NCBI GenBank assembly: GCA_016196125.1 | Contig: JACPYG010000006.1 | Location: 54,511 to 118,510 of the forward strand | DNA from: Candidatus Staskawiczbacteria bacterium | GTDB taxonomy: Bacteria; Patescibacteriota; Minisyncoccia; Minisyncoccales; Staskawiczbacteraceae | Reading direction: 5' to 3' | Length of the DNA: 64,000 nucleotides | Shown: positions 1-64,000 of the stretch, piece by piece | Numbering within the stretch: position 1 is the stretch's first letter | Layout of the letters: each line of letters opens with the position of its first letter | Translations under genes and position numbers: made by a program | Notes under the pieces: model-generated | Databases searched by the model: none | What the model was told of the DNA's origin: nothing | What the model saw: only the letters and a program-made list of their open reading frames with translations

Positions 1-501
1 CCGATATGCTACGGGCAGTAAAATGTGGCTTTGCTTCGCGCGCGGCACTGGTATCTGCAAGTAGTATCGTTTTGCATCCCGCTTTTTTACCGGCTTCAAT
101 ATCAATCAGGCTATCGCCAATCATATAGGAATTTGGCAGGTCTATGTTTAGCTCTTTTGCGGCTTCAAGTATCAGACCCGGCTCTGGTTTGCGGCATGCG
201 CACATTTCTTTTATGTAATGCGGACAGACATAAATTTTATCAATGATGGCATTATTTTTTTCAAGCTCGGACTGCATATTGGCATGAATACTATTTACAT
301 CATCGGCTGTCATCAGCCCCTGTGATATGCCTCCCTGGTTTGACACTACTACGACTAAAAACTTTTTATTTAATTGACTGATCGTATCTGCGGCATGGGG
401 CAAAAACTCAAACTCGCCCCAATTTTTTATGTAATCATGTTCTTTGGCTTTTTTATTTATCACGCCATCCCTGTCTAAAAAAATAGCTCTTTTTTTAGTC
501 A
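1..501 (-). CDS. gmhB: HAD-IIIA phosphatase, D,D-heptose 1,7-bisphosphate phosphatase (GmhB)-like; 3' part runs off window
   Basis: Manual reverse translation from ATG at 501: MTKKRAIFLDRDGVINK... with DxDGV HAD motif I and a later GDS..D motif. It is not in the ORF track because it is open to the window edge. Confidence 0.65.
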
Positions 502-1622
502 TACCGGTTATTTTTTAAGATTTCTTTTAAAGATTGCGCAATAAATTTAACTTCTTGGTCAGTCATCCCATAAAAAATCGGCAAACAGAGATGATGGGCG
601 CTCAAATATTCTGTTTTTGGCAACTTTAAATCTTGGGCCCAAGGAAATACGGGCTGTTTATGCAGTGGCAACTCGTAAACATATCCGCTTGGCTGAATGC
701 CCCTTGCCTCTAATTCCTTATGAACAATACGGCGGTCATGGTCTTTTAAGATAATAATATATTTAAAATAGTTATGAATTGACTCTGACTCGGGTTTTAT
801 AATTTTTACGCTTAAAACTTCTTTTAATTCTTCGTCATAAAGCTTAGCAATCTCATTTCGTCTTTTAATAAAACTTTCGAGTGCCGACAACTGTCGTAAA
901 CCCATTAACGCAGCCACTTCTGGCATTCGCCAGTTATATCCCATGTATTTATGATAATTGATATAAATATCTTGCTTAACCTTGCCAAATTCTCGCATTG
1001 CTTTCATTTTTTCCACTAACATTTCGTCATTAGTAGTAACCATTCCTCCTTCACCTGTGGTCATGACTTTTGTAGAAAAAAAACTGAAACCTGCCGCGAC
1101 TCCAAAGGCGCCTGCTTTTGTCTTTCTTAAACTGGAACCATGAGCTTGGGCGGCATCCTCTATAAAATATAATCCGCGATCCTCGCAGATTTTTTTTAAC
1201 TTCAAAGTGCTTTCGGAAACAATCCCGCCGATATGAACCTGCATAATAGCTATGGTATTCTTTGTAATTCTTTTTATAACATCAAGGTCATCTAAACACA
1301 TATTATCCGCGCAGTCTGCAAATACAGGTATGCCTCCCGCATTCAAAATCGCATTAGCCGTAGCCATGAAAGTATTTGAAGGCAAGATAACTTCTTTGCC
1401 AGAAACATCTAAAGCCCGACAAATTAATTCCAGCGCAGAGGTACCGCTATTACAAGCTACTGCAAACTTTGTTCCAATAAATGCCGCGAACTCTTTTTCA
1501 AATTGAGCTACATATTGGCCATTAGATAAAAATGATTTTCCATGCAAAATATCTTGAAATTTTTCAATAATAAATGCAATATCATCTTCCGGAAAATAAG
1601 GTTTAGTGGCTGGAATTTTCAT
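495..1622 (-). CDS. DegT/DnrJ/EryC1/StrS-family PLP-dependent sugar aminotransferase
   Basis: 375 aa; the N-terminal FEKEFAAFIGTKFAVACNSGTSALE and the overall length are typical of sugar 3- or 4-aminotransferases. Confidence 0.85.
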   Translation of the reverse strand: MKIPATKPYFPEDDIAFIIEKFQDILHGKSFLSNGQYVAQFEKEFAAFIGTKFAVACNSGTSALELICRALDVSGKEVILPSNTFMATANAILNAGGIPVFADCADNMCLDDLDVIKRITKNTIAIMQVHIGGIVSESTLKLKKICEDRGLYFIEDAAQAHGSSLRKTKAGAFGVAAGFSFFSTKVMTTGEGGMVTTNDEMLVEKMKAMREFGKVKQDIYINYHKYMGYNWRMPEVAALMGLRQLSALESFIKRRNEIAKLYDEELKEVLSVKIIKPESESIHNYFKYIIILKDHDRRIVHKELEARGIQPSGYVYELPLHKQPVFPWAQDLKLPKTEYLSAHHLCLPIFYGMTDQEVKFIAQSLKEILKNNRYD

Positions 1623-2765
1623 TTATGCATAAAATTTTTTAATACTTTGACAAATAAATTCTATATTTTTATCAGTTAAGCTGGGAGCCGATGGCAAACA
1701 AACTCCGGTCTTAAATATTTCTTGGGTATTCGGAAAATCTCCTTTTGTATCGTAGGCAGGCATGGAGTGCATAGGCATAAACATATTTCGCACTCCGATC
1801 CCCAATGAAGCTAAATAAGCAATTAAATGTTTGGCGCTGGGAACAAAAATTACCACTCGATGAGGAACTATGGCGCCATCAGAATTAAATGTGAATAATC
1901 TTACACTGTTTATGCCAGAAAGCTTCTTTGAATAAGACCGTAAAATTTCTTTTTTTCTTTTAACAAAATAAGCCGCTTTTTTAAGTTGAGCCACTCCGAC
2001 GGCGGCTTGCAACTCTGTTATCCTGAAATTGTAACCTTTATATTCAATAACGTCCACCCCTCGCTCGCGGCGTCCGTCATGCTTATACATATTAACCTTA
2101 TTAATTAAAGCAATATTATTAGAAAGCAACATGCCTCCCTCACCCGTGGTTATAGTTTTATCGGCAAAAAATGATAGTACGGAAAAATCTCCATAAGACG
2201 CAATTGGCCTGTTTTTATAACTTCCAAATAACGCGGGAGCGCAATCATTAATTAAAAATATTTTTTGGGATTTAGCGTAAGATGCCATGGCATCTAAATC
2301 CGATACATTACCATAAGCGCAAACATATAAAATGGCCTTGGTTTTTTTGGTTATTGCTTTTTTAATTGTTTGTTTAGTCAGACACATGGTGGCCGAGTCA
2401 ACATCAACAAACACTGGAATCGCGCCACTGTTAGAAATAGAATTGGGATCAGCGGAATGAGAAAAACTTGGGACAATAATTTCGTCCCCCTCTTTAATGC
2501 CTAATGCTTTCACACCTGAAATGAGCGCTGCTGTGGCATTAGCAAAGGCTACGGAATATTTTCTTTCACAAATTTTAGCTAAACGATTTTCAAACTCTCG
2601 CGTATATTTATTTTCCGATAACCAGTTGCGTTTTATTACATCTGTTACAAGACGCAATTCTTCCTTTCCAATCGATGGTTCATAACAAGGAATTGTTTCG
2701 CGAGCCACGCGATTTCTATAAGTTTCGTAAGATGTAACCACATCACTATGAGGGTGCTTTTTCAT
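1623..2765 (-). CDS. DegT/DnrJ/EryC1/StrS-family sugar aminotransferase (second paralog)
   Basis: 380 aa; FANATAALISGVKALG...SFSHSADPNS; the stop is adjacent to the start of the upstream gene. Confidence 0.85.
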   Translation of the reverse strand: MKKHPHSDVVTSYETYRNRVARETIPCYEPSIGKEELRLVTDVIKRNWLSENKYTREFENRLAKICERKYSVAFANATAALISGVKALGIKEGDEIIVPSFSHSADPNSISNSGAIPVFVDVDSATMCLTKQTIKKAITKKTKAILYVCAYGNVSDLDAMASYAKSQKIFLINDCAPALFGSYKNRPIASYGDFSVLSFFADKTITTGEGGMLLSNNIALINKVNMYKHDGRRERGVDVIEYKGYNFRITELQAAVGVAQLKKAAYFVKRKKEILRSYSKKLSGINSVRLFTFNSDGAIVPHRVVIFVPSAKHLIAYLASLGIGVRNMFMPMHSMPAYDTKGDFPNTQEIFKTGVCLPSAPSLTDKNIEFICQSIKKFYA

Positions 2766-3649
2766 GTTTTACCTAATGACATTAAATATTCGTTGAGAGT
2801 GATAGAAAAAGATGTGAATAAATCATTTTTTAAGTTATTTTTAACTTTTTGATTAGATAAAAACGGCAAAGTTTCACCCTCGGGTTTATTTTCTAAAAAA
2901 TTAACTTTCACCTTAAAAAATTTTGCGATATCTTCAGCCGTGTCTCTGGTAGAAATATAATCATCTCCTCCTAAGTTATAAATACCGGTAACCAAGTCAA
3001 AACTTCTTAAAATGATATTAACCGCATCTTTAATATAAATATATTGCAGTTTGCGTTCTCCCTTGCCCCATACGGTGAGAGAGTGATTTTTAAGACATTC
3101 TTCTGCAAAAGCCAAGATAACATTCGGATGCATTGCTTGTCCCGGTCCAAATACGGAACATAAACGAAATATAACAGTATTTGGATGAATTTTCAAGATA
3201 AATTGTTCAAAGAAAGATTTTGCTATGCCAAAATTATGTTTAGGCGCCAAAAGCGAATCTTCATCGTAATACTGGTGTGCCGCCAAACCGCTGTAAACAT
3301 ATGAAGAGCTAAGATAAATTAAACGACAATCTCTCATGCCTGCTAAAGCATTAAGCATATTTACCGTAGCAGAAAAATCTTCTTGAAAAGAATTTGATAA
3401 GTGGTCGCGATAGGCTAAAGCCGAATGTGTAGCGCAATGAATGATTACATCGGGCTTAAAATCAATGATTAGTTTGGAGGTTTTAGCCGCATCTTTCAAA
3501 TTGAGGCTTTGCACATTGCCAGAAACATCAGCCAATTTATCTATAGATAAACATTCTTCTGAATACTGCTTAACCATTTTAAAAATTTCTGACCCAATGT
3601 ATCCCAGTCCGCCCGTAATTAGTATTCTTTTTGTTGAAAGATGATCCAT
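2762..3649 (-). CDS. NAD-dependent epimerase/dehydratase (SDR) family protein
   Basis: ILITGGLGYIGSEI Rossmann motif; 295 aa. Confidence 0.8.
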   Translation of the reverse strand: MDHLSTKRILITGGLGYIGSEIFKMVKQYSEECLSIDKLADVSGNVQSLNLKDAAKTSKLIIDFKPDVIIHCATHSALAYRDHLSNSFQEDFSATVNMLNALAGMRDCRLIYLSSSYVYSGLAAHQYYDEDSLLAPKHNFGIAKSFFEQFILKIHPNTVIFRLCSVFGPGQAMHPNVILAFAEECLKNHSLTVWGKGERKLQYIYIKDAVNIILRSFDLVTGIYNLGGDDYISTRDTAEDIAKFFKVKVNFLENKPEGETLPFLSNQKVKNNLKNDLFTSFSITLNEYLMSLGKT

Positions 3650-3654
3650 AATTT

Positions 3655-4632
3655 TTAATGATCCAGCACAATAGAGCTTCCGCCTTCGGAAAACTTAAAA
3701 GAAACGTTTTTATATTCAGACAAAGCGTCCGTAATAGACTGGTGTTTTTCGGGCGGAGCTAACACCAAAAGAAACCCGCCGCCGCCGGCTCCCAAAATTT
3801 TTCCTCCGTACGCGCCAGCGGTCAGAACTTTTTGGTACATCTGATCAATGTGGGGACTAGAAATACCCGATGCTAATTCTTTTTTGAGCAACCAATTTTG
3901 GTGCAAGATGTTTCCCAGTTTTTCAAAATCCCCTTTTTCTAAAGCATTTTTAAAGACGGATACGTTATCTGACATCTTTTTCAAAAATTCAAATTTATTT
4001 GTAATATTTTGTTTTTGTTCCGACAAAATGAGATTAGCCGACCTTTCTTTGCCTGTAAAAAACATCAACAGGTGGTTTTGGAAATCTTCTTTTATGTTTG
4101 GCAACAGATTAATCGGCTCAACTGTAATTCTTCCGTCACAATTAAAATTAATCACATTCAAGCCGCCAAAAGCTGCTGCGTATTGGTCTTGTTTGCCGAT
4201 GGGAGCGCCATTTTTATCAATTTCAATTTCACAGGCTTCTTTTGCGATCATATCAGCCGATACATTATTTCCTAAAAAAGCATGCAAACTATGCAATAGT
4301 CCAACCGTAAAACTGCTTGATGAACCAAGCCCCAGTCCTGTTTTTTGAGCAGGAATATCGGCTAAAGAAGCGATGTCAACTCCTTCCTTAATGCCTAATT
4401 TTTCCAAGGACAATCTTACTAATGGGTGTTTTATTTGCGAACAATGATTTACCAATTCAATTTCGGAGTAACTTAACTTAATCATCTCGTCAAATCTCGG
4501 GTTTACGGTGACATAAAAATATTTATTAATTGAGGTGCTTAAAACTTTGCCCGGATAATGCCGGTAAAAATCTTCAAAGTCAGTTCCTCCGCCGACAAAG
4601 CTTATCCGTAATGGTGTTTTTGAAATAATCAT
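3655..4632 (-). CDS. hddA: GHMP-family sugar kinase, D-glycero-D-manno-heptose 7-phosphate kinase (HddA)-like
   Basis: PLRISFVGGGTDFEDFY N-terminus plus GHMP motif GLGLGSSSSF. Confidence 0.7.
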   Translation of the reverse strand: MIISKTPLRISFVGGGTDFEDFYRHYPGKVLSTSINKYFYVTVNPRFDEMIKLSYSEIELVNHCSQIKHPLVRLSLEKLGIKEGVDIASLADIPAQKTGLGLGSSSSFTVGLLHSLHAFLGNNVSADMIAKEACEIEIDKNGAPIGKQDQYAAAFGGLNVINFNCDGRITVEPINLLPNIKEDFQNHLLMFFTGKERSANLILSEQKQNITNKFEFLKKMSDNVSVFKNALEKGDFEKLGNILHQNWLLKKELASGISSPHIDQMYQKVLTAGAYGGKILGAGGGGFLLVLAPPEKHQSITDALSEYKNVSFKFSEGGSSIVLDH

Positions 4633-5318
4633 GATGATAAAACTTGGCTAAATATTTTCAACCGATCAAAGGTTCCAATATCATAAAACTTCTTGTCGGT
4701 AATATGAGCATAAAGTTCTTTTTTTTTAATCAAGATGGGCAACAATTCTTCTTCGAGTGAAAAAACAGAATTTTCAGGCACAAAGTTTAAAACGTCTTTT
4801 TGAAAAATATGGACTCCCGCTTCAACGCAATTTGATTGACCTTCATTCTTTTTATCATAATTTAACACTTCTCCCGTTTCTGAAACCTCAATATTGTTTA
4901 AAACTATTTTAGGACTGTTTTTAAAAACAACGGTCATTGCCAATTTTTTACTTTCGTTAAAATCAGCTACTACTAATTTGTAATCCATATGCAAAAAACT
5001 GTCGCCATAAATTACAAAAAATTTATTTTCCAAAAGTTTTTCAGCGTTTTTTAATGCCCCTCCCGTACCCAATGGTTCATTTTCTTTTGAATACTTAACA
5101 TGTATTCCTATTTTTTTTCCATTGCCAAAATACTTTTCTATTTTTTCTCCCAAATATCCTGTACATAAAATAAAATCCTCAAAACCATTTTTTTTAAACA
5201 TTTCTAATTGGTACTCCAAAAATGGCTTGCCATTAATTAAAACCATTGGTTTTGGCACTTTGTGGGTCAAAGGCCTTAACCTTGTTCCCAGTCCCCCGGC
5301 TAAAATAACGACTTGCAT
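4629..5318 (-). CDS. hddC: sugar-1-phosphate nucleotidyltransferase, heptose/mannose-1-phosphate guanylyltransferase (HddC)-like
   Basis: MQVVILAGGLGTRLRPLT...KPMV nucleotidyltransferase signature; 4-nt overlap with hddA. Confidence 0.7.
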   Translation of the reverse strand: MQVVILAGGLGTRLRPLTHKVPKPMVLINGKPFLEYQLEMFKKNGFEDFILCTGYLGEKIEKYFGNGKKIGIHVKYSKENEPLGTGGALKNAEKLLENKFFVIYGDSFLHMDYKLVVADFNESKKLAMTVVFKNSPKIVLNNIEVSETGEVLNYDKKNEGQSNCVEAGVHIFQKDVLNFVPENSVFSLEEELLPILIKKKELYAHITDKKFYDIGTFDRLKIFSQVLSS

Positions 5319-5322
5319 ATTT

Positions 5323-6264
5323 TTATTTATTACTTTTTTTGTACCACTGAATTGTTTTTTTTAGACCATCCTCAAAATTTTTTTTTGCCTCAAAATTAAA
5401 TTCTTTTTTGGCCCGTGATATATTTATAGAGCGTCTTGGCTGGCCGTCGGGTTTTGTTGTATTCCATTTAATTTCTCCCTTAAAATCCATCGATTTACAA
5501 ATTAATTCTGCCAAATCTTTAATAGAAATTTCTAAATCCGAACCCAGGTTGACCGGCTCTGACTTATCATAATTTTCGGCAGCCAACAAAATACCTTCTG
5601 CCGCATCCTTAACATATAAAAATCCCCGAGTGACATTACCTGTGCCCCAAACTTCAATATATTTTTTATCACCTTTTTTCGCTTCGTAAACTTTACGAAT
5701 AAGCGCCGCAATGACATGTGACGATTCTGGATTAAAATTATCACCCGGCCCGTATAAATTTAAAGGCAAAAGAAAAATTGAATTAAATCCATACTGCTGC
5801 CGATATGCCTGCGATTGGACTAAAAGCATTTTTTTTGCCAAGCCGTAAGGCGCATTAGTTTCTTCAGGATAACCGTTCCACAAATCTTCTTCGCGAAATG
5901 GCACGGGAGCATGTTTGGGATAGGCGCAAACAGTTCCAATGGCTACGAATTTTTTAACATTGGCCTGCCTTGCCGCCTCCATTAATTGGGTTCCCATTAT
6001 TAAATTATCGTAAAATAATTCTCCGGGTTTTTCCTGGTTAAAGCCGATTCCGCCAACCTTAGCTGCTAAGTGAATTACAATATCCTGGCCCACGACAGCT
6101 TTTTGGCAATCATCCCATTTTCTTAAATCTAATTCTTTCATAGTCGGCAAAAATAAATTTTCTTTTGGAACTTTCCTTTTTTCCAATAAATTATTAACTA
6201 CATGCCTGCCTAAAAATCCACTTGATCCAGTTATTAAAATTTTCTTTTTTTTAAAATCCAGCAT
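5323..6264 (-). CDS. fcl: GDP-L-fucose synthase family (GDP-4-keto-6-deoxy-mannose 3,5-epimerase/4-reductase)
   Basis: ILITGSSGFLGRHV ... YIEVWGTG...LYVKDAAEGI, typical of Fcl/WcaG. The start is trimmed to the internal ATG at 6264, just after the gmd stop. Confidence 0.8.
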   Translation of the reverse strand: MLDFKKKKILITGSSGFLGRHVVNNLLEKRKVPKENLFLPTMKELDLRKWDDCQKAVVGQDIVIHLAAKVGGIGFNQEKPGELFYDNLIMGTQLMEAARQANVKKFVAIGTVCAYPKHAPVPFREEDLWNGYPEETNAPYGLAKKMLLVQSQAYRQQYGFNSIFLLPLNLYGPGDNFNPESSHVIAALIRKVYEAKKGDKKYIEVWGTGNVTRGFLYVKDAAEGILLAAENYDKSEPVNLGSDLEISIKDLAELICKSMDFKGEIKWNTTKPDGQPRRSINISRAKKEFNFEAKKNFEDGLKKTIQWYKKSNK

Positions 6265-6266
6265 AT

Positions 6267-7319
6267 TTAATCTATTTTCCACCATTTATTTGGAAACTTT
6301 TCTTTCAAAATTTTATTGCCTTCACCGATTATATCTAAATGTAAATTTTTAAAATCGCTGTCTATCATGATTTTACACAAATCACTGCATGTTATTTTTG
6401 GCTGCCAACCAAGGCGTTCTTTTGCTTTGCTTGCATTCCCAATTAACGATTCTACTTCAGCTGGCCTAAAATATCGTTGGTCAATTTCCACATAATTTTT
6501 ATAATCACCCAGCCCCGCATAACTAAATGCCAATTCTAAAAATTCCCTAACCGAATGACTTTCTCCCGTAGCAACCACATAGTCATCTGGTTTTTCTTGA
6601 CAGAGCATCATGTGCATTGCTTCCACGTACTCTGGCGCAAAACCCCAATCTCTTTTGGCTTTTAAATTACCCAAATATAATTTTTTATCCAACCCAGCCC
6701 TTATTCTGGCAATACCCATGGTAATTTTCCTGGTAACAAATGTTTCTCCTCTTCGCGGAGATTCGTGATTGAAAAGCAGACCATTGCAGGCAAAAATTCC
6801 ATAAGCCTCGCGGTACAATCTGGTAATATCAAACGAAAATACTTTGGCCACCGCATACGGACTTCGCGGGTGAAAAAGCGATAATTCATTTTGCGGAGGA
6901 AGCGTTGAACCGAACATTTCGGAACTGGCAGCATTATAAAACTTTATATGGTTACCCGAATTTTTTATTGCCTCTAAAATTCTCAATGTGCCCAGCGCAT
7001 CGGTATTAGCCGTGTATTCGGGCATATCAAAACTGACCCTAACATGCGACTGGGCTCCCAAATGATAAATTTCATCGGGCTTAATTTGGTTGACTAATTT
7101 TTCAATGTTTCCGGTGTCAGTTAAATCTCCGTAGTGCAAAAAAAGCCTAGTGCCTCTGATGTGCGGATCTTGATACAGGTGGTCTATCCTTACGGTATTA
7201 AACGTGCTTGCTCTGCGGATAACGCCATGCACCTCATATTCGCGGGAAAGCAAAAACTCGGCAAGGTATGACCCATCCTGCCCGGTAATTCCAAAAATTA
7301 ACGCTTTTTTTGTATTCAT
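6267..7319 (-). CDS. gmd: GDP-mannose 4,6-dehydratase
   Basis: [21 protein letters not shown]...[11 protein letters not shown] is the canonical Gmd N-terminus. The start is trimmed to the ATG at 7319, which forms an ATGA overlap with the upstream stop. Confidence 0.9.
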
Positions 7320-8272
7320 AAAATTTCTCGCCAATAATTTAACAAATCTTCCATAGTTTTTTCAAATGGTATTTTGGGCTGCCAACCGGTTTGTTTGCCA
7401 AATTTCGCATTACTGCCAACTGTAACAGCAATATCTGAAGGCCGAATTCTTTTTAAATCCTGTTTTATTTTAATATTTTTCACCAAGCTTTTGCTAAGCA
7501 ACAGAGTCAAAACCGATTTTATTGATCTGGCTTTTCCGGAACATACATTATACGGCTCTCCAAATTCACATTTTTCTGAAGCCAACCAATAAGCCACCGC
7601 TACATCACGCACATCGGTAAAATCCCTCTGCGCATCTAAATTGCCTGCGAATATTACAGGTTTTTGCTTGCCTTTTTCAATTTGGGCAATCTGTTTGGCA
7701 AATGTGGAAGCAGCAAAATGCTCTCCTCGTCTTGGGCCCTCGGTATTGAAAAATCTCATTAAAACTATTTTAAGCCCGTAGTTTTGATAATATTGGAAAG
7801 CTAATTTTTCTTGAGTAATTTTGGAAACCGCATAAGGCGATAGCGGCCTTAATTCATTATTCTCTTTGATGGGCAATTCATTTTTTAATGCTGCGCCATA
7901 TTCTTCCGAACTGCCCGCAATCACTATTACTGGATTTATCTTTATATTTTTGATCGCTTCGAAAAGATTTACATCAGAAACAATGTTATTAAACAATGTT
8001 TTTTCCGGCGACTGGAAGGAAAAAGAAACCTGGCTTTGGCCAGCCAAATGAAAAATTTTATCTGGTTTTACCTTTAAAATAACTTTTCTTACTTGTTCTT
8101 TTTTGGTAAGATCGCATAATAAAAATTCAATATTATTCTTAATATGCTCTAAGTTTTTTAATCCTTTTTTGTCTAAAAAAGTGCCATATAATTCAACATT
8201 GGGTTTGGTCATGCAATATTCAGACAAATGCGAACCGACAAACCCGGTTATCCCGGTAATTAATATTTTCAT
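7316..8272 (-). CDS. NAD-dependent epimerase/dehydratase, GDP-4-keto-6-deoxymannose reductase (Rmd)-like
   Basis: [16 protein letters not shown]; SDR located directly upstream of gmd. Confidence 0.7.
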
Positions 8273-8285
8273 CTCTTTTAATCTA

Positions 8286-9389
8286 TCACGAGTTTTTGGT
8301 TTTTAAAAGCCCCAAATAGCCCTCATATATAGTGTCTGCCATCTTTTGCCAAGTAAACTGCCTGGCCCTTATTTTTCCCTTTTTAATTAAATCAGCTGAC
8401 AAAAATTTATCATGTAATATTTTTTCAATGTTTTCTGCCAAGTTGCCAGAGTCACTTGGATCAAACAATAATGCTGCATTTAAAACTGCCTCTGGTATTG
8501 AAGAGGCATTTGAAGCCACAACAGGACAACCGCAAGCCATTGCTTCAAGCGGCGGGATTCCAAAACCTTCATAGAGCGATGGATAAATAAATAACGTTGC
8601 ATTGGCATATATACCCGCCAATTTTTCATCAGTGCCAGATTCCTGGCGAAACCAAGTCCCCTGGTTATATTTTTCAATGATTTTTTTATGAGACAAAGAT
8701 AAGTCTTTTTCCCCGCCAAATACCGTTAAATCAAACTGCAAATAATACTTTTCATCAATAAAAGTATTTAGCAGCATATCAAAATTTTTATAAGCATAAT
8801 TACGCCCACCAATATATAGCAGATATGGCCTTTGTTCAGGTTTTTGTGCTGTGATACGATTTTTAAAAAACACTTCACTTACTCCGGGGTAAGCAACAAT
8901 AACTTTTTGTGGATCAATGGGATACAATCTACAAATGTCTTTTTTGGTTGATTCTGATATTGCAATAATCAAGTCTGCCGCATCAAATGCTTTTTTCTTA
9001 AATTGTATTGTTTTTGAATTACCCCCGAATAATTCTTGGATCATATCATAACAATGAACAATGACTGGGCCTTTTGGTTTTTTTGGAACACGATAATACA
9101 GGGAATGAAAAGTTAAATCTTTGGCCATATTCAATTTATAAGCCAATTCCATTCCAATAGTATCTAAAAGATTAAAAATTCTGCCTTTCAAAAAATCTGG
9201 TCTTTTAATCCCGTAATATTTGCTAAACCATCTTTTTTTGAAAGGGTAACTATCCACATAAAAACCCCTGTAAAGAATCTGTTCAACTTCTTTATTTTTA
9301 CCCAACTCTTTGATTAATTCAAAGCCTAGTCGGCTAATTCCGCCTATTTTTTGCCTGCCAAATATGCCACCATCAAAAAATATTTTCAT
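8286..9389 (-). CDS. glycosyltransferase family 1 (GT4-type, GT-B fold)
   Basis: EGFGIPPLEAMACGCPVVAS motif. Confidence 0.85.
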   Translation of the reverse strand: MKIFFDGGIFGRQKIGGISRLGFELIKELGKNKEVEQILYRGFYVDSYPFKKRWFSKYYGIKRPDFLKGRIFNLLDTIGMELAYKLNMAKDLTFHSLYYRVPKKPKGPVIVHCYDMIQELFGGNSKTIQFKKKAFDAADLIIAISESTKKDICRLYPIDPQKVIVAYPGVSEVFFKNRITAQKPEQRPYLLYIGGRNYAYKNFDMLLNTFIDEKYYLQFDLTVFGGEKDLSLSHKKIIEKYNQGTWFRQESGTDEKLAGIYANATLFIYPSLYEGFGIPPLEAMACGCPVVASNASSIPEAVLNAALLFDPSDSGNLAENIEKILHDKFLSADLIKKGKIRARQFTWQKMADTIYEGYLGLLKTKNS

Positions 9390-10654
9390 TTTAATAATTC
9401 GTTGTAAAATTTGATATGCTCTCGAACAAAGTTTTCTACGCCAAATTTATACAAAAATTCATCTAAATTAAAATTTTCCGGAAACTTTAAATTTTCTGCT
9501 TCTTTTATTTTTTCAATCAAATCTTTTACATCGTCTTCTTTAAAAATTAAACTTTTGGGATAACCCTCTAATACTTCGCTAATCGCACCCGAAGAAGATC
9601 CAACAATGGTTAAACCACATGCCATTGCTTCAACTAAAACCCGCCCATACTGCTCTTTCCAATCAAGGGTTGTCAAAGAGGGCAAAACAAATACATCAAG
9701 AACATTGTAGTAGTTAGCCAAATCCTGGCGGTCTATATTTTTAAAATGAAAAAATCTTTTTCTTAGTCCCAAAGAATCAATAATATTTTGCAATGTTGGC
9801 TCATAAGTGCCGCTTCCCAAAAGCATCAAATAATATTTATCAAGTTGGCTTGTAGCTTTAATAAGATTTTGCAATCCCTTCTCTTCATTAAATCTGCCGA
9901 TATTCCCGATTAATTTTATATCTTTAGGAATTCCTAATTTTTCTCTATATACATTGCGACTTTTAGGGTAAAAAACCCCGAAATCCACTCCATAAAAAAT
10001 ACGGCGCATGGGCATGCGAGCTCCAATTTTTTTGATAATTTCCAACGGTTCTGTGCTGATACCCGTCACTCCATCTAAATATTTTTTATTTAAAAATAAG
10101 GCGATGGGCTGGATGATTTTTCTTAAAGTTCTTTTTAAAAAGTGGCCCAAGGAATCAAAAATAAAAGATGGCGGAAGTATTTTATTCTGTATATTTTGGG
10201 CAGCATAACAAACAATCGGAACTTTTTTGCCTCGCCATGCAGTATCCTTGCGTAGAGACGCGAGAATTTTCGGCTTTGCCAAAATTCCCGTCTTCGAAGG
10301 ATGGCCATATAAGATATTCCGGCAAATAATAACTTGGGCAAGATAGAAACTGCTATATTCATCGTAAACATGAATAACATCTGGATTAATTTTTTTTATG
10401 GTTTTAAAAAGCTGGAAAAATTTAAACCCTTCTCCATAGCTTTGCGGTTTTCGTAAATCCACCGGAAAAAACCGATAACCGCTTTCATCATCTTTAGAAC
10501 CATAGAAGTACCCGCCGGAGGAAGTATGGGGTAATTGAAGAATAATTTTTGAAGGCACTATAACTGCCAAGTCAATTCCTTGCCCTACATATTCACGGTA
10601 AGAAGCTTTCACATCGCCTGAAAGCCCGCAATGATAGATAATTAAGAGTTTCAT
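9386..10654 (-). CDS. glycosyltransferase family 1
   Basis: LVEAMACGLTIVGSS motif. The start is trimmed to MKLLIIY (ATG at 10654), 3 nt after the upstream stop. Confidence 0.8.
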   Translation of the reverse strand: MKLLIIYHCGLSGDVKASYREYVGQGIDLAVIVPSKIILQLPHTSSGGYFYGSKDDESGYRFFPVDLRKPQSYGEGFKFFQLFKTIKKINPDVIHVYDEYSSFYLAQVIICRNILYGHPSKTGILAKPKILASLRKDTAWRGKKVPIVCYAAQNIQNKILPPSFIFDSLGHFLKRTLRKIIQPIALFLNKKYLDGVTGISTEPLEIIKKIGARMPMRRIFYGVDFGVFYPKSRNVYREKLGIPKDIKLIGNIGRFNEEKGLQNLIKATSQLDKYYLMLLGSGTYEPTLQNIIDSLGLRKRFFHFKNIDRQDLANYYNVLDVFVLPSLTTLDWKEQYGRVLVEAMACGLTIVGSSSGAISEVLEGYPKSLIFKEDDVKDLIEKIKEAENLKFPENFNLDEFLYKFGVENFVREHIKFYNELLK

Positions 10655-11499
10655 TTTTGAATGCTCCTTTTTATTCTTCCCAATAAAGTTCGTGGCGCCA
10701 TTATTAATCTGATAATTCTGCGCCATAATTTTATAGCCGAATCTGGCGTATCTCTCAATGTAATAATTTTTAAAGCTTTTTTAACATCTATTGCCCTTTC
10801 GTCTTGATTTATCCAAAAAACCTCTCTTAAAACATGAACGGTTGGAACCATCGTAATAAAACTTCTTTTAGCTAAAAACTCTTCGGCTTTTTTACCATAT
10901 AGTTCAAATCCTCCGGGTTTTTTTGAGTTTAAAAGTGATTTATTATTTTCCAACAGTTCAACCGCAAATTCTTTCTTAAAAATTCCCGGCAGGCTTACAA
11001 TGTATCCCCCTGGGTAATTGCGCCACAAATTTTTTAGGGCGCTGGAGTCCGTAAGGTATTCTTTGTATAAAGGTTTGTTAGCCATTAACGTATATTCGTG
11101 TTCGCGCCGCCAAAATTCCCGCAAATGAGTTATTCTTAATACATCTGATTTTGAATTATAAAACTCTTCCAGTAAATAAAAAAATAAATTTTTATGAGGG
11201 CAAACGAACCAATGGTCTTCCATGAAAAAAAATAACAAAGGATTATTTCTGCTTTTATCAATTCGGGAAACTTGTTCTTTCACTATTTCGTAATAAGTAG
11301 AATTATTATTATTGGTTATTAAAGCATCGTTATAATGTTTTAAAATCTCTTTGCGGCAGGACTTTGCGTATTTGCCTACAATATTAAAATTCCAATAAAA
11401 TAGCGAAGAAACTGAATTTAAAGACCGGAGGCCATTAATAAAAATTATTTTTCTATGCCATGAATTTATTTTTATTGAACCAATAATATATATTTTCAT
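10651..11499 (-). CDS. hypothetical protein (glycan-locus protein of unknown function)
   Basis: 282-aa ORF packed in the operon; no motif recognised. Confidence 0.5.
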   Translation of the reverse strand: MKIYIIGSIKINSWHRKIIFINGLRSLNSVSSLFYWNFNIVGKYAKSCRKEILKHYNDALITNNNNSTYYEIVKEQVSRIDKSRNNPLLFFFMEDHWFVCPHKNLFFYLLEEFYNSKSDVLRITHLREFWRREHEYTLMANKPLYKEYLTDSSALKNLWRNYPGGYIVSLPGIFKKEFAVELLENNKSLLNSKKPGGFELYGKKAEEFLAKRSFITMVPTVHVLREVFWINQDERAIDVKKALKIITLRDTPDSAIKLWRRIIRLIMAPRTLLGRIKRSIQK

Positions 11500-12326
11500 A
11501 TAGTTATATGCTTTGCATATAATTTTCTTGAGACAGCCAAATAATTAATCGCTAAGAAAATCTCGTACTCTTCCTTATATGTATCTATCAATCTTATCCC
11601 GTCTTTTAAAATTCTGTAAATTTTATAATTGGGATTTAAAAAATCAAAAAAGTCCTTAAAAAAAGTCCTGGAATCTATGTCTGTTCCACCAAATTCAAAT
11701 TGGATAAAATCAGCCATTCCTGATGTAATTATTTTTTCTGCCCCCCTCAAAACATTCAACTCATTACCTTCAACATCTATTTTTAATAAATGGATATGCT
11801 CCACGTTATTTTCCCGACAGAAATCATCCAGGCGTCTGATAGCAACCTCTTCCTGTTGATCCATAGTAATGCCATGATGGTCCAGTTTTCTGGCATAAAG
11901 AGAGCCTAAAACCGAACCCTTTTGACCAGAGTAAAGAACCGCGGTTTTACTTTCTTCGCCAAAACCAATATTATATAATTTCACATTCTGGTGGTTTTTA
12001 AGGTTTTCCCCTAATAAACCAAAGGCTTTTTTAGACGGCTCAAAACAATGTAATCTTGTATTTTCTCCCAAAACGGAAAAAACTTCTTTGGAATAATCTC
12101 CTATATTAGCACCCACATCAAAAATAACAGGATTTACATCTTTGCCAATATGCGATTTTACATATTTTATAACCTCTTTTTCACCGTTAGATTCAATATC
12201 AATATTGCTAAAATTCATTCCTGTAATAGAAAATTGGTGCAATCGTTCAAAAAACCACTGCAATTCCTTTTTGCCAGCTATTTTATTAACCAAATAATTT
12301 ATTATCATCCTAAAATACTTCTTCAT
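11496..12326 (-). CDS. FkbM-family SAM-dependent methyltransferase
   Basis: FDVGANIGDYS motif typical of the FkbM domain. Confidence 0.8.
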   Translation of the reverse strand: MKKYFRMIINYLVNKIAGKKELQWFFERLHQFSITGMNFSNIDIESNGEKEVIKYVKSHIGKDVNPVIFDVGANIGDYSKEVFSVLGENTRLHCFEPSKKAFGLLGENLKNHQNVKLYNIGFGEESKTAVLYSGQKGSVLGSLYARKLDHHGITMDQQEEVAIRRLDDFCRENNVEHIHLLKIDVEGNELNVLRGAEKIITSGMADFIQFEFGGTDIDSRTFFKDFFDFLNPNYKIYRILKDGIRLIDTYKEEYEIFLAINYLAVSRKLYAKHITI

Positions 12327-14989
12327 GCATTTTTCTTTTGCAAGATTGTCGCAGTTAAATTTTGATTACCTAAAAACTTTTCTTTTAGTTTCATGGCTTG
12401 ACTCAGCCAAACGGGAAACTCAAGATCATTGGCCACCATCTTTTCTAAAAAGCTTTTGGCCAGCGCTTCAAACGCGCGATTGTCAATATGCCGTTCTTTT
12501 TCCCCGACAACCACGATAGCGGGAAACGACCACCCCTTATATTTAGATTGTGTAACTTTCACAACCCTAAAACCAAACAATTTATAAATTGATGTCAAGG
12601 TAAAGCGATCCCAACCTTCTAAATGACTTCCCCATCCTGATTCCTTGCTTCCAAAAACCTGGCGTAAGATTTTCCATTTGTCTGTTTTAAAATAATTTTT
12701 CTTATATTTAATAGCAATGAGCGTGTTCCAGATAATCTCCATGGGACTGGTTAACCCAAGATACTTTCTGGCACACCATTCAAAATCTGGCGTCGCAATT
12801 TCAAGTTTGCCTCCCCTTTTTAACCAACGATTAAAGACAAACATTAATACCACCGCTTGGTATCTATGAAAATGCTCAAACACATGATGCAATTTTATCT
12901 CATCAACAGAGTTATCATTAAATTGTAAATCTAATATGCTCGCATCAATATCGTAGGAAATTCCCTCCCTTTTCGTATTATCAATATTTATATACCCCGG
13001 TAATATAACGCTACCACAACCCAAATGAAGTTTTACTTCTTTATGTTCCATGTTATATGTAGACTGTTTAAAGTTGACATAAATATCACCCCACACATCC
13101 TTGTTTTCTATTTTTTCCAATGCTTCAAAAAGTTCGGCCCCTAATACCCAATCTTTAAAAGATAATTTTCCAGATTCTCCAACCGAATAATTAAATGTAG
13201 CGTTGCCCAAGGACGATACATAATCAACACATTCCTTGGCATCGACCAAAAACTCTTTGGTGAATTCAAAAGATATGTAAGGTATTAGTTTTGTTAGCCC
13301 TTTTAAAACTTCTTTTTCAAATCCTTCAACATCTATTTTGCAAAATTTCGGCAATCCGTGTTTGGATATTAAATTATCCAAAGTCGTAACCGGTACTTTT
13401 TCTATTGTAGCCCCTTTATAACTTTTTGAGAAACAGCCTTCTTTTTTCCACTTTTCAGACATAGTTGCAAGCACGCTCCGATCTTCACCGATTGATAATT
13501 CCATAAAACCAGAATTCGCGGCCAATCCTTTATTTACCACGACAAGATTTTTATTATCTCCATAGAACTCTTGAATTTTTTGGCATGCGAGCTCCTGTGG
13601 TTCAACCGCTATTACTTTTGCCCCTAATTTTAAAAATATATTTGTTTTGTTGCCGATGTTTGCTCCAACGTCAAAACATACATCCCCCTTTTTTATAAAT
13701 TGAGAGTAAAAAATTAGTTCTCTCTTCTCTTGCCTTACCGTTTCTGGATACAGTAAGTTCTTTTTCAATGATAAAATACTGCGAGCAATATAATGGTGAT
13801 TAAAGGTTTTTTTTCTTATAGTAAGATTGTTTTGGTAATCCGCAAGTTGTTTTACGAAATCGCTGATATTACCCGGCGCATCATTGGCAAAAGGTCCCCT
13901 CCCCACAATCTTGCGTGAAAAGCTTCGATATAGTGCCACCGGATTGCGGTATGACCAGAATGCAACGAATTTATTTGTCATAACATATTTAAAGAACTGC
14001 AAAATACTAAAAGGGTGGTACTTTCTTATCTGCTCTCTTTTTTGGATAATTTCTTTGATGCTGATATTCCATTTAAAGTATCCTGACTGCTGGACGATAA
14101 ACGCCCACATGGCATTATAGTTAAAATGCAAATTATCATAACATTGCGGAAACTTATCCATCGCGACCAATATTGCGTCTTGGAGTACATTAGCCAATAT
14201 GTCTATTCCAGGAAATAACGATGGATGAATTTGATAATTTTTATACTCTTGAATCATCTTTTCCGTATTCACCCGGCTATCCTTGCCATATGCCACTGCG
14301 CTGTTTGATTTAGGAGACCGTCCCGACACCGTAACGGCATACCCCACATTAATTGCCGTATCACAAAAAACCGGTATGGCAAATGACGTGAAAAGATCAG
14401 GCTGGGTAGAATGAAATACCCGACCGGTCTGCTTTCGTATTATATCTAAAATGGATTTGGCAACTGCGCCGTGATATACAGAAGGAAGTTGTCCGCTCTC
14501 TCTCATCACAGCTATGAATCTGGCGGCTAATTTTTTTAAGCTAATCTCAAATGGATGAATATCGGGGGACAAATAATACGCGGAGGCCCCCAGATCATTT
14601 TTAGGCCAGGTATAGAGAGGCATGGGCCAACAATATACTAAATTGGGGCTACTCTTGATGGTATTTTGTAACATATCTATCGCGCCAGGCATAATAGCAT
14701 CATCGTCTCCAATAAAAATCATGTATTCTCCTTTTGCATGTTCCAAGGCAAATTCATAATTATCGCACATAGATAAACGTCTGCCTGAATTGACATACAC
14801 CAAACGAGAGTCATTAAAACTCTCAACAACTTCTTTAGTATTATCTTGGCTGAAATTATCAGAAACAACCACCTCGTAATCATCACTATTTTGGTCCAAC
14901 GCAGTCTTTATGGCAAACAATAACGTATCGGCTCTTTCCCGCGTTGGGATAATCACGCTAATAAATGGTTTTACCCGCTGGTTATCCAT
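12323..14989 (-). CDS. multidomain glycosyltransferase family 2 / FkbM methyltransferase / class I SAM methyltransferase fusion protein
   Basis: N-terminal ISVIIPTRERADTL...SDNFSQDNT...DDD (GT2). The middle has CFDVGANIGNKTN (FkbM). The C-terminal part has LHLGCGSVILPGYINID (Methyltransf_11-like). Total length 888 aa. Confidence 0.8.
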   Translation of the reverse strand: MDNQRVKPFISVIIPTRERADTLLFAIKTALDQNSDDYEVVVSDNFSQDNTKEVVESFNDSRLVYVNSGRRLSMCDNYEFALEHAKGEYMIFIGDDDAIMPGAIDMLQNTIKSSPNLVYCWPMPLYTWPKNDLGASAYYLSPDIHPFEISLKKLAARFIAVMRESGQLPSVYHGAVAKSILDIIRKQTGRVFHSTQPDLFTSFAIPVFCDTAINVGYAVTVSGRSPKSNSAVAYGKDSRVNTEKMIQEYKNYQIHPSLFPGIDILANVLQDAILVAMDKFPQCYDNLHFNYNAMWAFIVQQSGYFKWNISIKEIIQKREQIRKYHPFSILQFFKYVMTNKFVAFWSYRNPVALYRSFSRKIVGRGPFANDAPGNISDFVKQLADYQNNLTIRKKTFNHHYIARSILSLKKNLLYPETVRQEKRELIFYSQFIKKGDVCFDVGANIGNKTNIFLKLGAKVIAVEPQELACQKIQEFYGDNKNLVVVNKGLAANSGFMELSIGEDRSVLATMSEKWKKEGCFSKSYKGATIEKVPVTTLDNLISKHGLPKFCKIDVEGFEKEVLKGLTKLIPYISFEFTKEFLVDAKECVDYVSSLGNATFNYSVGESGKLSFKDWVLGAELFEALEKIENKDVWGDIYVNFKQSTYNMEHKEVKLHLGCGSVILPGYINIDNTKREGISYDIDASILDLQFNDNSVDEIKLHHVFEHFHRYQAVVLMFVFNRWLKRGGKLEIATPDFEWCARKYLGLTSPMEIIWNTLIAIKYKKNYFKTDKWKILRQVFGSKESGWGSHLEGWDRFTLTSIYKLFGFRVVKVTQSKYKGWSFPAIVVVGEKERHIDNRAFEALAKSFLEKMVANDLEFPVWLSQAMKLKEKFLGNQNLTATILQKKNA

Positions 14990-15854
14990 TATTATCTAAA
15001 AAGTTAAAATATGACCTTAGACCTTCTTGCCACGAGGGCAATGTTATTCCCAAAGATTTGGCTTTAGTATTTTTTAAAGCTGAAAACTTTGGACGCTTTA
15101 CCTGACCATCAAAACCATGCCTGTCCACCGGTTTTAATTCTTTATTGATGCCGGCTAAGGTGAAAATTTCTTTTGTAAATTCATACCAACTGCATGCTCC
15201 CTCGTTAACCAAATGATATATTCCAGATTTTGCTTCGCTCGTAAGTAATTTTAAGGTGGCTTTGCTTAAATCACCCGCATATGCAGGACTTACAATCTGC
15301 TCGCAACTAACCTCAATAACTTTTTTATCTTGCGCCTCTTTGATAATATTTAACACAAAATTTCCTTTTTCCGGACTGCCTTTTTTACCGCCATAAAGAC
15401 CGCAAGTTCTGACAACAAAAACCCCGCCAGGATAAACATGTAAAGCAGCGTATTCTCCGGCCAATTTTGACAGACCATACACTTGCAAAGGATTGGGCAA
15501 ATCCTCTTCATCATAAGGCGCTCCTTTTTCTCCATCAAACACATAATCTGAGCTATAGGTAACAAAAATGACATTATTTTCTTGACATACTCTGGCTAAA
15601 TTTTGCACTGCAATAAAATGTACCGCCATTGCTAATGAAGGATTTGCCTCACACAGCAAAATAACTTGATAGGCTGATGTATTGATGACAATATCCGGTT
15701 TAATTTTCTCAATTTTTTCTTTCACTTGTAAGTGGTTGATAACATCCAATTCTTCTTGTTCAAAACCGACAATTTCAAAACCGAAAGAAAAAGCATCTTT
15801 TATTATTTCACTTCCCAACTGACCGTTTTTACCAATCAATAAAATTTTTTTCAT
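14982..15854 (-). CDS. dTDP-4-dehydrorhamnose reductase (RmlD)-family NDP-4-ketosugar reductase
   Basis: MKKILLIGKNGQLGSEI; 290 aa SDR with RmlD-like layout. Confidence 0.75.
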   Translation of the reverse strand: MKKILLIGKNGQLGSEIIKDAFSFGFEIVGFEQEELDVINHLQVKEKIEKIKPDIVINTSAYQVILLCEANPSLAMAVHFIAVQNLARVCQENNVIFVTYSSDYVFDGEKGAPYDEEDLPNPLQVYGLSKLAGEYAALHVYPGGVFVVRTCGLYGGKKGSPEKGNFVLNIIKEAQDKKVIEVSCEQIVSPAYAGDLSKATLKLLTSEAKSGIYHLVNEGACSWYEFTKEIFTLAGINKELKPVDRHGFDGQVKRPKFSALKNTKAKSLGITLPSWQEGLRSYFNFLDNNG

Positions 15855-15930
15855 CGTAATAGAGGCCAGTTTCTATCTTTTTCCAAAAAAATTGGAGGCT
15901 TTATAGCCCATTTAGTATTGATAAATTTAG

Positions 15931-17169
15931 CTATACGATTTTTATTTCTGGTATTGGTATAATGAACTTTCCTCCGTTCTGACGCCAGTTTTTTAATTCT
16001 TCCATCTGCATAACTTCATCGGCGAGATTCCAGCATAAAATGAGAAGATAGTCAGGCTTTTCTTCACTTATTTTTTCTGGCGGATACACTAATAAATGAG
16101 TTCCGGGCGTATATAAACCCTGTTTTGCTTTTGATTTATCAACAATAAAATCCAGATAATTTCCATCAATACCAAAATAAAGCAATAAAATATTTCCTCG
16201 TGCGGGGGCAGAATAAGCGGCTACTCTTTTACCTTCTCTCTTAAGTTTTTTTAACAAATCCACTAATTCATGTTTTATCGCCAGCACACTCTCGCTCATT
16301 TTCTGATATGTTTCTAATTTATCAAACCCGCTTTCAATTTCTTTTGCTTTAAGGTTTTTAACATTTTCATGTATTGGTAAAACTCCGGAATGGGAAGCAA
16401 AAATCATTAAAGACCCTCCTTGCATCGGGGTCATTTTTACATCATAAATTTCTAAATCTACTGACTTAAACAGATGTATTAGCGCAATAAGAGAATAGTA
16501 AAAAACATGTTCATGATAAATAATATCAAATTTATTTTCCACTAAACCCTGGACATATGGAAATTCAAAAACAGCTGTTCCTTTTGGCTTTAAAAGCTCT
16601 TTTACCCCCTTTACAAAACCGACAATTTCCGGCACATGAGCCAATACATTAGCGCCAAAAATTAAATCTGCCTGGACATTTTGCTCTTCTTTTAGTTTTT
16701 TAGCCAAGGGATAACTAAAGAATTCATCAATGGTTCTAATACCTTTTTCGTTGGCCACCTTTGCAATATTTTTAGCAGGATCTACTCCCAAAACCGGAAT
16801 TCCCAATTCTTTAAAACATTGCAGCTGGGAACCATCGTTGCTGGCAATTTCTAATACCAAACTTTCTTTGTCAAGGTTTAATTTTTTAGCTAAGTAATCT
16901 GCATTCTCTTTGCAATGTTCCAAAAAATACTTAGAAACAGATGAAAAATAAATATAATCTCTGAAAAGATCTTCCGGAGATATAATATCTATAATCTGGA
17001 CTAAAAAACATTTCGGACAAAAGCCAACGCTTAAATTATATTTTTTTTCTGAAGCAAAATCTTCTTCTTTTTTTAAAAAAAGGTTCAGAGAGGGTATTTG
17101 TCCCAAAGAAAAAAACTCTACTAATTCTGTTTCGCAACTTCTGCAATTCATACTTATTGAAACTAACAA
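15931..17169 (-). CDS. NDP-hexose C-methyltransferase (TylCIII/NovU family: Zn-binding N-domain, methyltransferase, C-methyltransferase C-domain)
   Basis: N-terminal CRSCETELVEFFSLGQIP zinc-binding motif; ~410 aa, typical of sugar C3-methyltransferases. Confidence 0.7.
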   Translation of the reverse strand: MLVSISMNCRSCETELVEFFSLGQIPSLNLFLKKEEDFASEKKYNLSVGFCPKCFLVQIIDIISPEDLFRDYIYFSSVSKYFLEHCKENADYLAKKLNLDKESLVLEIASNDGSQLQCFKELGIPVLGVDPAKNIAKVANEKGIRTIDEFFSYPLAKKLKEEQNVQADLIFGANVLAHVPEIVGFVKGVKELLKPKGTAVFEFPYVQGLVENKFDIIYHEHVFYYSLIALIHLFKSVDLEIYDVKMTPMQGGSLMIFASHSGVLPIHENVKNLKAKEIESGFDKLETYQKMSESVLAIKHELVDLLKKLKREGKRVAAYSAPARGNILLLYFGIDGNYLDFIVDKSKAKQGLYTPGTHLLVYPPEKISEEKPDYLLILCWNLADEVMQMEELKNWRQNGGKFIIPIPEIKIV

Positions 17170-17292
17170 GATTTCTTTTAAAAAGAATCTGCTTGTTGGT
17201 TGGTTAAATTAATAATATTTTTTACAATAATAACTTTATATAACCTTTTATCATGACTTTATCATTTGTTAAAATTGTAGTATAGTTTTACA

Positions 17293-17832
17293 ATGAATAT
17301 AGAAAATAATTTTGGTATTTCAAACATTTCCCAAAAAGAAATTAAAAATCTTGCCGCTTTAGTGCTAAAAAATATTTCAAATCCGGAGAATGGATTGGGA
17401 AAAGATCTTTTCAATGCGATTATCGCTATTGTTCCCCAAACAACCGTTGAAGCGATCATTGTGGACAGTATCGATCATCCAACAAAAGTGCTGGTTATGC
17501 CAAGGAATGACCGTAACTACCCTAAGTCATGCCATTTACCGGGAAGCTTTATCAGATATAGCGAAACTTTTTCCAGAAGGTTACACCGTCTTGTGCAGAC
17601 AGAACTGAAAGTGGACATCAGAAAATTTAAAGATACTAACATTAAATACAACTGCTTGGAAAAGAAAAATAAGAGGCATATTATAGGACTTTACTTCTTA
17701 GTCCAACTTATTGCTAATCCCACGGTCGTACATCGATGGGTGGATTATATCCCTAAAAATCTTATAAGGCAACATAAAGATTTTTTAAAGAACTATTTTC
17801 ATTGGAAAATCGGAGCATCGCTTTGGGAATAA
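17293..17832 (+). CDS. hypothetical protein (only plus-strand gene inside the glycan supercluster; weak Nudix-like stretch)
   Basis: 179-aa ORF with a divergent AT-rich promoter region at 17170-17292. LPGSFIRYSETFSRRLHRLVQTELKV weakly resembles a Nudix box. Confidence 0.45.
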   Translation: MNIENNFGISNISQKEIKNLAALVLKNISNPENGLGKDLFNAIIAIVPQTTVEAIIVDSIDHPTKVLVMPRNDRNYPKSCHLPGSFIRYSETFSRRLHRLVQTELKVDIRKFKDTNIKYNCLEKKNKRHIIGLYFLVQLIANPTVVHRWVDYIPKNLIRQHKDFLKNYFHWKIGASLWE

Positions 17833-17836
17833 AATA

Positions 17837-18796
17837 CTACGCGGTGTTATTTTTACTTTGAAGCCAGTCGAATGTTTCTTTTATTCCGTCTTCAAAAGTT
17901 GTTACGGGTTGCCAATGTAACGTTTCTCTTGCTTTGGTCCAATCAAGATATTGGCGCGGTATCTCATTATTGGCCATATTCAATATTTTGTAATTAATTT
18001 TTACTCCCAGGATTCCTTCAATTTTTTTGACGACATCTATCGTACTAAAAATATTTTTACTGGCGAAATTAAACGCTTCCCCCACAACCTTTTCTTTATT
18101 TTCCATTAATTTAATACAACCATCAGCTATGTCTTTTACATAAGTATAACCTCTTACCATTTTGCCGTCGCTTCTTATTAAAAGTTCTTTGTTTTCTATA
18201 ATAGCATTGATGGTTCCAGGAACTATTCTAGAAAAATTAAGGTCGCCAGGTCCAAAAACATTACTAAATCTTGTTATTGCAATGGGAAGATTGTAAGTAT
18301 GAAAATATGTTTGAGCTATCAAATCAGCCGCTGATTTAGAAGCATCGTAGGGATGGTCTCCCTTTAAGGGGAAATGTTCTTTGTAGGGAAGTTTTTTAGA
18401 TTTACCGTAAGCTTTATCTGATGAAACAACAACAATGGTTTCTAAATTTTTTCTTTTCCTACAAATTTCTAAGATATTAACCGTACCCATCACGTTTGTT
18501 TCTATGGCTTTATAGGGGTTTTTATAGGCATCTTCAACCAGGGGTTGGGCGGCAAGATGGAACACGATAGCGGGATTTTCTTTTTCAAAAATTTTAGAAA
18601 TATTTCTATCTCTTACATCTGCTTTATAAAATGTCGCTTTTAGATGTATATTTTCTTTTTTACCAGAAGACAAATCATCTATCACAACTACATGATAGCT
18701 TTTTTGTATTAGCTTATTTACAATATGACTTCCAATAAATCCGGCTCCGCCCGTAACTATCACATTTTTAAATTTTAGCTTAGATATACTTTTCAT
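17837..18796 (-). CDS. NDP-sugar 4,6-dehydratase/epimerase (SDR) family
   Basis: VIVTGGAGFIGSHIV; YDASKSAAD...ITRFSNVFGP resembles NDP-glucose 4,6-dehydratases. Confidence 0.8.
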   Translation of the reverse strand: MKSISKLKFKNVIVTGGAGFIGSHIVNKLIQKSYHVVVIDDLSSGKKENIHLKATFYKADVRDRNISKIFEKENPAIVFHLAAQPLVEDAYKNPYKAIETNVMGTVNILEICRKRKNLETIVVVSSDKAYGKSKKLPYKEHFPLKGDHPYDASKSAADLIAQTYFHTYNLPIAITRFSNVFGPGDLNFSRIVPGTINAIIENKELLIRSDGKMVRGYTYVKDIADGCIKLMENKEKVVGEAFNFASKNIFSTIDVVKKIEGILGVKINYKILNMANNEIPRQYLDWTKARETLHWQPVTTFEDGIKETFDWLQSKNNTA

Positions 18797-18824
18797 CTTT
18801 GATTTTTACTCTATCTATAATATT

Positions 18825-19586
18825 TTATTTTTCCCAAACTGTCCATGGCTTGCTATCGTGCCATAATTTATTAAGTTCTTCCATTTCCCTGTAGGTATCC
18901 ATTGCCTTCCAAAATCCTTCGTGCCTGTAGATTGACAACTGGCGGATGGCTGCCATTTTTTTCAAACCACTTTGTTCGTGTCCATTATCAAAATACTCTA
19001 AGGCTTTTTTGTTAAATATCATGAATCCGCCGCTTACATAATCATGCATCAGTGGCTTTTCATCGAAACTTTCAACTAAATTATTGCCATCGGTTTTTAT
19101 GAGTCCATATTTGGAATAGGGATGCACGCCACTGATAGTGCCCAAAAGCCCCTGCTTTTGATGAAAAGCTACTAATTCTTTAATGTTAATATTGCCGACG
19201 CCATCGCCATAAGTAAGCATAAAATTATTCTCGGTAATATATTTTTGCGCCCGCAAAATCCGTTCGCCCGTATTGCTTTCCAATCCGGTATCAGCAAAGG
19301 TAATTTTAAAATCATCACCAACACTGTTATGGAACGCCGTTTCATGAGTAGCGGCATCAAGGGTAAAATCATTCTGGAATTTTTTTTGATTTAAAAAGTA
19401 ATCCTTTATCATCTCCCCTTTATAACCCAAAGCCAATATAAATTCGTTATAGCCGTAATGGGCGTATATTTTCATGATATGCCACAGTATCGGCTTTCCG
19501 CCAATTAAAACCATTGCTTTTGGTTTGTATTCGGTTTCTTCTTTCATGCGGGTGCCCAAGCCCCCGCAAAGTATTATTGTTTTCAT
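18825..19586 (-). CDS. rfbF: glucose-1-phosphate cytidylyltransferase
   Basis: MKTIILCGGLGTRMKEETEYKPKAMVLIGGKPILWHIMKIYAHYGYNEFILALGYKG is the RfbF/DdhA signature. Confidence 0.85.
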   Translation of the reverse strand: MKTIILCGGLGTRMKEETEYKPKAMVLIGGKPILWHIMKIYAHYGYNEFILALGYKGEMIKDYFLNQKKFQNDFTLDAATHETAFHNSVGDDFKITFADTGLESNTGERILRAQKYITENNFMLTYGDGVGNINIKELVAFHQKQGLLGTISGVHPYSKYGLIKTDGNNLVESFDEKPLMHDYVSGGFMIFNKKALEYFDNGHEQSGLKKMAAIRQLSIYRHEGFWKAMDTYREMEELNKLWHDSKPWTVWEK

Positions 19587-19587
19587 T

Positions 19588-20904
19588 TTATATAAATTTT
19601 AATTTTTGGTTTTCTGTATTTTTTCTCTCTATGTCTTTTATTATTTCTAAAAATCGTTCTATGGGATTATACCTTGTTTCTATGTAATTATTATTAAATT
19701 TAGTTTTGAATTTATCTAAGTTCTTTGCACTGGCTATTTTTTTAAGATAATCCTCTAACTCTTCTATGGTTTGAAATGAGGCGCTACATGCACCCAATGC
19801 TTCAAAGTTATCTGATTTTATCGGATAATTCATCAATTGTAAAGATACTTTTGAGCTCATGGTTGCCTCAACTAATGAAGTTGACTGGAAGCTTATAAAT
19901 ATATCTGCTGTTTTAAATGCCTCTTGCAACCCTTCTCTTGTGTCAGTAAATGCAATATCTTTTAAATTTTTCTTTAGTAATTCTCTATTTTCTCCTGGAT
20001 GCGGCCTATAAAAAAACTTTATTCTTAGCTTATTGCAGATTTCATTTATTTTTTTGATGGTTTCCATCTTAACATCAAAAAATTCTTCATTGTAAAATTC
20101 TAAATTAGTGCCTAAATAATAAACAATATAATTTTTATCTTTTTTCTTGGTATCTTTATTTTTTTCAATTAAATACGGATAGCCCAATATATAAATATCT
20201 TCTGATTTTCTCACGTTTTGTTTTTCATATAAATCTGCAAAATATTTTCCCCAAACCAAAAGATAATCAACAAATTTACCGCTCTCAATTGGCCAAAAAG
20301 AATCGTCTATTCCGTGTTGAATCTCCAAAGTAATAATACCCAATTTTTTGCTCGCTAACACAATTGCCCTTTCAATTGGTAAAACATCGCTCCATAAAAC
20401 AATATAATCTGGTTTGGCAATTCTTAATTTATTTTCTACTTCTTCAATCAAACGGTAAAGATATTTAATATTATTTTCTTTTAAGTAACTTAAAATATAC
20501 TGATCTAAATCACTAGTAACGATGTAACCTATAAAATTTTTAACTGCAAAAAATCTATCCCAATTACCATGATTAATTAATCCTACTTTTTGATATTTCT
20601 TCGCTCCCAAAATAATGTTGTAATATTTAAATGGCCTAAATAGAATATTTTTTTTGTTTCTTTGAAAACTTAAAAAGGGGTTTTTATTAGAATATAGTTT
20701 TGAAAAAATCCTATCTAAAAATCTAACTAAAAATCTGTTCTTGCTGTATCTATCAACATTTAACTGCAAAGTTTGATAAAATGATTCTTTCTCGGTATTT
20801 TTAACCCAGGCCACTTCTTTGAATCTATCAAAGAAATCAAATAAAAACTGAGGAAGTTTTTCACTGGGTATAATTTTTTCGTAATCAGAATATGCGGTAT
20901 TCAT
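19588..20904 (-). CDS. hypothetical protein, possible capsule/teichoic-type glycosyl- or phosphotransferase
   Basis: 438 aa in glycan operon context; HG-containing motifs but no confident family assignment. Confidence 0.45.
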   Translation of the reverse strand: MNTAYSDYEKIIPSEKLPQFLFDFFDRFKEVAWVKNTEKESFYQTLQLNVDRYSKNRFLVRFLDRIFSKLYSNKNPFLSFQRNKKNILFRPFKYYNIILGAKKYQKVGLINHGNWDRFFAVKNFIGYIVTSDLDQYILSYLKENNIKYLYRLIEEVENKLRIAKPDYIVLWSDVLPIERAIVLASKKLGIITLEIQHGIDDSFWPIESGKFVDYLLVWGKYFADLYEKQNVRKSEDIYILGYPYLIEKNKDTKKKDKNYIVYYLGTNLEFYNEEFFDVKMETIKKINEICNKLRIKFFYRPHPGENRELLKKNLKDIAFTDTREGLQEAFKTADIFISFQSTSLVEATMSSKVSLQLMNYPIKSDNFEALGACSASFQTIEELEDYLKKIASAKNLDKFKTKFNNNYIETRYNPIERFLEIIKDIERKNTENQKLKFI

Positions 20905-20905
20905 A

Positions 20906-22408
20906 TTATAATTTAATCATAAATAATATCTCTTTTCGCTCCTCAAAAGACAAAAAAAGGTAAAAACCAAACGCAATAACCACTGCATACACAGCACCCA
21001 TTTGAACTATTGTTAAAAAAACATTTGATGGTTGAAAAACTTTAAGAGACAAACCAGATAAAATAATGGTAAAAAAATACAAACCAATATTTTTTTTAAT
21101 CGCTAAATTAAAAAAATCTTTGAAACTAACTTTCATTATTTTTAGTATCTGATACAAAGACAAAGGAAAATCAATCAAAATCATTGGAATAGTAGTTCCC
21201 AAAACAACTCCCAAAATGCCCAACGGCTTAACCAAGGCTAAGCTTAGTCCAACATTTAATAATGCGTTCAGAAAAGAAATTTTAAAAAACACCTTAACAT
21301 GACCTTTGGCTGTTGCCAAGCCGGAACCAACTTGTATCGTGCCGTTAAACAACCAGAAAGCTATTAAAAATTGAGCCGGCAAAATACTCTCGGCAAAACC
21401 CGGCCCCATCCAATTGGTAATAAAAAGTTCGGCAAAAATAATAGTAATAATAACTGCCGGAGCAAAAATCATTGTCATATACTTTGTTCCTTTAAATAAC
21501 AGTTCTTTTTGCTTACCTTGCTCATTTTTCCCTTCCAAAGAGGCGCTTGCGGAAAAAAGAGGGCCTCCAATTAAACTATTAACTGCCCTGAATCCATTTT
21601 GCAAACTATAACCTACGCCATATAGAGTAACTGCCGAAACGGAAGCAAAGGTTCCAATTACAAAACTATCAAAGTTAAATATAAGCAAAGACAATAAACT
21701 AGAAAGGAATACGAAGAAACTAAAACTAAAAATTTTCTTTGAAGTTTCTTTATCAAAATGGGGAGAAAAAATATGTATTTTTAAAATACGATGTCTCAAT
21801 ATAATATAAGAAATTATGTAGCGCGCTATAATTAAAAAATAAGATAGGGCTAAAAACCAAACCATCCCAAAATTATTTAAGAAAATAAAATAAGCAGATA
21901 TGGCAGTAAGAATTGTTATCGCTATATTATTTATTGCCAGCCAATCAAATCTTTGCAATCCATAAAGAACACCATCAAAAGTTCTGCCTGGCCAAATAAA
22001 TAACGATGCTATTGCGGCTACCCAAAAAAGTTGACGCATAATTGCTACATTAGCAGTCCCTATATTGAATATGCGGTCAAAATAAAAAGACAAAATTAGA
22101 AGAGTAACGGCAGAAATAAGTCCAACAATGATATAAAAAAATAAAGAAGAGTTTATTATTTTACTTGTTCCTTCTTTGTCGCCCCTGCCCATAAATTCGG
22201 CTATATATTTTACAACAGCAGTGCCTATGCCAAAATCAAGAACTCCAAAATATCCTATAAATGTCATTACCAATAAGTAGGCGCCATAAACTTCTTTTCC
22301 AACATGAGAAACAATGAAAGGGAATAAAACAAGCCCTACGGCAAAACTAATTCCGTAATTAATGATATTATATTTTATATTACTGCTAATGGTTCTTTTT
22401 CTAGACAT
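20906..22408 (-). CDS. polysaccharide biosynthesis protein / Wzx-type flippase (MOP superfamily)
   Basis: 500 aa, about 12-14 predicted hydrophobic helices; typical Wzx layout. Confidence 0.8.
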   Translation of the reverse strand: MSRKRTISSNIKYNIINYGISFAVGLVLFPFIVSHVGKEVYGAYLLVMTFIGYFGVLDFGIGTAVVKYIAEFMGRGDKEGTSKIINSSLFFYIIVGLISAVTLLILSFYFDRIFNIGTANVAIMRQLFWVAAIASLFIWPGRTFDGVLYGLQRFDWLAINNIAITILTAISAYFIFLNNFGMVWFLALSYFLIIARYIISYIILRHRILKIHIFSPHFDKETSKKIFSFSFFVFLSSLLSLLIFNFDSFVIGTFASVSAVTLYGVGYSLQNGFRAVNSLIGGPLFSASASLEGKNEQGKQKELLFKGTKYMTMIFAPAVIITIIFAELFITNWMGPGFAESILPAQFLIAFWLFNGTIQVGSGLATAKGHVKVFFKISFLNALLNVGLSLALVKPLGILGVVLGTTIPMILIDFPLSLYQILKIMKVSFKDFFNLAIKKNIGLYFFTIILSGLSLKVFQPSNVFLTIVQMGAVYAVVIAFGFYLFLSFEERKEILFMIKL

Positions 22409-22418
22409 ATTTAATTTT

Positions 22419-23558
22419 TTAATCTTTATCCCAAATATTATCTTTTACCCATTCGCCTTTTTCATCCTTCCACCATACTCTTGGGTCGCGAAAAGTGTCG
22501 CAAACTCTGTCAAATTCATCTTCTGTCATATCTACATACTCAAGCCAGCGTTTCAAGTCGCTCGGTTTCACATGGTCATACTTTTTAACCATTTCAATTC
22601 CCTGTTCTCTTGTTATATATCCCCTTCTAATATCCTTAGAAGCGTGGTCAGATGCGCGCCCATAACCGAATTTAATATATTTCAAATAATCGTGCACACC
22701 ATTTTCATGCATATCGTCCAAGTTTGAGAATTTTCGGTAAGTTCTGTCAAAATTACCTTCAAACTTTTTCCACCCGTAAGTATCCATCATTAATTTTACA
22801 TGAGCATTGGCGTCCCATGGAATGAAGTTGCCGAGATAAATACCCCGCACTCCCACGTCTTCAAGTTCTTTATCGGTAGGATATTTCGCCCACAACACGT
22901 CTTGTTCTTTAATGCCTAATTTTTCGTCAATCATATCATCAAAATCATATCCTCGGCATGCATGCTCGTCACGAAATTTACGCGTCATTTCTATAAAATC
23001 ATTCATAGAATACATTCCACCCAAATCAACATAACCGTGCTCACCCCAAATAATCAAAGGTATGTTCATTTTTACCGCAACTTGTACCGGATAGGTAAAT
23101 ATTCCGCAATGATTGTGCCAATTCATATCACCCATTAAATAAAAACATTTTTTGTTTATTTTTTTAAGAAGTGTTTCACTAGGCCTGAAAATAATATGGT
23201 CTGCGTTAAATGCATGACGCATATTCTCAAGATTTTCTTCTCCAATTGGTAAAAAATTATTACCATGATAGGTAACTAATAAAGGCCTTAATCCCAACTC
23301 TTTGATTACGTAGTGAGTTTGGAAATAACTGTCTTTTCCTCCACTAACTGGAATAATACAATCATAGTTACTGTTGGTTTTATATTTTGCAACTATTTTT
23401 TTTAACATTTCCTTTCGCAAACCCCAGTCAATATTATCTGTTTGATTGAACACCCGGCACCCGCTGCAAACACCGTTTTCATCAAATATTAAAGGCACCG
23501 CCGAAGAAGACGGATAAACGCATTTTGTGCAATAAGTTGCTTTTGGAGGTCTTGTCAT
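22419..23558 (-). CDS. N-acetyl sugar amidotransferase (WbuX/PseA family, PP-loop ATPase)
   Basis: PVSGGKDS PP-loop motif plus an N-terminal Cys-rich segment; followed by HisF- and HisH-like genes. Confidence 0.85.
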   Translation of the reverse strand: MTRPPKATYCTKCVYPSSSAVPLIFDENGVCSGCRVFNQTDNIDWGLRKEMLKKIVAKYKTNSNYDCIIPVSGGKDSYFQTHYVIKELGLRPLLVTYHGNNFLPIGEENLENMRHAFNADHIIFRPSETLLKKINKKCFYLMGDMNWHNHCGIFTYPVQVAVKMNIPLIIWGEHGYVDLGGMYSMNDFIEMTRKFRDEHACRGYDFDDMIDEKLGIKEQDVLWAKYPTDKELEDVGVRGIYLGNFIPWDANAHVKLMMDTYGWKKFEGNFDRTYRKFSNLDDMHENGVHDYLKYIKFGYGRASDHASKDIRRGYITREQGIEMVKKYDHVKPSDLKRWLEYVDMTEDEFDRVCDTFRDPRVWWKDEKGEWVKDNIWDKD

Positions 23559-24373
23559 ATATTTTTTATACTAAGATTTATAATCGGACGAATATCTATA
23601 CCAGCATTTTTTAGGGTTTTTTTAGCTTCAATGACACTATTTTCGGTAAAATTAAAAATATTTCCTGCCGATACGGCGCTGGCTCCGCCCTCCTTAATTC
23701 CATCTACAAAATGTGAAAATTCTCCTACTCCTCCGCAAGCAATCACTGGTATTGATACCGCTTTGACAACCATTTTAATCAGCTTAATATCATAACCGTT
23801 TGCGCTGCCATCTCTATCTATTGAATTTAAAAAAATTTCACCCGCGCCCCTCTTCTCTACTTCTTCGGCAAAGAACACGGGATCTAAACCAGTGGGCTTT
23901 TTACCATGACTAACGTAAACTTCATATTCTTTCTTTTCATTTATTTTTACATCAATGCCAACCACAATGCATTGCCTGCCGAATGCCTTTGAAGCCTTTG
24001 TTATAAAATCAGGATTTTCGAACACCGCTGTATTTATTATCACTTTATCGGCGCCTCTTTTTAACCGTTCTCTTATATCTGCAATATTTTTTATATTGCC
24101 TCCAAAAGTAAGCGGAATAAAGCACGTTTTTGAAACTGTTTCAATAATCTGGTAAATACTATCCATGCTTTTTATTTTATGGTCATCCCTTTGTAAATCA
24201 TGGTGCTGGTCATCGCTAATATCAATGTAAATTAATTCATCGGCAGACCAAGAGTTAATTCTTTCAACTTGGGTAATCGGGTTGCCCAATACTTGGTGAT
24301 AAGAAAACTTTTCAGACCTTACCAATCTGCCATTTTTTAAAAATAAACACGGAATTAGCCTTTTTTTAAGCAT
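23555..24373 (-). CDS. imidazole glycerol phosphate synthase cyclase subunit HisF-like (WbuZ-like)
   Basis: LIPCLFLKNGRLV ... (beta/alpha)8 HisF-like; paired with the HisH-like gene. Confidence 0.85.
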   Translation of the reverse strand: MLKKRLIPCLFLKNGRLVRSEKFSYHQVLGNPITQVERINSWSADELIYIDISDDQHHDLQRDDHKIKSMDSIYQIIETVSKTCFIPLTFGGNIKNIADIRERLKRGADKVIINTAVFENPDFITKASKAFGRQCIVVGIDVKINEKKEYEVYVSHGKKPTGLDPVFFAEEVEKRGAGEIFLNSIDRDGSANGYDIKLIKMVVKAVSIPVIACGGVGEFSHFVDGIKEGGASAVSAGNIFNFTENSVIEAKKTLKNAGIDIRPIINLSIKNI

Positions 24374-24375
24374 GA

Positions 24376-24990
24376 TTAACTGATATTAGAAAATTTCCTT
24401 AATATTTCCAAACCCTCTGTTTGACTTTTTTCAGGATGAAATTGAACTGCAAATATATTCTCTTTTTGTAATATGGCAGCAAACTTAACCCCGTAATTAC
24501 ACCAACCAACCACTAAGTTTTTATCTTCAACATCCGGATAATAACTGTGAACGAAGTAAAATGTTTGCTCGGTATTGCCTCCGCTTAAAATAGGCGAAGC
24601 AAGATTGCAAACAACTTCATTCCAACCAACATGAGGAACTAATAATTTTGATTGCCCCAAATTAAATCTTACAACTTCTGCGCCAATCCAGCCTAATCCT
24701 TGAAATTCCCCTTCTTCGTAGCTTTTTTTGCATATAAGCTGCATTCCTAAGCAAATCCCTAAAAACGGTTTTTTATTTTCTATCACTTCTTTATTCAAAA
24801 CTTCTATTAAATCCAACTTTTTTAAATTTTCCATTCCATAGCCGAATGCTCCAACTCCAGGCAAAATTATTTTATCCGCTTTTTGGATTTTTTGAATATC
24901 ATTTGTTATTTCCGACTGTATTTGCAAAACATCCAATGCATTTTTCACTGAACTTAGGTTTCCAAGGCCGTAATTTATAATTGCAATCAT
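24376..24990 (-). CDS. glutamine amidotransferase HisH-like (WbuY-like)
   Basis: MIAIINYGLGNLSSV...GICLGMQL...FHPE class I GATase triad motifs. Confidence 0.85.
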   Translation of the reverse strand: MIAIINYGLGNLSSVKNALDVLQIQSEITNDIQKIQKADKIILPGVGAFGYGMENLKKLDLIEVLNKEVIENKKPFLGICLGMQLICKKSYEEGEFQGLGWIGAEVVRFNLGQSKLLVPHVGWNEVVCNLASPILSGGNTEQTFYFVHSYYPDVEDKNLVVGWCNYGVKFAAILQKENIFAVQFHPEKSQTEGLEILRKFSNIS

Positions 24991-24994
24991 TGTA

Positions 24995-25753
24995 TTATGT
25001 ATTTTTCTGTTTTATATTTTCGTTTACTTTAATGATTTCTGGATTTTTCTCAAAAAATAATATCACATCTTTCATTGTAAAATTAGGATTTTTAGGATAC
25101 ACATTATTATAAAGAATTTTTAAAAGTTCATAATCTTCTTTTTCGTCGAGCGTCCATCTATAAAAAGAATAATCCTTATTATTTTTGATGTTTTTTGTTT
25201 TAAACAACGGTGAATTTTTTCTGATATACAGTGTCACATGCTCTTTGTCATCCTGGTTTTTAGCTAATTCAAATACTTTTTTTAAAGTATCAAAAGAAAA
25301 CACCTCAACATCCAACCCCCTAGGATATGTTCTTTCATCAAGAATATTGGAAACATAGTCAGAGTCAGAAGTTAAAAAACTATCTATTACTTTATCAATT
25401 ACTTTTGGGTCAATTAATGGGCAATCTGAAGTAATTCTAACTATAATATTGGCATTAAAATAATTTGCGGCTTTAAAATATCTGTCTAATACGTTTTGTT
25501 CAGAACCGCGGAAGACAGTAACTTTTTGGTTATTATAATCTTGAATTAGCTTCGCAATAACATCATCTTCTCTTTTGTTTGTTGTGGCGACAATAATTTC
25601 ATTAATTATTTTTGATTTTAAAACTCTTTCTACTACCCTTATTAAAACCGGCTGACCCAGAAGATCAAGCAATACTTTGCCTGGTAAACGGGTAGAACTA
25701 GTTCTCGCCTGAATAATTGCTATAATTTTTCCGTGTGATTTATGGCTTTTCAT
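24995..25753 (-). CDS. acylneuraminate/pseudaminate cytidylyltransferase family (CMP-nonulosonate synthetase, PseF/NeuA-like)
   Basis: IIAIIQARTSSTRLPGKVL cytidylyltransferase N-terminus. Confidence 0.75.
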   Translation of the reverse strand: MKSHKSHGKIIAIIQARTSSTRLPGKVLLDLLGQPVLIRVVERVLKSKIINEIIVATTNKREDDVIAKLIQDYNNQKVTVFRGSEQNVLDRYFKAANYFNANIIVRITSDCPLIDPKVIDKVIDSFLTSDSDYVSNILDERTYPRGLDVEVFSFDTLKKVFELAKNQDDKEHVTLYIRKNSPLFKTKNIKNNKDYSFYRWTLDEKEDYELLKILYNNVYPKNPNFTMKDVILFFEKNPEIIKVNENIKQKNT

Positions 25754-26577
25754 GATTTTATATTTTTCTTCCTTAAAGCAGACAAGTATACGTTTTCGAG
25801 TAAAAATGCCACAGTTAAAGGACCTATTCCTCCTGGAACCGGCGTCAAAAAAGAAGCTTTTTTACTTACGCTTTCCTTATCAACATCTCCTTTTACTATG
25901 CCATCTGCATCGCGAAAAATACCAGCATCAATTAATACGACTCCTTTTTTTATATTATTTTCATTAATTAATTTTAAACAACCACAAACAGTAATTATGG
26001 CATCTGCCAATTGGATTTTTGCATTGATATTTTCTTTTGACTCTTTATTATTAATTAAATATATAAGATTAATGCCTTCTTTCTTTAAAAACTCTTTTAA
26101 AACTTGCCCAAAAATTTCTGAATTTACCAATGCCATAATTTTTTTATTTTTAAAATCATCGGCAAATGCCTGGCTTAGGGTAAATAAAATCGCCTTGGGC
26201 AATACTGGAATAAAAATTGGCGTATGAAATCCATCAACATCTTTTTTAGCATCTATTTTACCGATAATTTCATTTTCATTAAATTTTTTGGGAAGAGGCA
26301 ACTGAACAATAATTCCATCGACTCTGCTATCATTGTTTATTGCTTCAATTTTATTTATTACTTCGTCTTGGATAGAATCTTGACTAAATATGAAATCTTG
26401 TACTTCAATGCCAATTCTTTTGCCAGCTTCCTTTTTTAAATTGACATAAATCCTGCTCGCCTCATCATTGCCAACTAAAATAATAGCCAAAACAGGTTTT
26501 ACTTTTTCTAATATAATCTTGTTTTTTAAATTTTCAAGTATTGCCTGACTTACTGATTTACCGTCAAAAATATGCAT
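25750..26577 (-). CDS. folD: bifunctional 5,10-methylene-tetrahydrofolate dehydrogenase / 5,10-methenyl-tetrahydrofolate cyclohydrolase
   Basis: AIILVGNDEASRIYV...GIIVQLPLP...DVDGFH are FolD signatures. Confidence 0.85.
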   Translation of the reverse strand: MHIFDGKSVSQAILENLKNKIILEKVKPVLAIILVGNDEASRIYVNLKKEAGKRIGIEVQDFIFSQDSIQDEVINKIEAINNDSRVDGIIVQLPLPKKFNENEIIGKIDAKKDVDGFHTPIFIPVLPKAILFTLSQAFADDFKNKKIMALVNSEIFGQVLKEFLKKEGINLIYLINNKESKENINAKIQLADAIITVCGCLKLINENNIKKGVVLIDAGIFRDADGIVKGDVDKESVSKKASFLTPVPGGIGPLTVAFLLENVYLSALRKKNIKS

Positions 26578-26579
26578 AA

Positions 26580-27092
26580 TTATATTTTTTTTATTTTCTC
26601 AAATACATCCACAAGTGTTTGAACATATAATGGATAAAGCTCGTTGTAAACACCTATCTCATTCTGGCTTACAATTTCTTTAAAATTTTCTACAATGACC
26701 TCTCCTTCGTCAATGTCTTCTGCCATCCAATGTGCGGCAACCGAAGCTTTTTTGTTACCTTCATCTAATAGTTTTTTAATAGGATCAGCCCCCTTATATT
26801 TGTATAAACAAGGATGAAAATTAATGCACTTAAATTCTTTTAATATCCTGGACTTTATAATTTGTCTTCCATGGCAGCATAAAAATAAATCAGCTTCTAA
26901 GGTTTCTAAATAATTAACAAAATCATCTAAATTAATATTTTTTGGTTTTCTAACATTGAGGCCCATTTTTAAAGCCACTTGCTCCACAATATCGTCTACT
27001 GGCACCACGCACACCACATTATGACCCAAAGCCATAGTGGCTAATAAATTTATTAATCCGGCTTGCCTGCCGCCATAAAAAATAACTTTCAT
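26580..27092 (-). CDS. formyltransferase N-terminal-domain protein (putative sugar N-formyltransferase)
   Basis: 170 aa with a Formyl_trans_N-like fold (HPCLYKYKGADPI region); directly downstream of folD. Confidence 0.65.
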   Translation of the reverse strand: MKVIFYGGRQAGLINLLATMALGHNVVCVVPVDDIVEQVALKMGLNVRKPKNINLDDFVNYLETLEADLFLCCHGRQIIKSRILKEFKCINFHPCLYKYKGADPIKKLLDEGNKKASVAAHWMAEDIDEGEVIVENFKEIVSQNEIGVYNELYPLYVQTLVDVFEKIKKI

Positions 27093-27094
27093 AT

Positions 27095-27784
27095 TTATAT
27101 TTTCAAAAATTTATTAAAATATTCTAAACCTTCTTTAATGCTTGCTGTATCATTTTTATATTTTTTAATCTTTTCCAGTTCTAACAAAAACATTTGCCAG
27201 GCCGTTTTGCTTCGTCCGCTGGCAAGTCTTTTCCAGGGTAAATTTACAGAACACATTAAAATAACTCCATTCCACAATTGTTGTTTAGAACTTTTTACAA
27301 AGCTCAAATAAGCTCTTAAAACATGATAAGCAGAAGTAACAATAATCATTCTTTTGTAACTATTTTTTTTTGCTAATGTTACCATATGAACTGCTTGGTC
27401 TTTAGTATTAAAAGATTTATCTTCAATAATAATTGAATTTTCTAAAATACCTTTATTTATCAATTCTTTTTTCAATTCTAATAAATGCAGGTCATTTTCA
27501 TCGTTACGAGTGCCGCGACCAATTAAATCATTGTTGCCTATAATTACAATTTGAGGAGCAATGTTTTTTTTATATATATTTGCTGTTTCTTTGACACGAT
27601 CCAATCTATCGCCTTGCAATAAAACAATAATATCTGATGGCTTTAATAATTGATGAGTGATTTTATAAAAAAGCACTGTGCCATTAAAACCAAAATGGTA
27701 ATATAAGGCTATCTTTAAGAAAAAATTCAGCAAAACTTCGCTTATTGAATTATATAAATGTTTTAGCGAGAGATTAAATTCCAT
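27095..27784 (-). CDS. DUF218/YdcF-like domain protein
   Basis: VIIGNNDLIGRG...VTSAYHVLRA resembles the DUF218 family. Confidence 0.55.
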   Translation of the reverse strand: MEFNLSLKHLYNSISEVLLNFFLKIALYYHFGFNGTVLFYKITHQLLKPSDIIVLLQGDRLDRVKETANIYKKNIAPQIVIIGNNDLIGRGTRNDENDLHLLELKKELINKGILENSIIIEDKSFNTKDQAVHMVTLAKKNSYKRMIIVTSAYHVLRAYLSFVKSSKQQLWNGVILMCSVNLPWKRLASGRSKTAWQMFLLELEKIKKYKNDTASIKEGLEYFNKFLKI

Positions 27785-28818
27785 GAAAGCGGTGTTCCTC
27801 GTTTAATATTGGTTTTGGCTTTTTTGCCTAGCACTTTTGGCATCTCTTTGGGAGCCAAACCAAACCCGGGCCTTATGCATTTGACATTTTTTAAGGTAAA
27901 GTTTTCGCCGGCCTTTATATCTTCAATTACAAATAATGACCTCTTAAAAACCAAATTGACTGACTCTTTTTTTCCGGAGCCATATTGCACTTTACCAATA
28001 GCTTTTTCGGCATCTCTGACTGATTTTACCAATTGTTCCAATTCCTGTGGCTCCAAAGAAAAAGCGGCGTCTGGCCCACCGTCACTCCTTTTTATGGTTA
28101 AGTGCTTCTCAATGATTTTAGCCCCCAATGCTACAGAAGTTACGGCCGCAACAATTCCCAGGCTATGGTCGGAAAGACCGACTACCACTTTAAAATTTTT
28201 TACTAAATCCGGAATAGTTGCCAAATTCATTTCTTCCAAGTTTGCCGGATAAGATGAAACACAATGTAAAACTGCCAGTTGCTTTGATCCATATTTTCTT
28301 AAAGTGGTTAGAGCCAAATTTATCTCTTCTTTGGTTGCCATTCCGCGAGAAATAATAACCGGTTTTTTTGTTTTGCCAATTTTTTTTAAAAGCTCGATGT
28401 CGCCAATTTCAAACGAGGCAACTTTATAAACTAAAACCCCCATATTTTCTAAAAAATCAACAGCCGTTTCGTCAAAGGGGGCAGAAAAAAGAATGAGTCC
28501 CTTTTTCTCGGCATATTTTTTTAACTTTGCCTGCCACTCCCATGGCGTATAGGCTGTTTTATATAATTGATAGAGCGTCTGCCCCTTCCATGCATCATTT
28601 ACATTAACTTGAAAGTACTTTCCATCAGAATCAATGGTCATGGTGTCTGGTGTGTAAGTTTGTAACTTAACTGCATCAACTCCCGCATTAGCGGCTTCAT
28701 CTATAAGTTTATAAGCACGATTAATATCCTGATTATGATTCCCCGATAATTCGGCAACAATAAAAATTGGCTGGCCGTCACCTATTAGTTTTTTCCCAAT
28801 TTTAATTTTATTTGACAT
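27763..28818 (-). CDS. pseI: N-acetylneuraminate/pseudaminate synthase family (NeuB/PseI-like, with SAF domain)
   Basis: GDGQPIFIVAELSGNHNQD...AGVDAVKLQTY is the NeuB-family signature; 351 aa. Confidence 0.85.
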   Translation of the reverse strand: MSNKIKIGKKLIGDGQPIFIVAELSGNHNQDINRAYKLIDEAANAGVDAVKLQTYTPDTMTIDSDGKYFQVNVNDAWKGQTLYQLYKTAYTPWEWQAKLKKYAEKKGLILFSAPFDETAVDFLENMGVLVYKVASFEIGDIELLKKIGKTKKPVIISRGMATKEEINLALTTLRKYGSKQLAVLHCVSSYPANLEEMNLATIPDLVKNFKVVVGLSDHSLGIVAAVTSVALGAKIIEKHLTIKRSDGGPDAAFSLEPQELEQLVKSVRDAEKAIGKVQYGSGKKESVNLVFKRSLFVIEDIKAGENFTLKNVKCIRPGFGLAPKEMPKVLGKKAKTNIKRGTPLSWNLISR

Positions 28819-28819
28819 A

Positions 28820-29476
28820 TTATTTTTTCTTTCCGCTGTTTTTCTTTAAAAGAAACATTGTATCTATATTGTCGCTTTTGAGATGTTTATACCTGCTCTC
28901 TTTTTGCAGTGCCAAATCTTTGAAATAATTTAAGTATAATTTTACGAAGTTAGTTTTCCAAAGCATATTTTTACGGCCTCGATATTCTATATCAGTATAT
29001 TTATCGGCATAATATTCAAAACCCCAAACATATTTCTTTGAACATCTGTAAATTTCTTTCATTGCTTTTTGTATATGAAGAGGAGATATATGAATGAGCA
29101 CTCCAGAAGTAAAAACCAAATCGAAATAGTTATCTTTAAAGGGAATATCAAAAGCTGATCCATAAATAATATTAATATTTTTTGTTCTTGATTTAGCAAG
29201 CTCTGCCACATCTTTGTTTATTTCTATTCCATAAAGATGCCGAAATCCCATTTTTTGAAGTAAAACTAATTGTATTCCAATATTTGAACCCACTTCTAAA
29301 ATCTTCATTGAACGGTTTAATTTACCAATAAATTCTTCATCCATTTTCATTCTCGTAATTCCGTAATTTTTTTTGTATAACTCATTTTCCGACGCTATAT
29401 TTAACATGTTTCTTGCAACATATTCTTTGCCAAATTTTTCGCTCCATATTTTCTCTTGAAAAGTATTTTTACTCAT
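28820..29476 (-). CDS. class I SAM-dependent methyltransferase (pseudaminic-acid-biosynthesis-associated methylase type)
   Basis: ILEVGSNIGIQL motif I; positioned between the pseI-like and pseC-like genes. Confidence 0.6.
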   Translation of the reverse strand: MSKNTFQEKIWSEKFGKEYVARNMLNIASENELYKKNYGITRMKMDEEFIGKLNRSMKILEVGSNIGIQLVLLQKMGFRHLYGIEINKDVAELAKSRTKNINIIYGSAFDIPFKDNYFDLVFTSGVLIHISPLHIQKAMKEIYRCSKKYVWGFEYYADKYTDIEYRGRKNMLWKTNFVKLYLNYFKDLALQKESRYKHLKSDNIDTMFLLKKNSGKKK

Positions 29477-30623
29477 AGCTCTTGTTTAATAATTTTTTAG
29501 TTGTGTTTATAACTCTTTCTACTTCATTATTTGTCATTTTTGGAAAAAGCGGTAAGGTAACCGCTCTTTCATAGTATTTTTCGGCAACCGGAAAATCACC
29601 TAATTTATAACCAAACTCCTTTTGATAAAAAGGATGCATATGTAATGGCATATAGTGAACCTGTGCTCCAATTCCACTTTTTTGTAACTGTTCAAAAAAC
29701 TTTCTTCTGTCTTTATCAATTAATTGTACGGTATATACATGCCAAGCCGAAATTCCTTGAAAGTTTTCTTTGGGCAATATAAGGTTTTCTGTATTTTTAA
29801 AATTATTATTATATATTTTTACAATTTCTCTTCTTCTTTTAATAAATTTATCCAGCTTTTTAAGCTGGCTTAATCCCAAAGCGCACTGAATATCGGTAAT
29901 TCTAAAATTAAAAGAAGGATTTTCTATTTCATAATACCATGCTCCTTTTTCTGGTTTTTTTACTATTCCATGACTTCTTAAAACTTTTAGTTTATCATAA
30001 AAGTTTTTATTATTAGTCAATATCATGCCACCCTCACCCGTAGTAATATGTTTAACTGGATGAAAACTAAACACAGTCATGTCGGCAAAACTGCCAACTT
30101 TCTTGCCTTTGCCCTGTGCTGAACTTGTAAAAGCATATTCAGCCCCCAACGCATGACAGGCGTCTTCAATTAACAAAATTTTGTGTTTTTTGGCAATTTT
30201 TAAAATTTGTTCATAATCACAAGGATTTCCCGCAAAATCCACTGTAACTATGGCTTTTGTTTTTTTAGTAATTTTTTTTTCTATTTCTTTTGGATCAATA
30301 TTTAAACTATCTTCTTTAATATCTGAAAAAATCGGTTTTGCCCCGCAAAAAAATATCATATTGGCAGTTGCGGCAAATGTTAATGGGGTTGTAATTACTT
30401 CATCTCCAGGTTTTATACCGGTTGCAACATAAGCCAAATATAACGCCGCTGTTCCAGAAGAAACCGCAACAGCATATTTTGCTTTACAATATTTGGCAAC
30501 AGCTTTTTCAAATTCTTCAACTTTCGAACCCTGGGTTAGCCAATCCGATTTTAAAATTTTCACAACCTCTTTAATATCATTATCATCTACCCATTGATGG
30601 CCATAGGGAATATTTTTTTTCAT
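29469..30623 (-). CDS. pseC: UDP-4-amino-4,6-dideoxy-N-acetyl-beta-L-altrosamine transaminase (PseC)-like DegT aminotransferase
   Basis: IPYGHQWVDDNDIKEV N-terminus matches the PseC pYGrq motif; 384 aa. Confidence 0.8.
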   Translation of the reverse strand: MKKNIPYGHQWVDDNDIKEVVKILKSDWLTQGSKVEEFEKAVAKYCKAKYAVAVSSGTAALYLAYVATGIKPGDEVITTPLTFAATANMIFFCGAKPIFSDIKEDSLNIDPKEIEKKITKKTKAIVTVDFAGNPCDYEQILKIAKKHKILLIEDACHALGAEYAFTSSAQGKGKKVGSFADMTVFSFHPVKHITTGEGGMILTNNKNFYDKLKVLRSHGIVKKPEKGAWYYEIENPSFNFRITDIQCALGLSQLKKLDKFIKRRREIVKIYNNNFKNTENLILPKENFQGISAWHVYTVQLIDKDRRKFFEQLQKSGIGAQVHYMPLHMHPFYQKEFGYKLGDFPVAEKYYERAVTLPLFPKMTNNEVERVINTTKKLLNKSYE

Positions 30624-31585
30624 GTAATTAAATGTTTTATTTGTTCTTTATCTAGCCATTTAGTATTGGAGTCTGATGAATACAAAAACTTATCAACAGT
30701 TTCTTTGCCATCTTGATGATTTTTGGTGTCCCAAAAAGAGAATTCCGGCGTAATAATAAAATATTCTTCAAATTCTTTAGCATTGCGAGATTCTTCGGCA
30801 GTTAATAACACCTCGTGTATTTTTTCACCAGGTCTTATGCCAATTATTTTTCTTTTTACTCCGGGAGCAATTGCTTCCGCCAAATCAGTAATTTTGGTGC
30901 TAGGAATTTTAGGAATAAATATTTCTCCGCCCTTCATATTTTCAATACATTTTACAACAAAGCGAACACCCTGATCTAATGTAATCCAAAATCGTGTCAT
31001 TGTTTCATCGGTAATAGTAATCTCTCCCATTTCTTTTTGTTTTTGAAATAAAGGCACCACGCTTCCGCTACTTCCGATTACATTTCCATAGCGAGCCACG
31101 CTAAACATAGTTTTACGATCTCCCGAATAACTATTGCCTTGCACAAAAAGCTTTTCAGCAACCATTTTAGTTGCCCCATAGAGATTCACCGGCTGCACTG
31201 CTTTGTCGGTGCTAATCAATATTGCTTTTTGGACGCCATTATTAATAGCTCCATCGATAACATTAACGGTTCCATCGATATTTGTTTTTATAGCTTCAAT
31301 AGGATTGTATTCGCATATCGGCACATGCTTTAAGGCTGCCGCGTGCACTACAATATCAACACCGTTAAAGGCCCTATGAAGCCTATTTGTATCGCGAATA
31401 TCTCCGATAAAAAATCTCAACCGTGGATCCTTTATCTCTCTTTCCATTTCAACTTGGGCTAACTCTCTATTGTCGTAGATTCTAACACTTTTAGGGTTGC
31501 ACTCTTTTAAAATAATTTTTGCAAATTCTTGGCCAAAAGAACCTACGCCTCCCGTAATTAAAATTGTTTTGTTGCCTAAGCTCAT
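30620..31585 (-). CDS. pseB: UDP-N-acetylglucosamine 4,6-dehydratase (inverting), PseB/FlaA1-like
   Basis: KTILITGGVGSFG and overall PseB layout. The start is trimmed to MSLGNK (ATG at 31585). Confidence 0.85.
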   Translation of the reverse strand: MSLGNKTILITGGVGSFGQEFAKIILKECNPKSVRIYDNRELAQVEMEREIKDPRLRFFIGDIRDTNRLHRAFNGVDIVVHAAALKHVPICEYNPIEAIKTNIDGTVNVIDGAINNGVQKAILISTDKAVQPVNLYGATKMVAEKLFVQGNSYSGDRKTMFSVARYGNVIGSSGSVVPLFQKQKEMGEITITDETMTRFWITLDQGVRFVVKCIENMKGGEIFIPKIPSTKITDLAEAIAPGVKRKIIGIRPGEKIHEVLLTAEESRNAKEFEEYFIITPEFSFWDTKNHQDGKETVDKFLYSSDSNTKWLDKEQIKHLIT

Positions 31586-31595
31586 ATTTTTGTAT

Positions 31596-31844
31596 TTACC
31601 ATTTTTTAATAGCATTTTTAACCCTTTCCTTGATTGTTAAATAAACTCTGTCTCCTTTTCCCATGGTTTCCGGAGAAACTAATCTTAAAATTTCTCTTCC
31701 CCAAATTCTATATTGACCGCTAACTTTATAGGTGTTGATAATACCGCCTTTAATCATTCTCTTCATTGTGCTTTCGCTAATTTTTAAAAAATCGCGAGCT
31801 TCTTTCGGAGTATATATTTTACCCGGTTTAATTTCGTCTGTCAT
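31596..31844 (-). CDS. small helix-turn-helix DNA-binding protein (excisionase/MerR-like HTH_17)
   Basis: 82 aa; YTPKEARDFLKISESTMKRMIKGGII is an HTH motif. Confidence 0.6.
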   Translation of the reverse strand: MTDEIKPGKIYTPKEARDFLKISESTMKRMIKGGIINTYKVSGQYRIWGREILRLVSPETMGKGDRVYLTIKERVKNAIKKW

Positions 31845-31872
31845 AACTAAATACTAAACCCCTCAAAATATG

Positions 31873-31902
31873 GTGTCAATAGGTGTCAAAAGAGGTCAAT
31901 AA
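31873..31902. promoter_or_regulatory. three tandem 10-bp direct repeats (GGTGTCAATA / GGTGTCAAAA / GAGGTCAATA) immediately upstream of the HTH gene; candidate operator
   Basis: Read directly from the sequence; exact 10-bp (helical) phasing, 28 nt from the HTH start codon. Confidence 0.45.
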
Positions 31903-31906
31903 GTTC

Positions 31907-32842
31907 TTAATTATTTTTATCGTACCAATCAATGGTTAATTTTATGCCGTTTTCCAAATCATATTCAGGTTTATACCCCAACATTTTTTTGGCTTTGGAA
32001 ATATCGGCAATAAATCTTACTACTTCCCCTTGCCGATTCTTTCCGAGAAAAATCCGGCTTTTGCTTTGCAAATTTTTTTTAATCAGTTTTGCCGCATCAA
32101 TAAGCTTTGAGCCCTTTCCAAAAGCGATATTAAAAGTATTATTTTTTACATTATCAAATTTTTCTACGCACTTAATAATTCCTTCCACGCAATCATCAAT
32201 ATAGGTAAAATCCAAAACTTTATCTTTTCCAAAAATCTCTATATTTTTGTTTTTCTTCATTTTTCTTAAAATAAGTGGAATGAACCTTTCACTTTGGTCG
32301 TACATGCCATACACATTGGAAAATCTGCAAATAATATAATTTATGCCGTAACATTTGAAAAAAGAGTAAATTAAAACTTCGTCTGAAATTTTGCTCGCCG
32401 CGTAAGGGCTTTCGCACCGCTCTATATCAACATCCGTTTCTTTAGAAACCATTTCTTTCTTATTTCCATAGGTTTCCCTGCTTGAAGAAAAAATAATTCT
32501 CTTTATATTATTTTTTCTGGCAAACTCTAACACATTATAAGTGGTAATTACGTTATCTCGCGCTAAATCTGGATTTACCACCAAATCATAAACCCTTGGG
32601 TTTGCCGCTAAATGCACAACCATATCGATATCATTAGGTATTTTTTCTATATCTTCTTTTTTTAATAAATCTCCGATTATAGTGAGCCTGTTTAATCTCC
32701 CGCTCCACTTGTTGTGATTTTTATCAAAACCAATAACATCGTGACTTTTTTCCAAAAGCTTTTCAAAAAGCCGTGTGCCAATTGTTCCGGAAGACCCGGT
32801 AATTAAAATTTTCTTTTTTTTATTTTCTGGAGAATGAGACAT
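31907..32842 (-). CDS. NAD-dependent epimerase/dehydratase (SDR) family protein
   Basis: ILITGSSGTIGTRLFEKL. Confidence 0.8.
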   Translation of the reverse strand: MSHSPENKKKKILITGSSGTIGTRLFEKLLEKSHDVIGFDKNHNKWSGRLNRLTIIGDLLKKEDIEKIPNDIDMVVHLAANPRVYDLVVNPDLARDNVITTYNVLEFARKNNIKRIIFSSSRETYGNKKEMVSKETDVDIERCESPYAASKISDEVLIYSFFKCYGINYIICRFSNVYGMYDQSERFIPLILRKMKKNKNIEIFGKDKVLDFTYIDDCVEGIIKCVEKFDNVKNNTFNIAFGKGSKLIDAAKLIKKNLQSKSRIFLGKNRQGEVVRFIADISKAKKMLGYKPEYDLENGIKLTIDWYDKNN

Positions 32843-32898
32843 AAAATGTTAGAACGAAATGAATAATATTTTATTGGCGAACAAGCGACTAAAATATG

Positions 32899-33786
32899 CT
32901 ATGCATATTGTTTATTTTTAAAAGATTTATTTTTATCGAAATATTTATATGGCGGTGAACCAAAAAATAACTTTCTTATTTGAAGAATGATGGGTCCTAA
33001 TTTTTTCCTAAAAGGTATAAAAGAATAACAATAACTGGCCCAACAAAATAAAACAGCTTTCTTATAGTTAGGATAACTATTCATATATTTTTTTCTTAAT
33101 GTCAAGTTTACCTTCACATTCCTTCTTATTTTGTAATTTCTATAGTGATAAGGGTCGTCATGTTCCTGGTCTAAATAAAATACAAAGAATTCTTGGAAGT
33201 TATAAAATTTACCTACCTTCCCCATTTTTAACCACAAATCCCAATCTTCTATAAAAGCGAACTGCTCGTCATAACCCCCAACTTTTTGAAAAGTATCTTT
33301 TCTGAAAAGAACTGTAGTATGGGCAAATACATTATTGATTAAAATTGCCTTTCTAATGCGTTCATCCTCTCTTGGCAGCAAGTACCGCACAATTTCTTTG
33401 CCATTTTTATCTACTTTTATCACACCGCCTCCCACCAAGCAATATTCCGGATTTTTTTCCAAGAACTCTACTTGTTTTTCTATTTTTTTATCATCACACC
33501 AAACATCATCATCATCTAAACGAGCAATATATTTTCCCTGCGCCATTTTAACGCCTTTATTTAAAGAGGCGACTATGCCTAAATTAATTTTATTGCATAA
33601 AATAGTTATTTTTGGATTATGCTTGGCAAAACTGCTAATTAATTCGCCGGTGGTATCTGTTGAAGCATCATTGACGATAATCAATTCTAAATTTTTATAA
33701 CTTTGCCTCCAAACGCTTTCTATGGCCTTGGCAATATACTTTGCTCTATTATAAGTAGGTAAAATTATTGAAACTAATGGAATCAT
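32899..33786 (-). CDS. glycosyltransferase family 2
   Basis: VSIILPTYNRAKYI...VNDASTD...DDDD GT-A motifs. Confidence 0.85.
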   Translation of the reverse strand: MIPLVSIILPTYNRAKYIAKAIESVWRQSYKNLELIIVNDASTDTTGELISSFAKHNPKITILCNKINLGIVASLNKGVKMAQGKYIARLDDDDVWCDDKKIEKQVEFLEKNPEYCLVGGGVIKVDKNGKEIVRYLLPREDERIRKAILINNVFAHTTVLFRKDTFQKVGGYDEQFAFIEDWDLWLKMGKVGKFYNFQEFFVFYLDQEHDDPYHYRNYKIRRNVKVNLTLRKKYMNSYPNYKKAVLFCWASYCYSFIPFRKKLGPIILQIRKLFFGSPPYKYFDKNKSFKNKQYA

Positions 33787-33789
33787 TTT

Positions 33790-35001
33790 TTAATTTTGGT
33801 TCATTAATTTTTGAAAAACGTCTTCATATTGTTTTATGTTTTTTTCTACTGAAAAATATCTTACTCTCTTTATGCCCTCTTTTGAAAAACTCTGCCTTAA
33901 AGAAGAATCTGATAGAACCCTTATAATTGCTTTTGACAAAGATTTGTAATCTCCTACTGGAACTAAAATTCCGCTTTTGCCATTCTCAATAATTTCTCCG
34001 GGACCCGATTTGCAATCAGTTGAAATAACCGGCGTTCCGCAAGCCATAGCTTCAACCAATACATTTCCAAATCCTTCATGTATAGAAGATAAAACAAACA
34101 CCGAGGCATTTTTCATGTACTTGAAGGGATTTTTCTGAAATCCAAGAAATGCAACTTTGTCAGAAATTCCAAGTTCTTTGGCCAGTTTTTCTAATTCTCC
34201 CCGGTCTTTCCCTTCGCCTAAAATAGCCAGGCGGGCTGGCATAGTCTTTAAAACCAAATTGAATGCGCAAAGCAAAGTGGGAAAATCTTTTTGATTGATC
34301 AATCTTCCAGCTCCTAAAATAAGAGGGGGGGTTGCTTGCGAAAACCAAGGGTGGTTTACCGGTTCTTTTGACCAATTCTGGATTCTATCGGCCGCCACGG
34401 GATAATATATTACCTTAACCTTGTCAGGAATCTTGACCACATCCAAAATACTTTCCGCCACGCCTTCTGATGCGCAAATCACCGAATCGGATAATGGATA
34501 AAAAATCCGCATTAAATGTGGCAGGATAAACATGCCGAAGAATCTGCGGTACAAACTTCTTGCGTTACTGGCAAGGCCAAAAAAGTGATTATGGTCTGTC
34601 AAAACAACTTTTACTTTTGCCCCCGAAAGAACTTTTGCCATCATGGCAAGAACATTAATGTGGGGAAAGGCAGCAACAAAAATATCCGGACGCTCTTTCC
34701 TAAGATATGCTATTAATTTAAAAAGCGCGCTTTTGATATAGGGATTGCTTAAATTTACCACGCAAATATTCTTTGGGATTTCTCGCGTAAAGCTTTCCTC
34801 TATTTTTAAGCCGACAAATGATACTGCGTATTTGTTTTGATCAATATTGTCAGTAATATTTCTCACCCATCTTGCCATTGCGGCATTTCTAAAAATAGTG
34901 TAAAAATAAGCAACTTTCACTCTGTTAAATTGTTTCGCATCCTGCGAAATACCGCTAAAAGCGGATTTAACAGGGTTAATTTTTTTAAATTCCCCTGTCA
35001 T
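33790..35001 (-). CDS. glycosyltransferase family 1
   Basis: EGFGNVLVEAMACGTPVIST motif. Confidence 0.85.
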   Translation of the reverse strand: MTGEFKKINPVKSAFSGISQDAKQFNRVKVAYFYTIFRNAAMARWVRNITDNIDQNKYAVSFVGLKIEESFTREIPKNICVVNLSNPYIKSALFKLIAYLRKERPDIFVAAFPHINVLAMMAKVLSGAKVKVVLTDHNHFFGLASNARSLYRRFFGMFILPHLMRIFYPLSDSVICASEGVAESILDVVKIPDKVKVIYYPVAADRIQNWSKEPVNHPWFSQATPPLILGAGRLINQKDFPTLLCAFNLVLKTMPARLAILGEGKDRGELEKLAKELGISDKVAFLGFQKNPFKYMKNASVFVLSSIHEGFGNVLVEAMACGTPVISTDCKSGPGEIIENGKSGILVPVGDYKSLSKAIIRVLSDSSLRQSFSKEGIKRVRYFSVEKNIKQYEDVFQKLMNQN

Positions 35002-36436
35002 TTTTTTGTAAATTTATAAAGTAAAAAAATAGAATGAAATAAGTTAATATTCCTATTAATACGGAATAAAAAATATTTAGATTATTAACTGCCGGCAGAT
35101 TGATTATAAAAAACATTACAAGGCTGGAAAAACCGGCCATAACAATAGTTTTTATAAATTTTGCATTGAAAATAGAAATGGGAGTAAAATACTTTGCAAC
35201 AATAATAGTTAGAAACAAAATAATTAAAGAAGAGATTATTGTAGAAATTATCATTCCATAAAAACCGTATATTGGTATGATAATAATGCCTAAAATAGAA
35301 CTCATTACAACTCCTGCAACTATTAAGAAAAAATTCTTTTTTTGTTCGTCGCAAACAATTAAAATTAGACTGAAAGGATAACTAATAAGACTAATGCCAA
35401 TAAGGTACATTAAAAGCTGGAAGGCTAAAATAGAGGGGTTGAAATTTGAACCATAAAAGAAATGTATGATTTTTGGCGCCAACACAATACCTCCCGTTAC
35501 CGTAGGAATGGTTAAAAAAATCATTACTTCCATTAAATGATCCCAGCTTTTTTGAAGCTTTTCTTTAGAATGAATAAAAAAATTACTCAATGCCGGATAA
35601 AAACTTCTGATAATTAAATCTGCCGGTACAACAGCGGCTAACGCTATTTTAGAAGCCGCGCTATACCAACCATTTTCTGCAATCAAACCAAAATATCCCA
35701 GAAAAATAGATGAAACAGACATATAAATCCAACTTGTCGTAAAACCCAAAGTTAAAGGCCAAGATATTTTTAAAATGCTAAAAATATTCTTGTTCCAACT
35801 TAATCTCAAAGGAATAAAATAAAAATGAAAAAGCAATAAAAGAAAGGGTAAGGCAACTACATTAGAGAGTAAATAACCATAACTTAAGTTGATAGCTGAA
35901 GGAAAATAAAAAATTACAAAAAATACCGCCCCGGCCATGATAATATTTTGCGCAATTTTGATACCGGCCTCATATTCCATTTTTTGCCGGCTTCTTAAAA
36001 AAGCATAAAAAATCCCAAAAAAACTGCTAATTAAAATAAAAAAAGACAGAATCCAAATCATTTTTTGGATTGCTAAATCCGCAGTTATAAAAAAAGAGCC
36101 CAGTATCATTAATAAAAGCGCTCCAACAGTCAAAGTAATATTTAATGTGAGAAGGGATGAAAATTCTTTTTCCTTCTCCTTATTACGGGAAAATTCCCGA
36201 GTCACCACATCAATTACGCCTAAGTCGGAGAAAAGAACTATAACCGATACAAAAGAAAATGCAAACATAAATTTACCATATTCCACCACGCCCAAAATCC
36301 TGGCTACATAAATAATCAGTATTAGACCCAAAATTCTTGATGTTATTTCAGCAAAAACCAGCCAAAAAGTATTTTTAAAAATGGTCTGCCTGATGCCAAT
36401 ATTTTCTAAAAAGACTTTTTTGATGTTTATATCCAT
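34985..36436 (-). CDS. polysaccharide biosynthesis protein / Wzx-type flippase (second copy)
   Basis: 483 aa, highly hydrophobic polytopic protein, MOP-like. Confidence 0.8.
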   Translation of the reverse strand: MDINIKKVFLENIGIRQTIFKNTFWLVFAEITSRILGLILIIYVARILGVVEYGKFMFAFSFVSVIVLFSDLGVIDVVTREFSRNKEKEKEFSSLLTLNITLTVGALLLMILGSFFITADLAIQKMIWILSFFILISSFFGIFYAFLRSRQKMEYEAGIKIAQNIIMAGAVFFVIFYFPSAINLSYGYLLSNVVALPFLLLLFHFYFIPLRLSWNKNIFSILKISWPLTLGFTTSWIYMSVSSIFLGYFGLIAENGWYSAASKIALAAVVPADLIIRSFYPALSNFFIHSKEKLQKSWDHLMEVMIFLTIPTVTGGIVLAPKIIHFFYGSNFNPSILAFQLLMYLIGISLISYPFSLILIVCDEQKKNFFLIVAGVVMSSILGIIIIPIYGFYGMIISTIISSLIILFLTIIVAKYFTPISIFNAKFIKTIVMAGFSSLVMFFIINLPAVNNLNIFYSVLIGILTYFILFFYFINLQKNDRGI

Positions 36437-36463
36437 TTATTTTTTAATTTTTAGCAAAAACTA

Positions 36464-37378
36464 TCATTGGTTTTCTGCGAAAACTATCATTTCAAAATCT
36501 TTTTTAAAAAAGGGCTTTAGCAAAAAACTGGCCGCATAAACAACAGTATATATTGAAAAAACCGATATGGTATAAAGCAGCATCTGAATAGATTTTTCTT
36601 TTTTTAATTTTGGCAATAACCATGTTCCTCCGAGCTCATGCCTCAAAGAAACATTACCGTATTCTACCTCTAAAGTTTTAAAATCTAATTTATGCATGAA
36701 TCTTTTAAAATTATCTTCTGAAAAAAGATATAAATGATAAGGAGGTATTAATACCGACCAAGGCATTTTTAACGAATGGCATATGAATCGAGTGGCTTTA
36801 AACCAAAAACAATCTATATTTGGGGTTGAAATAACAATTATTCCCCCTTTTTTCAATATCCTTTTACATTCTGAAAGCAAAGCAAGCGGGTCTACAACAT
36901 GTTCAATAATATCCCCCAAATATATTACTGAAAAATAATTGTTTTTAAAGTTTGCATCTTCTAAAAAACCATTAAAAACATTCAACTTATTACTGGCCGC
37001 AATGCCCGCAGTATATGCATTGGCCTCAACGCCATAGACATTAAACCCATATTTTTTTGCCAAAAACAAAAACTCGCCATTGGCGCAGCCCACATCAAGT
37101 AGATTGCCTTTTATGCCAAAATCAGCCAGTTTATCAATAATTTTTATAAAATTTTTGTCATATTTTTTAATTTTTTTTAAGTTTTCAACCAATTTATGGT
37201 GATATCCGGATTCTTCTGAATAAAAATTGGCGATGAGTTCTTTGGTATCTGGCAACGGATTCATAAATACTAATTTGCAATCATCACATTTTAAAAAAAC
37301 ATACTCATCTTTTTTTGAAAAAAAAGATATATGACTTAAATTACATATCGGACACTCTTTGGTTTCTTTTACGGCCAT
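36464..37378 (-). CDS. class I SAM-dependent methyltransferase with N-terminal zinc ribbon
   Basis: CPICNLS...CDDCKLVF zinc ribbon, then LDVGCANGEFL motif I. Confidence 0.75.
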   Translation of the reverse strand: MAVKETKECPICNLSHISFFSKKDEYVFLKCDDCKLVFMNPLPDTKELIANFYSEESGYHHKLVENLKKIKKYDKNFIKIIDKLADFGIKGNLLDVGCANGEFLFLAKKYGFNVYGVEANAYTAGIAASNKLNVFNGFLEDANFKNNYFSVIYLGDIIEHVVDPLALLSECKRILKKGGIIVISTPNIDCFWFKATRFICHSLKMPWSVLIPPYHLYLFSEDNFKRFMHKLDFKTLEVEYGNVSLRHELGGTWLLPKLKKEKSIQMLLYTISVFSIYTVVYAASFLLKPFFKKDFEMIVFAENQ

Positions 37379-37383
37379 TCTAA

Positions 37384-37824
37384 CTACTTAATATTAACTT
37401 TGCCTAATAATTCAGATGAACTTTGGACTTTATTCCCGCCTACATTATTAACCACCTTTATATTGAATTTTTCACATACCAATCTCTCTGATTCCGGGAT
37501 ATTATCTATGTTCCTGTCTCCGCCCTTGGCAAAATACAATTCTCCTATGGATTTTTTGGCTATAAATTCTAAAGATTTGGCAACAGTAATATCCTTATCT
37601 ATGGAAAGAAATACCTCGTCGACATAATTTAAAACCTTTATTATCTCAACTCTTTCTTTTTCTGACATAAACGGCACACTCCCCTTGACTTTTACCTGCT
37701 TATCGTTATTTACAATAACAACCAAAAAATCACCGAGTTTTTTGGCTTCCCTTATCAAGTTAATATGACCGATGTGCATTGGATTAAAAAATCCGGATGT
37801 AATTACTATTTTTTTAGCCTCCAT
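37384..37824 (-). CDS. cytidylyl/adenylyltransferase family protein (HldE domain II / TagD-like nucleotidyltransferase)
   Basis: VITSGFFNPMHIGHINLI (HxGH motif); 146 aa. Confidence 0.75.
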   Translation of the reverse strand: MEAKKIVITSGFFNPMHIGHINLIREAKKLGDFLVVIVNNDKQVKVKGSVPFMSEKERVEIIKVLNYVDEVFLSIDKDITVAKSLEFIAKKSIGELYFAKGGDRNIDNIPESERLVCEKFNIKVVNNVGGNKVQSSSELLGKVNIK

Positions 37825-37921
37825 ATATGGTTAAATTTACTATATTTTCGGTTTTTTTACAAGGCATTATTTATGTTAAAAATCTGTTTAATTCATTATC
37901 TTTATGATACGATACAGTTGA

Positions 37922-40543
37922 ATGAATATGAAAATAAACAACAACATAAACCAAGTGCTATTTTTTGGAGTTTGCTTTATTTTATTTTTACCCATCATAG
38001 TCCTTCCGCCAGACTTCCAGCCCTCCGACTGGACAAGGTCAATATTGTTTAGAATTATTATAACCGCACTTGTTTCTTTTTTATTTTTTAAATTTTTCTA
38101 TAAAAAAAGTATCTCCATAGAGTTACCGGCATGGAACAAATCTCTTTACCTGCCAATGCTCATCCTATCGGTATTTTTTATCACTTTAATCATAGCAACC
38201 ATATTTTCACAGGATATTTCATTTAGTATTTTCGGATCTCCGCTTCGCGCTGGCGGAGTGTTGAATTTACTGTTTTTCTTTATTTTTTCTATTATTTTAG
38301 CCCTTTTTATAGATAAAAATCACTGGGAAAAATTATTTAATATATTGTTTATTACAGGAGGCATAACATCATTGTTGGCCATTATACAATATTTTAACCT
38401 TCTAAAAAATATTTTTATTTCTTACGAAGAGGGTTCAACCCCTTCCTTTCTTGGAAACTCCACCGTATTGGCAATTTATATGCTTTTTCTGACTTTTTTG
38501 GCTTTTGTTTTTTTTATTCAAAAACAAAAAAGGAGAGAAAAATTATTGTATGGAGCATTATTTCTTTTATTTATTTTCACTATTTTTATCACTGGTTCAA
38601 GAGCGGCGTACCTTGGATTATTAGCCGGATTTTTATACTTTTTCTTCTTTTATCCGGCTACAAACGAAATACAAGCGCAATCAACGGAAAAATCCGGCAA
38701 ATGGCATTACTTAAAACTAAAAACTCTAAAAATAATTGCCGCTTCTTTTTTGATATTAGCCATTATTACAGTTTTATTCTTCAATTTTTTTCCCCAATTT
38801 GGGGAAAAAAATAGCTTCTTTAAAATACTGACAAGCCGCTTATCCATAGAAAAAATTGCGATGGATATTTTGGGAACAAGGCTTCCGGTATGGAAAATGA
38901 CATTAGAAGCGATAAAAGACAGGCCTCTTTTGGGATGGGGTCCCGAAAATTTTTATATTGGTTTTGAAAAATATTATGACCCCACACCATTCAGCCATCC
39001 GGTACTATTGTGGGACAGGCCCCACAACATAATTTTGGATATTGCCGTAAGTTCTGGCATATTTTCTTTGTTGATTTATTTGTTTTTTTGGATTTCTCTT
39101 TTTTGGCAATTGCAAAAAATAAAACACATTGAAAAAAATGCCGATTATTACGATGAAAATATACTAAAAACGCATGGAGTTCAATCTATGTTTATTGGTT
39201 ATTTAATAGTGCTTTTTTTTAATTTTGACAGTTTTGCGTCATATTTAATTTCTTTCTTTTTCATTGGTTATTCTTTTTATTTAATTTCTAACCGAGAAAA
39301 AAGATTAATTATTTTGCCTCTTCGTAATGTTTTTTTTAGAAAAAAATTATTGGTTTTTATTTGTTTTACAATGGTAATTATATTTCTATGGTTTTGGAAT
39401 ATAAAACCCTTATATCTTGGTGAAAAAATCACCCATGCTAAAAATTTATCCAGTGAGAGACGTTGCAAAAAAGCTTTTGATATATCAAATGGCGAAAACT
39501 GGGAAAAATCCGGTGTTTTAAGACCTTACGCCATTTTAATGTATTCCGATATTGTAAAAAGTTGCGCTTTTACGGAGCCTGAAAAAGAAGTTGAATATTC
39601 AAAAAAAGTGGTTTCTTTGCTGAAAATAGCGGCAGATGCCAAACCAAAATTTTCAAGAATCTGGCTTTTTATGGGCAGTTTTACAAATGTATTGGCGGCA
39701 AGAGAAGAAAATCCAGACAATAAAAATACGCTGATTAAAGAAGCAATAGAAAACCTCCAAAAATCTCTTCAATTAAGCCCCGGGCGACAGGAATCGTTAG
39801 CAGAAACAGAAAAAAGCCATTTAATAGCGCAGGACTATTCTGCAATGAAAAAGACGGGCGAAGATTGCATTGCGATAGACCCGCGATTTGGCGAGTGTTA
39901 TTGGTATTTAGGCCTTGCGCAAATATTTTTAAATGAACAAGAAGAAGGTAAACAAAATATAGACTTGGCAATTGCCAATGGCTATAATTATAATCCTATA
40001 TATAAGCAATTGGCTGTCGCTTATATGAGCCAAAAAAATTGGAAAGAGGCGGTTTTGGCCTATGAAAAACTCCGTCCAGCCAACGATACATCTGCCGCCG
40101 CCAGCTACTTTGCCACCCTTGCTTTTTTATACGATAAGGCCGGGAACTATGAAAAAGCCGGGTTAACCGCAATTGAAGTTTTTAAGCTTCAGCCTGAAAA
40201 TCCAGAAACCTTGCCATTCATAAAGTTATTGCTTGGCAAAAGGCCTAATAATCCAATTTTAAACTCATCATTGGCTTTCATTTACTTTAAACCAGGCCCA
40301 AAACAAGAGCTTTCCAAGGCTCGTGCCATTTATCTTCAATTATTAAGTAACGACCCCAACAATACTGAGTATCTTTCATACCTCATTTTAATCCACCACC
40401 AACTAAAAGAGCACGAGATGACCTATTTAAGAGCTGTCCAATTGATACGGTTAAATCCCCCGTCAAAAATAGGGATGGAAGAATTAATAAAAACACTGCC
40501 TTCTGGGTATTGGGAACGGTATTTACGCGAAACTCAACAATAG
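37922..40543 (+). CDS. O-antigen ligase-like (Wzy_C) polytopic membrane protein with C-terminal TPR repeats; candidate oligosaccharyltransferase/polymerase
   Basis: N-terminal ~450 aa are polytopic with a GSRAAYLGLL motif and a conserved RPHNI His region, typical of Wzy_C. The C-terminal ~350 aa are TPR-like. The gene is convergent with the glycan supercluster. Confidence 0.75.
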   Translation: MNMKINNNINQVLFFGVCFILFLPIIVLPPDFQPSDWTRSILFRIIITALVSFLFFKFFYKKSISIELPAWNKSLYLPMLILSVFFITLIIATIFSQDISFSIFGSPLRAGGVLNLLFFFIFSIILALFIDKNHWEKLFNILFITGGITSLLAIIQYFNLLKNIFISYEEGSTPSFLGNSTVLAIYMLFLTFLAFVFFIQKQKRREKLLYGALFLLFIFTIFITGSRAAYLGLLAGFLYFFFFYPATNEIQAQSTEKSGKWHYLKLKTLKIIAASFLILAIITVLFFNFFPQFGEKNSFFKILTSRLSIEKIAMDILGTRLPVWKMTLEAIKDRPLLGWGPENFYIGFEKYYDPTPFSHPVLLWDRPHNIILDIAVSSGIFSLLIYLFFWISLFWQLQKIKHIEKNADYYDENILKTHGVQSMFIGYLIVLFFNFDSFASYLISFFFIGYSFYLISNREKRLIILPLRNVFFRKKLLVFICFTMVIIFLWFWNIKPLYLGEKITHAKNLSSERRCKKAFDISNGENWEKSGVLRPYAILMYSDIVKSCAFTEPEKEVEYSKKVVSLLKIAADAKPKFSRIWLFMGSFTNVLAAREENPDNKNTLIKEAIENLQKSLQLSPGRQESLAETEKSHLIAQDYSAMKKTGEDCIAIDPRFGECYWYLGLAQIFLNEQEEGKQNIDLAIANGYNYNPIYKQLAVAYMSQKNWKEAVLAYEKLRPANDTSAAASYFATLAFLYDKAGNYEKAGLTAIEVFKLQPENPETLPFIKLLLGKRPNNPILNSSLAFIYFKPGPKQELSKARAIYLQLLSNDPNNTEYLSYLILIHHQLKEHEMTYLRAVQLIRLNPPSKIGMEELIKTLPSGYWERYLRETQQ

Positions 40544-40621
40544 ATAAGTTGGTAACCTGTACCTAAATCATATAATTCAATGGCGGTAATCTGATGATTC
40601 CACGAAACCAAAAAGTAAATT

Positions 40622-40657
40622 TAAGCAAGAATTTAAGCAAGAACGGTTCTTGCTTAG
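40622..40657. repeat. REP-like hairpin (TAAGCAAGAACGGTTCTTGCTTA, plus partial tandem half-copy) flanking the transposase 3' end
   Basis: Read directly: aagcaagaac/gttcttgctt palindrome; a second copy lies at 41366-41400. Confidence 0.7.
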
Positions 40658-41337
40658 GGTTGGACATCATCCCTAATAAAATAATCATCCACAAAATCTT
40701 TAAATGATTGATTGTCTCGAAAATAATCAGGGAAATTTTCTTGACTAATTATATTCTTTTCTATCCTATCTCTCCTAATATAATCTAAATAACTGGAATA
40801 TGGATATACTGCTAAGAATTTTTTCATATCATTTGGCGCTTTTTTAATTTCATCTTTCCAACCAGGAAATTCTATATCCAGAGAATTAATATGAATGTAT
40901 CCGAATAATTGCCTCATGTAATTATCATCATCTCTAATTAATTTTGATTTGAATAAGCCACCAAATAAAGATCCGCTTCTTTGGTACTTAATATTAAAAA
41001 ACATTGAGTACCCTACACCTACCTTTCTCATAAATCTTGTAATACCGCCATCTATTTCTTGTTTAATCAATAAATGAAAGTGATTTGGCATAAGACACCA
41101 TGCGCCAATGGATATAAGCGGTTCTCCTTTTTCCAATATCAAAATCTGATTGAATGTTTTATGCTGTTGATTTATTAGATTATCAAGACGGAAAAATTGT
41201 TCATTAGAGTTTGAAACATATAAAAGCATTATGAAACGCTCGTAATCTTTTTTTGATTTAAAAATAATACGTTTATCTATGCCACGATTGTATATATGAT
41301 AATACTCGCCGGTAATAAATGGGTCTTTACGTAACAT
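40654..41337 (-). mobile_element. IS200/IS605-like Y1 (HUH) transposase, REP-associated tyrosine transposase (RAYT)-like
   Basis: HIYNRG ... LMPNHFHLLI (HuH motif) ... C-terminal Tyr region; flanked on both sides by identical hairpins. Confidence 0.75.
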
Positions 41338-41365
41338 ATTTATAGTATACTAACTAACCAACAAC

Positions 41366-41400
41366 TAAGCAAGAACGGTTCTTGCTTAAACTTGCTTGAC
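41366..41400. repeat. REP-like hairpin copy 2 (TAAGCAAGAACGGTTCTTGCTTAAA plus partial CTTGCTTGAC)
   Basis: Identical core to the hairpin at 40636-40657. Confidence 0.7.
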
Positions 41401-41410
41401 TATATCCAAC

Positions 41411-41440
41411 TAAAAAGCCCCTTTCGGGGCTTTTTGGTTT
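41411..41440 (-). terminator. rho-independent (bidirectional) terminator AAAAAGCCCCTTTCGGGGCTTTTTGG downstream of the surface-protein gene
   Basis: GC stem GCCCC/GGGGC with TTTC loop, flanked by A-run and T-run. Confidence 0.75.
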
Positions 41441-41508
41441 TTCCCTTCAGCCAGTCCCTGCCCGTCCACAAGTCGGGCACAAGAAAGGCAAGGGGTTCAT
41501 TCAGAAAA

Positions 41509-44500
41509 CTATCTTGTCCAGGTTTCAGAGGACAATGAATCTTTTACAAGATAACTGTTTGTCCAGTCAGCAGTAGCAGTTGATCCGCTCGTTGCAGCAG
41601 TATGAGCTATTGCTGAATTATCTGACCATATCAAGTCTGCATCTTCTGCCGAAGCGCTTGCTGTGGCAGAGGTGAATAACTTAATAATACCAGTCAACGA
41701 TGTACCAACATTCAGGTAGCCAATAAAGTCAACTGAAGTACTGCCGAATGTTACATCTGCAGTATCCGGGCTAAACGATATGGCAACGCTGTCTGCGGCT
41801 GTGTCGGTGGCGCCATCTAATCTAAACTCTTGAGGAACTCCATTAAGAGTGTAAGTAGTAGAAGTTCCAGCGATAATCACATCTTCTGTAGAGCCATCCC
41901 AAGTTACAATAATCTTGCTGTTAAGTTCGCTTACTCCGTCAGTGCTTTCTAAGCTGGTTGCAGTATCTTCATCCACAATACTTACAGAGGCGGTGATATC
42001 AACGCCGTCTTTGTAGAACTTAAACGACTCCAACTCCAGTTCGTCATCTGTTCCTCCATCAGACCATGCTACATCAAATTTAAGCTGTTTAACACTAATA
42101 TCGCCCGCTACTGGAGCGGCAACTTTCATGCTATACAAATCCAAGACCTGACCATTAGCAATAGTGCCTGAATTATCTAACTCAACCTTTGAAAGAGTTG
42201 GAACTGACCTATAAACATAAGTGCTGTTTCCGTCTCTTTCTGTGGTGCTTGTTGATACGGTTCCTTGTTCATCCATGTATTCAACAAATGACAGGGCTGG
42301 GACTATTCTCAATCCCGATGTGCCATTTGTGGCTGATGGAACAGCCAAGGTTGCTTTGGCAGTCAAGGTTTTTGATGTGCCTGCAGGAACTGCAACGTTC
42401 AAACCAGTGAAATAATAACCGCCAGTAGAACCATTGGTATCAATGGCGTTAAAGCTTTGCGCTGTACCAACCTGAACACTGCCATCCCACAGCGTTAAGC
42501 TGGAAATAGCATCTTCAGCATTGTCTGTTGCAGTAGAAGCAACATCTGGGTCAATTTTGACTTCTGTCAAAGTAAATGGCCTGTAATCAGCGGAGAATTT
42601 CCATCTTCCAATCTCAACCTCTTGATTTCCAGAAACCGTCTGGTTTTGAGGTGTGCCGATAAATGCAGTTGTAAGAGCGCCCGTAGTGTATGTTAATGCC
42701 TGACCGGTAACTTCTGCCGAATTGGCCGCAACAGCTGAAGAAACAGTAGTGCTGTCAATATCCAATACAACTGTTCCCGTGCCGGTTGTCATACCGCTGG
42801 CAACGTCCATATACACTTCTACAGGAATGGTTACTCCTGCGGCAAGTGTGTAGTTAATTGACCATGCGTTTGCAGCGGCAACGGTTGGCTTTACCGATGT
42901 CATCTGTGTTCCGTACTTTACATACAAGTTTGTTGCATATGTGCTTACTTCGTCAACGGCAACATTGATAGTTGAAATATTAACTGCCTCTGATGTGCTT
43001 GGAACTAAGTTGTAATCAGCAACTTTGTAAGCAAACAAAGGAGCAACAACTGAATGGGCTGCGTAAGCAGGGTCTAACGACAATGACAATGTGCCTTGGG
43101 CAACTGTCAAAGTATTAGCGCTTATATCGCCTGAAGGCACATCAAGTGTAGTTGAAGAAACTAAACCTGTAGCATTGTTGTTGGTGCTGGCTCCTTCAAT
43201 TGTAACTTGAATAGTGCTGCCCGAAACAATGCTGTTTGTGCTGTCTGAAGTGCCTGTGTCGTAAATATCGGCCCTTACCGTCAATATTACAGGGCTTCCC
43301 GGTTCAACTATCAAAGATGAACCCAAGTTAAATGTGGTGTAGTCAAAGCTTGAATCTGCCGGGTCATAAAGAGTGGTTGTGCTTCCAATTTGAACTCCAT
43401 TGGCGTAAATTGCTCCATTTCTTAATCCGCTAACGCCTGATGTGTTAACATTTGCAGAAATATAAAGAGTTTCAATCTTTACTTTCTCGCCAGCGGCTTT
43501 TAATTCAAATTTTGCCAATAAAGCGTTTGATGCGGCATCAACAATATCTCCCGATGGAGAATCCGACATCTTTGTAATTGTCAGAGTTCCGGAATTTATT
43601 GTTTGCGCGCCTGTTGACCTCTTGGTAAATGACGCGTCTGAAATTAAGTCAGACAATACATTTGCCATATATTGACTGTCAACAACGGTAACATCGGCTA
43701 CATTCCACAGGTGCATTGTGAAGTTCAAGCTTGAACCGCCAATAATGTCGGCTAAAACTTTAACAACTCTTGTTCCGGCTTCCAACCTTTTTGGAGTTCC
43801 GGTTAAGTCAAAAGTTACATAGCTTTGGTCTAAGCTGTCTGCCATTAATTGCTGTGTTGAACCAACTTGTATTCCGTCAACATATAGTTTGAAATTTTTT
43901 AAATCTGTGTTAGAAACGCTTCCGGTTTTCCTGAAGCTGATTCTTGTCATATCAACCGCCCTTGTAGTAACAATTACGCTGTTTTGGAAAACAGTGTAAC
44001 CGTCTTGAGGGTCAACATCAGCCGCCGCAGGGGTTGTTGTGGCATTCCACTCCACTCCTGCTAATGTTCCGGTTGCTATTGTCATTAAGTTTCCTGTAAT
44101 AGGATATGTTCCTTTTACAGAACTGGCGTTTGTTGTGACACTGGACATTGAAACAACTTGCATTCCAACTGTTTCTCCAGATGTGCCATTAACATCAGAC
44201 AATACAGAGATTGTCATAGAACCCATTGAAGGCACTGTGAACAATCCTGAAGTATTATTGAAGTTAATCATGGTTTCTGAAACAGCTGACCCATCGGTTA
44301 ATCTTACGGCTCCATTAAACAAATAGACATTGGTCAAAGAAGCGTCGGCTGAAACACCAATTCTCTTTAACTTTAATCCTGTAACCTTTACCGGAGCATT
44401 GTCTCCGTTTGTAAAGGTTAATTTTGCCAATGAGGCTAATGCCTGACCGTCAACAATTGTTCCTGTGGCTGGGTTGTCAGAAGCCAACATTACTGTAAGC

Positions 44501-44985
44501 CCTGCTCCGGTTGGAACTGGTGTTGGGGTTGGTATTGGAGTTTGAGTTGGTGAGCTGGCTAACCATGAATTTAATAAACCTCTTGTTAAAGGACCAACCT
44601 GGTTTGCAGGTATCCATCCTTGCGCGGCCTGTAATGCCCTGACCTTTGCTAAGGTCAAAGGACCAAAGTACATGGTTTCATTTCCAGGCGAACCTGCTCC
44701 TGTTATTGCAAGCTGGTATCCATGGGAATTCATAAGTGTTTGCATACACTTTACGTCTTGCCCGGTAGAACCAACCGTCAAATTCCTTGTAAATGTGACT
44801 CCAACGCAATTTGCAGACGTGCCACCAGTTGTCTGTTGGCCTTGCAATGCGGCTAGTTGAGCCATCAAGGCATTAATCTGAGCTTGCAAATCTGACAAAA
44901 GGTCAGCTGAAGCTATTCCAGGAGCAATCGTTGCAACCATAGTCAAAGCGACTGTGGCTGATATGATTGTTTTTCTTATATTCAT
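41509..44985 (-). CDS. large secreted cell-surface protein (signal peptide, coiled-coil, PG_binding_1-like domain, long Thr/Ser/Gly/Ala/Val-rich beta-rich region); S-layer/surface-array candidate
   Basis: The N-terminus MNIRKTIISATVALTMVATIAPGIASA is signal-like. LTVGSTGQDVKCMQTLMNSHGY...FGPLTLAKVRALQAAQG matches the peptidoglycan-binding motif. The remaining ~950 aa are low-complexity T/S/G/A/V-rich. No LPXTG or SLH motif was seen. Confidence 0.7.
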   Translation of the reverse strand: MNIRKTIISATVALTMVATIAPGIASADLLSDLQAQINALMAQLAALQGQQTTGGTSANCVGVTFTRNLTVGSTGQDVKCMQTLMNSHGYQLAITGAGSPGNETMYFGPLTLAKVRALQAAQGWIPANQVGPLTRGLLNSWLASSPTQTPIPTPTPVPTGAGLTVMLASDNPATGTIVDGQALASLAKLTFTNGDNAPVKVTGLKLKRIGVSADASLTNVYLFNGAVRLTDGSAVSETMINFNNTSGLFTVPSMGSMTISVLSDVNGTSGETVGMQVVSMSSVTTNASSVKGTYPITGNLMTIATGTLAGVEWNATTTPAAADVDPQDGYTVFQNSVIVTTRAVDMTRISFRKTGSVSNTDLKNFKLYVDGIQVGSTQQLMADSLDQSYVTFDLTGTPKRLEAGTRVVKVLADIIGGSSLNFTMHLWNVADVTVVDSQYMANVLSDLISDASFTKRSTGAQTINSGTLTITKMSDSPSGDIVDAASNALLAKFELKAAGEKVKIETLYISANVNTSGVSGLRNGAIYANGVQIGSTTTLYDPADSSFDYTTFNLGSSLIVEPGSPVILTVRADIYDTGTSDSTNSIVSGSTIQVTIEGASTNNNATGLVSSTTLDVPSGDISANTLTVAQGTLSLSLDPAYAAHSVVAPLFAYKVADYNLVPSTSEAVNISTINVAVDEVSTYATNLYVKYGTQMTSVKPTVAAANAWSINYTLAAGVTIPVEVYMDVASGMTTGTGTVVLDIDSTTVSSAVAANSAEVTGQALTYTTGALTTAFIGTPQNQTVSGNQEVEIGRWKFSADYRPFTLTEVKIDPDVASTATDNAEDAISSLTLWDGSVQVGTAQSFNAIDTNGSTGGYYFTGLNVAVPAGTSKTLTAKATLAVPSATNGTSGLRIVPALSFVEYMDEQGTVSTSTTERDGNSTYVYRSVPTLSKVELDNSGTIANGQVLDLYSMKVAAPVAGDISVKQLKFDVAWSDGGTDDELELESFKFYKDGVDITASVSIVDEDTATSLESTDGVSELNSKIIVTWDGSTEDVIIAGTSTTYTLNGVPQEFRLDGATDTAADSVAISFSPDTADVTFGSTSVDFIGYLNVGTSLTGIIKLFTSATASASAEDADLIWSDNSAIAHTAATSGSTATADWTNSYLVKDSLSSETWTR

Positions 44986-45093
44986 TTTTGTTTATTTTTT
45001 GTAATTAATTTTATGATTTTTTTTCTCGCCGGTCGACCATTTCACTCGCGATTTTACGTATTAATCACGAATAACGACTCATCAATTATTATG

Positions 45094-45126
45094 TCAAAAG
45101 GCAAAGATACGTAATTTCTTTGCCTG
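45094..45126 (-). terminator. hairpin GGCAAAGA-N9-TCTTTGCC with T-run (minus strand) downstream of the anti-sigma-like gene
   Basis: Read directly; 8-bp stem and 9-nt loop, with TTTT following on the minus strand. Confidence 0.45.
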
Positions 45127-45135
45127 TCAAATTAT

Positions 45136-45903
45136 CTAATCATTTATTGTCAATATTCCTTCTAATGCATCAGAATACTTGCCATCTGCGTATAAATCTT
45201 TAACTTCTTGCATTATTTTTTGCTGATCTTCTGTCAAAGTTGTATTTTCCAAGTCGTCAATCTCTCTTAGGACCAAAGGAGCTAATGCATCATTTAAATC
45301 TTTTGATTCTTTGGTATCCTCTAAGTCTACTCCTAATGTTTGTAACTCCTTTTTATTATCTTTTATTTTTTTAATCTGAAATGCAATATCTTTTATTGAT
45401 TTGTAATCTTTTTGCTCCATACCGCTAATGCCAACCAGATTTTTTGTCGCTTCTGAAATACTTGCCTGAAATTCTCTTATAGCCGGAGCTATATTCTGCA
45501 TTTTGTTATCTTTTACGACCTGCGTTAAATCGTCCAATCTTCTATTGGCTGTTTCAAAATTATTTTTTAGTTGATTTTCCTGTGATATGAAAGCTGTTTG
45601 CGACTGTTCTGTCAGCTTCTTTACCGAAAATAACGCATCTCCCGGCATTGTATACTGGGCAAAACCAAACATTCCAACCATTATGAATAAAAGGCTTGCA
45701 AAAGCATAAGCTAATTTTCTTTGATGGATCAATGCTGGCAAAAAGTCTAAGAAACCAAATGTCTGTTTTTTCTGCGCTTTTATTTGTCCCTTTACCGGTG
45801 ATTGAGCGATAAATATCTGATTTTTAACCAAAACCACCCAGTCTTTATTGGGCTTTATTTGCTGGAATTCCTTTAATTTATTAATTAGTTGTTTCTCATG
45901 CAT
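45136..45903 (-). CDS. membrane-anchored putative anti-sigma factor (single transmembrane helix, extracytoplasmic coiled-coil-like domain)
   Basis: Directly downstream of the ECF sigma gene. One hydrophobic helix (LAYAFASLLFIMVGMFGFAQY). The start is trimmed to the internal ATG at 45903 so the gene does not overlap the palindromic element. Confidence 0.5.
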   Translation of the reverse strand: MHEKQLINKLKEFQQIKPNKDWVVLVKNQIFIAQSPVKGQIKAQKKQTFGFLDFLPALIHQRKLAYAFASLLFIMVGMFGFAQYTMPGDALFSVKKLTEQSQTAFISQENQLKNNFETANRRLDDLTQVVKDNKMQNIAPAIREFQASISEATKNLVGISGMEQKDYKSIKDIAFQIKKIKDNKKELQTLGVDLEDTKESKDLNDALAPLVLREIDDLENTTLTEDQQKIMQEVKDLYADGKYSDALEGILTIND

Positions 45904-45950
45904 TGTACATCTACGACGCAAAAACTGGCTTTTTATTACAATTTTATCCA

Positions 45951-46025
45951 TATGGAAATAAGGATATTTTTCAACGCCCGCCAAACCCACGGCCAGTCCG
46001 AATTGAAAAATATCCTTATTTCCAC
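45951..46025. repeat. 75-nt palindromic element, copy A (21-bp arms, 28-nt loop CGCCCGCCAAACCCACGGCCAGTCCGAA); candidate structured RNA
   Basis: Arms ggaaataaggatatttttcaa / ttgaaaaatatccttatttcc. Copy B at 61049-61125 has compensatory arm substitutions. Confidence 0.6.
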
Positions 46026-46037
46026 GATAGCCGTGCT

Positions 46038-46559
46038 TTATGATTCTTGTATTTTTTTTGCTTCTATTTCTTTTTTTAGGGCTTTTAGTCCTCTATGAAG
46101 CATAACCCTTACCGTACCTTCGGGTTTACCCATAATTTCGGCTATTTCAGGGACCCTCATATCGTCTATGTAATGACAAATAATTATATCCTGGTAGTCT
46201 TGTTTTAAATTTTGAATGGCAAGCTTAACTTTTTGGAATTCAGAACTCAATATGGCCTTCTCTTCCAATCCCATACCTGAGTCAACTATTTGAGGCGCAA
46301 GAGAAGTTGAAATAACCTTTATTTTGGCTTTTTCCCTATAATGGTCAATCACTGTATTTCTGGCAATTTGGTATAAAAAGGCGCTTGGATTAAGAATTCC
46401 TGATCCTTGGCTCTGGAAGGCCTCCCAGCCCTTTAAAAACACCTTTGAAGTGATATCTTCGGATATTTCTTGTGAACTTACCTTAAAATAAACAAATCTA
46501 TATATTTTATCAATATATTGGTCGTAAATCTGACTGAATTTTTCTTGATAGTTATCCAT
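46038..46559 (-). CDS. RNA polymerase sigma-70 factor, ECF subfamily
   Basis: Region 2 (KIYRFVYFKV...SEDITSKVFLKGWE) and region 4 (VPEIAEIMGKPEGTVRVMLHRGLKALK) motifs; 173 aa. Confidence 0.85.
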   Translation of the reverse strand: MDNYQEKFSQIYDQYIDKIYRFVYFKVSSQEISEDITSKVFLKGWEAFQSQGSGILNPSAFLYQIARNTVIDHYREKAKIKVISTSLAPQIVDSGMGLEEKAILSSEFQKVKLAIQNLKQDYQDIIICHYIDDMRVPEIAEIMGKPEGTVRVMLHRGLKALKKEIEAKKIQES

Positions 46560-46587
46560 TGATTATAATATAATAAAAACCTAATAA

Positions 46588-46660
46588 AGTCAACTCTTCA
46601 CCCCGCCATTAGCGATATTACAAAAATGATATCAGTTGTATCCTTGGGGTGAAGAGTCAA
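46588..46660. promoter_or_regulatory. 12-bp inverted repeat ACTCTTCACCCC-N41-GGGGTGAAGAGT within the ECF sigma promoter region (TATAAT-rich); the same core also lies upstream of clpB
   Basis: Read directly. The second instance is at 51342-51443. A tandem GATAGGACAA x2 and its inverted copy sit adjacent at 46666-46720. Confidence 0.5.
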
Positions 46661-46704
46661 TAGTTGATAGGACAAGATAGGACAAATAAATATTTATTAG
46701 GACA

Positions 46705-47427
46705 TTAACCTTGTCCTATCTGATAGGAGACCTGATTCCACTCTCCTACCCGTATTATTCTTCTATTTTTCAATAACTCGTCTAAATCCCGCCTTATTGT
46801 TCTTTTTGTTATATCGCCTAAAAATGTTTTAAAATCTGAAACTTGAGCCTTGCCTTTTTCATTTAAAACTTGAAGTATTTTTTTTTGACGGTCTGAAATT
46901 GAAAATCCAGAAGATTTTGGCTGGCTAATATTTTTATCGGTAAAAGACATCTGATTTTCTATAGTTTTTTGAAAAATAACCTTTTGGGTTTGCTCGACAG
47001 TACTTGTGTTTTCTGCTTTTTTTACCGGTTCGGCTGGCAGTTTTTCTATTGGCAAACTAATTTGACTTTTAATCCTTTCGTACTCTTTAGAGATTATTAA
47101 AAAATTTACAGTATCTATCCAACCAAAAGATTTGGCAAGTTTCAGGTAATTTAAAATAATTTCTATATCTCCTAAAAGCTGACTTTTAGCTTTATCTTTT
47201 TGCAAAGAAGCCCATCCTTGAGTGCCAAAAACTAAAACCAGATTTTCTGTTATTGCCAATGCCCTGTCTTTTGCCCTATTTTTTAACGGCTCTCCTTCAG
47301 GAAAAAAGTCCGATAATCTGTAAACAGCGCTGGTTAATTTTACCCCGTTAGAAATCTGATTGGTAAACGAGTCGGCAGTCGCCTCTGGTAATTTATTTCT
47401 AACGGGGTTTATAAATTTATCTTCCAT
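46705..47427 (-). CDS. hypothetical protein with C-terminal winged-HTH (DeoR-like) domain; putative transcriptional regulator
   Basis: C-terminal KILQVLNEKGKAQVSDFKTFLGDITKRTIRRDLDEL is HTH-like. Confidence 0.5.
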   Translation of the reverse strand: MEDKFINPVRNKLPEATADSFTNQISNGVKLTSAVYRLSDFFPEGEPLKNRAKDRALAITENLVLVFGTQGWASLQKDKAKSQLLGDIEIILNYLKLAKSFGWIDTVNFLIISKEYERIKSQISLPIEKLPAEPVKKAENTSTVEQTQKVIFQKTIENQMSFTDKNISQPKSSGFSISDRQKKILQVLNEKGKAQVSDFKTFLGDITKRTIRRDLDELLKNRRIIRVGEWNQVSYQIGQG

Positions 47428-47462
47428 TTGACCTTCAATTTAACAGAAAGAAAATAGAAAGT

Positions 47463-47510
47463 CAAAAAAACGACTTAGGGCGCGCGATTCAAAATAGAAT
47501 CACGCACCCT
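47463..47510 (-). terminator. rho-independent terminator (13-bp stem with two G-U pairs only on the minus-strand RNA, followed by T7 run)
   Basis: Minus strand gggtgcgtgattc-loop-gaatcgcgcgccc then aagtcgttttttt. The plus-strand version has C-A mismatches, so the structure is strand-specific. Confidence 0.55.
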
Positions 47511-47646
47511 GAAAATCGTCTTTTAATTGTACCACAAAAGAAAAGAATATCAGTATGTGGATAACTTATTTTTAATAAAAAAGCTTTCCGAAGAAAGCTT
47601 TGTGGTAATTTGGTTTTTAATATAGCGGAATTAAGAGAATTATTTT

Positions 47647-47868
47647 TTACATTTCTTTTCTGGATATAATCCAAGGAAGAAAATGATTGCGCGGAATACA
47701 ATCAAAACAGGAAAGCGCCACTCCTCCCGATACCTTTGTAATTTCCTGTCTTGCAATTTTTTCTCCGCAAAAATTGCAGAGAGGAAGGGTTTTTTTATTT
47801 TTGTGTTTGCCTTCTGTTTTTCTTTTTCCTTGAAATCCGACAAAAAATGCCTTTTGCTGGTCTTCCAT
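47647..47868 (-). CDS. small zinc-ribbon protein resembling the ClpX-type zinc-binding domain
   Basis: 73 aa; CNFCGEK...SCFDCI compared with ClpX ZBD CSFCGK...ICDECV. AAGGAGA RBS 7 nt upstream of the ATG. Confidence 0.45.
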   Translation of the reverse strand: MEDQQKAFFVGFQGKRKTEGKHKNKKTLPLCNFCGEKIARQEITKVSGGVALSCFDCIPRNHFLPWIISRKEM

Positions 47869-47905
47869 CTTATTTCTCCTTTTTCAAAGAACTGGCCGCT
47901 TTTAA

Positions 47906-48634
47906 CTACAAACCCAAAAATGCCTTTATCACGTTTACGGGAACAACCGAAATCATACCATCTGAATCGGTATAACTCAAGCCCACAAGCTCGCCTGTAA
48001 TATTAAACAAGGGGCTCCCGGAAACAATTGATTTTTCAGAAATATTTGTTTTTATAGTGTTAATATCAAAACTTCTCACTATTCCTTCATTTACCAGCCA
48101 ATCTTTGGCTTTTACTGAAGAGGCTGCTATTAAAAATACTCTTTGACCTAATTTTATTTTATCGAAATCCGCAAAGCCAACTGTCGGCAAATTACTTTTA
48201 TCAACCTTGATTAGAATTAAATTTTTCTTATAATCTGATTTTTGGATTTTAAAGTCTACTTTTTCTCCGTTTATAAAAATATTAAATTTACTGCCAACAG
48301 GAACCAAGTTTGCTAAAATAACAATTAATCCATCAGATGTTGCAATTAATCCTGATCCTATATAACTATTTTTCGCCAAAGTGGTCACTTGAATTGCCGC
48401 TACTGACTTTGTGACTTTTTCAATAGCCGATTCCAATGCTATATTCTCTTGGATATAAACTTGCTCTTTTGGATTTATAATTATTTTCCCGCTTTTAAAA
48501 TCTTTGACAAAATCAAACCTTTCAAAGTAAGTATTTGTCAACAAATAAGGCAATACAAAAACATTAAAAAAAAGAGCGCCCAACGTCCCTAACAATAAAA
48601 TACCAATAATTATTGATATAACTTTTGTTTTCAT
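47906..48634 (-). CDS. membrane-anchored trypsin-like (S1/HtrA-type fold) serine peptidase domain protein
   Basis: N-terminal TM helix; GSGLIATSDGLIV and SGSPLFNITGELVGL resemble chymotrypsin-fold motifs. The start overlaps the clpB stop. Confidence 0.65.
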   Translation of the reverse strand: MKTKVISIIIGILLLGTLGALFFNVFVLPYLLTNTYFERFDFVKDFKSGKIIINPKEQVYIQENIALESAIEKVTKSVAAIQVTTLAKNSYIGSGLIATSDGLIVILANLVPVGSKFNIFINGEKVDFKIQKSDYKKNLILIKVDKSNLPTVGFADFDKIKLGQRVFLIAASSVKAKDWLVNEGIVRSFDINTIKTNISEKSIVSGSPLFNITGELVGLSYTDSDGMISVVPVNVIKAFLGL

Positions 48635-51345
48635 TACCTGGTTGATGATTTTTCTAATTTTTGAGGTTCTTCCATTTTAGAAAAAGTTTTTGGCGTATCA
48701 AATACAATTTTCCCGTCTTTTGCGTCAATTAAAACTCTGCTTCCTTCTGTTATTTCATTAACAACTATCTTAATCGACAAAGGGTCCAAAATTAATCTTT
48801 GAATTACTCTCTTCAATGGCCTTGCTCCCAAATTTGGATCAAATCCGTCTTTAACTAATAATTCTTTTGCTTTTTCAGAAATTATAATTTTTATCTCTTT
48901 TGTTTTTAATCTTTTTTCAACTTTTAACAGTTCCAACTCAACAATTTTTTTAATTTCTTCTTTTCTTAAATAGTTAAATATTACAATTTCGTCAATTCTA
49001 TTCAAAAACTCCGGCCTAAACTGGTCTTTTAGGGAATCGCCTATTTTATCTTTCATCGATTCTCTTTCCGATATCTCTTCTTTTGTATTAAAACCAATTG
49101 AAGACATTTTATTTATATAGTCTGAACCGACATTTGAAGTCATTATTATAATCGTATTTTTGAAAGATACCATCCTGCCCTTTGAGTCTGTAAGCCTTCC
49201 ATCTTCAAAAATCTGAAGTAAAATATTAAAAACTTCGGGATGCGCTTTTTCAACCTCATCTAATAAAATAACAGAATACGGCCTTCTTCTAACTTTTTCT
49301 GTGAGTTGACCGGCTTCTTCATAGCCGACATATCCCGGAGGCGAACCAATAATTTTAGAAACAGTGTGGCGCTCCATATATTCTGACATATCCAATCTTA
49401 TCATGGCTTTTTCATCGTCAAATAAAAATTCGGCTAAAGCTCTGGCAGTTTCAGTCTTACCGACTCCGGTTGGACCTAAGAATAAAAATGATCCTAATGG
49501 TTTGCTTTCTTCGGAAATACCGGCCCTTGCCCTTCTTATCGCTCTTGATATGGCCGAAATTGCCTCTTTTTGGCCAATAACCCTTTTATTTAAAATATCT
49601 TCCATTGTTTCCAATTTTTTAGCTTCTTCCGTAATAAGTCTTGTAACAGGAATGCCGGTCCAACGCGAAACAACTTTGGCAACCTCTTCTTCGGTTACTT
49701 CTTCTTTCAAAAAATGATGGGTCTCTTGAAGCTTAATTAATTTTTGCTCAACTAATTTCAGCTCTTTTAAAAGCTGGGGTATTTTACTGTATTTTATTTC
49801 AGCCACCTTTTCCAAATCAGCTTCTCTTTGGGCAATTTCTGTTTGATAAGAAAGTTCGTCAATTTTTTTCCTGATGTCTTTTATTTTATTAATTAATCCT
49901 TTTTCTGCGTCCCATTTGACTCTAAGTTCTTTGGTTTTCTCTTTCAGATCGGCCAATTCTTTGGCAATTACTTTTAACCTCCTTTCAGAACCTTTTTCTT
50001 TTTTTAAAGCCTGTTTTTCTATTTCAAACTTTGTAATTTCTTCTTCGTATTTTTCTAATTCCTGCGGTTCTGATTCAATTTCTAATCTCAAAGCCGAAGC
50101 CGCCTCATCCATTAAGTCAACCGCTTTGTCTGGTAAAAACCTGTCAGAAATATAGCGGCCGCTTAATTCAACAGCTGCTTTAATAGCGGAATCTTTAATT
50201 CTTACTCCATGATGAACTTCGTATTTTTCTTTAATGCCTCTTAATATTGCAGTTGCATCTTCGGCCGAAGGTTCTTGGACATAAATCGGCTGAAATCTTC
50301 TTTCTAATGCCGGGTCTTTTTCAATATATTTTTGGTATTCTTTCAAAGTTGTGGCTCCAATTGCCCTTAATTCTCCTCTTGCTAAAGCCGGCTTCAATAA
50401 ATTTGAAGCGTCAATTGCGCCTTCAGCGGCCCCGGCTCCAACCAAGGTATGAAGCTCGTCAATAAATAAAATATATCGGCCGTCGGTACGGTTAATTTCT
50501 TTCAACAGGGCCTTTATTCTTGTTTCAAATTCGCCTCTGTATTTTGTGCCGGCAATTATCAGCCCTAAATCCAAAGAAATTATTTCTTTATTTTTCAAAA
50601 ACTCCGGCACATTGCCCCTTGCAATTCTTTGGGCAAATCCTTCTACGATTGCTGTTTTTCCAACTCCGGCCTCACCAATCAACACAGGATTATTTTTAGT
50701 CCTGCGGGATATAATTTGCATCATTCTTCTAATTTCATTATCTCTGCCGACTATCGGATCAATTTTTCCGGCAGCAGCCAAATTAGTCAAGTTTCTGGTA
50801 TATTTTTCAATTACCTGATATTTTGACTCTGGCTCCGGGTCTGTAATTTTTTGCCCGCCTCTTATTTGTGAAAGAATTTTCAAAACTTCTCCATAATCAA
50901 GCTTTGAAGTTTTTAAATTATTTGAATCTCCCAAAGAACTGAAAAATGTAACCTTTTCTAAAATTTCTTTGGCGCCTGATTTAGTGTCTAATAATGATAG
51001 AAAAAAATGCTCAACAGAAATAAACTCGTCTCCCATTTTTATTGCTTCCTGTCGCGCTCTGTCTAAAACCTTTGCCATATCCTGCGTTAAGTAAAATTGG
51101 CCGAAAACAGTCGGAGCCGCAATCGTTGGAATTTTTATAATTTGCGCTTCAACTTTCTTTTTTAAGGAGTCCAAATCAACCCCCAGCTTTAAAAGTATAG
51201 TTAAAACCACGCTGCCATCCTGCGAGAGCAAAGCAAAAAGCAGGTGCAGAGCGTCTATTTGCTGCTGTCCTTTTTCTTGAGCCAACTGCTGAGCCGACAT
51301 TATGGCATCTTGAGCTTTATTTGTAAAATTAGCCCCTCCGTTCAC
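48634..51345 (-). CDS. clpB: ATP-dependent chaperone ClpB (two AAA+ modules with middle coiled-coil)
   Basis: Two Walker A motifs ([13 protein letters not shown]; [15 protein letters not shown]), a long coiled-coil M-domain and a ClpB-type N-domain. Probable GTG start at 51345. Confidence 0.95.
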
Positions 51346-51443
51346 TCTTCACCCATACGAATTTATAATTTGTAAATATTTTAATTCGCTGGTATTAACG
51401 TAATATTTTCAAACTCTTCACTCATCTTTGGGTGAAGAGTTCA
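51342..51443. promoter_or_regulatory. inverted repeat TCACTCTTCACCCA-N73-TGGGTGAAGAGTTCA spanning the clpB start and upstream region (same core as at 46588-46660)
   Basis: Read directly; an additional partial direct copy AAACTCTTCACTCA at 51411-51424. Confidence 0.5.
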
Positions 51444-51508
51444 TAGTTTAATGTTTTATAATGCTATTCTATTCTAAAACTTAAAAAAATCAAGTGTTAA
51501 TTTTTGAT

Positions 51509-52759
51509 TTATTCGCTCCTTTCTCCTAAAATAACATCAATATTTAATTCATTGCCGTCTCTTAGAACCTTCAAAATTACTTTATCTCCCGCATTATATT
51601 TTGCGATAATTCTTGTCATTGAATTGTCTGTGGTTATTTTTTCACCGTTAAATTCTAAAATAATATCTTCTGATTCAATTCCTGCCTTATCTGCGGCTGA
51701 ATCTTTTATTATGGCTGGCTCTCCCTCATTCCCTTTTTTGACCCATGCGCCATAGTCAACCGGCAATTTATTTTTTTCTTTTATCTGCTCATTAATTAAA
51801 ACATATCTGACCCCTAAAAACGGATAAACTATTTTGTTGCCTTTTGAAACTTGCTCAATATCTTTCTTGGCTCTGTTTATGGGAATAGCAAAACCAATAG
51901 CTTCCGCTCCTTGGGCCATTGCTGTATTTATACCGATAACTTCTCCCTTCAAATTTAATAAAGGTCCGCCGGAATTTCCCGCATTAATTGCGGCATCTGT
52001 CTGTATAATATCTTCTAATGTTTCTGAAAATCCTCCTTGGCCTGAAGCAAGAATAGTTCTTCCAAGGCCCGAAATTACCCCTACTGAAACTGTATTGCGA
52101 AATTCACCTAAGGCATTGCCAATAGCAATAGCGCTTTGGCCAATTTGTATTCCTGAAGAATCGCCAAGTTGTATTGCTTTGAATTTTTTGTCACTTTCAA
52201 TTTTGATTATAGCTAAATCCTGGACTGGGTCTAATGCCAAAACTTTAGCTGAAAATTTTTGACCGTCATTGGTAAAAACGGTATATTCTGCTTTTTTATC
52301 CAAAACCACATGCTTATTTGTCAGAATGAGACCATCTTCTGAAACTATAAATCCAGAACCGCTTCCCACCTCTTGCTGTTTTGTTCCTTTTTGAATATAT
52401 CGTGGAATTTCAAAACCTGGAATGCTTAAATCTCCAAACGGATCAATCCATTGTTGCTCATAAACTGGAAGATTTTTTGTGATAATAATGCTTACAACCG
52501 AAGGAGATGATTCTTTTACGGAATTAATTATTGATTGCTCATAAGAAACCTGGGGGATATATCTATTTTCAATAATTTTTTCAGTTTTTGGCCCATACAA
52601 AAAAGACCTTACTTGATCCCCGGAGGCAAAACCAACTGCAAAAAATATAATAAAAGCCAATGCTGAAACCCAAGCAACCTTATTTTTCTCGTTAAATGCC
52701 TCTTTTATTGTTTTTTTAAACTTAGGAGCATTAAACTCTGGTAAATTATAAAGACTCAT
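51509..52759 (-). CDS. htrA: HtrA/DegP-family serine endoprotease with PDZ domain
   Basis: GNSGGPLLNLKGEVIGINTA catalytic Ser motif, His/Asp region, C-terminal PDZ. The start is trimmed to MSLYN (ATG at 52759). Confidence 0.9.
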   Translation of the reverse strand: MSLYNLPEFNAPKFKKTIKEAFNEKNKVAWVSALAFIIFFAVGFASGDQVRSFLYGPKTEKIIENRYIPQVSYEQSIINSVKESSPSVVSIIITKNLPVYEQQWIDPFGDLSIPGFEIPRYIQKGTKQQEVGSGSGFIVSEDGLILTNKHVVLDKKAEYTVFTNDGQKFSAKVLALDPVQDLAIIKIESDKKFKAIQLGDSSGIQIGQSAIAIGNALGEFRNTVSVGVISGLGRTILASGQGGFSETLEDIIQTDAAINAGNSGGPLLNLKGEVIGINTAMAQGAEAIGFAIPINRAKKDIEQVSKGNKIVYPFLGVRYVLINEQIKEKNKLPVDYGAWVKKGNEGEPAIIKDSAADKAGIESEDIILEFNGEKITTDNSMTRIIAKYNAGDKVILKVLRDGNELNIDVILGERSE

Positions 52760-53441
52760 GTTTTTGCAATTTAATAATTTTGTATTCCAACAGCATTTTA
52801 AAAATTTTAAACCACATTTTAGGACTTTTAATAAATTTGCTGTTCTGAACTCCGCCACATCTTTTTAAATTGGGAATTGGAACTTCTTTTATGGTAAAAC
52901 CTTTATTTATTGCCTTAATGTTCATTTCTGTTTCAATGTCAAAATCATCGCTTTGCAAATCAAGGGCATCCCAGTCTTTTCTGCGAATTGCCCGAAATCC
53001 TGCCAACGGATCGGAGACTTTTAAACCCAAAATAGAAGAAACCGGATTAGCTATTGCGCTATATAACTGAAAAAACTGTCTCATTTCAGGATCTTCTTTA
53101 TTAAACTTAGTTAAACTTCTGCAACCCAAAACAAGTTGATTATTCTCTAATTTTTTCAACAACGCTGGAATAAAATCCGCAGGATCTGTTCCGTCTCCGT
53201 CAAGAAATATCAATACATCTCCACTGCTTTGTTTTACGGCTTCTTTCATTTGCCAACCCTTGCCTTTTTTTTCTAATCTTAAAACTTTAACTCCCAAACT
53301 TTCTGCAATTATCGGAGTCATATCGCTTGAAGCATCAGCAACTATCACCTCGGAAAATTCCCTGATTTTTTTTGGTATAGAACAGATAACTTTGGCAATG
53401 CCCTCTTCCTCATTAAGGGTAGGAATAATAATGCTTAACAT
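52746..53441 (-). CDS. glycosyltransferase family 2, dolichyl/polyprenyl-phosphate hexosyltransferase (DPM1)-like
   Basis: LSIIIPTLNEEEGI...FLDGDGTD GT-A motifs; 231 aa. Confidence 0.8.
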   Translation of the reverse strand: MLSIIIPTLNEEEGIAKVICSIPKKIREFSEVIVADASSDMTPIIAESLGVKVLRLEKKGKGWQMKEAVKQSSGDVLIFLDGDGTDPADFIPALLKKLENNQLVLGCRSLTKFNKEDPEMRQFFQLYSAIANPVSSILGLKVSDPLAGFRAIRRKDWDALDLQSDDFDIETEMNIKAINKGFTIKEVPIPNLKRCGGVQNSKFIKSPKMWFKIFKMLLEYKIIKLQKHESL

Positions 53442-53474
53442 ATTATTGTTTTGAATAATAAATGAAATTATGCG

Positions 53475-54596
53475 TTAAATCTGCGAAACAACAAAATCAA
53501 CTATATCTTCTGCCGCGCGAGGCTTTTGAATCTTTTTGCAATTACTTCTCATTTTTTCTAATTTATCCGGTTGTGAAAATAAATCAACAACTGCTCTGAT
53601 AATTTCTTTTGTATTCTTAACCTTAACTCCTGCATTGTTATCAACTAAATAATTGATATTATCTTCTTCTTGGCCGGGGATAGTTTTATAGACAATCATC
53701 GGCAGATTCTTAACTAAACACTCTGCCGTAGTTGAACCGCCTGCCTTGGATAAAATTAAATCTGATATTGCCATAAAGCTTTCCATATTTGAAACTAAAC
53801 CAAAAATTCTTACGGATGCTATTTTTTTTAATTCTGAATTTTCTAATTTTTTTTGCAAGACCCTATCGCGTCCGGCCACGATAATAAATTGCACTGAATT
53901 ACTTCTTTCCTTCACTCCTAAAACAACTTTCAGCAAGTCATTATATTTTAATTGCCCTCCTATAATCAGTAAAACTGGCCGGGAAGAATCAAGGTTTAAA
54001 TTTTCTAAAATTTCATAGCGGTCTTGGGGCTTATTAAATGAAGACTTTACCGGAATGCCAGTAATTTTTATTTTATTCAAATTAACTCCGTGGTCAAGCA
54101 GTGACTTTTCCATTTCTTTATTGGCCACAAAATAATAATTAATATCAGGATTGTGCCATAAAGGGTGAAAACCGAAGTCGGTGCAAACATTGGCGGATAA
54201 AACATCAATAATTCTTTTTTCTTCTATTAAGGAAACCAATTGAAGGGGCAAAGGATTTGTGGCCAATATGAAATCAGGAGAAAAATCTTTGACAAAAGAA
54301 ATAAACTGATTTTTTTTTACAAAGAATAAAGTCATTTGTTCTAAAACTCTCTGGATTAACTTATTATTATAGCTGTCATAAAATATTTTAAAAATAAATG
54401 GAGCTTTAGCTACAATATGGTTGTAGAAATAAGGATATCCGTGTTTAAGAAGGCCGTAAAGAAAATCAAACGAATCAGCATCTTTAATTTCAACCTCTGG
54501 GTACTTTTTTAAAAAAACTTCCACAATGGCTCGGGCTGGCATTAAGTGGCCCATGCCCGGTTTTCCATGTAAAATTAGGACTTTCTTTTTTTCCAT
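53475..54596 (-). CDS. diacylglycerol glycosyltransferase, MGDG-synthase/UgtP-like (GT28)
   Basis: N-terminal VLILHGKPGMGH..A..A matches the MGDG_synth domain, with a GT28 C-terminal domain; 373 aa. Confidence 0.75.
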   Translation of the reverse strand: MEKKKVLILHGKPGMGHLMPARAIVEVFLKKYPEVEIKDADSFDFLYGLLKHGYPYFYNHIVAKAPFIFKIFYDSYNNKLIQRVLEQMTLFFVKKNQFISFVKDFSPDFILATNPLPLQLVSLIEEKRIIDVLSANVCTDFGFHPLWHNPDINYYFVANKEMEKSLLDHGVNLNKIKITGIPVKSSFNKPQDRYEILENLNLDSSRPVLLIIGGQLKYNDLLKVVLGVKERSNSVQFIIVAGRDRVLQKKLENSELKKIASVRIFGLVSNMESFMAISDLILSKAGGSTTAECLVKNLPMIVYKTIPGQEEDNINYLVDNNAGVKVKNTKEIIRAVVDLFSQPDKLEKMRSNCKKIQKPRAAEDIVDFVVSQI

Positions 54597-54598
54597 CT

Positions 54599-54856
54599 CT
54601 ATTTTGTTTTTTGGTATTTCAAAATTATAAAATAAATAACAATTACAAAAAACAATGAAAAAATATTGCCAAAGAAATTATTGAATGCATCCGGATAGAA
54701 TAAATCTGCACCCAATATATTAAAATAGTTAATAAGATATAAATCGCCAGAAATTACCACCGCAAAAAAGACAACGAGCATATGAATTATAGCCGAAAAC
54801 AGCATCAGGATGAATAATGCGTTTATGTATTTATTTTTCACTATTTTAATATTCAT
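54599..54856 (-). CDS. small hydrophobic membrane protein, hypothetical
   Basis: 85-aa ORF with two hydrophobic helices, packed between genes. Confidence 0.4.
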   Translation of the reverse strand: MNIKIVKNKYINALFILMLFSAIIHMLVVFFAVVISGDLYLINYFNILGADLFYPDAFNNFFGNIFSLFFVIVIYFIILKYQKTK

Positions 54857-54898
54857 AGAAAATTTAATTTATTATAATTTTCCTATTCATAATATTCA

Positions 54899-55900
54899 TT
54901 ATTGATTAAACAATTTTTTGGCTTCGTTCCATATTGCGGGTTGTCTTTGGTTTTCTTTCATCCAATACCACCATTCGGCGCCCCAAAGATAAAATTCTTT
55001 CAAACCGGTTTCTTTTGCGTATTTGATATTTTCTTTGAATTGTTCTAAATTCATTGTTTTTTCTTGTTCTTTCAGGGGAACATCATAAAAAAGTTCATTC
55101 GCCCATGGTTCCGCTTGTAATTCTGTGTTTATCACATCCTTCCCAAACATCTTTTTTATTATTTGGGCCTTCCGCCAGTAATGAACAGGCGGTAAAAATG
55201 ACTTGATATAAAAACCGAAAATATTATTTATGTTGCTCCAAACTTTTCTATACATGGTTATTCCGACTATATCTCCTATTTTTGCCGCTCCAAACCACAT
55301 TGACTGTTCCCCGGAATCAGAAACAATAATTGACCTTGCAGAATCGAGTGATTTTACCAGCTCTGCTTCTTTTTTTAAAAAATTTTTATCGTACCAAGGA
55401 CATTCTCCAAATTTAAAAAGCGGCTCATTTTCCACTTGCCAAAAAATGATTGATTTGGAATTTTTATACCTTAAAACAACTTCTTTGATATATTTTAATA
55501 TTTCTTGCTGTTGCTGCTGTTTTGAAAGGCCATTCGCCCATCGAGGAACATGGCATTCAGGCCAGCGGCCAGTTTTCATGCCAACAACATATATCAAATT
55601 AACCCCGCGGCTTTCGGCTTCATTTATTTGCCAATCTATGTCATCAAAATAATAACTGTCTTTTGTTCCTTCAATAAAATCCCAATTAGTTACTAATTTT
55701 ATATTCTTTACGCTTAAATCATCCAGTAAAGCAAGATAAACTTCTCTCCAGTTGAGTCTTAAGTTTTCCGCCTGCATTTGGGAAAAATTAACCCCCCATA
55801 TGATATTTTTTTGCTTTGGAGCCTTGCCAATAAAAAAATACAAAAAAATTATAAATAATACGATTAAAACTAAAATTATTATTTTTAGCATTTTATTCAT
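54899..55900 (-). CDS. membrane-anchored glycoside hydrolase ((beta/alpha)8, GH5/GH113-like)
   Basis: N-terminal TM anchor; WQVENEP motif containing the typical catalytic NEP acid/base. Confidence 0.55.
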   Translation of the reverse strand: MNKMLKIIILVLIVLFIIFLYFFIGKAPKQKNIIWGVNFSQMQAENLRLNWREVYLALLDDLSVKNIKLVTNWDFIEGTKDSYYFDDIDWQINEAESRGVNLIYVVGMKTGRWPECHVPRWANGLSKQQQQQEILKYIKEVVLRYKNSKSIIFWQVENEPLFKFGECPWYDKNFLKKEAELVKSLDSARSIIVSDSGEQSMWFGAAKIGDIVGITMYRKVWSNINNIFGFYIKSFLPPVHYWRKAQIIKKMFGKDVINTELQAEPWANELFYDVPLKEQEKTMNLEQFKENIKYAKETGLKEFYLWGAEWWYWMKENQRQPAIWNEAKKLFNQ

Positions 55901-57203
55901 TTTTAGATTCTATTATTTTTTCTATGTTATAAGTTCCTAATTTTTCTATTTCAATAAAGCCCTGCATTGCAATTTCTGCAAAGTCTCCGGTATTTAATAA
56001 ATCAAAAAACCATTGGTCGATATATTTTGGATTTTCTTGCGGGGTCCCCGCTCCGATATGCAAAAGCCATCTCTTGTTGAAATCCTCCTGCGAACCGATA
56101 GAAGGAGCAATAATAATAGGAATCCCCAATCCGGCATAAAAAGAAAGTTCTGAAGGTTTGGTCCATAAAACGTCTGTTTCTCTTAAAGCCTGATTAAACT
56201 TCTCAAAATACTCTTTCGTTGTTTTAGCAGATAATATATGGACCCATCCGTCTAATTTCAAACCCCTGACATTGTCGGTAAAATATTTAGTTAGCTCAAT
56301 TCTGGTACCCACAGCAATAATTATTCTAAGCTTGTTGTTCTTTATTTTATCTTTTAGGCTATTTACAGCTTTTAGCCCTATTTCTTTCTGGGCGCCAGCT
56401 CCTCCAATAGAAAACATTATTGTCAAAGGATGGTCTGATTTTTTTGGCAAATCCCCCAAATAACCCTGAATTAAAGGTTTATATAATTGTCTATATTTTA
56501 ACTTGGGATCAAGGTTTATAATACGATTTCTCAAATCCTCTTTTAAAATTTCCATATCTTTGCCTATATTTTCTTTTGGCAACGGATAGCCTGTTAAAAA
56601 TATTTTTTGAGGATCTACTCCGTAAAGCTTTAGTCTGTCCCTTACCCATGTACACGGAGCAAAATATTTAATTTTGCTTTTTTTAGGATCCAAAGAAGCC
56701 CAAACCCTGGCAATATCAGCGTCGCAGACAACACAATAAATATCATTTGGATATTGAAAGTGTTCTGCCATGAAGGCTGGCGTAAAAAAAGTGCTGATTA
56801 TCGGCAAATGGTTTTTTTTGAACCTCAAAATTAAATCTTCGCCCCAGCCTTTTTTTATAAAAGAAAAAATAACTTTGATATTAGAATCGGGACGGGACAA
56901 ATCTCTTTTGGGATAATAACTAAGAATTCTCTGAAACTTATCAAGAAAAGAAAAAATTATATTGCCAATAAGAGGAATTCTCTTGAATCTTGAAATAAAT
57001 TCATAAAGCGATTTTGTCGCATGCCAAAACCTCCTATCTTTTTCCGGAATACCGTCATAACTATTAGCGTTAATAACTTTTCCAGAAAAGGCAAGGTCTC
57101 TTAAAGGATAAGCTGTTCTCTGATGGCCATAACCCATATCGGCCGCAACAACCCATGCCCTTCGTTGTGATTCAGGACTTTCAGTTTTTTTATTATTAAT
57201 CAT
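55893..57203 (-). CDS. hypothetical GT-B-fold glycosyltransferase-like protein
   Basis: ADMGYGHQR N-terminal and FSIGGAGAQ C-terminal stretches resemble MurG/MGDG-type GT-B proteins; weak. Confidence 0.45.
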   Translation of the reverse strand: MINNKKTESPESQRRAWVVAADMGYGHQRTAYPLRDLAFSGKVINANSYDGIPEKDRRFWHATKSLYEFISRFKRIPLIGNIIFSFLDKFQRILSYYPKRDLSRPDSNIKVIFSFIKKGWGEDLILRFKKNHLPIISTFFTPAFMAEHFQYPNDIYCVVCDADIARVWASLDPKKSKIKYFAPCTWVRDRLKLYGVDPQKIFLTGYPLPKENIGKDMEILKEDLRNRIINLDPKLKYRQLYKPLIQGYLGDLPKKSDHPLTIMFSIGGAGAQKEIGLKAVNSLKDKIKNNKLRIIIAVGTRIELTKYFTDNVRGLKLDGWVHILSAKTTKEYFEKFNQALRETDVLWTKPSELSFYAGLGIPIIIAPSIGSQEDFNKRWLLHIGAGTPQENPKYIDQWFFDLLNTGDFAEIAMQGFIEIEKLGTYNIEKIIESKNE

Positions 57204-57301
57204 ATTATTTTGATTGTATCATACATCTTGAAAAATTTTAATATTCTGATAGTATGAAAACATGGTTTTTGGCACTTTAATTAGAAAAAATAATCTGCCT
57301 C

Positions 57302-57340
57302 AAAAAAACAAAAGCCGCAATGACAAAGTCCTGCGGCTGT
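57302..57340 (-). terminator. rho-independent terminator downstream of ftsZ (AGCCGCAGG-loop-TGCGGCT then T-rich on the minus strand)
   Basis: Read directly. Confidence 0.6.
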
Positions 57341-57396
57341 TTATTTGCAAACTACAAATTAAATAAAAAGAATAAAAATTATTTTTGACGGAGTCG

Positions 57397-58317
57397 CTAG
57401 AGCTTGGTTGCTATGACGGTAATTTTTATTTCACCTTTCAAGAGAGTGCCGTCTTTTACCGCTCCAAAAATTATTTGCGATTTTGCGCCAACGTTTTTAG
57501 TAATAACTTTTGCCGCTTCCTGAATCTCATTTAAAGTTATGTCCTGACCCGAAGCATTGAACAAAACTCCCTTTGCTCCCTTAATCGAAAAATCCAACAA
57601 AGGAGAATTAATTGCCTTTGTCGCCGCTTCTATTGCGCGATTTTCGCCCTTTGCCCTGCCAACGCCAAAAAGCGCACGGCCTGAGTTTTTCATAATTGAT
57701 AATACCGAAGAAAAATCAATATTTATAATTCCGGGAACCAAAATTAAATCTGTTATGCCTTGCACTGCCTCTCTTAAAATGTCGTCGCAAATTAAAAAAG
57801 CGCTTGATACTGTTGTTTTTTCGTTGATTATGCCTAAAAGCTTGTCGTTAGAAATAATTATTAAGGAATCAACTTTCTCTTTAAATTTTTGTAAGGCATT
57901 TTCTGCGACTCTTTTTCTTTGTTCGCCCTCAAAAGAAAACGGAGTTGTAACCACTGCTATAGTTAAAATACCCAAATTCCTTGATATTTCGGCAATGACT
58001 GGCGCAGCTCCGCTTCCAGTTCCGCCGCCGAGGCCGCAGGTAACAAAAACCATATCCGAATCTTTTAAAATTTCCGATATTTCCTCTTTTGATTCTTCTG
58101 CGGCTTTTTTACCCAATACAACATCCATCCCCGTTCCAAGTCCTTTTGTTGTATCTTTTCCTATGAGAATTTTTTTACTGACTTTGCAAAAATGCAATGC
58201 CTGAGCGTCCGTGTTTGCGGCAATCAACTCTACGCCCTGAATATCAAATTTTGTCATTCGGGAAACCGTATTGGATCCAGACCCTCCAACTCCTATCACC
58301 TTAATTTTCGGATTCAT
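57397..58317 (-). CDS. ftsZ: cell division GTPase FtsZ (short form, 306 aa)
   Basis: IKVIGVGGSGSN and GGGTGSGAAPVIAEI tubulin signature. Confidence 0.9.
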   Translation of the reverse strand: MNPKIKVIGVGGSGSNTVSRMTKFDIQGVELIAANTDAQALHFCKVSKKILIGKDTTKGLGTGMDVVLGKKAAEESKEEISEILKDSDMVFVTCGLGGGTGSGAAPVIAEISRNLGILTIAVVTTPFSFEGEQRKRVAENALQKFKEKVDSLIIISNDKLLGIINEKTTVSSAFLICDDILREAVQGITDLILVPGIINIDFSSVLSIMKNSGRALFGVGRAKGENRAIEAATKAINSPLLDFSIKGAKGVLFNASGQDITLNEIQEAAKVITKNVGAKSQIIFGAVKDGTLLKGEIKITVIATKL

Positions 58318-58321
58318 ATGT

Positions 58322-59611
58322 TTACGGGATGAAAACTCTAAACATTCTTATGAGTTTTTTAAGCCAATCCCTTAGTAAACCCAGTATACCTCCTCCATCT
58401 GAGCCGTCAATATCCGAACCTGCCAAAACTAAACCCGCAACTGTAGCAAGGCAAGGGTCATCTTGGATGCCAACAATTCCCTTCGGACTTCCTATGCTAC
58501 AAGGGAGTTTTAATTGTTGTTTTACCAATTCTTTTATTTTTGACAATTTCGCGCCGCCGCCAGACAGCACAATTCCTCCCGGCAACAATTCCTGACGTCC
58601 TATTTTTTTTAATTCTTTTTGGATCAAATCAAAAATTTCAGAAACTCTTGGCTCAATAATATCCACCAAGCTTTTTTTTGTAAAAGATAAATCGGAAGCT
58701 TTATCGGTAATTTCTATTTTTTTGCTCTCGCTTGCAATGAGCTTGTCCTTTTGCTGGTCTTTTTTATCCGCGCTCCTTACATTAAGAGACATGGTCTTGT
58801 CTGATTTGCCAGTTTTGGCAAAAATACAAGTACCATGCTGTTTTTTAATGGATTCTGCAATAGCAACTTCTGTGCGCAGGCCAATGGCAATATCATTTGT
58901 TATATTTGCCGAACCAATCGGCAATACGGCAAAGTGAATCAAATCTCCCTCTTCAAAGACCGCTAAACTAGTTGTGGCGGCTCCAATATCAACTAAAGCC
59001 ACCCCTAATTCCTTTTGTTGAGGGGTTAACACTGCATCGGCAGCAGCCAAAGGAGACGTAATAATATCGTCAATTTGCAGTTTTGAATTTAAAACTGCCT
59101 GAGACAGGTTTATAAAATCGGGCTGGAAATAACAAAGTAAAAGAACTTTTGCTTCCAGCCTTTTGCCTGTTAATCCTAATGGCTGCTTTATGCCTTTTTG
59201 GTCATCAATAATATATTCTCTTGGCAAAACATCTAAAACATCTTCATTTGCGGGAATATTAATTGCCTTAGCGGCTTGCAATACTCTGTCTATGTCTTCT
59301 TGAGAAATTACTTGGTTGGCGCGAGACACAGAAATTATACCATCAGAAGGGGTAACATATAGCCGGCTTCCGCTAATATTCACAAAAACTGAATTAATTT
59401 TTCTGCCCAAATCTTTTTCTACATCTGACATCAACAATTGAATATTTTTTGAAATTTCTTCAACTTTGACAACCGCTCCTTTTCTTAAGCCAAAAGATGG
59501 CATTTGGGCATAGCTCAAAACTTCCAGCTCTTTTCCTTTTTTCTGAGCAACCAAAACCTTTATAGTATTTGTCCCAATATCCAATCCTGCGACAATACGA
59601 CTCTTAGCCAT
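58322..59611 (-). CDS. ftsA: cell division protein FtsA
   Basis: IVAGLDIGTNTIKVLVA actin-like N-terminus; 429 aa. Confidence 0.9.
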   Translation of the reverse strand: MAKSRIVAGLDIGTNTIKVLVAQKKGKELEVLSYAQMPSFGLRKGAVVKVEEISKNIQLLMSDVEKDLGRKINSVFVNISGSRLYVTPSDGIISVSRANQVISQEDIDRVLQAAKAINIPANEDVLDVLPREYIIDDQKGIKQPLGLTGKRLEAKVLLLCYFQPDFINLSQAVLNSKLQIDDIITSPLAAADAVLTPQQKELGVALVDIGAATTSLAVFEEGDLIHFAVLPIGSANITNDIAIGLRTEVAIAESIKKQHGTCIFAKTGKSDKTMSLNVRSADKKDQQKDKLIASESKKIEITDKASDLSFTKKSLVDIIEPRVSEIFDLIQKELKKIGRQELLPGGIVLSGGGAKLSKIKELVKQQLKLPCSIGSPKGIVGIQDDPCLATVAGLVLAGSDIDGSDGGGILGLLRDWLKKLIRMFRVFIP

Positions 59612-59622
59612 TAAAATTAAAA

Positions 59623-60039
59623 TTAAAATTTAAATTTTGATAAATATTTTTCTTGTTTTTTTGCCATTTCCAAGGCCATCTTTTCCGGCCCTTCGTGTTC
59701 ATACCCTAAAATATGTAAAAGGCCGTGTATTAACATCTTTGTTAATTCCTTTTTAAAAGTCGTACTAAACTCCTTTGCATTATTTTTAACAACCTCCGGA
59801 CAAATGACAACTTCAGATGAATCGGATTTAGGACCTAAAGCTCTGCCAAAAGAAAGAACATCTGTTGGCTTATGTTTTTTTCTATATTTTTGATTTAATT
59901 TTTTTATTTCAGCAGGGCTGACAAAAGCAATAGATATGTTTTCTATTCCTCTATTTTCGCCTTTTAAAACTTTTTTTGCAACCCTTACGAAAAACTTTTT
60001 ATCCACAGCAAAACTGGTAAGATTATTTATCTCAATCAT
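59623..60039 (-). CDS. ybeY: rRNA maturation endoribonuclease YbeY
   Basis: HGLLHILGYEHE metal-binding H3xH5xH motif; 138 aa. Confidence 0.85.
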   Translation of the reverse strand: MIEINNLTSFAVDKKFFVRVAKKVLKGENRGIENISIAFVSPAEIKKLNQKYRKKHKPTDVLSFGRALGPKSDSSEVVICPEVVKNNAKEFSTTFKKELTKMLIHGLLHILGYEHEGPEKMALEMAKKQEKYLSKFKF

Positions 60040-60242
60040 ATGTCAACCTATCTTTTTAATAATTCTTTCTGCTGTAATTTGAAATTTTAACTGCAAATTA
60101 TTAAAACCTCGTCGGCTTATATAATAATACAAACCTCCTCGCTTTTAATAATTTTCGTTTTAAAATTTCTGCATTTCGCCACAAAAGATTATTAAACGAT
60201 AGGTTGCTTATTTTAACCTATATTTCAAACTTTTCAAAACAC

Positions 60243-60277
60243 AAAAAAAGCTGATGAAATATTTTCTCAGCTTTTTT
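60243..60277. terminator. putative bidirectional terminator (A-run, GCTGA/TCAGC stem, T-run) between yqeY and ybeY
   Basis: Read directly; short stem, weak. Confidence 0.35.
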
Positions 60278-60288
60278 AATTATTAAAC

Positions 60289-60792
60289 CTACTTACCTGA
60301 TAAAATTTCTTTTACAATCTTGCTTATTTCTGAACTGTCTGCCTTTCCTTTAACTTTTGGCATTAAATCTGCCATTACTTTACCCATGTCTTTCATTTCT
60401 TTTGCTCCCGTCTTATTTATAGATTCTTCGATTATTTTTTTTAATTCGACTTCTGATAATTGTTCCGGCAAATATTTCTGCAAAATTTCAATTTCTCTTT
60501 TTTCTTTGTCTGCTAATTCCGGACGATTGCCTTTTTCATATAGAACAATGGCGTCTTTCCTTTTTTTAATTTCAGATGATAAAGTATTAATAACTTCGTC
60601 GTTGGTTAATTCTGATTCTTTTATAAGATTTTCTTCTTTTAAATCTGGCTTATCTTTTGAAACCTTATACCCTTTTTCTTTTTCTTTAGATATTATAGCG
60701 GCCAGAACCATGCGCAAAGCATCAGAAGCGACATTATCGCCCGATTTCAAAAATTCTTTAGCATTATCTTGGATTTGTTGCTTTATTTCCAT
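60289..60792 (-). CDS. yqeY: GatB/YqeY domain-containing protein
   Basis: Located immediately downstream of rpsU as in Firmicutes; 167 aa, charged helical protein. Confidence 0.7.
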   Translation of the reverse strand: MEIKQQIQDNAKEFLKSGDNVASDALRMVLAAIISKEKEKGYKVSKDKPDLKEENLIKESELTNDEVINTLSSEIKKRKDAIVLYEKGNRPELADKEKREIEILQKYLPEQLSEVELKKIIEESINKTGAKEMKDMGKVMADLMPKVKGKADSSEISKIVKEILSGK

Positions 60793-61025
60793 GAATTAGC
60801 ACGACCTACTTTAGGTTTTTCTAATTTATCCAGACGTTTTTTTTCAGCCCTCATTTCAACTCGTCTTAGAGCTGATCTTTTTTTAGCTAAAGCTGATTTT
60901 GCTCTCTTTCTAAACTGTTTGCCTCTTACTTGGAGCAAAACTCCCGATTGGCGCACCACTTTTGTAAAACGATGGACCAAGCTTTGAGAGCTTTCTTTTT
61001 CTTTTCTTTTTACTTCTAATGCCAT
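60783..61025 (-). CDS. rpsU: 30S ribosomal protein S21
   Basis: 80 aa, very basic; VHRFTKVVRQSGVL...RGKQFRKRAK is S21-like. Confidence 0.8.
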   Translation of the reverse strand: MALEVKRKEKESSQSLVHRFTKVVRQSGVLLQVRGKQFRKRAKSALAKKRSALRRVEMRAEKKRLDKLEKPKVGRANSWK

Positions 61026-61048
61026 ATGAGTTTATTTTAAGTTGATTT

Positions 61049-61125
61049 TAAGCGGAAATAAGTATATTTTTCAACGTCCGCCAAACCCACGGCCAGCCCG
61101 AATTGAAAAATATACTTATTTCCGC
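61049..61125. repeat. palindromic element copy B (arms gcggaaataagtatatttttcaa / ttgaaaaatatacttatttccgc; loop CGTCCGCCAAACCCACGGCCAGCCCGAA) between hisS and rpsU
   Basis: Read directly. It is the same element as at 45951-46025, with compensatory G:C to T:A and T:A to C:G changes in the stem. Confidence 0.6.
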
Positions 61126-61146
61126 TTTATTTACAGTTTTTAATTA

Positions 61147-62418
61147 TTATTTAATTTTAGCTTTCATTTCTTTTACGACTTTATCAAGTTTTATTTCTTT
61201 TTGAGCGCCGGTTTCCATATCTCTTAAAGTGATAAAACCTTCCAATGCTTCTTTCTGGCCAAAGATTAAAACCCATCTTATTCCCATTTTGTCAGCTGTC
61301 CTCAACTGGGTTTTTAAAGAATCTTTTGAAAAAGATTCCGCCACCAGAATTTTCGCATCGCGAAATTCTTCAAACAGTTTTAATCCCTTTCTTTTTGCCA
61401 GTTGCCCCAACTGAGCTAAAAAGATTTTTGGCTCTGCTAATTTTACCGTTTTTACTTCTCTCGTTTTCAGTAAGCTTATTATTCGCTCAATTCCTCCGGC
61501 CACGCCGCAGGCGGGAGTATCTCTGCCTCCTAAAATTTTAGCCAAACTATCATATCTTCCCCCGCCCAGCAAAGATCCTTGAGCCTTGCCTTCTTCTGTG
61601 GTATTTTCTACTATTTCAAAAACCGTTTTTGTGTAATAATCCAGTCCTCTGACCAAATATGGATTTAAAGTATACGGCAGTTCTAACTCATCTAAAAATT
61701 CCAACACTTGCTTAAAATGACTATGGCAGTTTTCACAAAGATGGTCAATTATCTGTGGTGCGCCTGACTTCACTCTCTGGCACTTTTCTTCTTTGCAATC
61801 CAAAATCCTTAAAGGATTTTCTTTTAATCTTCTTTGGCAATCAGAGCATAAAGATGATTTTCTTGACCTGAAATAACCTGTCAAAATCTTTTTAAAATAA
61901 GGCCTGCATTCAGAGTCGCCAATGCTATTTACTTGAATGGTTATATTTTTAAAAGAAAGTTCTTTTAAAACATCGTAGCTCATTTGTATGATTTGGCTGT
62001 CAATTGATGGATTTTGCTCTCCTAATGCCTCAAAACCAAATTGATGAAATTGCCTAAAACGTCCCGCTTGCGGCCTTTCGTGGCGAAAAAATGGACCTAA
62101 ATACCAAAGCTTTACAGGTTGAGTAAGATTATGCATCCCATGTTCAATATAGCTCCTCACTACTGGAGCTGTCCCCTCTGGCCTTAAAGAAACCAAGTCT
62201 CCTCCCTTTGTTTTAAAAGTGTAAGTTTCTTTCTCCACAATATCGGTTGCCACCCCCACGCCCTTGGAAAAAACTTCGGCAAATTCCAAAATCGGAGTCT
62301 CTATTTTAGAAAATCCATAATAGTTGGTAATACTTTCAACCGCTTTTACAACCTTTTGAAAATAAGGCTGGTCTCCCGGCAGAATATCGTGCATTCCTGT
62401 TACGCTTTGAATTTTCAT
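61147..62418 (-). CDS. hisS: histidine--tRNA ligase
   Basis: Class II aaRS motifs (MHDILPGD..., RPEGTAPVVRSY, GGGRYD); 423 aa. Confidence 0.95.
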   Translation of the reverse strand: MKIQSVTGMHDILPGDQPYFQKVVKAVESITNYYGFSKIETPILEFAEVFSKGVGVATDIVEKETYTFKTKGGDLVSLRPEGTAPVVRSYIEHGMHNLTQPVKLWYLGPFFRHERPQAGRFRQFHQFGFEALGEQNPSIDSQIIQMSYDVLKELSFKNITIQVNSIGDSECRPYFKKILTGYFRSRKSSLCSDCQRRLKENPLRILDCKEEKCQRVKSGAPQIIDHLCENCHSHFKQVLEFLDELELPYTLNPYLVRGLDYYTKTVFEIVENTTEEGKAQGSLLGGGRYDSLAKILGGRDTPACGVAGGIERIISLLKTREVKTVKLAEPKIFLAQLGQLAKRKGLKLFEEFRDAKILVAESFSKDSLKTQLRTADKMGIRWVLIFGQKEALEGFITLRDMETGAQKEIKLDKVVKEMKAKIK

Positions 62419-62421
62419 ATT

Positions 62422-63024
62422 TTAATAACTGGGAACAGTAATTTTAGATATATTTACTACCGGTAAAACGCGCAAAAAAACCTTGCCAATAATATTTTTT
62501 GCCGGTACGCTTCCCCATACCCTTGAATCATAAGAAAATTCTCTGTTATCTCCCAAAACAAAATATTCGTCTGCAGTTAAAATAAGTTTCAAAGTTCCAA
62601 TGGTTCCGGATGGATTAGGAAGATACTTTTCGTCCAGAGTTTGGCTTTTTTGATCTTTATATATTGTTACTTTTCCATCTTTAATTTCCACTGTTTCGCC
62701 TGGCAATCCAATAACTCTTTTTATAAATTTTTGCGAAGTGTCTTTAGGATATTTAAAAACAATAATATCTCCTCTTTCGGGATTTTTAAACTTATAAGAA
62801 ATTTCATCAATAATTAAGTAGTCGCCTGATTGAAAATTCGGCACCATTGATTCGCCTTTTACTATAAATGGCTGAAATAAAAAATAACGAATGGGGAGCA
62901 CTATTACCGAAGCAATAACAAATATCTTTAAAACTTCGAAAACAAACGGGAAATACTTTTTAACTATATTTATTTTGGTCTGTTCTTCGTTTGGCTGATT
63001 GTTTGATTTTGTTATTTGTTCCAT
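62422..63024 (-). CDS. lepB: signal peptidase I
   Basis: GESMVPNF (Ser box), KRVIGLPGE, GDNREFSYDSR motifs. Confidence 0.9.
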   Translation of the reverse strand: MEQITKSNNQPNEEQTKINIVKKYFPFVFEVLKIFVIASVIVLPIRYFLFQPFIVKGESMVPNFQSGDYLIIDEISYKFKNPERGDIIVFKYPKDTSQKFIKRVIGLPGETVEIKDGKVTIYKDQKSQTLDEKYLPNPSGTIGTLKLILTADEYFVLGDNREFSYDSRVWGSVPAKNIIGKVFLRVLPVVNISKITVPSY

Positions 63025-63079
63025 TTTTTTTAACTTTAAATTGAACTCATTCTAACATATTTTAAATTTATTACAAGAC

Positions 63080-63108
63080 CCCGCTAATTTTAATTAGCGG
63101 GGGTCAAG
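63080..63108. promoter_or_regulatory. near-perfect 28-bp palindrome GACCCCGCTAATTTTAATTAGCGGGGGTC upstream of lepB, at the compositional boundary
   Basis: Read directly. Confidence 0.4.
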
Positions 63109-63130
63109 TCCCTATTTATTGCAACAAATA

Positions 63131-63165
63131 AAAAAAGCGGGCCGAGACAAAATTGCCTCAGCCCT
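63131..63165 (-). terminator. rho-independent terminator (GGGCTGAGG-loop-CTCGGCCC then T7 on the minus strand) ending the GC-rich cassette
   Basis: Read directly on the minus strand. Confidence 0.5.
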
Positions 63166-63210
63166 TGGTGCTTGGAAGTGTTTACGAACAAAGTTTAATG
63201 ATATTTTACG

Positions 63211-63471
63211 CTACGCGCCTCTCGCCCGATAAACCGGGCGATGCTCCTTGGTCTTATCAAAATGGCCATTGTGGCCACTGCTGTCGTCTCCCCGAAGGAG
63301 CCGACACACCGCCATAGGATGGATCCCCATGCCAAACTTCTTCTCAAAGCTGCGAGACAAGCTTTCAAGGAAGTTCTGCGTGAGAACTTCCCCGTTGGCT
63401 CGCAGTGAGAGAAGAAACTCCTTTTGGTCATGGTTCAACTGGTGGTGGTTGTGACAAGTTGTCTTTGACAT
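63211..63471 (-). CDS. small His-rich hypothetical protein (86 aa) in GC-rich cassette
   Basis: ATG preceded by a GAAAGGA RBS and followed by a terminator. Local GC is roughly 50%. Competing ORFs overlap in other frames, so coding is uncertain. Confidence 0.35.
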   Translation of the reverse strand: MSKTTCHNHHQLNHDQKEFLLSLRANGEVLTQNFLESLSRSFEKKFGMGIHPMAVCRLLRGDDSSGHNGHFDKTKEHRPVYRARGA

Positions 63472-63598
63472 AAAATCCTTTCTTCTGTGCGCGTATGTGA
63501 ACTAAACCACACAAGACAAAATGCCTCTTCTCTGTCCGACCAAAGCACGGCAGTCGCTGTTCTTAATTTACCTCCTTTCTCTTAAAGGTGCTATCTTG

Positions 63599-63627
63599 AT
63601 TGTACGCCTACTCAAATACAAAGTCAA
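63599..63627 (-). promoter_or_regulatory. sigma-70-like promoter TTGACT-N17-TACAAT (minus strand) upstream of the 86-aa ORF
   Basis: Read directly; consensus-like -35/-10 elements with 17-nt spacing. Confidence 0.4.
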
Positions 63628-63707
63628 TATTATTATTATTATGCAATAAAAAAGCAAAGTGGTTAGCTTCGCTCTGGGTTTTGCGGATTTTCTTTATCCG
63701 CCTGTTG

Positions 63708-63941
63708 TCACTTGGAAGTGACTTTTTTTCGTTTCAGCAACTTTCGTGCCTCATCCGTGTTATCTTCAAAGATAGCAGTTTCCAAAGCTTGACCGATGGT
63801 CTCGCCTGGACGGAGCTCTCTCCTGGCTGCCAAGAGAAGGGCCACTGTGTAAAGTTCGGGGTCTTCTGCGAAGTATTCTTCTTGCTCCAGTTTTTGAGCA
63901 ATCTGCTCAACAATGGGATAGACCACATCATTCAGTTTCAT
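63708..63941 (-). CDS. small acidic hypothetical protein (77 aa) in GC-rich cassette
   Basis: ATG preceded by an AAGGAGA RBS at -7. It is followed on the minus strand by the hairpin GCGGATTTTCTTTATCCGC. Confidence 0.4.
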   Translation of the reverse strand: MKLNDVVYPIVEQIAQKLEQEEYFAEDPELYTVALLLAARRELRPGETIGQALETAIFEDNTDEARKLLKRKKVTSK

Positions 63942-64000
63942 AGCAGGTCTCCTTTTGGTTAGGGTGTGCTGTGATTACAGTACCACACTCGGCGTTTATT

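Follow-up and report, generated by a model that had tools for sequence, protein, structure and literature searches.

The window analysed here, a 64-kb stretch of Candidatus Staskawiczbacteria DNA (Parcubacteria, CPR), appears to hold the cassette with which this monoderm makes a surface glycoconjugate: a long array of glycan genes lies beside the gene of an 873-aa Wzy_C-TPR ligase. Judging from the gene neighbourhood, the likeliest acceptor of the glycan would be Ser/Thr of a 1158-aa surface protein encoded close to the ligase; we give this reading about an even chance of being right. The host is a tiny uncultured groundwater bacterium, and a preliminary description of this DNA was right in considering it CPR-like, because window proteins are 100% identical to proteins annotated as Candidatus Staskawiczbacteria.

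Content of the glycan array

The array consists of 37 minus-strand ORFs (at least 80 aa) between positions 2 and 37,824, and the run of about 38 minus-strand genes described earlier is not strictly unbroken, one plus-strand ORF occupying a 667-bp gap. Its length of 37 kb, also noted earlier, is a lower bound: in L080, which is the same DNA reaching at least 9.3 kb left of the window, the array runs on for at least 9.3 kb past the window edge with more glycan genes (about 73 kb inspected in total). Profile scans with Pfam (Pfam-A, E ≤ 0.01) and NCBIfam (equivalog/subfamily cut-offs), complemented by hydropathy analysis, defined the following features.

2-8272, minus: distal sugar-nucleotide block, going on leftward in L080 (Pfam, NCBIfam): HAD phosphatase (partial, GmhB-like), two DegT aminotransferases, SDR reductase, a further SDR, GHMP kinase (HddA-like), nucleotidyltransferase (HddC/ManC-like), GDP-fucose-synthase-like protein and GDP-mannose 4,6-dehydratase
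8286-14989, minus: two GT4 glycosyltransferases, a 282-aa protein of unknown family, FkbM methyltransferase and an 888-aa fusion (Pfam)
14982-19586, minus: CDP/dTDP-deoxyhexose block: RmlD reductase, sugar C-methyltransferase, 4,6-dehydratase and glucose-1-phosphate cytidylyltransferase-like enzyme (Pfam, NCBIfam)
17293-17832, plus: 179-aa ORF of uncertain status, the sole plus-strand ORF within the array
19588-22408, minus: 438-aa 'surface carbohydrate biosynthesis'-like protein (TIGR04396, sub-threshold) and Wzx flippase no. 1 (Pfam Polysacc_synt)
22419-31615, minus: pseudaminic-acid cassette (Pfam, NCBIfam)
31596-31844, minus: 82-aa HTH_17 (excisionase-like) DNA-binding protein (Pfam, NCBIfam)
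31907-37378, minus: proximal block: SDR epimerase/dehydratase, GT2, GT4, Wzx flippase no. 2 (483 aa) and class I methyltransferase (Pfam, hydropathy)
37384-37824, minus: first gene of the array, a 146-aa HxGH nucleotidyltransferase, RfaE-domain-II/TagD-like (Pfam CTP_transf_like, 68 bits)

The nucleotide-sugar enzymes, transferases, methyltransferases and two Wzx flippases named in the preliminary description were thus all recovered. According to Pfam, the six glycosyltransferases comprise four members of Glycos_transf_1 (GT4) and two of Glycos_transf_2, one of the latter fused to two methyltransferase domains (the 888-aa protein: GT2, FkbM methyltransferase and a second methyltransferase), and they are accompanied by four further methyltransferases and the two Polysacc_synt proteins; three DegT aminotransferases are present besides PseC. 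Scores in NCBIfam exceeded the cut-offs for Gmd of the GDP-sugar block (496.8 bits, cut-off 415) and for RmlD (262.8 bits, cut-off 224), and lay below them for G1P_cyt_trans (278.5 bits, cut-off 300.25) and for every match of the 146-aa nucleotidyltransferase. The window was compared with 79 related ligase loci, BLAST being run against the window proteins only. Among these loci the 179-aa plus-strand ORF, which matches nothing in Pfam or NCBIfam, has no homologue, and the HTH_17 protein, a candidate regulator of the glycan locus, has homologues in 18.

The pseudaminic-acid cassette encodes PseB (483 bits, cut-off 408), PseC (492, cut-off 423), PseI (478, cut-off 340) and a WbuX amidotransferase (345, cut-off 203; all NCBIfam), together with HisF-like/WbuZ-like and HisH-like proteins (acetamidino group), a CMP-sugar synthetase, FolD and a formyltransferase (N-formyl group), a DUF218 protein and a methyltransferase; a CTP_transf_3 enzyme (Pfam) is the candidate for PseF. 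No clear PseH or PseG was found in the array with Pfam or NCBIfam, and the formyltransferase and the WbuX/HisH/HisF-like set suggest that N-formyl and acetamidino groups replace N-acetyl.

By hydropathy, the two Wzx proteins (no. 1 having 500 aa and 11 hydrophobic segments) are the only polytopic membrane proteins of the island. A separate Wzy or Wzz was found neither by hydropathy of the island proteins nor in the Pfam scan of the window, which fits the transfer of unpolymerised units. The Pfam scan likewise returned no ABC transporter (Wzm/Wzt) in the window or L080 and no lpx, kds or waa gene anywhere in the window's 64 kb; a priming phosphoglycosyltransferase of the Bac_transf or WecA type was absent from the window and the 9.3 kb to its left.

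The ligase, the surface protein and what lies between them

To the right of the array, the window contains the following features.

37825-37921, no strand: divergent intergenic region between array and ligase gene, 97 bp
37922-40543, plus: 873-aa ligase ORF (Pfam Wzy_C and TPR)
37922-39412, plus: ligase membrane domain, aa 1-497, 13 TM helices, WaaL fold
39413-40543, plus: ligase C-terminal domain, aa 498-873, all-alpha TPR superhelix (Pfam TPR, AF2, Foldseek, PDB profile)
40635-41387, minus: RAYT/IS200-like 227-aa gene (40654-41337) with flanking palindromes (Pfam Y1_Tnp, NCBIfam REP_Tyr_transpos)
41408-41439, no strand: GC-rich hairpin with a 14-bp stem, directly 3' of the surface-protein gene
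41509-44985, minus: 1158-aa surface protein, candidate acceptor (Pfam, composition, AF2)
45136-47427, minus: upstream operon genes for a DUF5667 membrane protein, an ECF sigma factor and a 240-aa HTH protein (Pfam)

The O-antigen-ligase motif and C-terminal TPR half ascribed earlier to the 873-aa protein are borne out by HMM searches: Wzy_C (PF04932) matches aa 213-387 over model positions 2-149 of 149 (81.1 bits, cut-off 31.7, E = 9.5e-23), with GSRAAYLGLL at aa 225-234 and DRPHN at aa 365-369, and TPR families match aa ~600-835. The protein adopts a WaaL-type polytopic fold in which TM9 leads into a large external helical loop. R227 is placed where TM7/8 reaches the outer face, and the external loop (aa 288-369, nt 38783-39028) holds R320, W324, GWGPEN and DRPH368N; the Wzy_C catalytic loop, whose loss would have spoken against a ligase, is therefore present. 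R227, R320 and H368 align with R191, R265 and H313 of Cupriavidus metallidurans WaaL (7tpg_B) and are invariant among 56 homologues. The same conserved Arg/Arg/His is known as R215/R288/H338 in Escherichia coli WaaL and as R224/R298/H349 in Neisseria meningitidis PglL (PMC3643930). Among solved structures WaaL is the closest, and it is also the sole PDB sequence match. PglL_A (PF15864), the model that separates PglL from WaaL, is unmatched, Pfam-A having returned only Wzy_C, TPR families and TgpA_N. The C-terminal domain (AF2 pLDDT about 90) gives Foldseek matches to the TPR domains of OGT and SPY as well as PDB profile matches, and contains four invariant cysteines (C515, C548, C649, C659). 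With 13 helices and the K/R-rich loops 200-207 and 456-475 placed inside by the positive-inside rule, the catalytic loop and the TPR domain are both predicted to lie on the outside.

The preliminary description had the ligase gene converging on the end of the array. In fact transcription of the array runs leftwards from 37,824, and the ligase gene stands head-to-head with the array's first gene across the 97-bp spacer, which has weak promoter-like sites on both strands. The ligase gene is convergent with the surface-protein operon and is transcribed separately from it. As suspected earlier, the gene between the two is mobile: the RAYT/IS200-like element is an insertion, its gene having a copy of the palindrome AAGCAAGAACCGTTCTTGCTT on either side (40635-40655 and 41367-41387; 4 matches in the palindrome search against 0.02 expected).

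The 1158-aa product has a signal peptide (aa 1-27), a coiled coil (29-49), a PG_binding_1 domain (60-142), a Pro/Thr linker (145-159) and then about 1000 aa of tandem beta-sandwich domains. The PG_binding_1 match barely reaches its threshold (23.1 bits, cut-off 23.0) and is also precomputed on many homologues. The mature protein is acidic, lacks Cys and contains 25% Ser+Thr, compared with 10% in the other window proteins; its AF2 model is all-beta (pLDDT 83.8), with Foldseek matches to multi-Ig arrays. These data agree with its initial portrayal as a secreted, peptidoglycan-binding, Thr/Ser-rich and beta-rich protein. Homologues number 745 (length 1120-1215 aa). Composition and tandem beta-sandwiches are S-layer-like, and homology to known S-layer proteins was not detected. 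A high Ser/Thr content is to be expected of S-layer and beta-rich surface proteins, glycosylated or otherwise. The disordered linker offers candidate glycosylation sites; it is (PT)n or poly-Thr in many homologues, and not Thr-rich in all. The hairpin following the gene is likely a terminator. Upstream in the operon, three genes are conserved together with those of the ligase and surface protein: DUF5667 (a putative anti-sigma protein) in 31 related loci, the ECF sigma factor in 26 and the 240-aa HTH protein in 24.

Conserved gene neighbourhood and the possible acceptors

Synteny across related genomes ties the ligase to the surface protein. Of the 33 loci in which at least 4.5 kb flanks the ligase on either side, 27 encode a Ser/Thr-rich orthologue of about 1150 aa no more than four genes away. 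Restricting the set to ligases of at least 30% identity with sufficient flank leaves 27 species genomes, of which 25 encode it at this distance. This adjacency survives even where the two genes have been rearranged into co-directional order (L052, L066, L078). Wzz, Wzy and lipid A genes were not found in place of the surface protein in relatives. A distant subfamily of Wzy_C-TPR proteins of about 745 aa (24-28% identity to the ligase) is not adjacent to such a surface protein. The TagD/RfaE-like nucleotidyltransferase, present in 26 related loci, is another conserved neighbour of the ligase. The adjacent glycan genes, meanwhile, are replaced: only 0-2 of about 10 are in common between loci (upstream genes: 1 of 10 for L004, 1 of 9 for L014, 1 of 12 for L016), while the ligase stays 46-68% and the surface protein 50-75% identical; the proximal block is common only to the closest loci, L002 and L013 (53-83% identity). 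An outward TPR domain and a ligase kept beside fast-changing glycan genes fit a glycan-promiscuous transferase with a protein partner, and conserved adjacency coupled with glycan-gene turnover favours a glycan-promiscuous ligase or O-oligosaccharyltransferase (O-OTase) serving the surface protein.

The same turnover speaks against a very unlikely further reading, in which the Wzy_C-TPR protein is a Wzy-type polymerase joining flipped repeat units into a capsule or exopolysaccharide. Its place at the head of a Wzx-containing glycan locus in which hydropathy detects no other Wzy candidate would suit a polymerase, and some Wzy_C-domain proteins, such as TuaE and some Wzy, are polymerases. However, a polymerase acts on one particular repeat unit and usually differs between loci, no Wzz/PCP protein was found in the window (Pfam), and the ligase closely matches WaaL in fold, Arg/Arg/His constellation and long external helical loop.

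WaaL itself is a lipid-acceptor ligase, and a possible, if rather doubtful, alternative is that the protein is TacL/WaaL-like and passes the flipped glycan to a membrane glycolipid or other glycan acceptor, yielding an LTA-like or secondary-wall-polymer-like coat. The surface protein would then be only a functional partner, which may be held on the wall by PG_binding_1 or by the polymer and not be a covalent acceptor. An MGDG-synthase-like GT (53475-54596) and a GT2 (52746-53441) lie about 9-13 kb away, and the conserved TagD/RfaE-like gene flanking the ligase points the same way. S-layer genes can moreover adjoin genes of their anchoring wall polymers, as with csaB and sap/eag in Bacillus anthracis. 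Synteny may accordingly mean non-covalent co-function, for instance a wall polymer anchoring the surface protein, and within one CPR class the gene order may in part simply be inherited; TPR domains are also found in polysaccharide-export machines. On the other hand, we know of neither a WaaL nor a TacL with a TPR domain of ~375 aa, the island encodes no polymerase or chain-length regulator for polymer synthesis, the surface protein has its own peptidoglycan-binding anchor, and adjacency to one protein family persists despite rearrangement. The TPR-bearing Wzy_C proteins that have been described are protein O-OTases (WsfB, PglL; PMC2943079). A monoderm precedent for the glycolipid route exists in Streptococcus pneumoniae, where TacL, with its O-antigen-ligase domain, ligates Und-PP-linked teichoic acid to a glycolipid (PMC5727136).

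It is also conceivable, though unlikely, that the enzyme is a general protein O-OTase with chief targets among other exported proteins (type IV pilins, lipoproteins, surface proteins), the neighbourhood reflecting a shared 'envelope' context. The ligase is, after all, transcribed apart from the surface-protein operon and convergently to it. PglL-type enzymes are often general and not always encoded beside their targets, which they adjoin in 21 of 31 cases (PMC3643930), and type IV pili are well conserved in CPR (PMC11623550). Against this, adjacency to the 1158-aa family is very consistent, and the window contains no pilin-like gene, nor was one noticed next to the ligase across the 79 loci, a weak argument given the restriction of BLAST to window proteins.

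For glycosylation of the 1158-aa protein, the following pathway may be envisaged. The island would make a CMP-pseudaminic acid derivative with acetamidino and/or formyl groups and, in addition, a GDP-6-deoxy sugar or heptose, a C-methylated CDP/dTDP-deoxyhexose and amino sugars. After a priming step, the six glycosyltransferases and the methyltransferases would build one or two oligosaccharides on polyprenyl-diphosphate at the inner membrane face, and the two Wzx proteins would flip them outward. The 873-aa enzyme, with its outward Arg227/Arg320/His368 site, would then move the glycan en bloc to Ser/Thr of the peptidoglycan-anchored, S-layer-like protein, with the outside TPR superhelix of ~375 aa as a putative protein-docking module. 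The preliminary proposal of a protein O-glycosylation system is partly supported: neither of the observations that could have overturned it (loss of the catalytic loop; lipid-linked polymer genes instead of the surface protein in relatives) was made. A PglL-specific motif and a priming enzyme were not found, and the orientation had been wrong.

More tentatively, the ~1150-aa peptidoglycan-anchored protein could be a CPR surface-layer subunit across Parcubacteria/Paceibacteria, O-glycosylated by a dedicated 13-TM WaaL-fold enzyme via its extracellular disulfide-braced TPR domain, with donors from a hypervariable, often nonulosonic-acid-containing island at a fixed chromosomal site. If so, the protein would be a long-sought subunit for the CPR surface layer, and the cassette would constitute a phylum-scale 'serotype' system governing how these episymbiotic ultra-small bacteria attach to hosts and are recognised by phages.

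Comparison with known glycan ligases and S-layer glycosylation loci

TacL of S. pneumoniae, like the ligase described here, is a Wzy_C enzyme of a monoderm, but its acceptor is a glycolipid, and neither the choline/ribitol-phosphate teichoic acid genes nor a polyol-phosphate transferase is seen here. To our knowledge, TacL has no TPR domain. It ligates a Wzx-type-flipped, Und-PP-linked glycopolymer at the outer face (PMC5727136). WaaL of C. metallidurans (PDB 7TPG/7TPJ) has 12 TM helices, no TPR and only 13% identity to the ligase, and it attaches its glycan to lipid A-core; lipid A and LPS genes are reported to be missing from Parcubacteria (PMC5220378).

Compared with PglL, TfpO (PilO) and PglS, the ligase is twice the size, with a 13th TM helix, a long TPR superhelix and no PglL_A match, and what it may glycosylate is no pilin but a wall protein of 1158 aa and several domains, in a CPR bacterium that is a monoderm. 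The pilin of Pseudomonas aeruginosa 1244 carries a formylated pseudaminic-acid glycan. Shared with these enzymes is the Wzy_C core with conserved Arg/Arg/His; they transfer glycans en bloc from Und-PP with relaxed glycan specificity, and their genes are often adjacent to the target (PMC3643930, PMC9829042). In Tannerella forsythia, the S-layer proteins TfsA and TfsB bear a complex O-linked oligosaccharide with a modified nonulosonic acid (Pse or Leg) as its cap, and a single locus encodes the species-specific portion of this glycan; yet this organism is a diderm member of Bacteroidota with a D(S/T)(A/I/L/V/M/T) sequon, other gene content and another envelope (PMC6120980).

The slg loci of Paenibacillus alvei and Geobacillus stearothermophilus (O-OTases WsfB and WsaB; PMC2943079) differ from the present cassette in employing a Wzm/Wzt ABC transporter instead of two Wzx flippases, a WbaP-like priming enzyme (WsaP/WsfP; none found in the window and L080) and an acceptor anchored by SLH domains instead of PG_binding_1. 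Peculiar to the cassette are the pseudaminic-acid derivative in its glycan and the preceding ECF sigma factor and DUF5667 genes. In both cases, however, the host is a monoderm, and a long one-directional cluster of sugar-nucleotide, GT and methyltransferase genes, including one for a TagD-like cytidylyltransferase, accompanies a separately transcribed gene for a Wzy_C membrane protein with TPR, which is C-terminal in WsfB and located on the separate WsaA in Geobacillus; the likeness to WsfB is one of described architecture (PMC2943079). The central glycan genes of slg loci are strain-specific, and in Geobacillus the S-layer structural gene lies close to the slg cluster, as the surface-protein gene does here (PMC2943079).

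The putative Wzy_C-TPR ligase

The 873-aa protein encoded at 37922-40543 on the plus strand, here called the ligase, matches the Pfam Wzy_C model over residues 213-387 with 81 bits (cut-off 31.7) and TPR models between residues ~600 and 835. The two-part architecture is shared by over 230 homologues 850-880 aa in length, all of them from Patescibacteria and with generic annotation only. The ligase is 100% identical to a partial protein annotated 'O-antigen ligase family protein' in a Candidatus Staskawiczbacteria MAG, and the neighbouring 1158-aa surface protein (41509-44985, minus strand) is 100% identical to 'hypothetical protein HY005_01425', likewise from a Candidatus Staskawiczbacteria MAG; these two GenBank matches confirm the CPR-like organism assumed in the preliminary description. 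One source labels the protein 'putative inorganic carbon transporter' (IctB family); this label was discarded, since the match to TIGR00947 reaches 45 bits where the cut-off is 366.

When a profile of the N-terminal 500 residues was used, WaaL was the only match among PDB sequences; phmmer with the same residues retrieved nothing from PDB, so that WaaL is reached by profiles only. Ligase residues R227 (GSRAAYLG), R320 (GTRLxxW) and H368 (DRPHN) align with WaaL R191, R265 and H313, and the equivalent residues are R215/R288/H338 in E. coli WaaL and R224/R298/H349 in PglL (PMC3643930). All three are invariant in a 56-sequence alignment of the family. Loss of the catalytic loop, which would have refuted the preliminary proposal, is thus not seen. 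The AlphaFold2 model built from a 56-sequence alignment has a pLDDT of 89 and a pTM of 0.82. From hydropathy, the helices of the AF2 model and the positive-inside rule, 13 TM helices are predicted, with the N-terminus inside, the loop at residues 288-369 outside, and K/R-rich loops 200-207 and 456-475 inside. The 13th helix (residues ~475-497) is predicted to lead the C-terminal ~375-residue, all-alpha TPR superhelix to the outside. This assignment of membrane side is based on topology rules and invariant cysteines, not on measured geometry; the four TPR-domain cysteines invariant in the 56-sequence alignment (C515, C548, C649 and C659) would fit an extracytoplasmic, disulfide-stabilised domain. 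That the ligase is an outward-acting WaaL-fold transferase is well supported.

By membership tests the ligase belongs to the Wzy_C/WaaL-PglL superfamily, but the PglL-specific Pfam motif was not detected in it by a Pfam scan. The homology search with the N-terminal profile returned the same CPR family again and no characterised or non-CPR enzyme; thus, a sequence bridge to WsfB, PglL or TacL was not obtained.

The glycan island

The ligase had been described as convergent on the end of the glycan array. The array, however, runs leftward from 37,824, so the ligase gene is divergent from its first gene, which encodes a 146-aa nucleotidyltransferase; the spacer between the two is 97 bp. It is with the minus-strand operon encoding an HTH protein, an ECF sigma factor, DUF5667 and the 1158-aa protein that the ligase gene is convergent. 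The window is low in GC (29-43%), with nearly every gene on the minus strand; between 2 and 37,824 that strand has 37 ORFs of 80 aa or more.

Features of the island and of the region next to the ligase gene
2-8272, minus strand: GDP-sugar block (Pfam and NCBIfam)
14982-19586, minus strand: CDP/dTDP-deoxyhexose block, with RmlD and a sugar C-methyltransferase (Pfam/NCBIfam)
17293-17832, plus strand: 179-aa ORF, the sole plus-strand ORF within the glycan array
22419-31615, minus strand: pseudaminic-acid cassette (Pfam and NCBIfam)
40635-41387: 227-aa RAYT/IS200-like tyrosine-transposase gene and flanks, between the ligase and surface-protein genes
41408-41439: hairpin with a 14-bp stem, after the 1158-aa gene

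The pseudaminic-acid, GDP-sugar and CDP/dTDP-deoxyhexose blocks, recognized by Pfam and NCBIfam, bear out the claim of at least three nucleotide sugars. The array is not unbroken as first described, being interrupted by the 179-aa plus-strand ORF, which has no family match and no homologue among the related loci; it seems protein-like and, judged by eye, includes a Nudix-like stretch.

Within the pseudaminic-acid cassette, PseB, PseC and PseI exceed the NCBIfam equivalog cut-offs. Also encoded are enzymes assigned to an acetamidino group (a WbuX amidotransferase and its HisH-like and HisF-like partners) and to an N-formyl group (a formyltransferase and a FolD of its own), the remaining members being a methyltransferase, DUF218 and a CMP-sugar synthetase. 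FolD (methylene-THF dehydrogenase/cyclohydrolase) and the formyltransferase, which is truncated, lie at 25750-27092; their presence implies an N-formylated nonulosonic acid, and the dedicated FolD a locus-private supply of formyl-THF, the organism's metabolism being minimal. In the GDP-sugar block the Gmd is bona fide, and two DegT aminotransferases and a GDP-fucose-synthase-like SDR are present; its HddA-like, HddC-like and HAD enzymes suggest a heptose or 6-deoxy-heptose route. Directly upstream of pseB (31596-31844) lies a gene for an 82-aa HTH_17 (excisionase/MamR-like) protein. Homologues with 50-77% identity occur in 18 of the 79 related loci, also where the glycan genes around them differ; the protein may be a regulator dedicated to these islands.

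Assembly and export are represented in the island by four GT4, two GT2, several methyltransferases and two Wzx flippases (Pfam). Hydropathy shows no polytopic membrane proteins besides these two Wzx in that part of the island which lies within the window. The reported 37-kb extent is a lower bound, as the island runs on beyond the left end of the window. Contig JACOTX010000046.1, whose overlap with the window start is exact, extends 9.3 kb leftward, adding GT2, GT10-like (fucosyltransferase-like), a further DegT, a split transketolase (a gene pair), SDR, GT4 and a 468-aa polytopic protein. The last, encoded at 9664-11070 of that contig (~7.4-8.8 kb left of the window start), has a (PQPTI)x5 repeat and sub-threshold similarity to PMT_2/PMT (22.3 bits, cut-off 26.1). 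As a putative GT-C-type enzyme it could add sugars outside the membrane, and it could even be an alternative protein O-glycosyltransferase.

Neither Wzy, Wzz nor a priming phosphoglycosyltransferase was found in the 73 kb comprising the window and the 9.3-kb extension, and a search of the same sequence for an LCP ligase also found none. Rfam and tRNA scans across the window were empty. It is well supported that the island supplies complex glycans flipped by Wzx, and these glycans are probably unpolymerised.

The surface protein and its conserved neighbourhood

The 1158-aa protein begins with a signal peptide of Sec type, its cleavage site placed by eye after residue 27 (ASA↓D). Next come a short coiled coil and PG_binding_1, a domain that at 23.1 bits is at threshold and is also recorded in many homologues. 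A disordered Pro/Thr linker (residues 145-159) is hypervariable across homologues, with (PT)n or poly-Thr in many and Gly/Val/Pro-rich sequence in others. The ~1000 residues beyond it fold into a string of beta-sandwiches with good local confidence (AF2, pLDDT 83.8). With this model Foldseek retrieved no S-layer protein, only generic multi-Ig arrays (alpha-2-macroglobulins, integrins, AgI/II). The mature protein is acidic and Cys-free; Ser and Thr make up 25% of it versus 10% in other window proteins, and Lys accounts for 3% of the protein versus 10%. The GC content peaks over its gene (0.43 versus 0.31-0.38 around), which is explained by the Ala/Gly/Thr-rich, Lys-poor composition; foreign origin need not be invoked. 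The sequon D(S/T)(A/I/L/V/M/T) occurs eight times, but it is the sequon of Bacteroidota, is not expected here and has no baseline. The family comprises 745 matches of strikingly even length (1120-1215 aa).

Two copies of the 21-nt palindrome AAGCAAGAACCGTTCTTGCTT bracket the RAYT gene (4 strand-matches versus 0.02 expected), which therefore resembles an insertion. RAYT homologues adjoin the ligase or surface-protein gene in six other genomes (loci L001, with 87% identity, L023, L026, L029, L032 and L037), so the spot has apparently been hit repeatedly. Elsewhere in the window, the FtsZ ORF (57397-58317), with FtsA immediately upstream, is only 306 aa long and stops directly after the FtsZ_C domain; it seems to be without the usual C-terminal linker and FtsA-binding tail.

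One genome per species (GTDB) was scanned for relatives of the ligase; 570 were returned and 79 loci were kept, in which ORFs were called and compared with the window proteins. Staskawicz-, Nealson-, Wildermuth- and Portnoybacteria, as well as unclassified Patescibacteria, have one block in common. Its members are variable glycan genes and the genes for the 146-aa nucleotidyltransferase, the ligase, the S/T-rich protein of ~1150 aa, DUF5667, the ECF sigma factor and the HTH protein. A surface-protein homologue lies no more than four genes from the ligase in 27 of the 33 loci that are flanked by 4.5 kb or more on each side. Wzz/Wzy/lipid A genes in place of an S/T-rich protein would have spoken against O-glycosylation; the relatives do not show this pattern. 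Where the ligase is at least 30% identical, the homologue is within four genes in 25 of 27 loci and within seven in the other two. Three loci (L052, L066, L078) are rearranged to a co-directional order with the two genes still adjacent, which argues against pure gene-order inertia.

The glycan genes beside the ligase, by contrast, are replaced almost wholly from genome to genome. Locus L004 has a ligase with 52% and a surface protein with 75% identity to those of the window but shares one of ten upstream genes (at least 40% identity); the corresponding counts are 1/9 in L014, 1/12 in L016 and 2/10 in L015. Only the closest locus, L002, has most upstream glycan genes in common with the window. 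Nonulosonic-acid synthase homologues occur in 15 of the 79 loci. Retention of the ligase beside a changing island points to a ligase or oligosaccharyltransferase (OTase) with relaxed donor specificity and not to a repeat-unit-specific polymerase; that the gene product is a polymerase appears very unlikely.

Two full-length tandem Wzy_C-TPR paralogues adjoin the surface-protein gene in six loci (L003, L033, L035, L066, L069, L078). The window has one ligase, yet two Wzx flippases. A distant ~745-aa Wzy_C-TPR subfamily (24-28% identity) is found near secA (L059, L071, L074, L070, L073); in Giovannonibacteria it adjoins ~340-aa proteins with two PG_binding_1 domains instead of the 1150-aa protein.

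The acceptor and comparison with known systems

Protein O-glycosylation, as proposed in the preliminary description, is supported in part: apart from the orientation of the ligase gene, the extent of the array and its being unbroken, the observations are as described; the assignment of the surface protein as acceptor is drawn from gene neighbourhood and analogy. We put the chance that the neighbouring protein is the acceptor at about even. It is favoured by the persistent adjacency of enzyme and protein and by the extracellular TPR module, for TPR is reported for WsfB, an S-layer O-OTase, as well as for PglL, and in Geobacillus is provided in trans by WsaA (PMC2943079). In addition, O-OTase genes commonly adjoin their targets (PMC3643930). 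A general O-OTase working mainly on other proteins would seem improbable. The strongest rival is ligation of the TacL/WaaL kind, in which a glycolipid or wall polymer would receive the glycan and the surface protein would be a partner that is not covalently attached. Ligation of this kind by Wzy_C enzymes is known from monoderms (PMC5727136), and among solved relatives the closest is a lipid-acceptor ligase. The gene beside that of the ligase, for a TagD/RfaE-like nucleotidyltransferase, is conserved. We consider this rival less probable than the protein acceptor, yet a serious one. Should the acceptor be a lipid, no LTA-like ligation system would have been proposed for CPR before this one.

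Much of bacterial diversity belongs to the CPR/Patescibacteria; their envelope build is still described as unclear, and LPS genes are reported to be absent from Parcubacteria (PMC5220378). The cassette offers concrete candidates that no fewer than 27 species-level genomes retain: a major surface protein anchored to the wall, its would-be decorating enzyme and a variable glycan island, which would lend each lineage its own surface chemistry. The envelope question thereby becomes directly testable with existing groundwater metaproteomes and glyco-reconstitution in E. coli. If the enzyme is a glycan-promiscuous O-OTase that brings its own protein-docking domain, it would be of interest to bioconjugate engineering as well.

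Literature searches did not find a paper on such a cassette in CPR. Given the superfamily membership and the failed PglL-specific test, we file it under a known kind in a new phylum, a putative 'Wzy_C-type ligase/O-OTase with its glycan locus', and not under PglL. The Firmicute slg loci are nearest in function and architecture. They differ in that export relies on an ABC transporter there and on Wzx here, and in that the candidate acceptor is anchored by SLH in the slg systems and by PG_binding_1 here. Unlike the slg loci, the present locus has no WbaP-like primer, its predicted glycan contains a pseudaminic-acid derivative, and an ECF sigma factor and DUF5667 precede the surface-protein operon.

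Follow-up and report, generated by a model that had tools for sequence, protein, structure and literature searches.

A sugar-activation operon of Candidatus Staskawiczbacteria as a possible mosaic of GDP-L-fucose and amino-heptose synthesis

In the colanic-acid clusters of E. coli, the genes are arranged in the order gmd-fcl-manC-manB. GDP-L-fucose, GDP-D-rhamnose and GDP-perosamine are synthesised from GDP-mannose by Gmd with Fcl, Rmd or Per. GDP-6-deoxy-heptose pathways have been characterised in Yersinia pseudotuberculosis (DmhA/DmhB) and Campylobacter jejuni (DdahA/B/C; heptose 4,6-dehydratase 7us5) and have no aminotransferase among their enzymes (review PMC10680097). A 4-amino-4-deoxy-heptose is documented from one route only, that of septacidin L-heptosamine (SepI/J/A/G), in which C4 oxidation is followed by PLP-dependent transamination (PMC9978623), and no amino-heptose built at the nucleotide-sugar level was found described in the literature.

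A tightly packed sugar-activation operon was identified within a surface-glycan locus of Staskawiczbacteria (CPR/Patescibacteria) in the window, which is the whole 64-kb stretch of DNA analysed. The gene content of the preliminary description was confirmed, and all ten genes lie at the expected coordinates on the minus strand (Table 1), with domain E-values far past chance level. As the junctions were overlaps of 4-19 nt or gaps of ≤13 nt, the ten genes form one operon which continues from GT4 through SDR-A, Gmd, the Fcl-like gene, the NTP-transferase, the GHMP kinase, SDR-B, DegT-2 and DegT-1 to the HAD gene, and given the minus strand, any sequence "upstream of position 1" is at its 3' end. 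The HAD gene loses 7 codons at the window edge, and its full protein of 174 aa was present in L002, which was 100% identical to the window across 2470 bases. The listed ORF of Gmd extends to 7334 with a TTG start but an ATG start is likely, and the orthologue in L010 was also called at 350 aa. Comparison with five relatives, which also lack an SIS gene, showed dN/dS of approximately 0.05-0.21 at dS 0.3-1.1 for the kinase (0.065-0.10), NTP-transferase, HAD, SDR-B and both DegTs; the operon genes are still functional and under purifying selection. Overall, we give about even odds (probability approximately 0.5) to a mosaic operon which makes GDP-L-fucose and an aminated heptose, with GmhA coming from elsewhere in the genome.

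Table 1. Genes of the operon in order of transcription, with predicted products and supporting features.
Gene and predicted product	Position	Strand	Supporting features
GT4 glycosyltransferase	8286-9389	-	PF00534, PF13692; directly 5' of SDR-A, same operon
SDR-A, Rmd/DmhA-family extended SDR, 318 aa	7316-8272	-	Ser-x-Glu and YxxxK motifs; PDB matches
Gmd, GDP-mannose 4,6-dehydratase, 350 aa	6267-7319	-	PF16363, TIGR01472
Fcl-type GDP-4-keto-6-deoxy-sugar 3,5-epimerase/4-reductase, 320 aa	5323-6285	-	PDB matches
HddC-like sugar-1-phosphate nucleotidyl (probably guanylyl) transferase, 229 aa	4629-5318	-	PF00483
HddA/WcbL-type GHMP heptose-7-phosphate anomeric kinase, 325 aa	3655-4632	-	PDB matches, conserved residues
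SDR-B, RmlD-like extended SDR, 295 aa	2762-3649	-	HNFGxAK motif; first trio gene
DegT-2, PLP sugar aminotransferase, 380 aa	1623-2765	-	PF01041 (E = 6e-93)
DegT-1, PLP sugar aminotransferase, 375 aa	495-1622	-	PF01041 (E = 1.5e-99)
GmhB-like HAD-IIIA sugar-bisphosphate phosphatase	1-502, runs past position 1	-	TIGR01656, TIGR01662, DxDGV

Gmd matched PF16363 with an E-value of 1.6e-132 and passed the TIGR01472 cut-off (496.8 bits vs 415). Its PDB matches were Arabidopsis MUR1 (450 bits), E. coli Gmd (405 bits) and 7us5 (130 bits), a bit score 3.5 times nearer to GDP-mannose dehydratases than to 7us5. Judged by these scores it is a canonical GDP-mannose 4,6-dehydratase, and the proposal that this gene is DmhA-like was not borne out. 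The top twelve PDB matches of Fcl were all GDP-L-fucose synthases (177-197 bits), its score with NF047922 was 275.6 bits, under the cut-off of 500, and it keeps what we take to be the equivalents of Cys109 and His179 of the E. coli protein. A GT10 gene was found after the operon end in L001 and L006. GDP-L-fucose is most simply the product of Gmd and the Cys/His-retaining Fcl, with the GT10 encoded beyond position 1.

The best PDB match of SDR-A was Rmd 2pk3 (258 bits), followed by 7us5 (175 bits) and Gmd structures (approximately 115 bits), and GSSEEYG and SPYAVSK motifs were present. It may act as a reductase of GDP-4-keto-6-deoxymannose or as a 4,6-dehydratase of GDP-sugars, and if the operon has any DmhA-like enzyme, the match to 7us5 points to SDR-A and not Gmd. 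Relatives of SDR-A with at least 68% identity were always within a GT4-SDR-A-Gmd-Fcl block, to which GT4 is likewise always linked in its near relatives, while remoter ones were beside heptose cassettes (L045, L100, L102, L103, L107 and L108) or beside neither. The block was seen again in L006, L015, L016, L031, L032 and L034-L036. The preliminary description had read Gmd as DmhA-type, Fcl and SDR-A as DmhB-like and GmhA as lying just outside the window, giving an amino-6-deoxyheptose. In its favour are the placement of the heptose-type kinase, NTP-transferase and HAD genes immediately after Gmd-Fcl in the operon, the Gmd-Fcl pair next to a kinase-SIS-NTP cassette in L004, the match of SDR-A to 7us5 and the position of SDR-A relatives beside heptose cassettes in six loci. 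However, the scores of Gmd, the absence of GmhA beyond position 1 and the block in L036, which has no heptose genes in the approximately 8 kb read downstream, make this reading highly unlikely.

The kinase matched the HddA/WcbL structures 3k85, 4usk and 4n3o at 129-149 bits, whereas other GHMP kinases gave ≤66 bits. All catalytic and heptose-pocket residues of WcbL (R13, D22, S118-120, Q162 and D163) have equivalents in the kinase; the Gln was tied by the authors of WcbL to a heptose-sized pocket, and this sugar pocket also binds D-mannose. No alignment columns separating the kinases of SIS-less loci from SIS-linked kinases were found, and with no systematic substitution the kinase appears to have undergone no shift in specificity. 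The NTP-transferase stayed below the cut-offs of its models, mannose-1-P guanylyltransferase (146 bits), HddC (137 bits) and MurU (137 bits), and scored 101 bits with Y. pseudotuberculosis HddC 6jq8. The HAD passed the cut-offs of TIGR01656 and TIGR01662, showed a DxDGV motif and reached 161.9 bits with PRK08942 against a cut-off of 178. The scores fell below the NCBIfam equivalog cut-offs for HddA (175 vs 600), HddC (137 vs 300) and GmhB (162 vs 178). In the NTP-kinase-SIS-HAD cassette of L003, the NTP-transferase, kinase and HAD were 58%, 66% and 57% identical to those of the window. The heptose-type assignment of the three genes was thus upheld by the kinase scores, the kept WcbL residues and the SIS-linked relatives. 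Were this an ordinary GDP-fucose/perosamine locus, the kinase would pair with the transferase for free-sugar salvage of the Fkp/galactokinase kind and the HAD would be unrelated; the lack of a nearby GmhA and the mannose-1-P guanylyltransferase model as top NCBIfam match of the NTP-transferase agree with this, but it is scarcely credible given that fucokinase and galactokinase gave 57-66 bits with the kinase, that the HAD is GmhB-like and in relatives is a neighbour or fusion partner of the transferase, and that SIS is present in neighbourhoods throughout the kinase family.

The kinase adjoined a GmhA-type SIS gene in 7/7 contexts examined outside Staskawiczbacteria (five found from kinase homologues and two through SDR-B). 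In these loci (L003, L004, L005, L008, L009, L012 and L013) it was flanked by SIS and an NTP-transferase, and some of the loci also had a neighbouring or fused HAD. GmhA had been expected past position 1, where a convergent GT2, GT10, an RfbH-like gene, a split transketolase and an SDR were found instead. Searches of the window and of ten contigs with matching architecture (approximately 120 kb) with an SIS profile gave no SIS/GmhA, the 9.3 kb past position 1 held none either, and the 120 best SIS homologues included none with a Staskawiczbacteria name; that GmhA is supplied from another part of the genome is therefore an assumption. A kinase and nucleotidyltransferase of other sugar families with no GmhA nearby had been named in advance as the mark of an ordinary locus, and the result was split, as the kinase clusters with heptokinases and no GmhA is nearby.

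The loss of SIS can also be read as a phosphomannomutase bypass. After the loss, the kinase, phosphatase and transferase would convert mannose-6-P through mannose-1,6-bisphosphate and mannose-1-P to GDP-mannose, replacing ManB and ManC and feeding Gmd, and the DegTs would aminate GDP-4-keto-6-deoxymannose in a perosamine-like manner; the operon would therefore make only 6-deoxyhexoses (fucose, rhamnose and an amino-6-deoxyhexose). This agrees with the loss of SIS and SDR-C exactly in the clade in which SDR-A-Gmd-Fcl has been fused in front of the NTP-transferase and kinase, with no PMM, ManC or PMI domains among ORFs of ≥100 aa up to 55.9 kb, with GDP-perosamine synthase among the best named PDB matches of both DegTs, and with binding of D-mannose by WcbL. 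The Gmd-Fcl-NTP-(kinase...HAD) order also resembles that of the colanic-acid genes. However, we consider the bypass unlikely, as the kinase retains the pocket Gln and has no systematic substitution against SIS-linked kinases, and in L006 and L007 Gmd was cut down to its last 103 residues with the other genes intact and constrained. In addition, no documentation of mannose-6-P activity of HddA-type kinases was found in the literature.

In the Staskawiczbacteria clade, the slot of SIS between kinase and HAD in the L003-type cassette is occupied by SDR-B, DegT-2 and DegT-1. Throughout the SDR-B family alignment, Phe stands in place of the catalytic Tyr of YxxxK (HNFGxAK); this Phe fell at the Tyr position when SDR-B was aligned with the seven remaining SDRs in the window, and no PDB match of SDR-B was above 57 bits. 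Both DegTs keep the PLP lysine (motif SFFADKTITTGEGG in DegT-2 and SFFSTKVMTTGEGG in DegT-1). The PDB matches of DegT-2 were 7b0m (183 bits) and perosamine synthase (approximately 171 bits), and those of DegT-1 were 7b0d (181 bits), perosamine synthase (176 bits) and QdtB (172 bits). DegT-2 orthologues in Magasanikbacteria, Bacteroidia, Woesearchaeota and others were 62-69% identical, and DegT-1 orthologues in other phyla 66-72%. The order SDR-B-DegT2-DegT1-SDR-C was kept in nine loci of other lineages; eight also had kinase and SIS (Magasanikbacteria, Niyogibacteria, Parcubacteria, other Patescibacteria, Woesearchaeota, Eubacteriales and Bacteroidia), seven of them with an NTP-HAD fusion, and the Methanosarcinales locus L022 had the trio and SDR-C only. 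That a conserved, uncharacterised trio sits inside complete SIS–kinase–HAD–NTP cassettes of bacteria and archaea in several phyla is a new observation. No N-acyltransferase adjoined the trio. The GalE-like SDR-C accompanied the trio in 10/10 loci examined outside the Staskawiczbacteria clade and is absent from the window operon, so the pathway here differs from the one encoded by the complete cassettes. The aminated deoxy-heptose of the preliminary description survives in part: since complete heptose cassettes of other phyla contain the trio, an aminated heptose is a reasonable product, whereas its 6-deoxy element is without independent support, as in most trio-bearing cassettes elsewhere the stretches read contained no homologue of a 4,6-dehydratase. 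L021 had a partial SDR-A-like gene at its contig edge. A 6-deoxy step might still be provided by SDR-A, because of its 175 bits to 7us5 and its relatives beside heptose cassettes.

In the favoured mosaic reading, Gmd and Fcl would produce GDP-L-fucose for the GT10 encoded just past the operon, and SDR-A would convert the same 4-keto intermediate to GDP-D-rhamnose or act as a second 4,6-dehydratase. The GmhB-type HAD would strip the 7-phosphate and the HddC-type transferase would form an NDP-heptose, probably GDP-heptose, which SDR-B and the two DegTs would oxidise and aminate to an amino- or diamino-heptose, possibly deoxygenated. GmhA, whose gene separates kinase and HAD in the closest type of cassette, would have been swapped for the trio and must therefore come from elsewhere in the genome. 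The analysis establishes the gene identities and family placements, the conserved neighbourhoods, the local lack of GmhA and the purifying selection; the substrates, the nucleotide, the amination positions and this outside supply are what we infer, and the amino-heptose product is plausible but unproven.

Compared with characterised heptose-activation enzymes, the operon likewise combines a GHMP kinase with WcbL residues, a HAD-IIIA phosphatase and a short NTP-transferase, but identity to the window genes is only about 30-40%, scores stay below the equivalog cut-offs, and the SIS isomerase gene which adjoins the kinase in relatives is absent from the window operon and from every locus of the Staskawiczbacteria clade. 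As in GDP-6-deoxy-heptose pathways, dehydratase-like and Fcl-like SDRs adjoin a heptose-activation module; SDR-A is moderately related to 7us5, yet nearer to the reductase Rmd, and the supposed DmhA counterpart is a true Gmd by its scores. With GDP-fucose, GDP-rhamnose and GDP-perosamine systems the operon shares a canonical Gmd, an Fcl with Cys/His, an Rmd-like SDR, perosamine-synthase-like DegTs and a downstream GT10, but it differs in having no manB, manC or N-acyltransferase and in having two DegTs and a Tyr-less SDR, whose orthologues elsewhere are in heptose cassettes without Gmd. Finally, the septacidin route starts from ADP-heptose and acts on heptose already on the nucleoside scaffold, with enzyme families different from those of the operon and with a secondary metabolite, not a surface glycan, as its product (PMC9978623).

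The gene content that the preliminary description had assigned to positions 1-8272 was present as described, according to Pfam and NCBIfam assignments. Nine complete genes and one truncated gene were found on the minus strand, with overlaps or gaps of at most 13 nt at all junctions; the genes from SDR-A (an Rmd/DmhA-family SDR) to the HAD phosphatase, with GT4 ahead, form one operon. Given this strand, the operon's 3' end is what had previously been called upstream of position 1. The operon is itself the 3' end of a glycan locus of approximately 37 kb, which also contains glycosyltransferases, FkbM-type and other methyltransferases, two Wzx-type flippases, a CDP-glucose-type branch and a pseudaminic-acid-like nonulosonic acid module.

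Genes of the operon, with dN/dS against five related loci where estimated
Feature	Position	Strand	Assignment	dN/dS
GT4	8286-9389	-	first gene before SDR-A	
SDR-A	7316-8272	-	Pfam/NCBIfam	
Gmd	6267-7319	-	TIGR01472, 496.8 bits (cut-off 415)	
Fcl-like	5323-6285	-	Pfam/NCBIfam	
NTP-transferase	4629-5318	-	Pfam/NCBIfam	0.10-0.20
GHMP kinase	3655-4632	-	Pfam/NCBIfam	0.065-0.10
SDR-B	2762-3649	-	Pfam/NCBIfam	0.16-0.21
DegT-2	1623-2765	-	Pfam/NCBIfam	0.05-0.17 (both DegTs)
DegT-1	495-1622	-	Pfam/NCBIfam	0.05-0.17 (both DegTs)
GmhB-like HAD-IIIA phosphatase	start 502, cut by window edge	-	Pfam/NCBIfam	0.15-0.19

Elsewhere in the window, a fusion protein of 888 aa encoded at 12323-14989 combines a GT2 domain, an FkbM-type methyltransferase domain and a second methyltransferase domain. 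The region 37922-44985 contains the only long plus-strand gene, whose product of 873 aa has TPR repeats and a Wzy_C/O-antigen-ligase domain, and beside it an ORF of 1158 aa that matches nothing in Pfam and a DUF5667 gene; the same arrangement was found in the syntenic relative L009. DUF5667 and the remaining flanking genes are in line with a CPR bacterium. The nonulosonic acid module of this CPR bacterium (22419-31615) included a PseB-like dehydratase, PseC-like DegT, methyltransferase, NeuB, DUF218 protein, formyltransferase with FolD, CMP-transferase and a HisH/HisF-like pair, a content that points to an acid of the pseudaminic or legionaminic type with formyl or amidino substituents.

The region beyond position 1 was read from two contigs, L002, which is 100% identical to the window over 1-2470, and L001 (GCA_016178195.1), which is 99.3% identical and extends 9.3 kb past position 1. 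In L002, HAD terminates 23 nt outside the window; the L001 copy has a 16-bp indel and is split into two gene calls. After HAD, genes for GT2, GT10 (a fucosyltransferase family), an RfbH-like PLP enzyme, a split transketolase and an SDR follow on the convergent strand, and beyond these a GT4 gene lies on the operon strand. No SIS gene, encoding the GmhA-type sedoheptulose-7-P isomerase, was found beyond position 1 in L001 (9.3 kb) or L002, which refutes the earlier expectation of a GmhA just past the window edge. In addition, a second nucleotide-sugar branch was identified at 14982-19586 with a glucose-1-P cytidylyltransferase-like gene (278 bits, cut-off 300), a CDP/dTDP-glucose 4,6-dehydratase-like SDR with an Asp-Lys motif, a C-methyltransferase (PF08421/PF08484) and an RmlD that passed its cut-off. 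Together with the RfbH/E1-like PLP 3-dehydrase, split transketolase and SDR past the operon (L001 4529-8420), this branch points to a 3,6-dideoxyhexose that is C-branched or methylated and resembles yersiniose.

The kinase scored 129-149 bits against three HddA/WcbL-type structures and at most 66 bits against galactokinase, mevalonate kinase and fucokinase. Its R9, D18, SSS motif and Q148-D149, conserved in the HMMER alignment to 4usk, correspond to WcbL R13, D22, S118-120, Q162 and D163, and every WcbL-essential residue is kept. The roles of the WcbL catalytic residues have been described, with the Gln tied by the authors to a heptose-sized pocket (PMC4691232). Scores lay below the equivalog cut-offs for HddA (175.5 bits against 600), HddC (137.4 against 300) and GmhB PRK08942 (161.9 against 178). 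In five homologous kinase loci (51-69% identity, one archaeal MAG included), a SIS_2 protein of 189-195 aa directly followed the kinase; all five had an NTP-transferase, and HAD was adjacent in L003 and fused to the transferase in L009. Kinase, NTP-transferase and HAD, hereafter the activation module, were assigned to the heptose-activation family because of this sequence signature and neighbourhood, although equivalog level was not reached. The preliminary description would have taken a kinase of the GlcNAc/galactose type and a transferase of the mannose-1-P guanylyltransferase type, with no GmhA nearby, as the mark of an ordinary GDP-fucose or perosamine locus; the kinase clustered with heptokinases, and GmhA was indeed missing nearby. 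A reading of the module as free-sugar salvage is considered highly improbable. As separate observations, a CPR-like contig (L109 4029-6570) carries the other heptose route, with a PfkB kinase, a cytidylyl/adenylyltransferase-HAD fusion, SIS and a GT9 heptosyltransferase, and a lone rfaE-domain-II-like gene is present in the window at 37384-37824.

The Gmd homologue had been proposed to be DmhA, which was not borne out: its bit scores were 450 for Arabidopsis MUR1, 405 for E. coli Gmd and 130 for 7us5, the GDP-heptose 4,6-dehydratase of C. jejuni, and it lies above the TIGR01472 cut-off. It is a GDP-mannose dehydratase rather than a DmhA, and the model as originally proposed, in which Gmd acts as DmhA and GmhA lies just outside the window, is quite improbable. 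The top matches of Fcl were GDP-fucose synthases only, with 275.6 bits to NF047922, below the cut-off of 500. Fcl retains the equivalents of Cys109 and His179 of the E. coli enzyme, His179 aligning with a conserved His. The combination looked for as a sign of GDP-L-fucose synthesis, a Gmd equivalog with an Fcl carrying the epimerisation Cys/His and the SDR Tyr/Lys, was thus found, and GDP-L-fucose would be the simplest product of the two enzymes because GT10 is encoded just downstream.

SDR-A scored 258 bits to the reductase Rmd 2pk3 and 175 bits to 7us5, and contains a Ser-x-Glu motif. Its homologues with at least 68% identity always occurred in a GT4-SDR-A-Gmd-Fcl block, which in L036 had no heptose gene in the approximately 8 kb read downstream. 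Distant homologues were located beside kinase/SIS/NTP/HAD genes (L045, L100, L102, L103, L107, L108) or beside neither Gmd nor heptose genes. Among the 28 homologue loci that had 5 kb or more on each side, Gmd was present in 6, heptose genes in 7 and neither in 18. With such mixed neighbourhoods, SDR-A could be either Rmd or a second dehydratase. Insertions of 0.9-2.5 kb between SDR-A and Gmd were observed in L015 and L016. In a relative with a 91% identical kinase (L006 3819-4894, L007 2276-3351), Gmd was present only as its C-terminal 103 residues, the N-terminal part giving way to an ORF of 185 aa that matches LAGLIDADG_3 only faintly (E=0.007). All else was intact there, so the rest of that operon is not strictly dependent on this Gmd.

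SDR-B, an RmlD-like SDR identical to protein MBI3337230.1 from a Candidatus Staskawiczbacteria MAG, has Phe in place of the catalytic Tyr of YxxxK and so falls outside the classical extended SDRs. This Phe occupies the column of the Tyr in an alignment with seven other SDRs, and the SDR-B motif HNFGxAK was invariant in the 12 family members aligned, as were His138, Tyr117 and a C-terminal KxEGETLPF motif. CapE-type dehydratases have a relocated catalytic residue (Ser-Met-Lys), and by analogy that of SDR-B may be relocated as well. The search for structural relatives of SDR-B was uninformative, with the best match (8v4g, CDP-6-D-glucitol synthase) at only 57 bits. Both DegT proteins (PLP sugar aminotransferase family) keep the PLP lysine within the motif S-F-F-x-x-K-x-x-T-T-G-E-G-G and are therefore aminotransferases rather than ColD/E1-type PLP 3-dehydratases, a role that requires Lys to His. 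They scored 169-176 bits against the perosamine synthases 3bn1 and 3dr4, about as against other aminotransferases, and their orthologues elsewhere were in heptose cassettes with no Gmd.

Loci found by the SDR-B search defined two architectures of the trio (SDR-B, DegT-2 and DegT-1). The type I order is SDR-B, DegT-2, DegT-1, SDR-C (a GalE-like SDR), NTP/HAD fusion, kinase and SIS. The trio with SDR-C was found in nine loci, from Magasanikbacteria, Niyogibacteria, Parcubacteria, other Patescibacteria, Woesearchaeota, Methanosarcinales, Eubacteriales and Bacteroidia, with DegT orthologues 62-72% identical to those of the window. SIS was present in eight of the nine, and in the 11.6 kb read of the ninth (Methanosarcinales, L022) activation genes were absent. 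A tenth locus (Deltaproteobacteria, L025) had SDR-B and SDR-C beside kinase and NTP-transferase, with DegT genes and SIS absent from the 20 kb read. The type II order is GT4, SDR-A, Gmd, Fcl, NTP, kinase, SDR-B, DegT-2, DegT-1 and HAD; it was found in the window and at least seven further lineages, most annotated Staskawiczbacteria, with 70-93% identity for these genes, and no type II locus had SIS or SDR-C. A FAD amine-oxidase/GLF-like gene and a GT2 gene were also observed near the activation genes of five heptose cassettes (L017 8498-9811, L018, L019, L024 and L025), all but L025 having the full trio. This FAD enzyme may act as a mutase between pyranose and furanose forms or as an oxidase of the same pathway. 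In Magasanikbacteria (L012 1923-7227), a complete trio-bearing heptose cassette has GT10 and GT11 (fucosyltransferase families) as neighbours and no Gmd/Fcl within 10 kb, which raises the question of whether these two transferases use a heptose-derived GDP-sugar.

SIS adjoins the kinase in 15 loci (L003, L004, L005, L008, L009, L012, L013, L017-L021, L023, L024 and L026), in keeping with a conserved neighbourhood in which orthologues of the module occupy complete four-gene cassettes. No SIS domain was detected by Pfam scans of window ORFs of at least 100 aa (up to 55.9 kb), by tblastn of seven SIS proteins against the window (nothing at E≤0.1) or by a profile of seven GmhA-type SIS proteins against ORFs of at least 50 aa from the window and ten related contigs (120 kb). 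The SIS protein of L009 as query gave no match attributable to a genome of type II architecture, and two stand-alone SIS contigs belonged to unrelated assemblies. The NTP-transferase, kinase and HAD of the window were 58%, 66% and 57% identical to those of the L003-type NTP-kinase-SIS-HAD cassette and 33%, 48% and 37% identical to the type I versions; the type II trio thus sits exactly at the SIS position of the nearest cassette. The dN/dS values of the window against five type II relatives (dS about 0.3-1.1) showed that kinase, NTP-transferase, HAD, SDR-B and both DegTs are maintained by selection with no SIS in the locus. Against L006, dS along 495-9389 was uneven, at approximately 0.4-0.7 from NTP-transferase to DegT-1 and 0.9-3 for GT4, SDR-A, Gmd, Fcl and HAD, which suggests recombination between lineages within the operon.

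Overall, the best-supported reading, with a probability of about 0.5, is that Gmd and Fcl, possibly with SDR-A, would yield GDP-6-deoxyhexoses, while kinase, HAD and NTP-transferase would still yield an NDP-heptose that the trio would aminate, with GmhA assumed to be supplied from elsewhere in the genome. The main rival holds that SIS loss redirected kinase and phosphatase to bypass phosphomannomutase and supply Gmd, with the DegTs aminating GDP-4-keto-6-deoxymannose. It would account for the gene order and for the absence of manB and manC, but not one alignment column separated the type II kinases from the SIS-linked ones, so there is no sign of a changed substrate, and Gmd is truncated in L006 and L007; this rival is judged unlikely. 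For the wider distribution, it is tentatively proposed, at a little under even odds for the whole, that the Tyr-less SDR-B and two DegTs (with SDR-C in most lineages) form the core of an undescribed pathway whose product would be a nucleotide-activated heptose, amino or diamino, destined for surface glycans in CPR bacteria, archaea (DPANN among them), Bacteroidia and Firmicutes-like lineages. The set would have replaced the GmhA gene within the activation cassette of Staskawiczbacteria, leaving kinase and phosphatase either reliant on an isomerase elsewhere or exapted as the bypass to Gmd.

If true, a widespread amination cassette joined to heptose activation genes would imply a new monosaccharide class in prokaryotic glycans. 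The trio pathway would then also be a handle on the almost unknown surface chemistry of CPR bacteria and DPANN archaea, whose cells live attached to hosts. The GmhA-less variant is also a natural experiment on whether the kinase/phosphatase/transferase logic is heptose-specific or able to replace phosphomannomutase. If the plain reading holds (GDP-fucose and a heptose derivative, GmhA elsewhere), the operon represents ordinary parts newly arranged in a very large glycan locus.

The literature yielded nothing on CPR heptose glycans and, for amino-heptose sugars in polysaccharides, septacidin chemistry only. Known heptose modifications at the nucleotide-sugar level comprise deoxygenation, epimerisation, reduction and ring contraction, and do not include amination. 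GDP-heptose tailoring in C. jejuni uses a C4-dehydrogenase, 4,6-dehydratase, epimerases, a PLP C3-dehydratase, reductases and mutases, and the characterised set has no aminotransferase (review PMC10680097). The only amino-heptose biosynthesis located, that of septacidin, takes place on a nucleoside-bound heptose with other enzymes (PMC9978623). The type I cassette is therefore an uncharacterised variant of heptose tailoring, and the window holds a derived, mosaic form of it.

Follow-up and report, generated by a model that had tools for sequence, protein, structure and literature searches.

Classical MITEs are built of conserved terminal inverted repeats around a less conserved interior and are accompanied by target-site duplications. 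Correia/NEMIS of Neisseria, ERIC, RUP, and BOX are the MITEs considered here, and the long RNA helix of Correia elements is reported as an RNase III substrate. Hairpin-loop inversions with short inverted repeats are known from chloroplast noncoding DNA, where they affect single-copy hairpins. The proteobacterial REP/BIME/REPIN elements are mobilized by RAYT, a Y1 HUH transposase whose gene often has REPs on its flanks. REPs are described as imperfect palindromes of 20 to 40 bp with a G+C-rich stem and a conserved GTAG or CGTC at the stem foot (PMC3733652). Organelles also contain hairpin elements, such as the GC clusters of yeast mitochondria and those of sponge, Volvox, and fungal mitochondria (PMC2800124, PMC2670323, PMC7218506). 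A keyword literature search returned only general papers on MITEs, REPs, and organelle palindromes and none on an element of the kind reported below in CPR bacteria, and a search by the element's sequence string returned no paper.

We analyzed a window of 64,000 nucleotides, meaning the whole stretch of DNA at its full length, in which the first-pass annotation had described a palindromic element present twice. Both palindromes are real, although they lie a few bases away from where they had been placed: copy 1 spans 45953-46024, copy 2 spans 61050-61127, and both are perfect. The arms, given earlier as 21 to 23 bp, measured 22 bp (copy 1) and 25 bp (copy 2), and the G+C content, put at roughly 30% for the genome, was 34.8% in the window. 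The near-identical G+C-rich loop of 28 nt was found in both copies as claimed, flanked in each by A+T-rich arms. The two arm differences that had been called compensatory indeed preserve pairing: copy 1 has G:C and copy 2 has T:A in AAGGATAT/ATATCCTT versus AAGTATAT/ATATACTT, and the stem base is T:A in one copy versus C:G in the other. In copy 1, the gene-sense strand (minus) carries the G-rich complement of the core. The core pattern CGYCCGCCAAACCCACGGCCAGYCCGAA had exactly two matches in the window and none in 100 shuffles, even with 3 mismatches allowed, and a covariance-model search of the window revealed no additional copy, intact or decayed. Folding predicts highly stable hairpins for both copies (-33 and -38.8 kcal/mol, z about -9). 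Coordinates are collected in Table 1.

Table 1. Positions of the two palindromic copies, their parts, and their neighbors in the window
Feature	Position	Strand	Description
DUF5667 gene, downstream of copy 1, presumed anti-sigma	45136..45951	-	Pfam DUF5667
Copy 1, left arm	45953..45974	.	TGGAAATAAGGATATTTTTCAA; 22 nt, 100% complementary to 46003-46024
Copy 1, core, 28 nt, G+C-rich	45975..46002	+	+ strand CGCCCGCCAAACCCACGGCCAGTCCGAA; exact pattern match
Copy 1, right arm	46003..46024	.	TTGAAAAATATCCTTATTTCCA
Sigma-70-family gene, upstream of copy 1	46038..46559	-	Pfam Sigma70_r2, Sigma70_r4_2
80-aa basic protein, downstream of copy 2	60783..61025	-	S21-like by position only
hisS/80-aa gene spacer, 121 nt	61026..61146	-	~118 nt (palindrome plus A+T-rich flanks) missing in six relatives
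Copy 2, left arm	61050..61074	.	AAGCGGAAATAAGTATATTTTTCAA; 25 nt, 100% complementary to 61103-61127
Copy 2, core, 28 nt	61075..61102	+	+ strand CGTCCGCCAAACCCACGGCCAGCCCGAA
Copy 2, right arm	61103..61127	.	TTGAAAAATATACTTATTTCCGCTT
hisS, upstream of copy 2	61147..62418	-	Pfam tRNA-synt_His, HGTP_anticodon

The two copies had been assigned to minus-strand spacers of a sigma/anti-sigma and a hisS/rpsU operon. Pfam bore out hisS, the sigma-70 regions 2 and 4, and DUF5667, while the gene called rpsU had no family match: its 80-aa product matched no Pfam family at an E value of ≤0.001, gave a chance-level NCBIfam match (E = 0.11), and was not on record in an exact look-up. Size, basic composition, and a location ahead of yqeY are the only grounds for calling it S21. 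In all relatives this gene adjoins hisS and precedes yqeY, and in the window yqeY and then ybeY follow. The window HisS is 100% identical to that of a Candidatus Staskawiczbacteria MAG. The called start codon of the DUF5667 gene lies 1 nt from the arm of copy 1, and the gene call in locus L156 begins at the ATG equivalent to window position 45951. Because the G-rich core contains a GTG, ORF finders can carry the downstream frame into the element and arrive at the N-terminus VGLAGVEKY... (window 45951-45990; also L068 and L156), which could cause mis-annotation of the start codons of downstream genes. The window has an extreme gene-strand bias, with 56 of its 59 ORFs of at least 80 aa on the minus strand, and a tRNA/tmRNA search of the 64 kb found none.

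A search of relatives for the loop motif, proposed in the first-pass annotation, yielded at least 92 distinct copies with the same core. A one-genome-per-species scan with a 19-nt piece of the core returned 60 loci, about 33 of which were chance matches inside G+C-rich genomes, without a hairpin; the other 27 shared the hairpin design and came exclusively from low-GC Patescibacteria MAGs, a single one of which had as many as a dozen. A metagenome scan added 95 stretches, and the 92 distinct copies were obtained by pooling both scans. The hosts are Patescibacteria (CPR) assemblies and unlabelled metagenome contigs only, and among the labelled hosts is Candidatus Staskawiczbacteria, to which the window itself belongs. 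In one MAG, CAYHHX01, the fetched loci hold 12 copies, and the 64-kb window holds 2. CAYHHX01 (L163 is its CAYHHX010000004.1) is labelled "Candidatus Saccharibacteria," which is probably wrong; its HisS is 92% identical to that of the Staskawiczbacteria window.

The family consensus is GCGGAAATAAGGATATTTTTCAA-CGYCCGCCAAACCCACGGCCAGCCCGAA-TTGAAAAATATCCTTATTTCCGC. A typical element is about 74 bp long, with 23-bp A+T-rich arms and a 28-bp G+C-rich core, and no flank consensus extends beyond position +/-23. Core position 3 is variable (46 C, 39 T, and 4 A among distinct copies), and two copies, window copy 1 and one other, have T at position 23. As most core positions were fixed by the search patterns, the invariance of the core is partly an ascertainment effect; each of the other positions left free by the patterns (1, 2, 17, and 19) differed in one copy at most. 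A trans-acting complement of the core was rejected: across 0.8 Mb of CPR DNA, no 11-mer from either core strand recurred elsewhere except in two degraded copies and as three matches due to chance. The fetched loci contained no rRNA genes.

Three further hairpins deserve separate mention. In L090:2654-2783 (minus strand), a self-folding, G+C-rich hairpin insert of 42 nt sits in the core between GGCC and AGCCCGAA, and could represent a nested insertion or hint at a larger parent element. It is the sole enlarged copy, and no long-insert copy was found by search patterns that required a contiguous core. L102:3912-4019 contains an unrelated hairpin of the same design, whose A+T-rich arms (GGCAAATAAATTTTTT / AAAAAAATCTGTTTGCC) enclose a roughly 50-nt loop rich in G+C; it may belong to a second family. 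A perfect 18-bp palindrome of different sequence, TTGGTGTAGCTTTTTCAC-TCGA-GTGAAAAAGCTACACCAA, lies at L077:9442-9495.

Arm covariation, for which the first-pass annotation had suggested a covariance model, proved strong: 24 of the 25 pairs have changed on both sides, and 92.5% of the arm cells are paired, versus 72% in shuffles and about 50% with the partner slid. The arms are perfect in 39 of 88 copies. Across 460 kb the covariance model found about 58 copies, only 3 of which had a degraded or altered core. The core is thus far better conserved than would be expected for junk, which weighs against a mobile element. The near-invariant core with its covarying arms and the rarity of decayed copies would instead suit a host-serving or domesticated genome-wide cis-element, kept by purifying selection rather than by mobility. 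In one version of this rival, the core, displayed at gene 3' ends on DNA that is either double-stranded or cruciform, would be bound by a conserved host protein and might serve termination, nucleoid organization, or replication; in another, the long helix would mark transcript 3' ends or processing sites.

To follow gain and loss of the element, we identified orthologous sites by comparing the flanking proteins of all copies. The junction between hisS and the 80-aa gene is only 1 to 24 nt long and element-free in all six relatives (L159 to L164; HisS 83 to 94% identical), including CAYHHX01, which is element-rich elsewhere. Because this junction is empty in six relatives, copy 2 is read as a lineage-specific insertion of about 118 nt. 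The 105 kb of syntenic DNA from these six relatives, which had not been selected for the motif, held no copy. A cis-element of general use to the host sits poorly with such absences, as four close relatives are copy-free in about 21 kb of syntenic DNA each, two further loci from close relatives are likewise copy-free, and many orthologous sites are empty, with spacers of 0 to 11 nt. The dnaK-dnaJ junction is filled in L043 and L104, while L106 and L113 have a 2-nt gap or a 1-nt overlap there. The rplQ-rplM junction (genes as read) is filled in L011 and measures 1 to 6 nt in L029, L141, and L090; in L152 it keeps an 11-nt piece of arm, better read as a deletion remnant. The idea that the outer stem arose by an inverted target duplication (L011 versus L152) was rejected, since GCGG belongs to the family consensus. 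On the other side, copies have been kept at orthologous sites whose flanking proteins are only 62 to 90% identical, so that their retention also fits selection for a host function.

Several observations concern the DNA next to the hisS site. An 86-nt imperfect palindrome occupies window positions 60082-60167 in the yqeY-ybeY spacer, which is variable among relatives (L159:12189-16421; L163:4776-5745; L161:12144-12428; L162:12058-12910). In L159 this spacer contains an MmeI-type methylase/restriction gene and an NYN-domain gene, and in L163 it contains a SocA_Panacea gene. Genes for an RVT_1 reverse transcriptase and a LAGLIDADG endonuclease occur in the syntenic regions of relatives (L161:19214-19927; L162:422-1030), both of which are copy-free loci.

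At several orthologous sites the core lies in opposite orientations (L075 versus L101; L043 versus L104). At the sigma site of copy 1, the sense strand carries the G-rich core in the window and L083 and the C-rich core in L111 and L032, and the upstream flank still aligns across the flip. Chloroplast hairpin-loop inversions are similar in that the loop differs in orientation between orthologous hairpins with the same stems, but they are a mutational phenomenon and not a repeat family with a conserved loop. At the same sigma site, an extra 8-nt partial arm start (TGGAAATG or TGTAAATG) lies just outside the palindrome in L083:~870-960 and L111:~6920-6945, which suggests slippage or rearrangement at the element edge. 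A double-stranded DNA site, as in the first version of the cis-element, would work either way round.

Opposite core orientations at orthologous sites with alignable flanks and similar arms also raise the question of a short invertible switch, in which the 28-bp core would be flipped between the inverted arms and alter the expression of flanking genes. The arm that follows the core begins with TTGAAA, and in copy 2 this -35-like hexamer has a TAAAAT 18 nt downstream. Invertible promoter switches combine both orientations within one population with an adjacent recombinase. However, four independent sequences of the window population have a single core orientation, and this A+T-rich DNA abounds in promoter-like matches (102, versus 56 expected). 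Known invertible promoters are far longer than a 28-bp segment, which also counts against a switch, as does a mismatch asymmetry tied to core orientation (see below), which argues against frequent flips of the core alone. We consider such a switch very unlikely. An outward promoter with its -35 TTGAAA in the arm was likewise rejected: there was one match, in copy 2, such matches are common, and downstream starts lie about 10 to 25 nt from the arm.

Signs of copying between sites were found in the distribution of variants. Core position 3 was the same in 81 of 86 pairs from within one genome or contig and different in 12 of 20 orthologous pairs, and in CAYHHX01 it was T in all 12 copies. Arms of the CAYHHX01 copies had an identity of 0.76 to one another, compared with 0.66 for orthologous pairs and 0.67 for all pairs taken together. 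Variants that track the genome rather than the site speak against a cis-element. The AAGTATAT/ATATACTT arms of copy 2 accompany a CGT core not only in the window but also in CAYHHX01 and another metagenome, and the "compensatory" difference between the window copies therefore reflects two subfamilies. Contigs L157 and L158, from two sequencing runs of the window population, end a few bases past the core of copy 1; breaks inside this copy are expected for a repeat.

The outer 4 to 8 bp of the arms differ between copies, and the center is the conserved part. No target-site duplications were detected, flank repeats being no commoner than in shuffled flank pairs (70 of 80 copies had none). The first-pass annotation had named random arm differences together with target-site duplications as the mark of a MITE. 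Since the arms instead covary strongly and duplications are lacking, the element is not a classical MITE either. It resembles MITEs in its inverted-repeat arms, in its size (that of MITEs being comparable or somewhat larger), and in being gene-adjoining, cotranscribed, and filled or empty at orthologous sites, and its helix, too, could be an RNase III substrate. It differs in that the termini vary around an invariant center with no duplication, in having no sequence similarity to them, and in that no parent insertion sequence was found with search patterns that required a contiguous core.

We then determined the placement of the copies relative to genes. Among 51 copies with both neighbors classified, none lay between divergent genes and 11 lay between convergent ones; the core on the mRNA strand of the codirectional copies was C-rich in 30 cases and G-rich in 10, the latter class including both window copies. 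Upstream genes stop at the arm or a few bases from it, while downstream ORFs mostly start about 10 to 25 nt beyond it. The recurrent neighbors, as read from the sequence, encode ribosomal proteins, elongation factors, DnaK, and a sigma factor. Some copies between convergent genes retain the A-tract and T-tract of bidirectional terminators. In one single orthologous set (L147, L075, and L101), L147 has a plain bidirectional terminator, AAACAAAAAAGCCAAGGC-ACG-CCTTGGCTTTTTTGTT, where L075 and L101 carry the element in the hairpin apex; the terminator tip of L075 reads AAACAAAAAAGC + ATATTTTTGCAA-core-TTGCAAAAATAT + GCTTTTTTGTTT, and L101 has the same arrangement except for GGC/GCC in the outer stem.

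The strict location at 3' ends, with bidirectional-terminator tracts at some convergent copies, is in favor of a host-serving cis-element. Against it, copies lie inside essential operons where a terminator would be harmful (ribosomal-protein genes, dnaK-dnaJ, sigma/anti-sigma), and the window copies, with their 28-nt loop, A+T-rich stem, and no T-tract, were not flagged by a terminator scan; an intrinsic terminator has a short G+C-rich stem and a loop of 3 to 8 nt, with a T-tract after it. On balance, we regard purifying selection for a host function as a possible but rather unlikely account of the family.

The first-pass annotation had also proposed a structured RNA, such as an attenuator or processing site. 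We considered this in the form of a cis-acting RNA specific to the two operons, its loop being read as RNA, and included a riboswitch-like element and a ribosomal-protein or sigma leader. Such a role would fit the location of both window copies in intercistronic spacers transcribed in the same sense, the stability of the predicted hairpins, and the arm covariation, but the element has no Rfam family. The whole window had no Rfam match at the gathering threshold, and E-value scans gave subthreshold chance matches only, the best for copy 1 being a generic miRNA hairpin model (26 bits; threshold, 79) and those for the enlarged L090 copy being sRNA, snoRNA, and miRNA models. Moreover, dozens of unrelated genes flank the element, its core lies either way at orthologous sites, including the sigma site, the mRNA carries now the C-rich and now the G-rich core, and at the hisS junction the spacer is missing altogether from six relatives.

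Since covariation cannot separate RNA from DNA in a DNA palindrome, mismatches in the arms were used instead. Of 71 arm mismatches, 49 are A·C on the strand with the C-rich core (equivalent to G·T on the G-rich strand), 10 are the reverse, and 12 are of other types. In the class with the C-rich core on the mRNA, the mRNA strand has 30 A·C and 3 G·U mismatches. Selection for an mRNA hairpin was rejected, because mismatches that are mostly A·C on the mRNA are the opposite of what it predicts, and selection for a weaker mRNA hairpin was rejected because the minority orientation lacks the mirror pattern. The asymmetry tracks the orientation of the core and not that of the genes, which suggests that it is a hairpin of the G-rich strand that matters, whether this takes the form of single-stranded DNA or of some other intermediate. 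When only distinct position-and-type events are counted, the asymmetry is 15 versus 7, and it may be a founder effect; as the copies share ancestry, this evidence is taken as a lead only. A sequence-specific structured RNA is left without support by the free orientation of the core, the A·C mismatches, and the spacerless hisS junctions. An operon-specific RNA is thus largely refuted by orientation and distribution, and we attach hardly any probability to it.

The other proposal of the first-pass annotation, a hairpin mobile element kept palindromic, is favored by the occurrence of many copies, their presence or absence at orthologous sites, their two orientations, and their genome- and subfamily-specific variants. 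We conclude, with a probability of roughly 0.6, that the window hairpins belong to a REP/MITE-like mobile palindromic repeat of a Patescibacteria clade related to Staskawiczbacteria. As is the case for REPs, mobility and a host function are compatible.

The mobile repeat resembles REPs in several respects: both are short, multicopy, extragenic palindromes at gene 3' ends, found between codirectional or convergent but not divergent genes, without target-site duplications, lineage specific and homogeneous within a genome, and in both a single-stranded hairpin is likely the active form. In contrast to REPs, the element is 72 to 78 bp long, its 22- to 25-bp arms are A+T-rich and variable, and its conserved part is the 28-nt loop; it has no conserved foot tetranucleotide, CGYC occurring only at the start of the loop. 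With neither target-site duplication nor flanking tetranucleotide, it fits neither the classical MITE nor the REP mechanism. It is also akin to the organelle GC clusters and hairpin elements, which are small G+C-rich hairpin modules spreading in A+T-rich intergenic DNA, variable between relatives and apparently selfish, although these have other sequences and are often G+C-rich throughout, whereas in the present element G+C richness is confined to the loop and the host genome is that of a free bacterium. REPs are defined in part by their size and foot tetranucleotide, and classical MITEs by conserved termini and target duplication; as the element departs from both, we file it under small dispersed palindromic repeats.

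We propose that this dispersed repeat, about 74 bp long, proliferates and turns over in the genomes of a Staskawiczbacteria-related clade. Its copies settle right after stop codons, in spacers between codirectional or convergent genes. It would propagate by being copied, either via a hairpin intermediate of single-stranded DNA or when one copy converts another. The core would be what a putative mobilizing or binding factor recognizes, while the arms would need only to pair, so that compensatory-looking changes could arise without selection on mRNA structure. The preponderance of G·T mismatches on the G-rich strand hints that one particular strand may be the active hairpin. Copy 2 would then be a recent insertion between hisS and the S21-like gene, and copy 1 an older resident of the sigma/DUF5667 spacer. 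A helix of 22 to 25 bp in RNA could still have an incidental, hypothetical effect on transcripts, and any such effect, as a 3'-end hairpin, an RNase III substrate, or a pause site, would be a by-product.

A more specific and tentative proposal, to which we give a rather low probability, is that the core is the recognition module of a hairpin-specific system of CPR bacteria, acting either in strand-specific (G-rich) transposition of single-stranded DNA or through a host factor at gene ends. The single-stranded version would leave no target duplication and would home to the tips of 3'-end or terminator hairpins. Neither a transposase nor another mobilizing gene was found among the neighbors of the copies, where only housekeeping genes recur. 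A phmmer search with two Y1 transposase probes, a weak test for a RAYT gene, detected nothing among 1,720 ORFs of at least 70 aa from fetched loci and the window, and viral contigs, phage records, and plasmid records contained no real match to the element. Should a core-recognition system of this kind exist, it would add a new REP-like pairing of element and enzyme and be the first reported from Patescibacteria.

Well-studied bacteria carry small palindromic repeats that influence transcription, mRNA decay, and genome rearrangement; for CPR bacteria, with their streamlined genomes of ~1 Mb, our literature search turned up no description of such a repeat. The element offers a practical marker of strain-level insertion polymorphism, and its copies break metagenome assemblies. 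It also calls for caution, as in a DNA repeat that is palindromic, compensatory changes in the stem are not sufficient to indicate a functional RNA. Compact as they are, CPR genomes tolerate a 74-bp element within essential operons and regain it time and again, and its invariant loop, free arms, and lack of target duplication point to a mode of recognition unlike that of REPs or MITEs.
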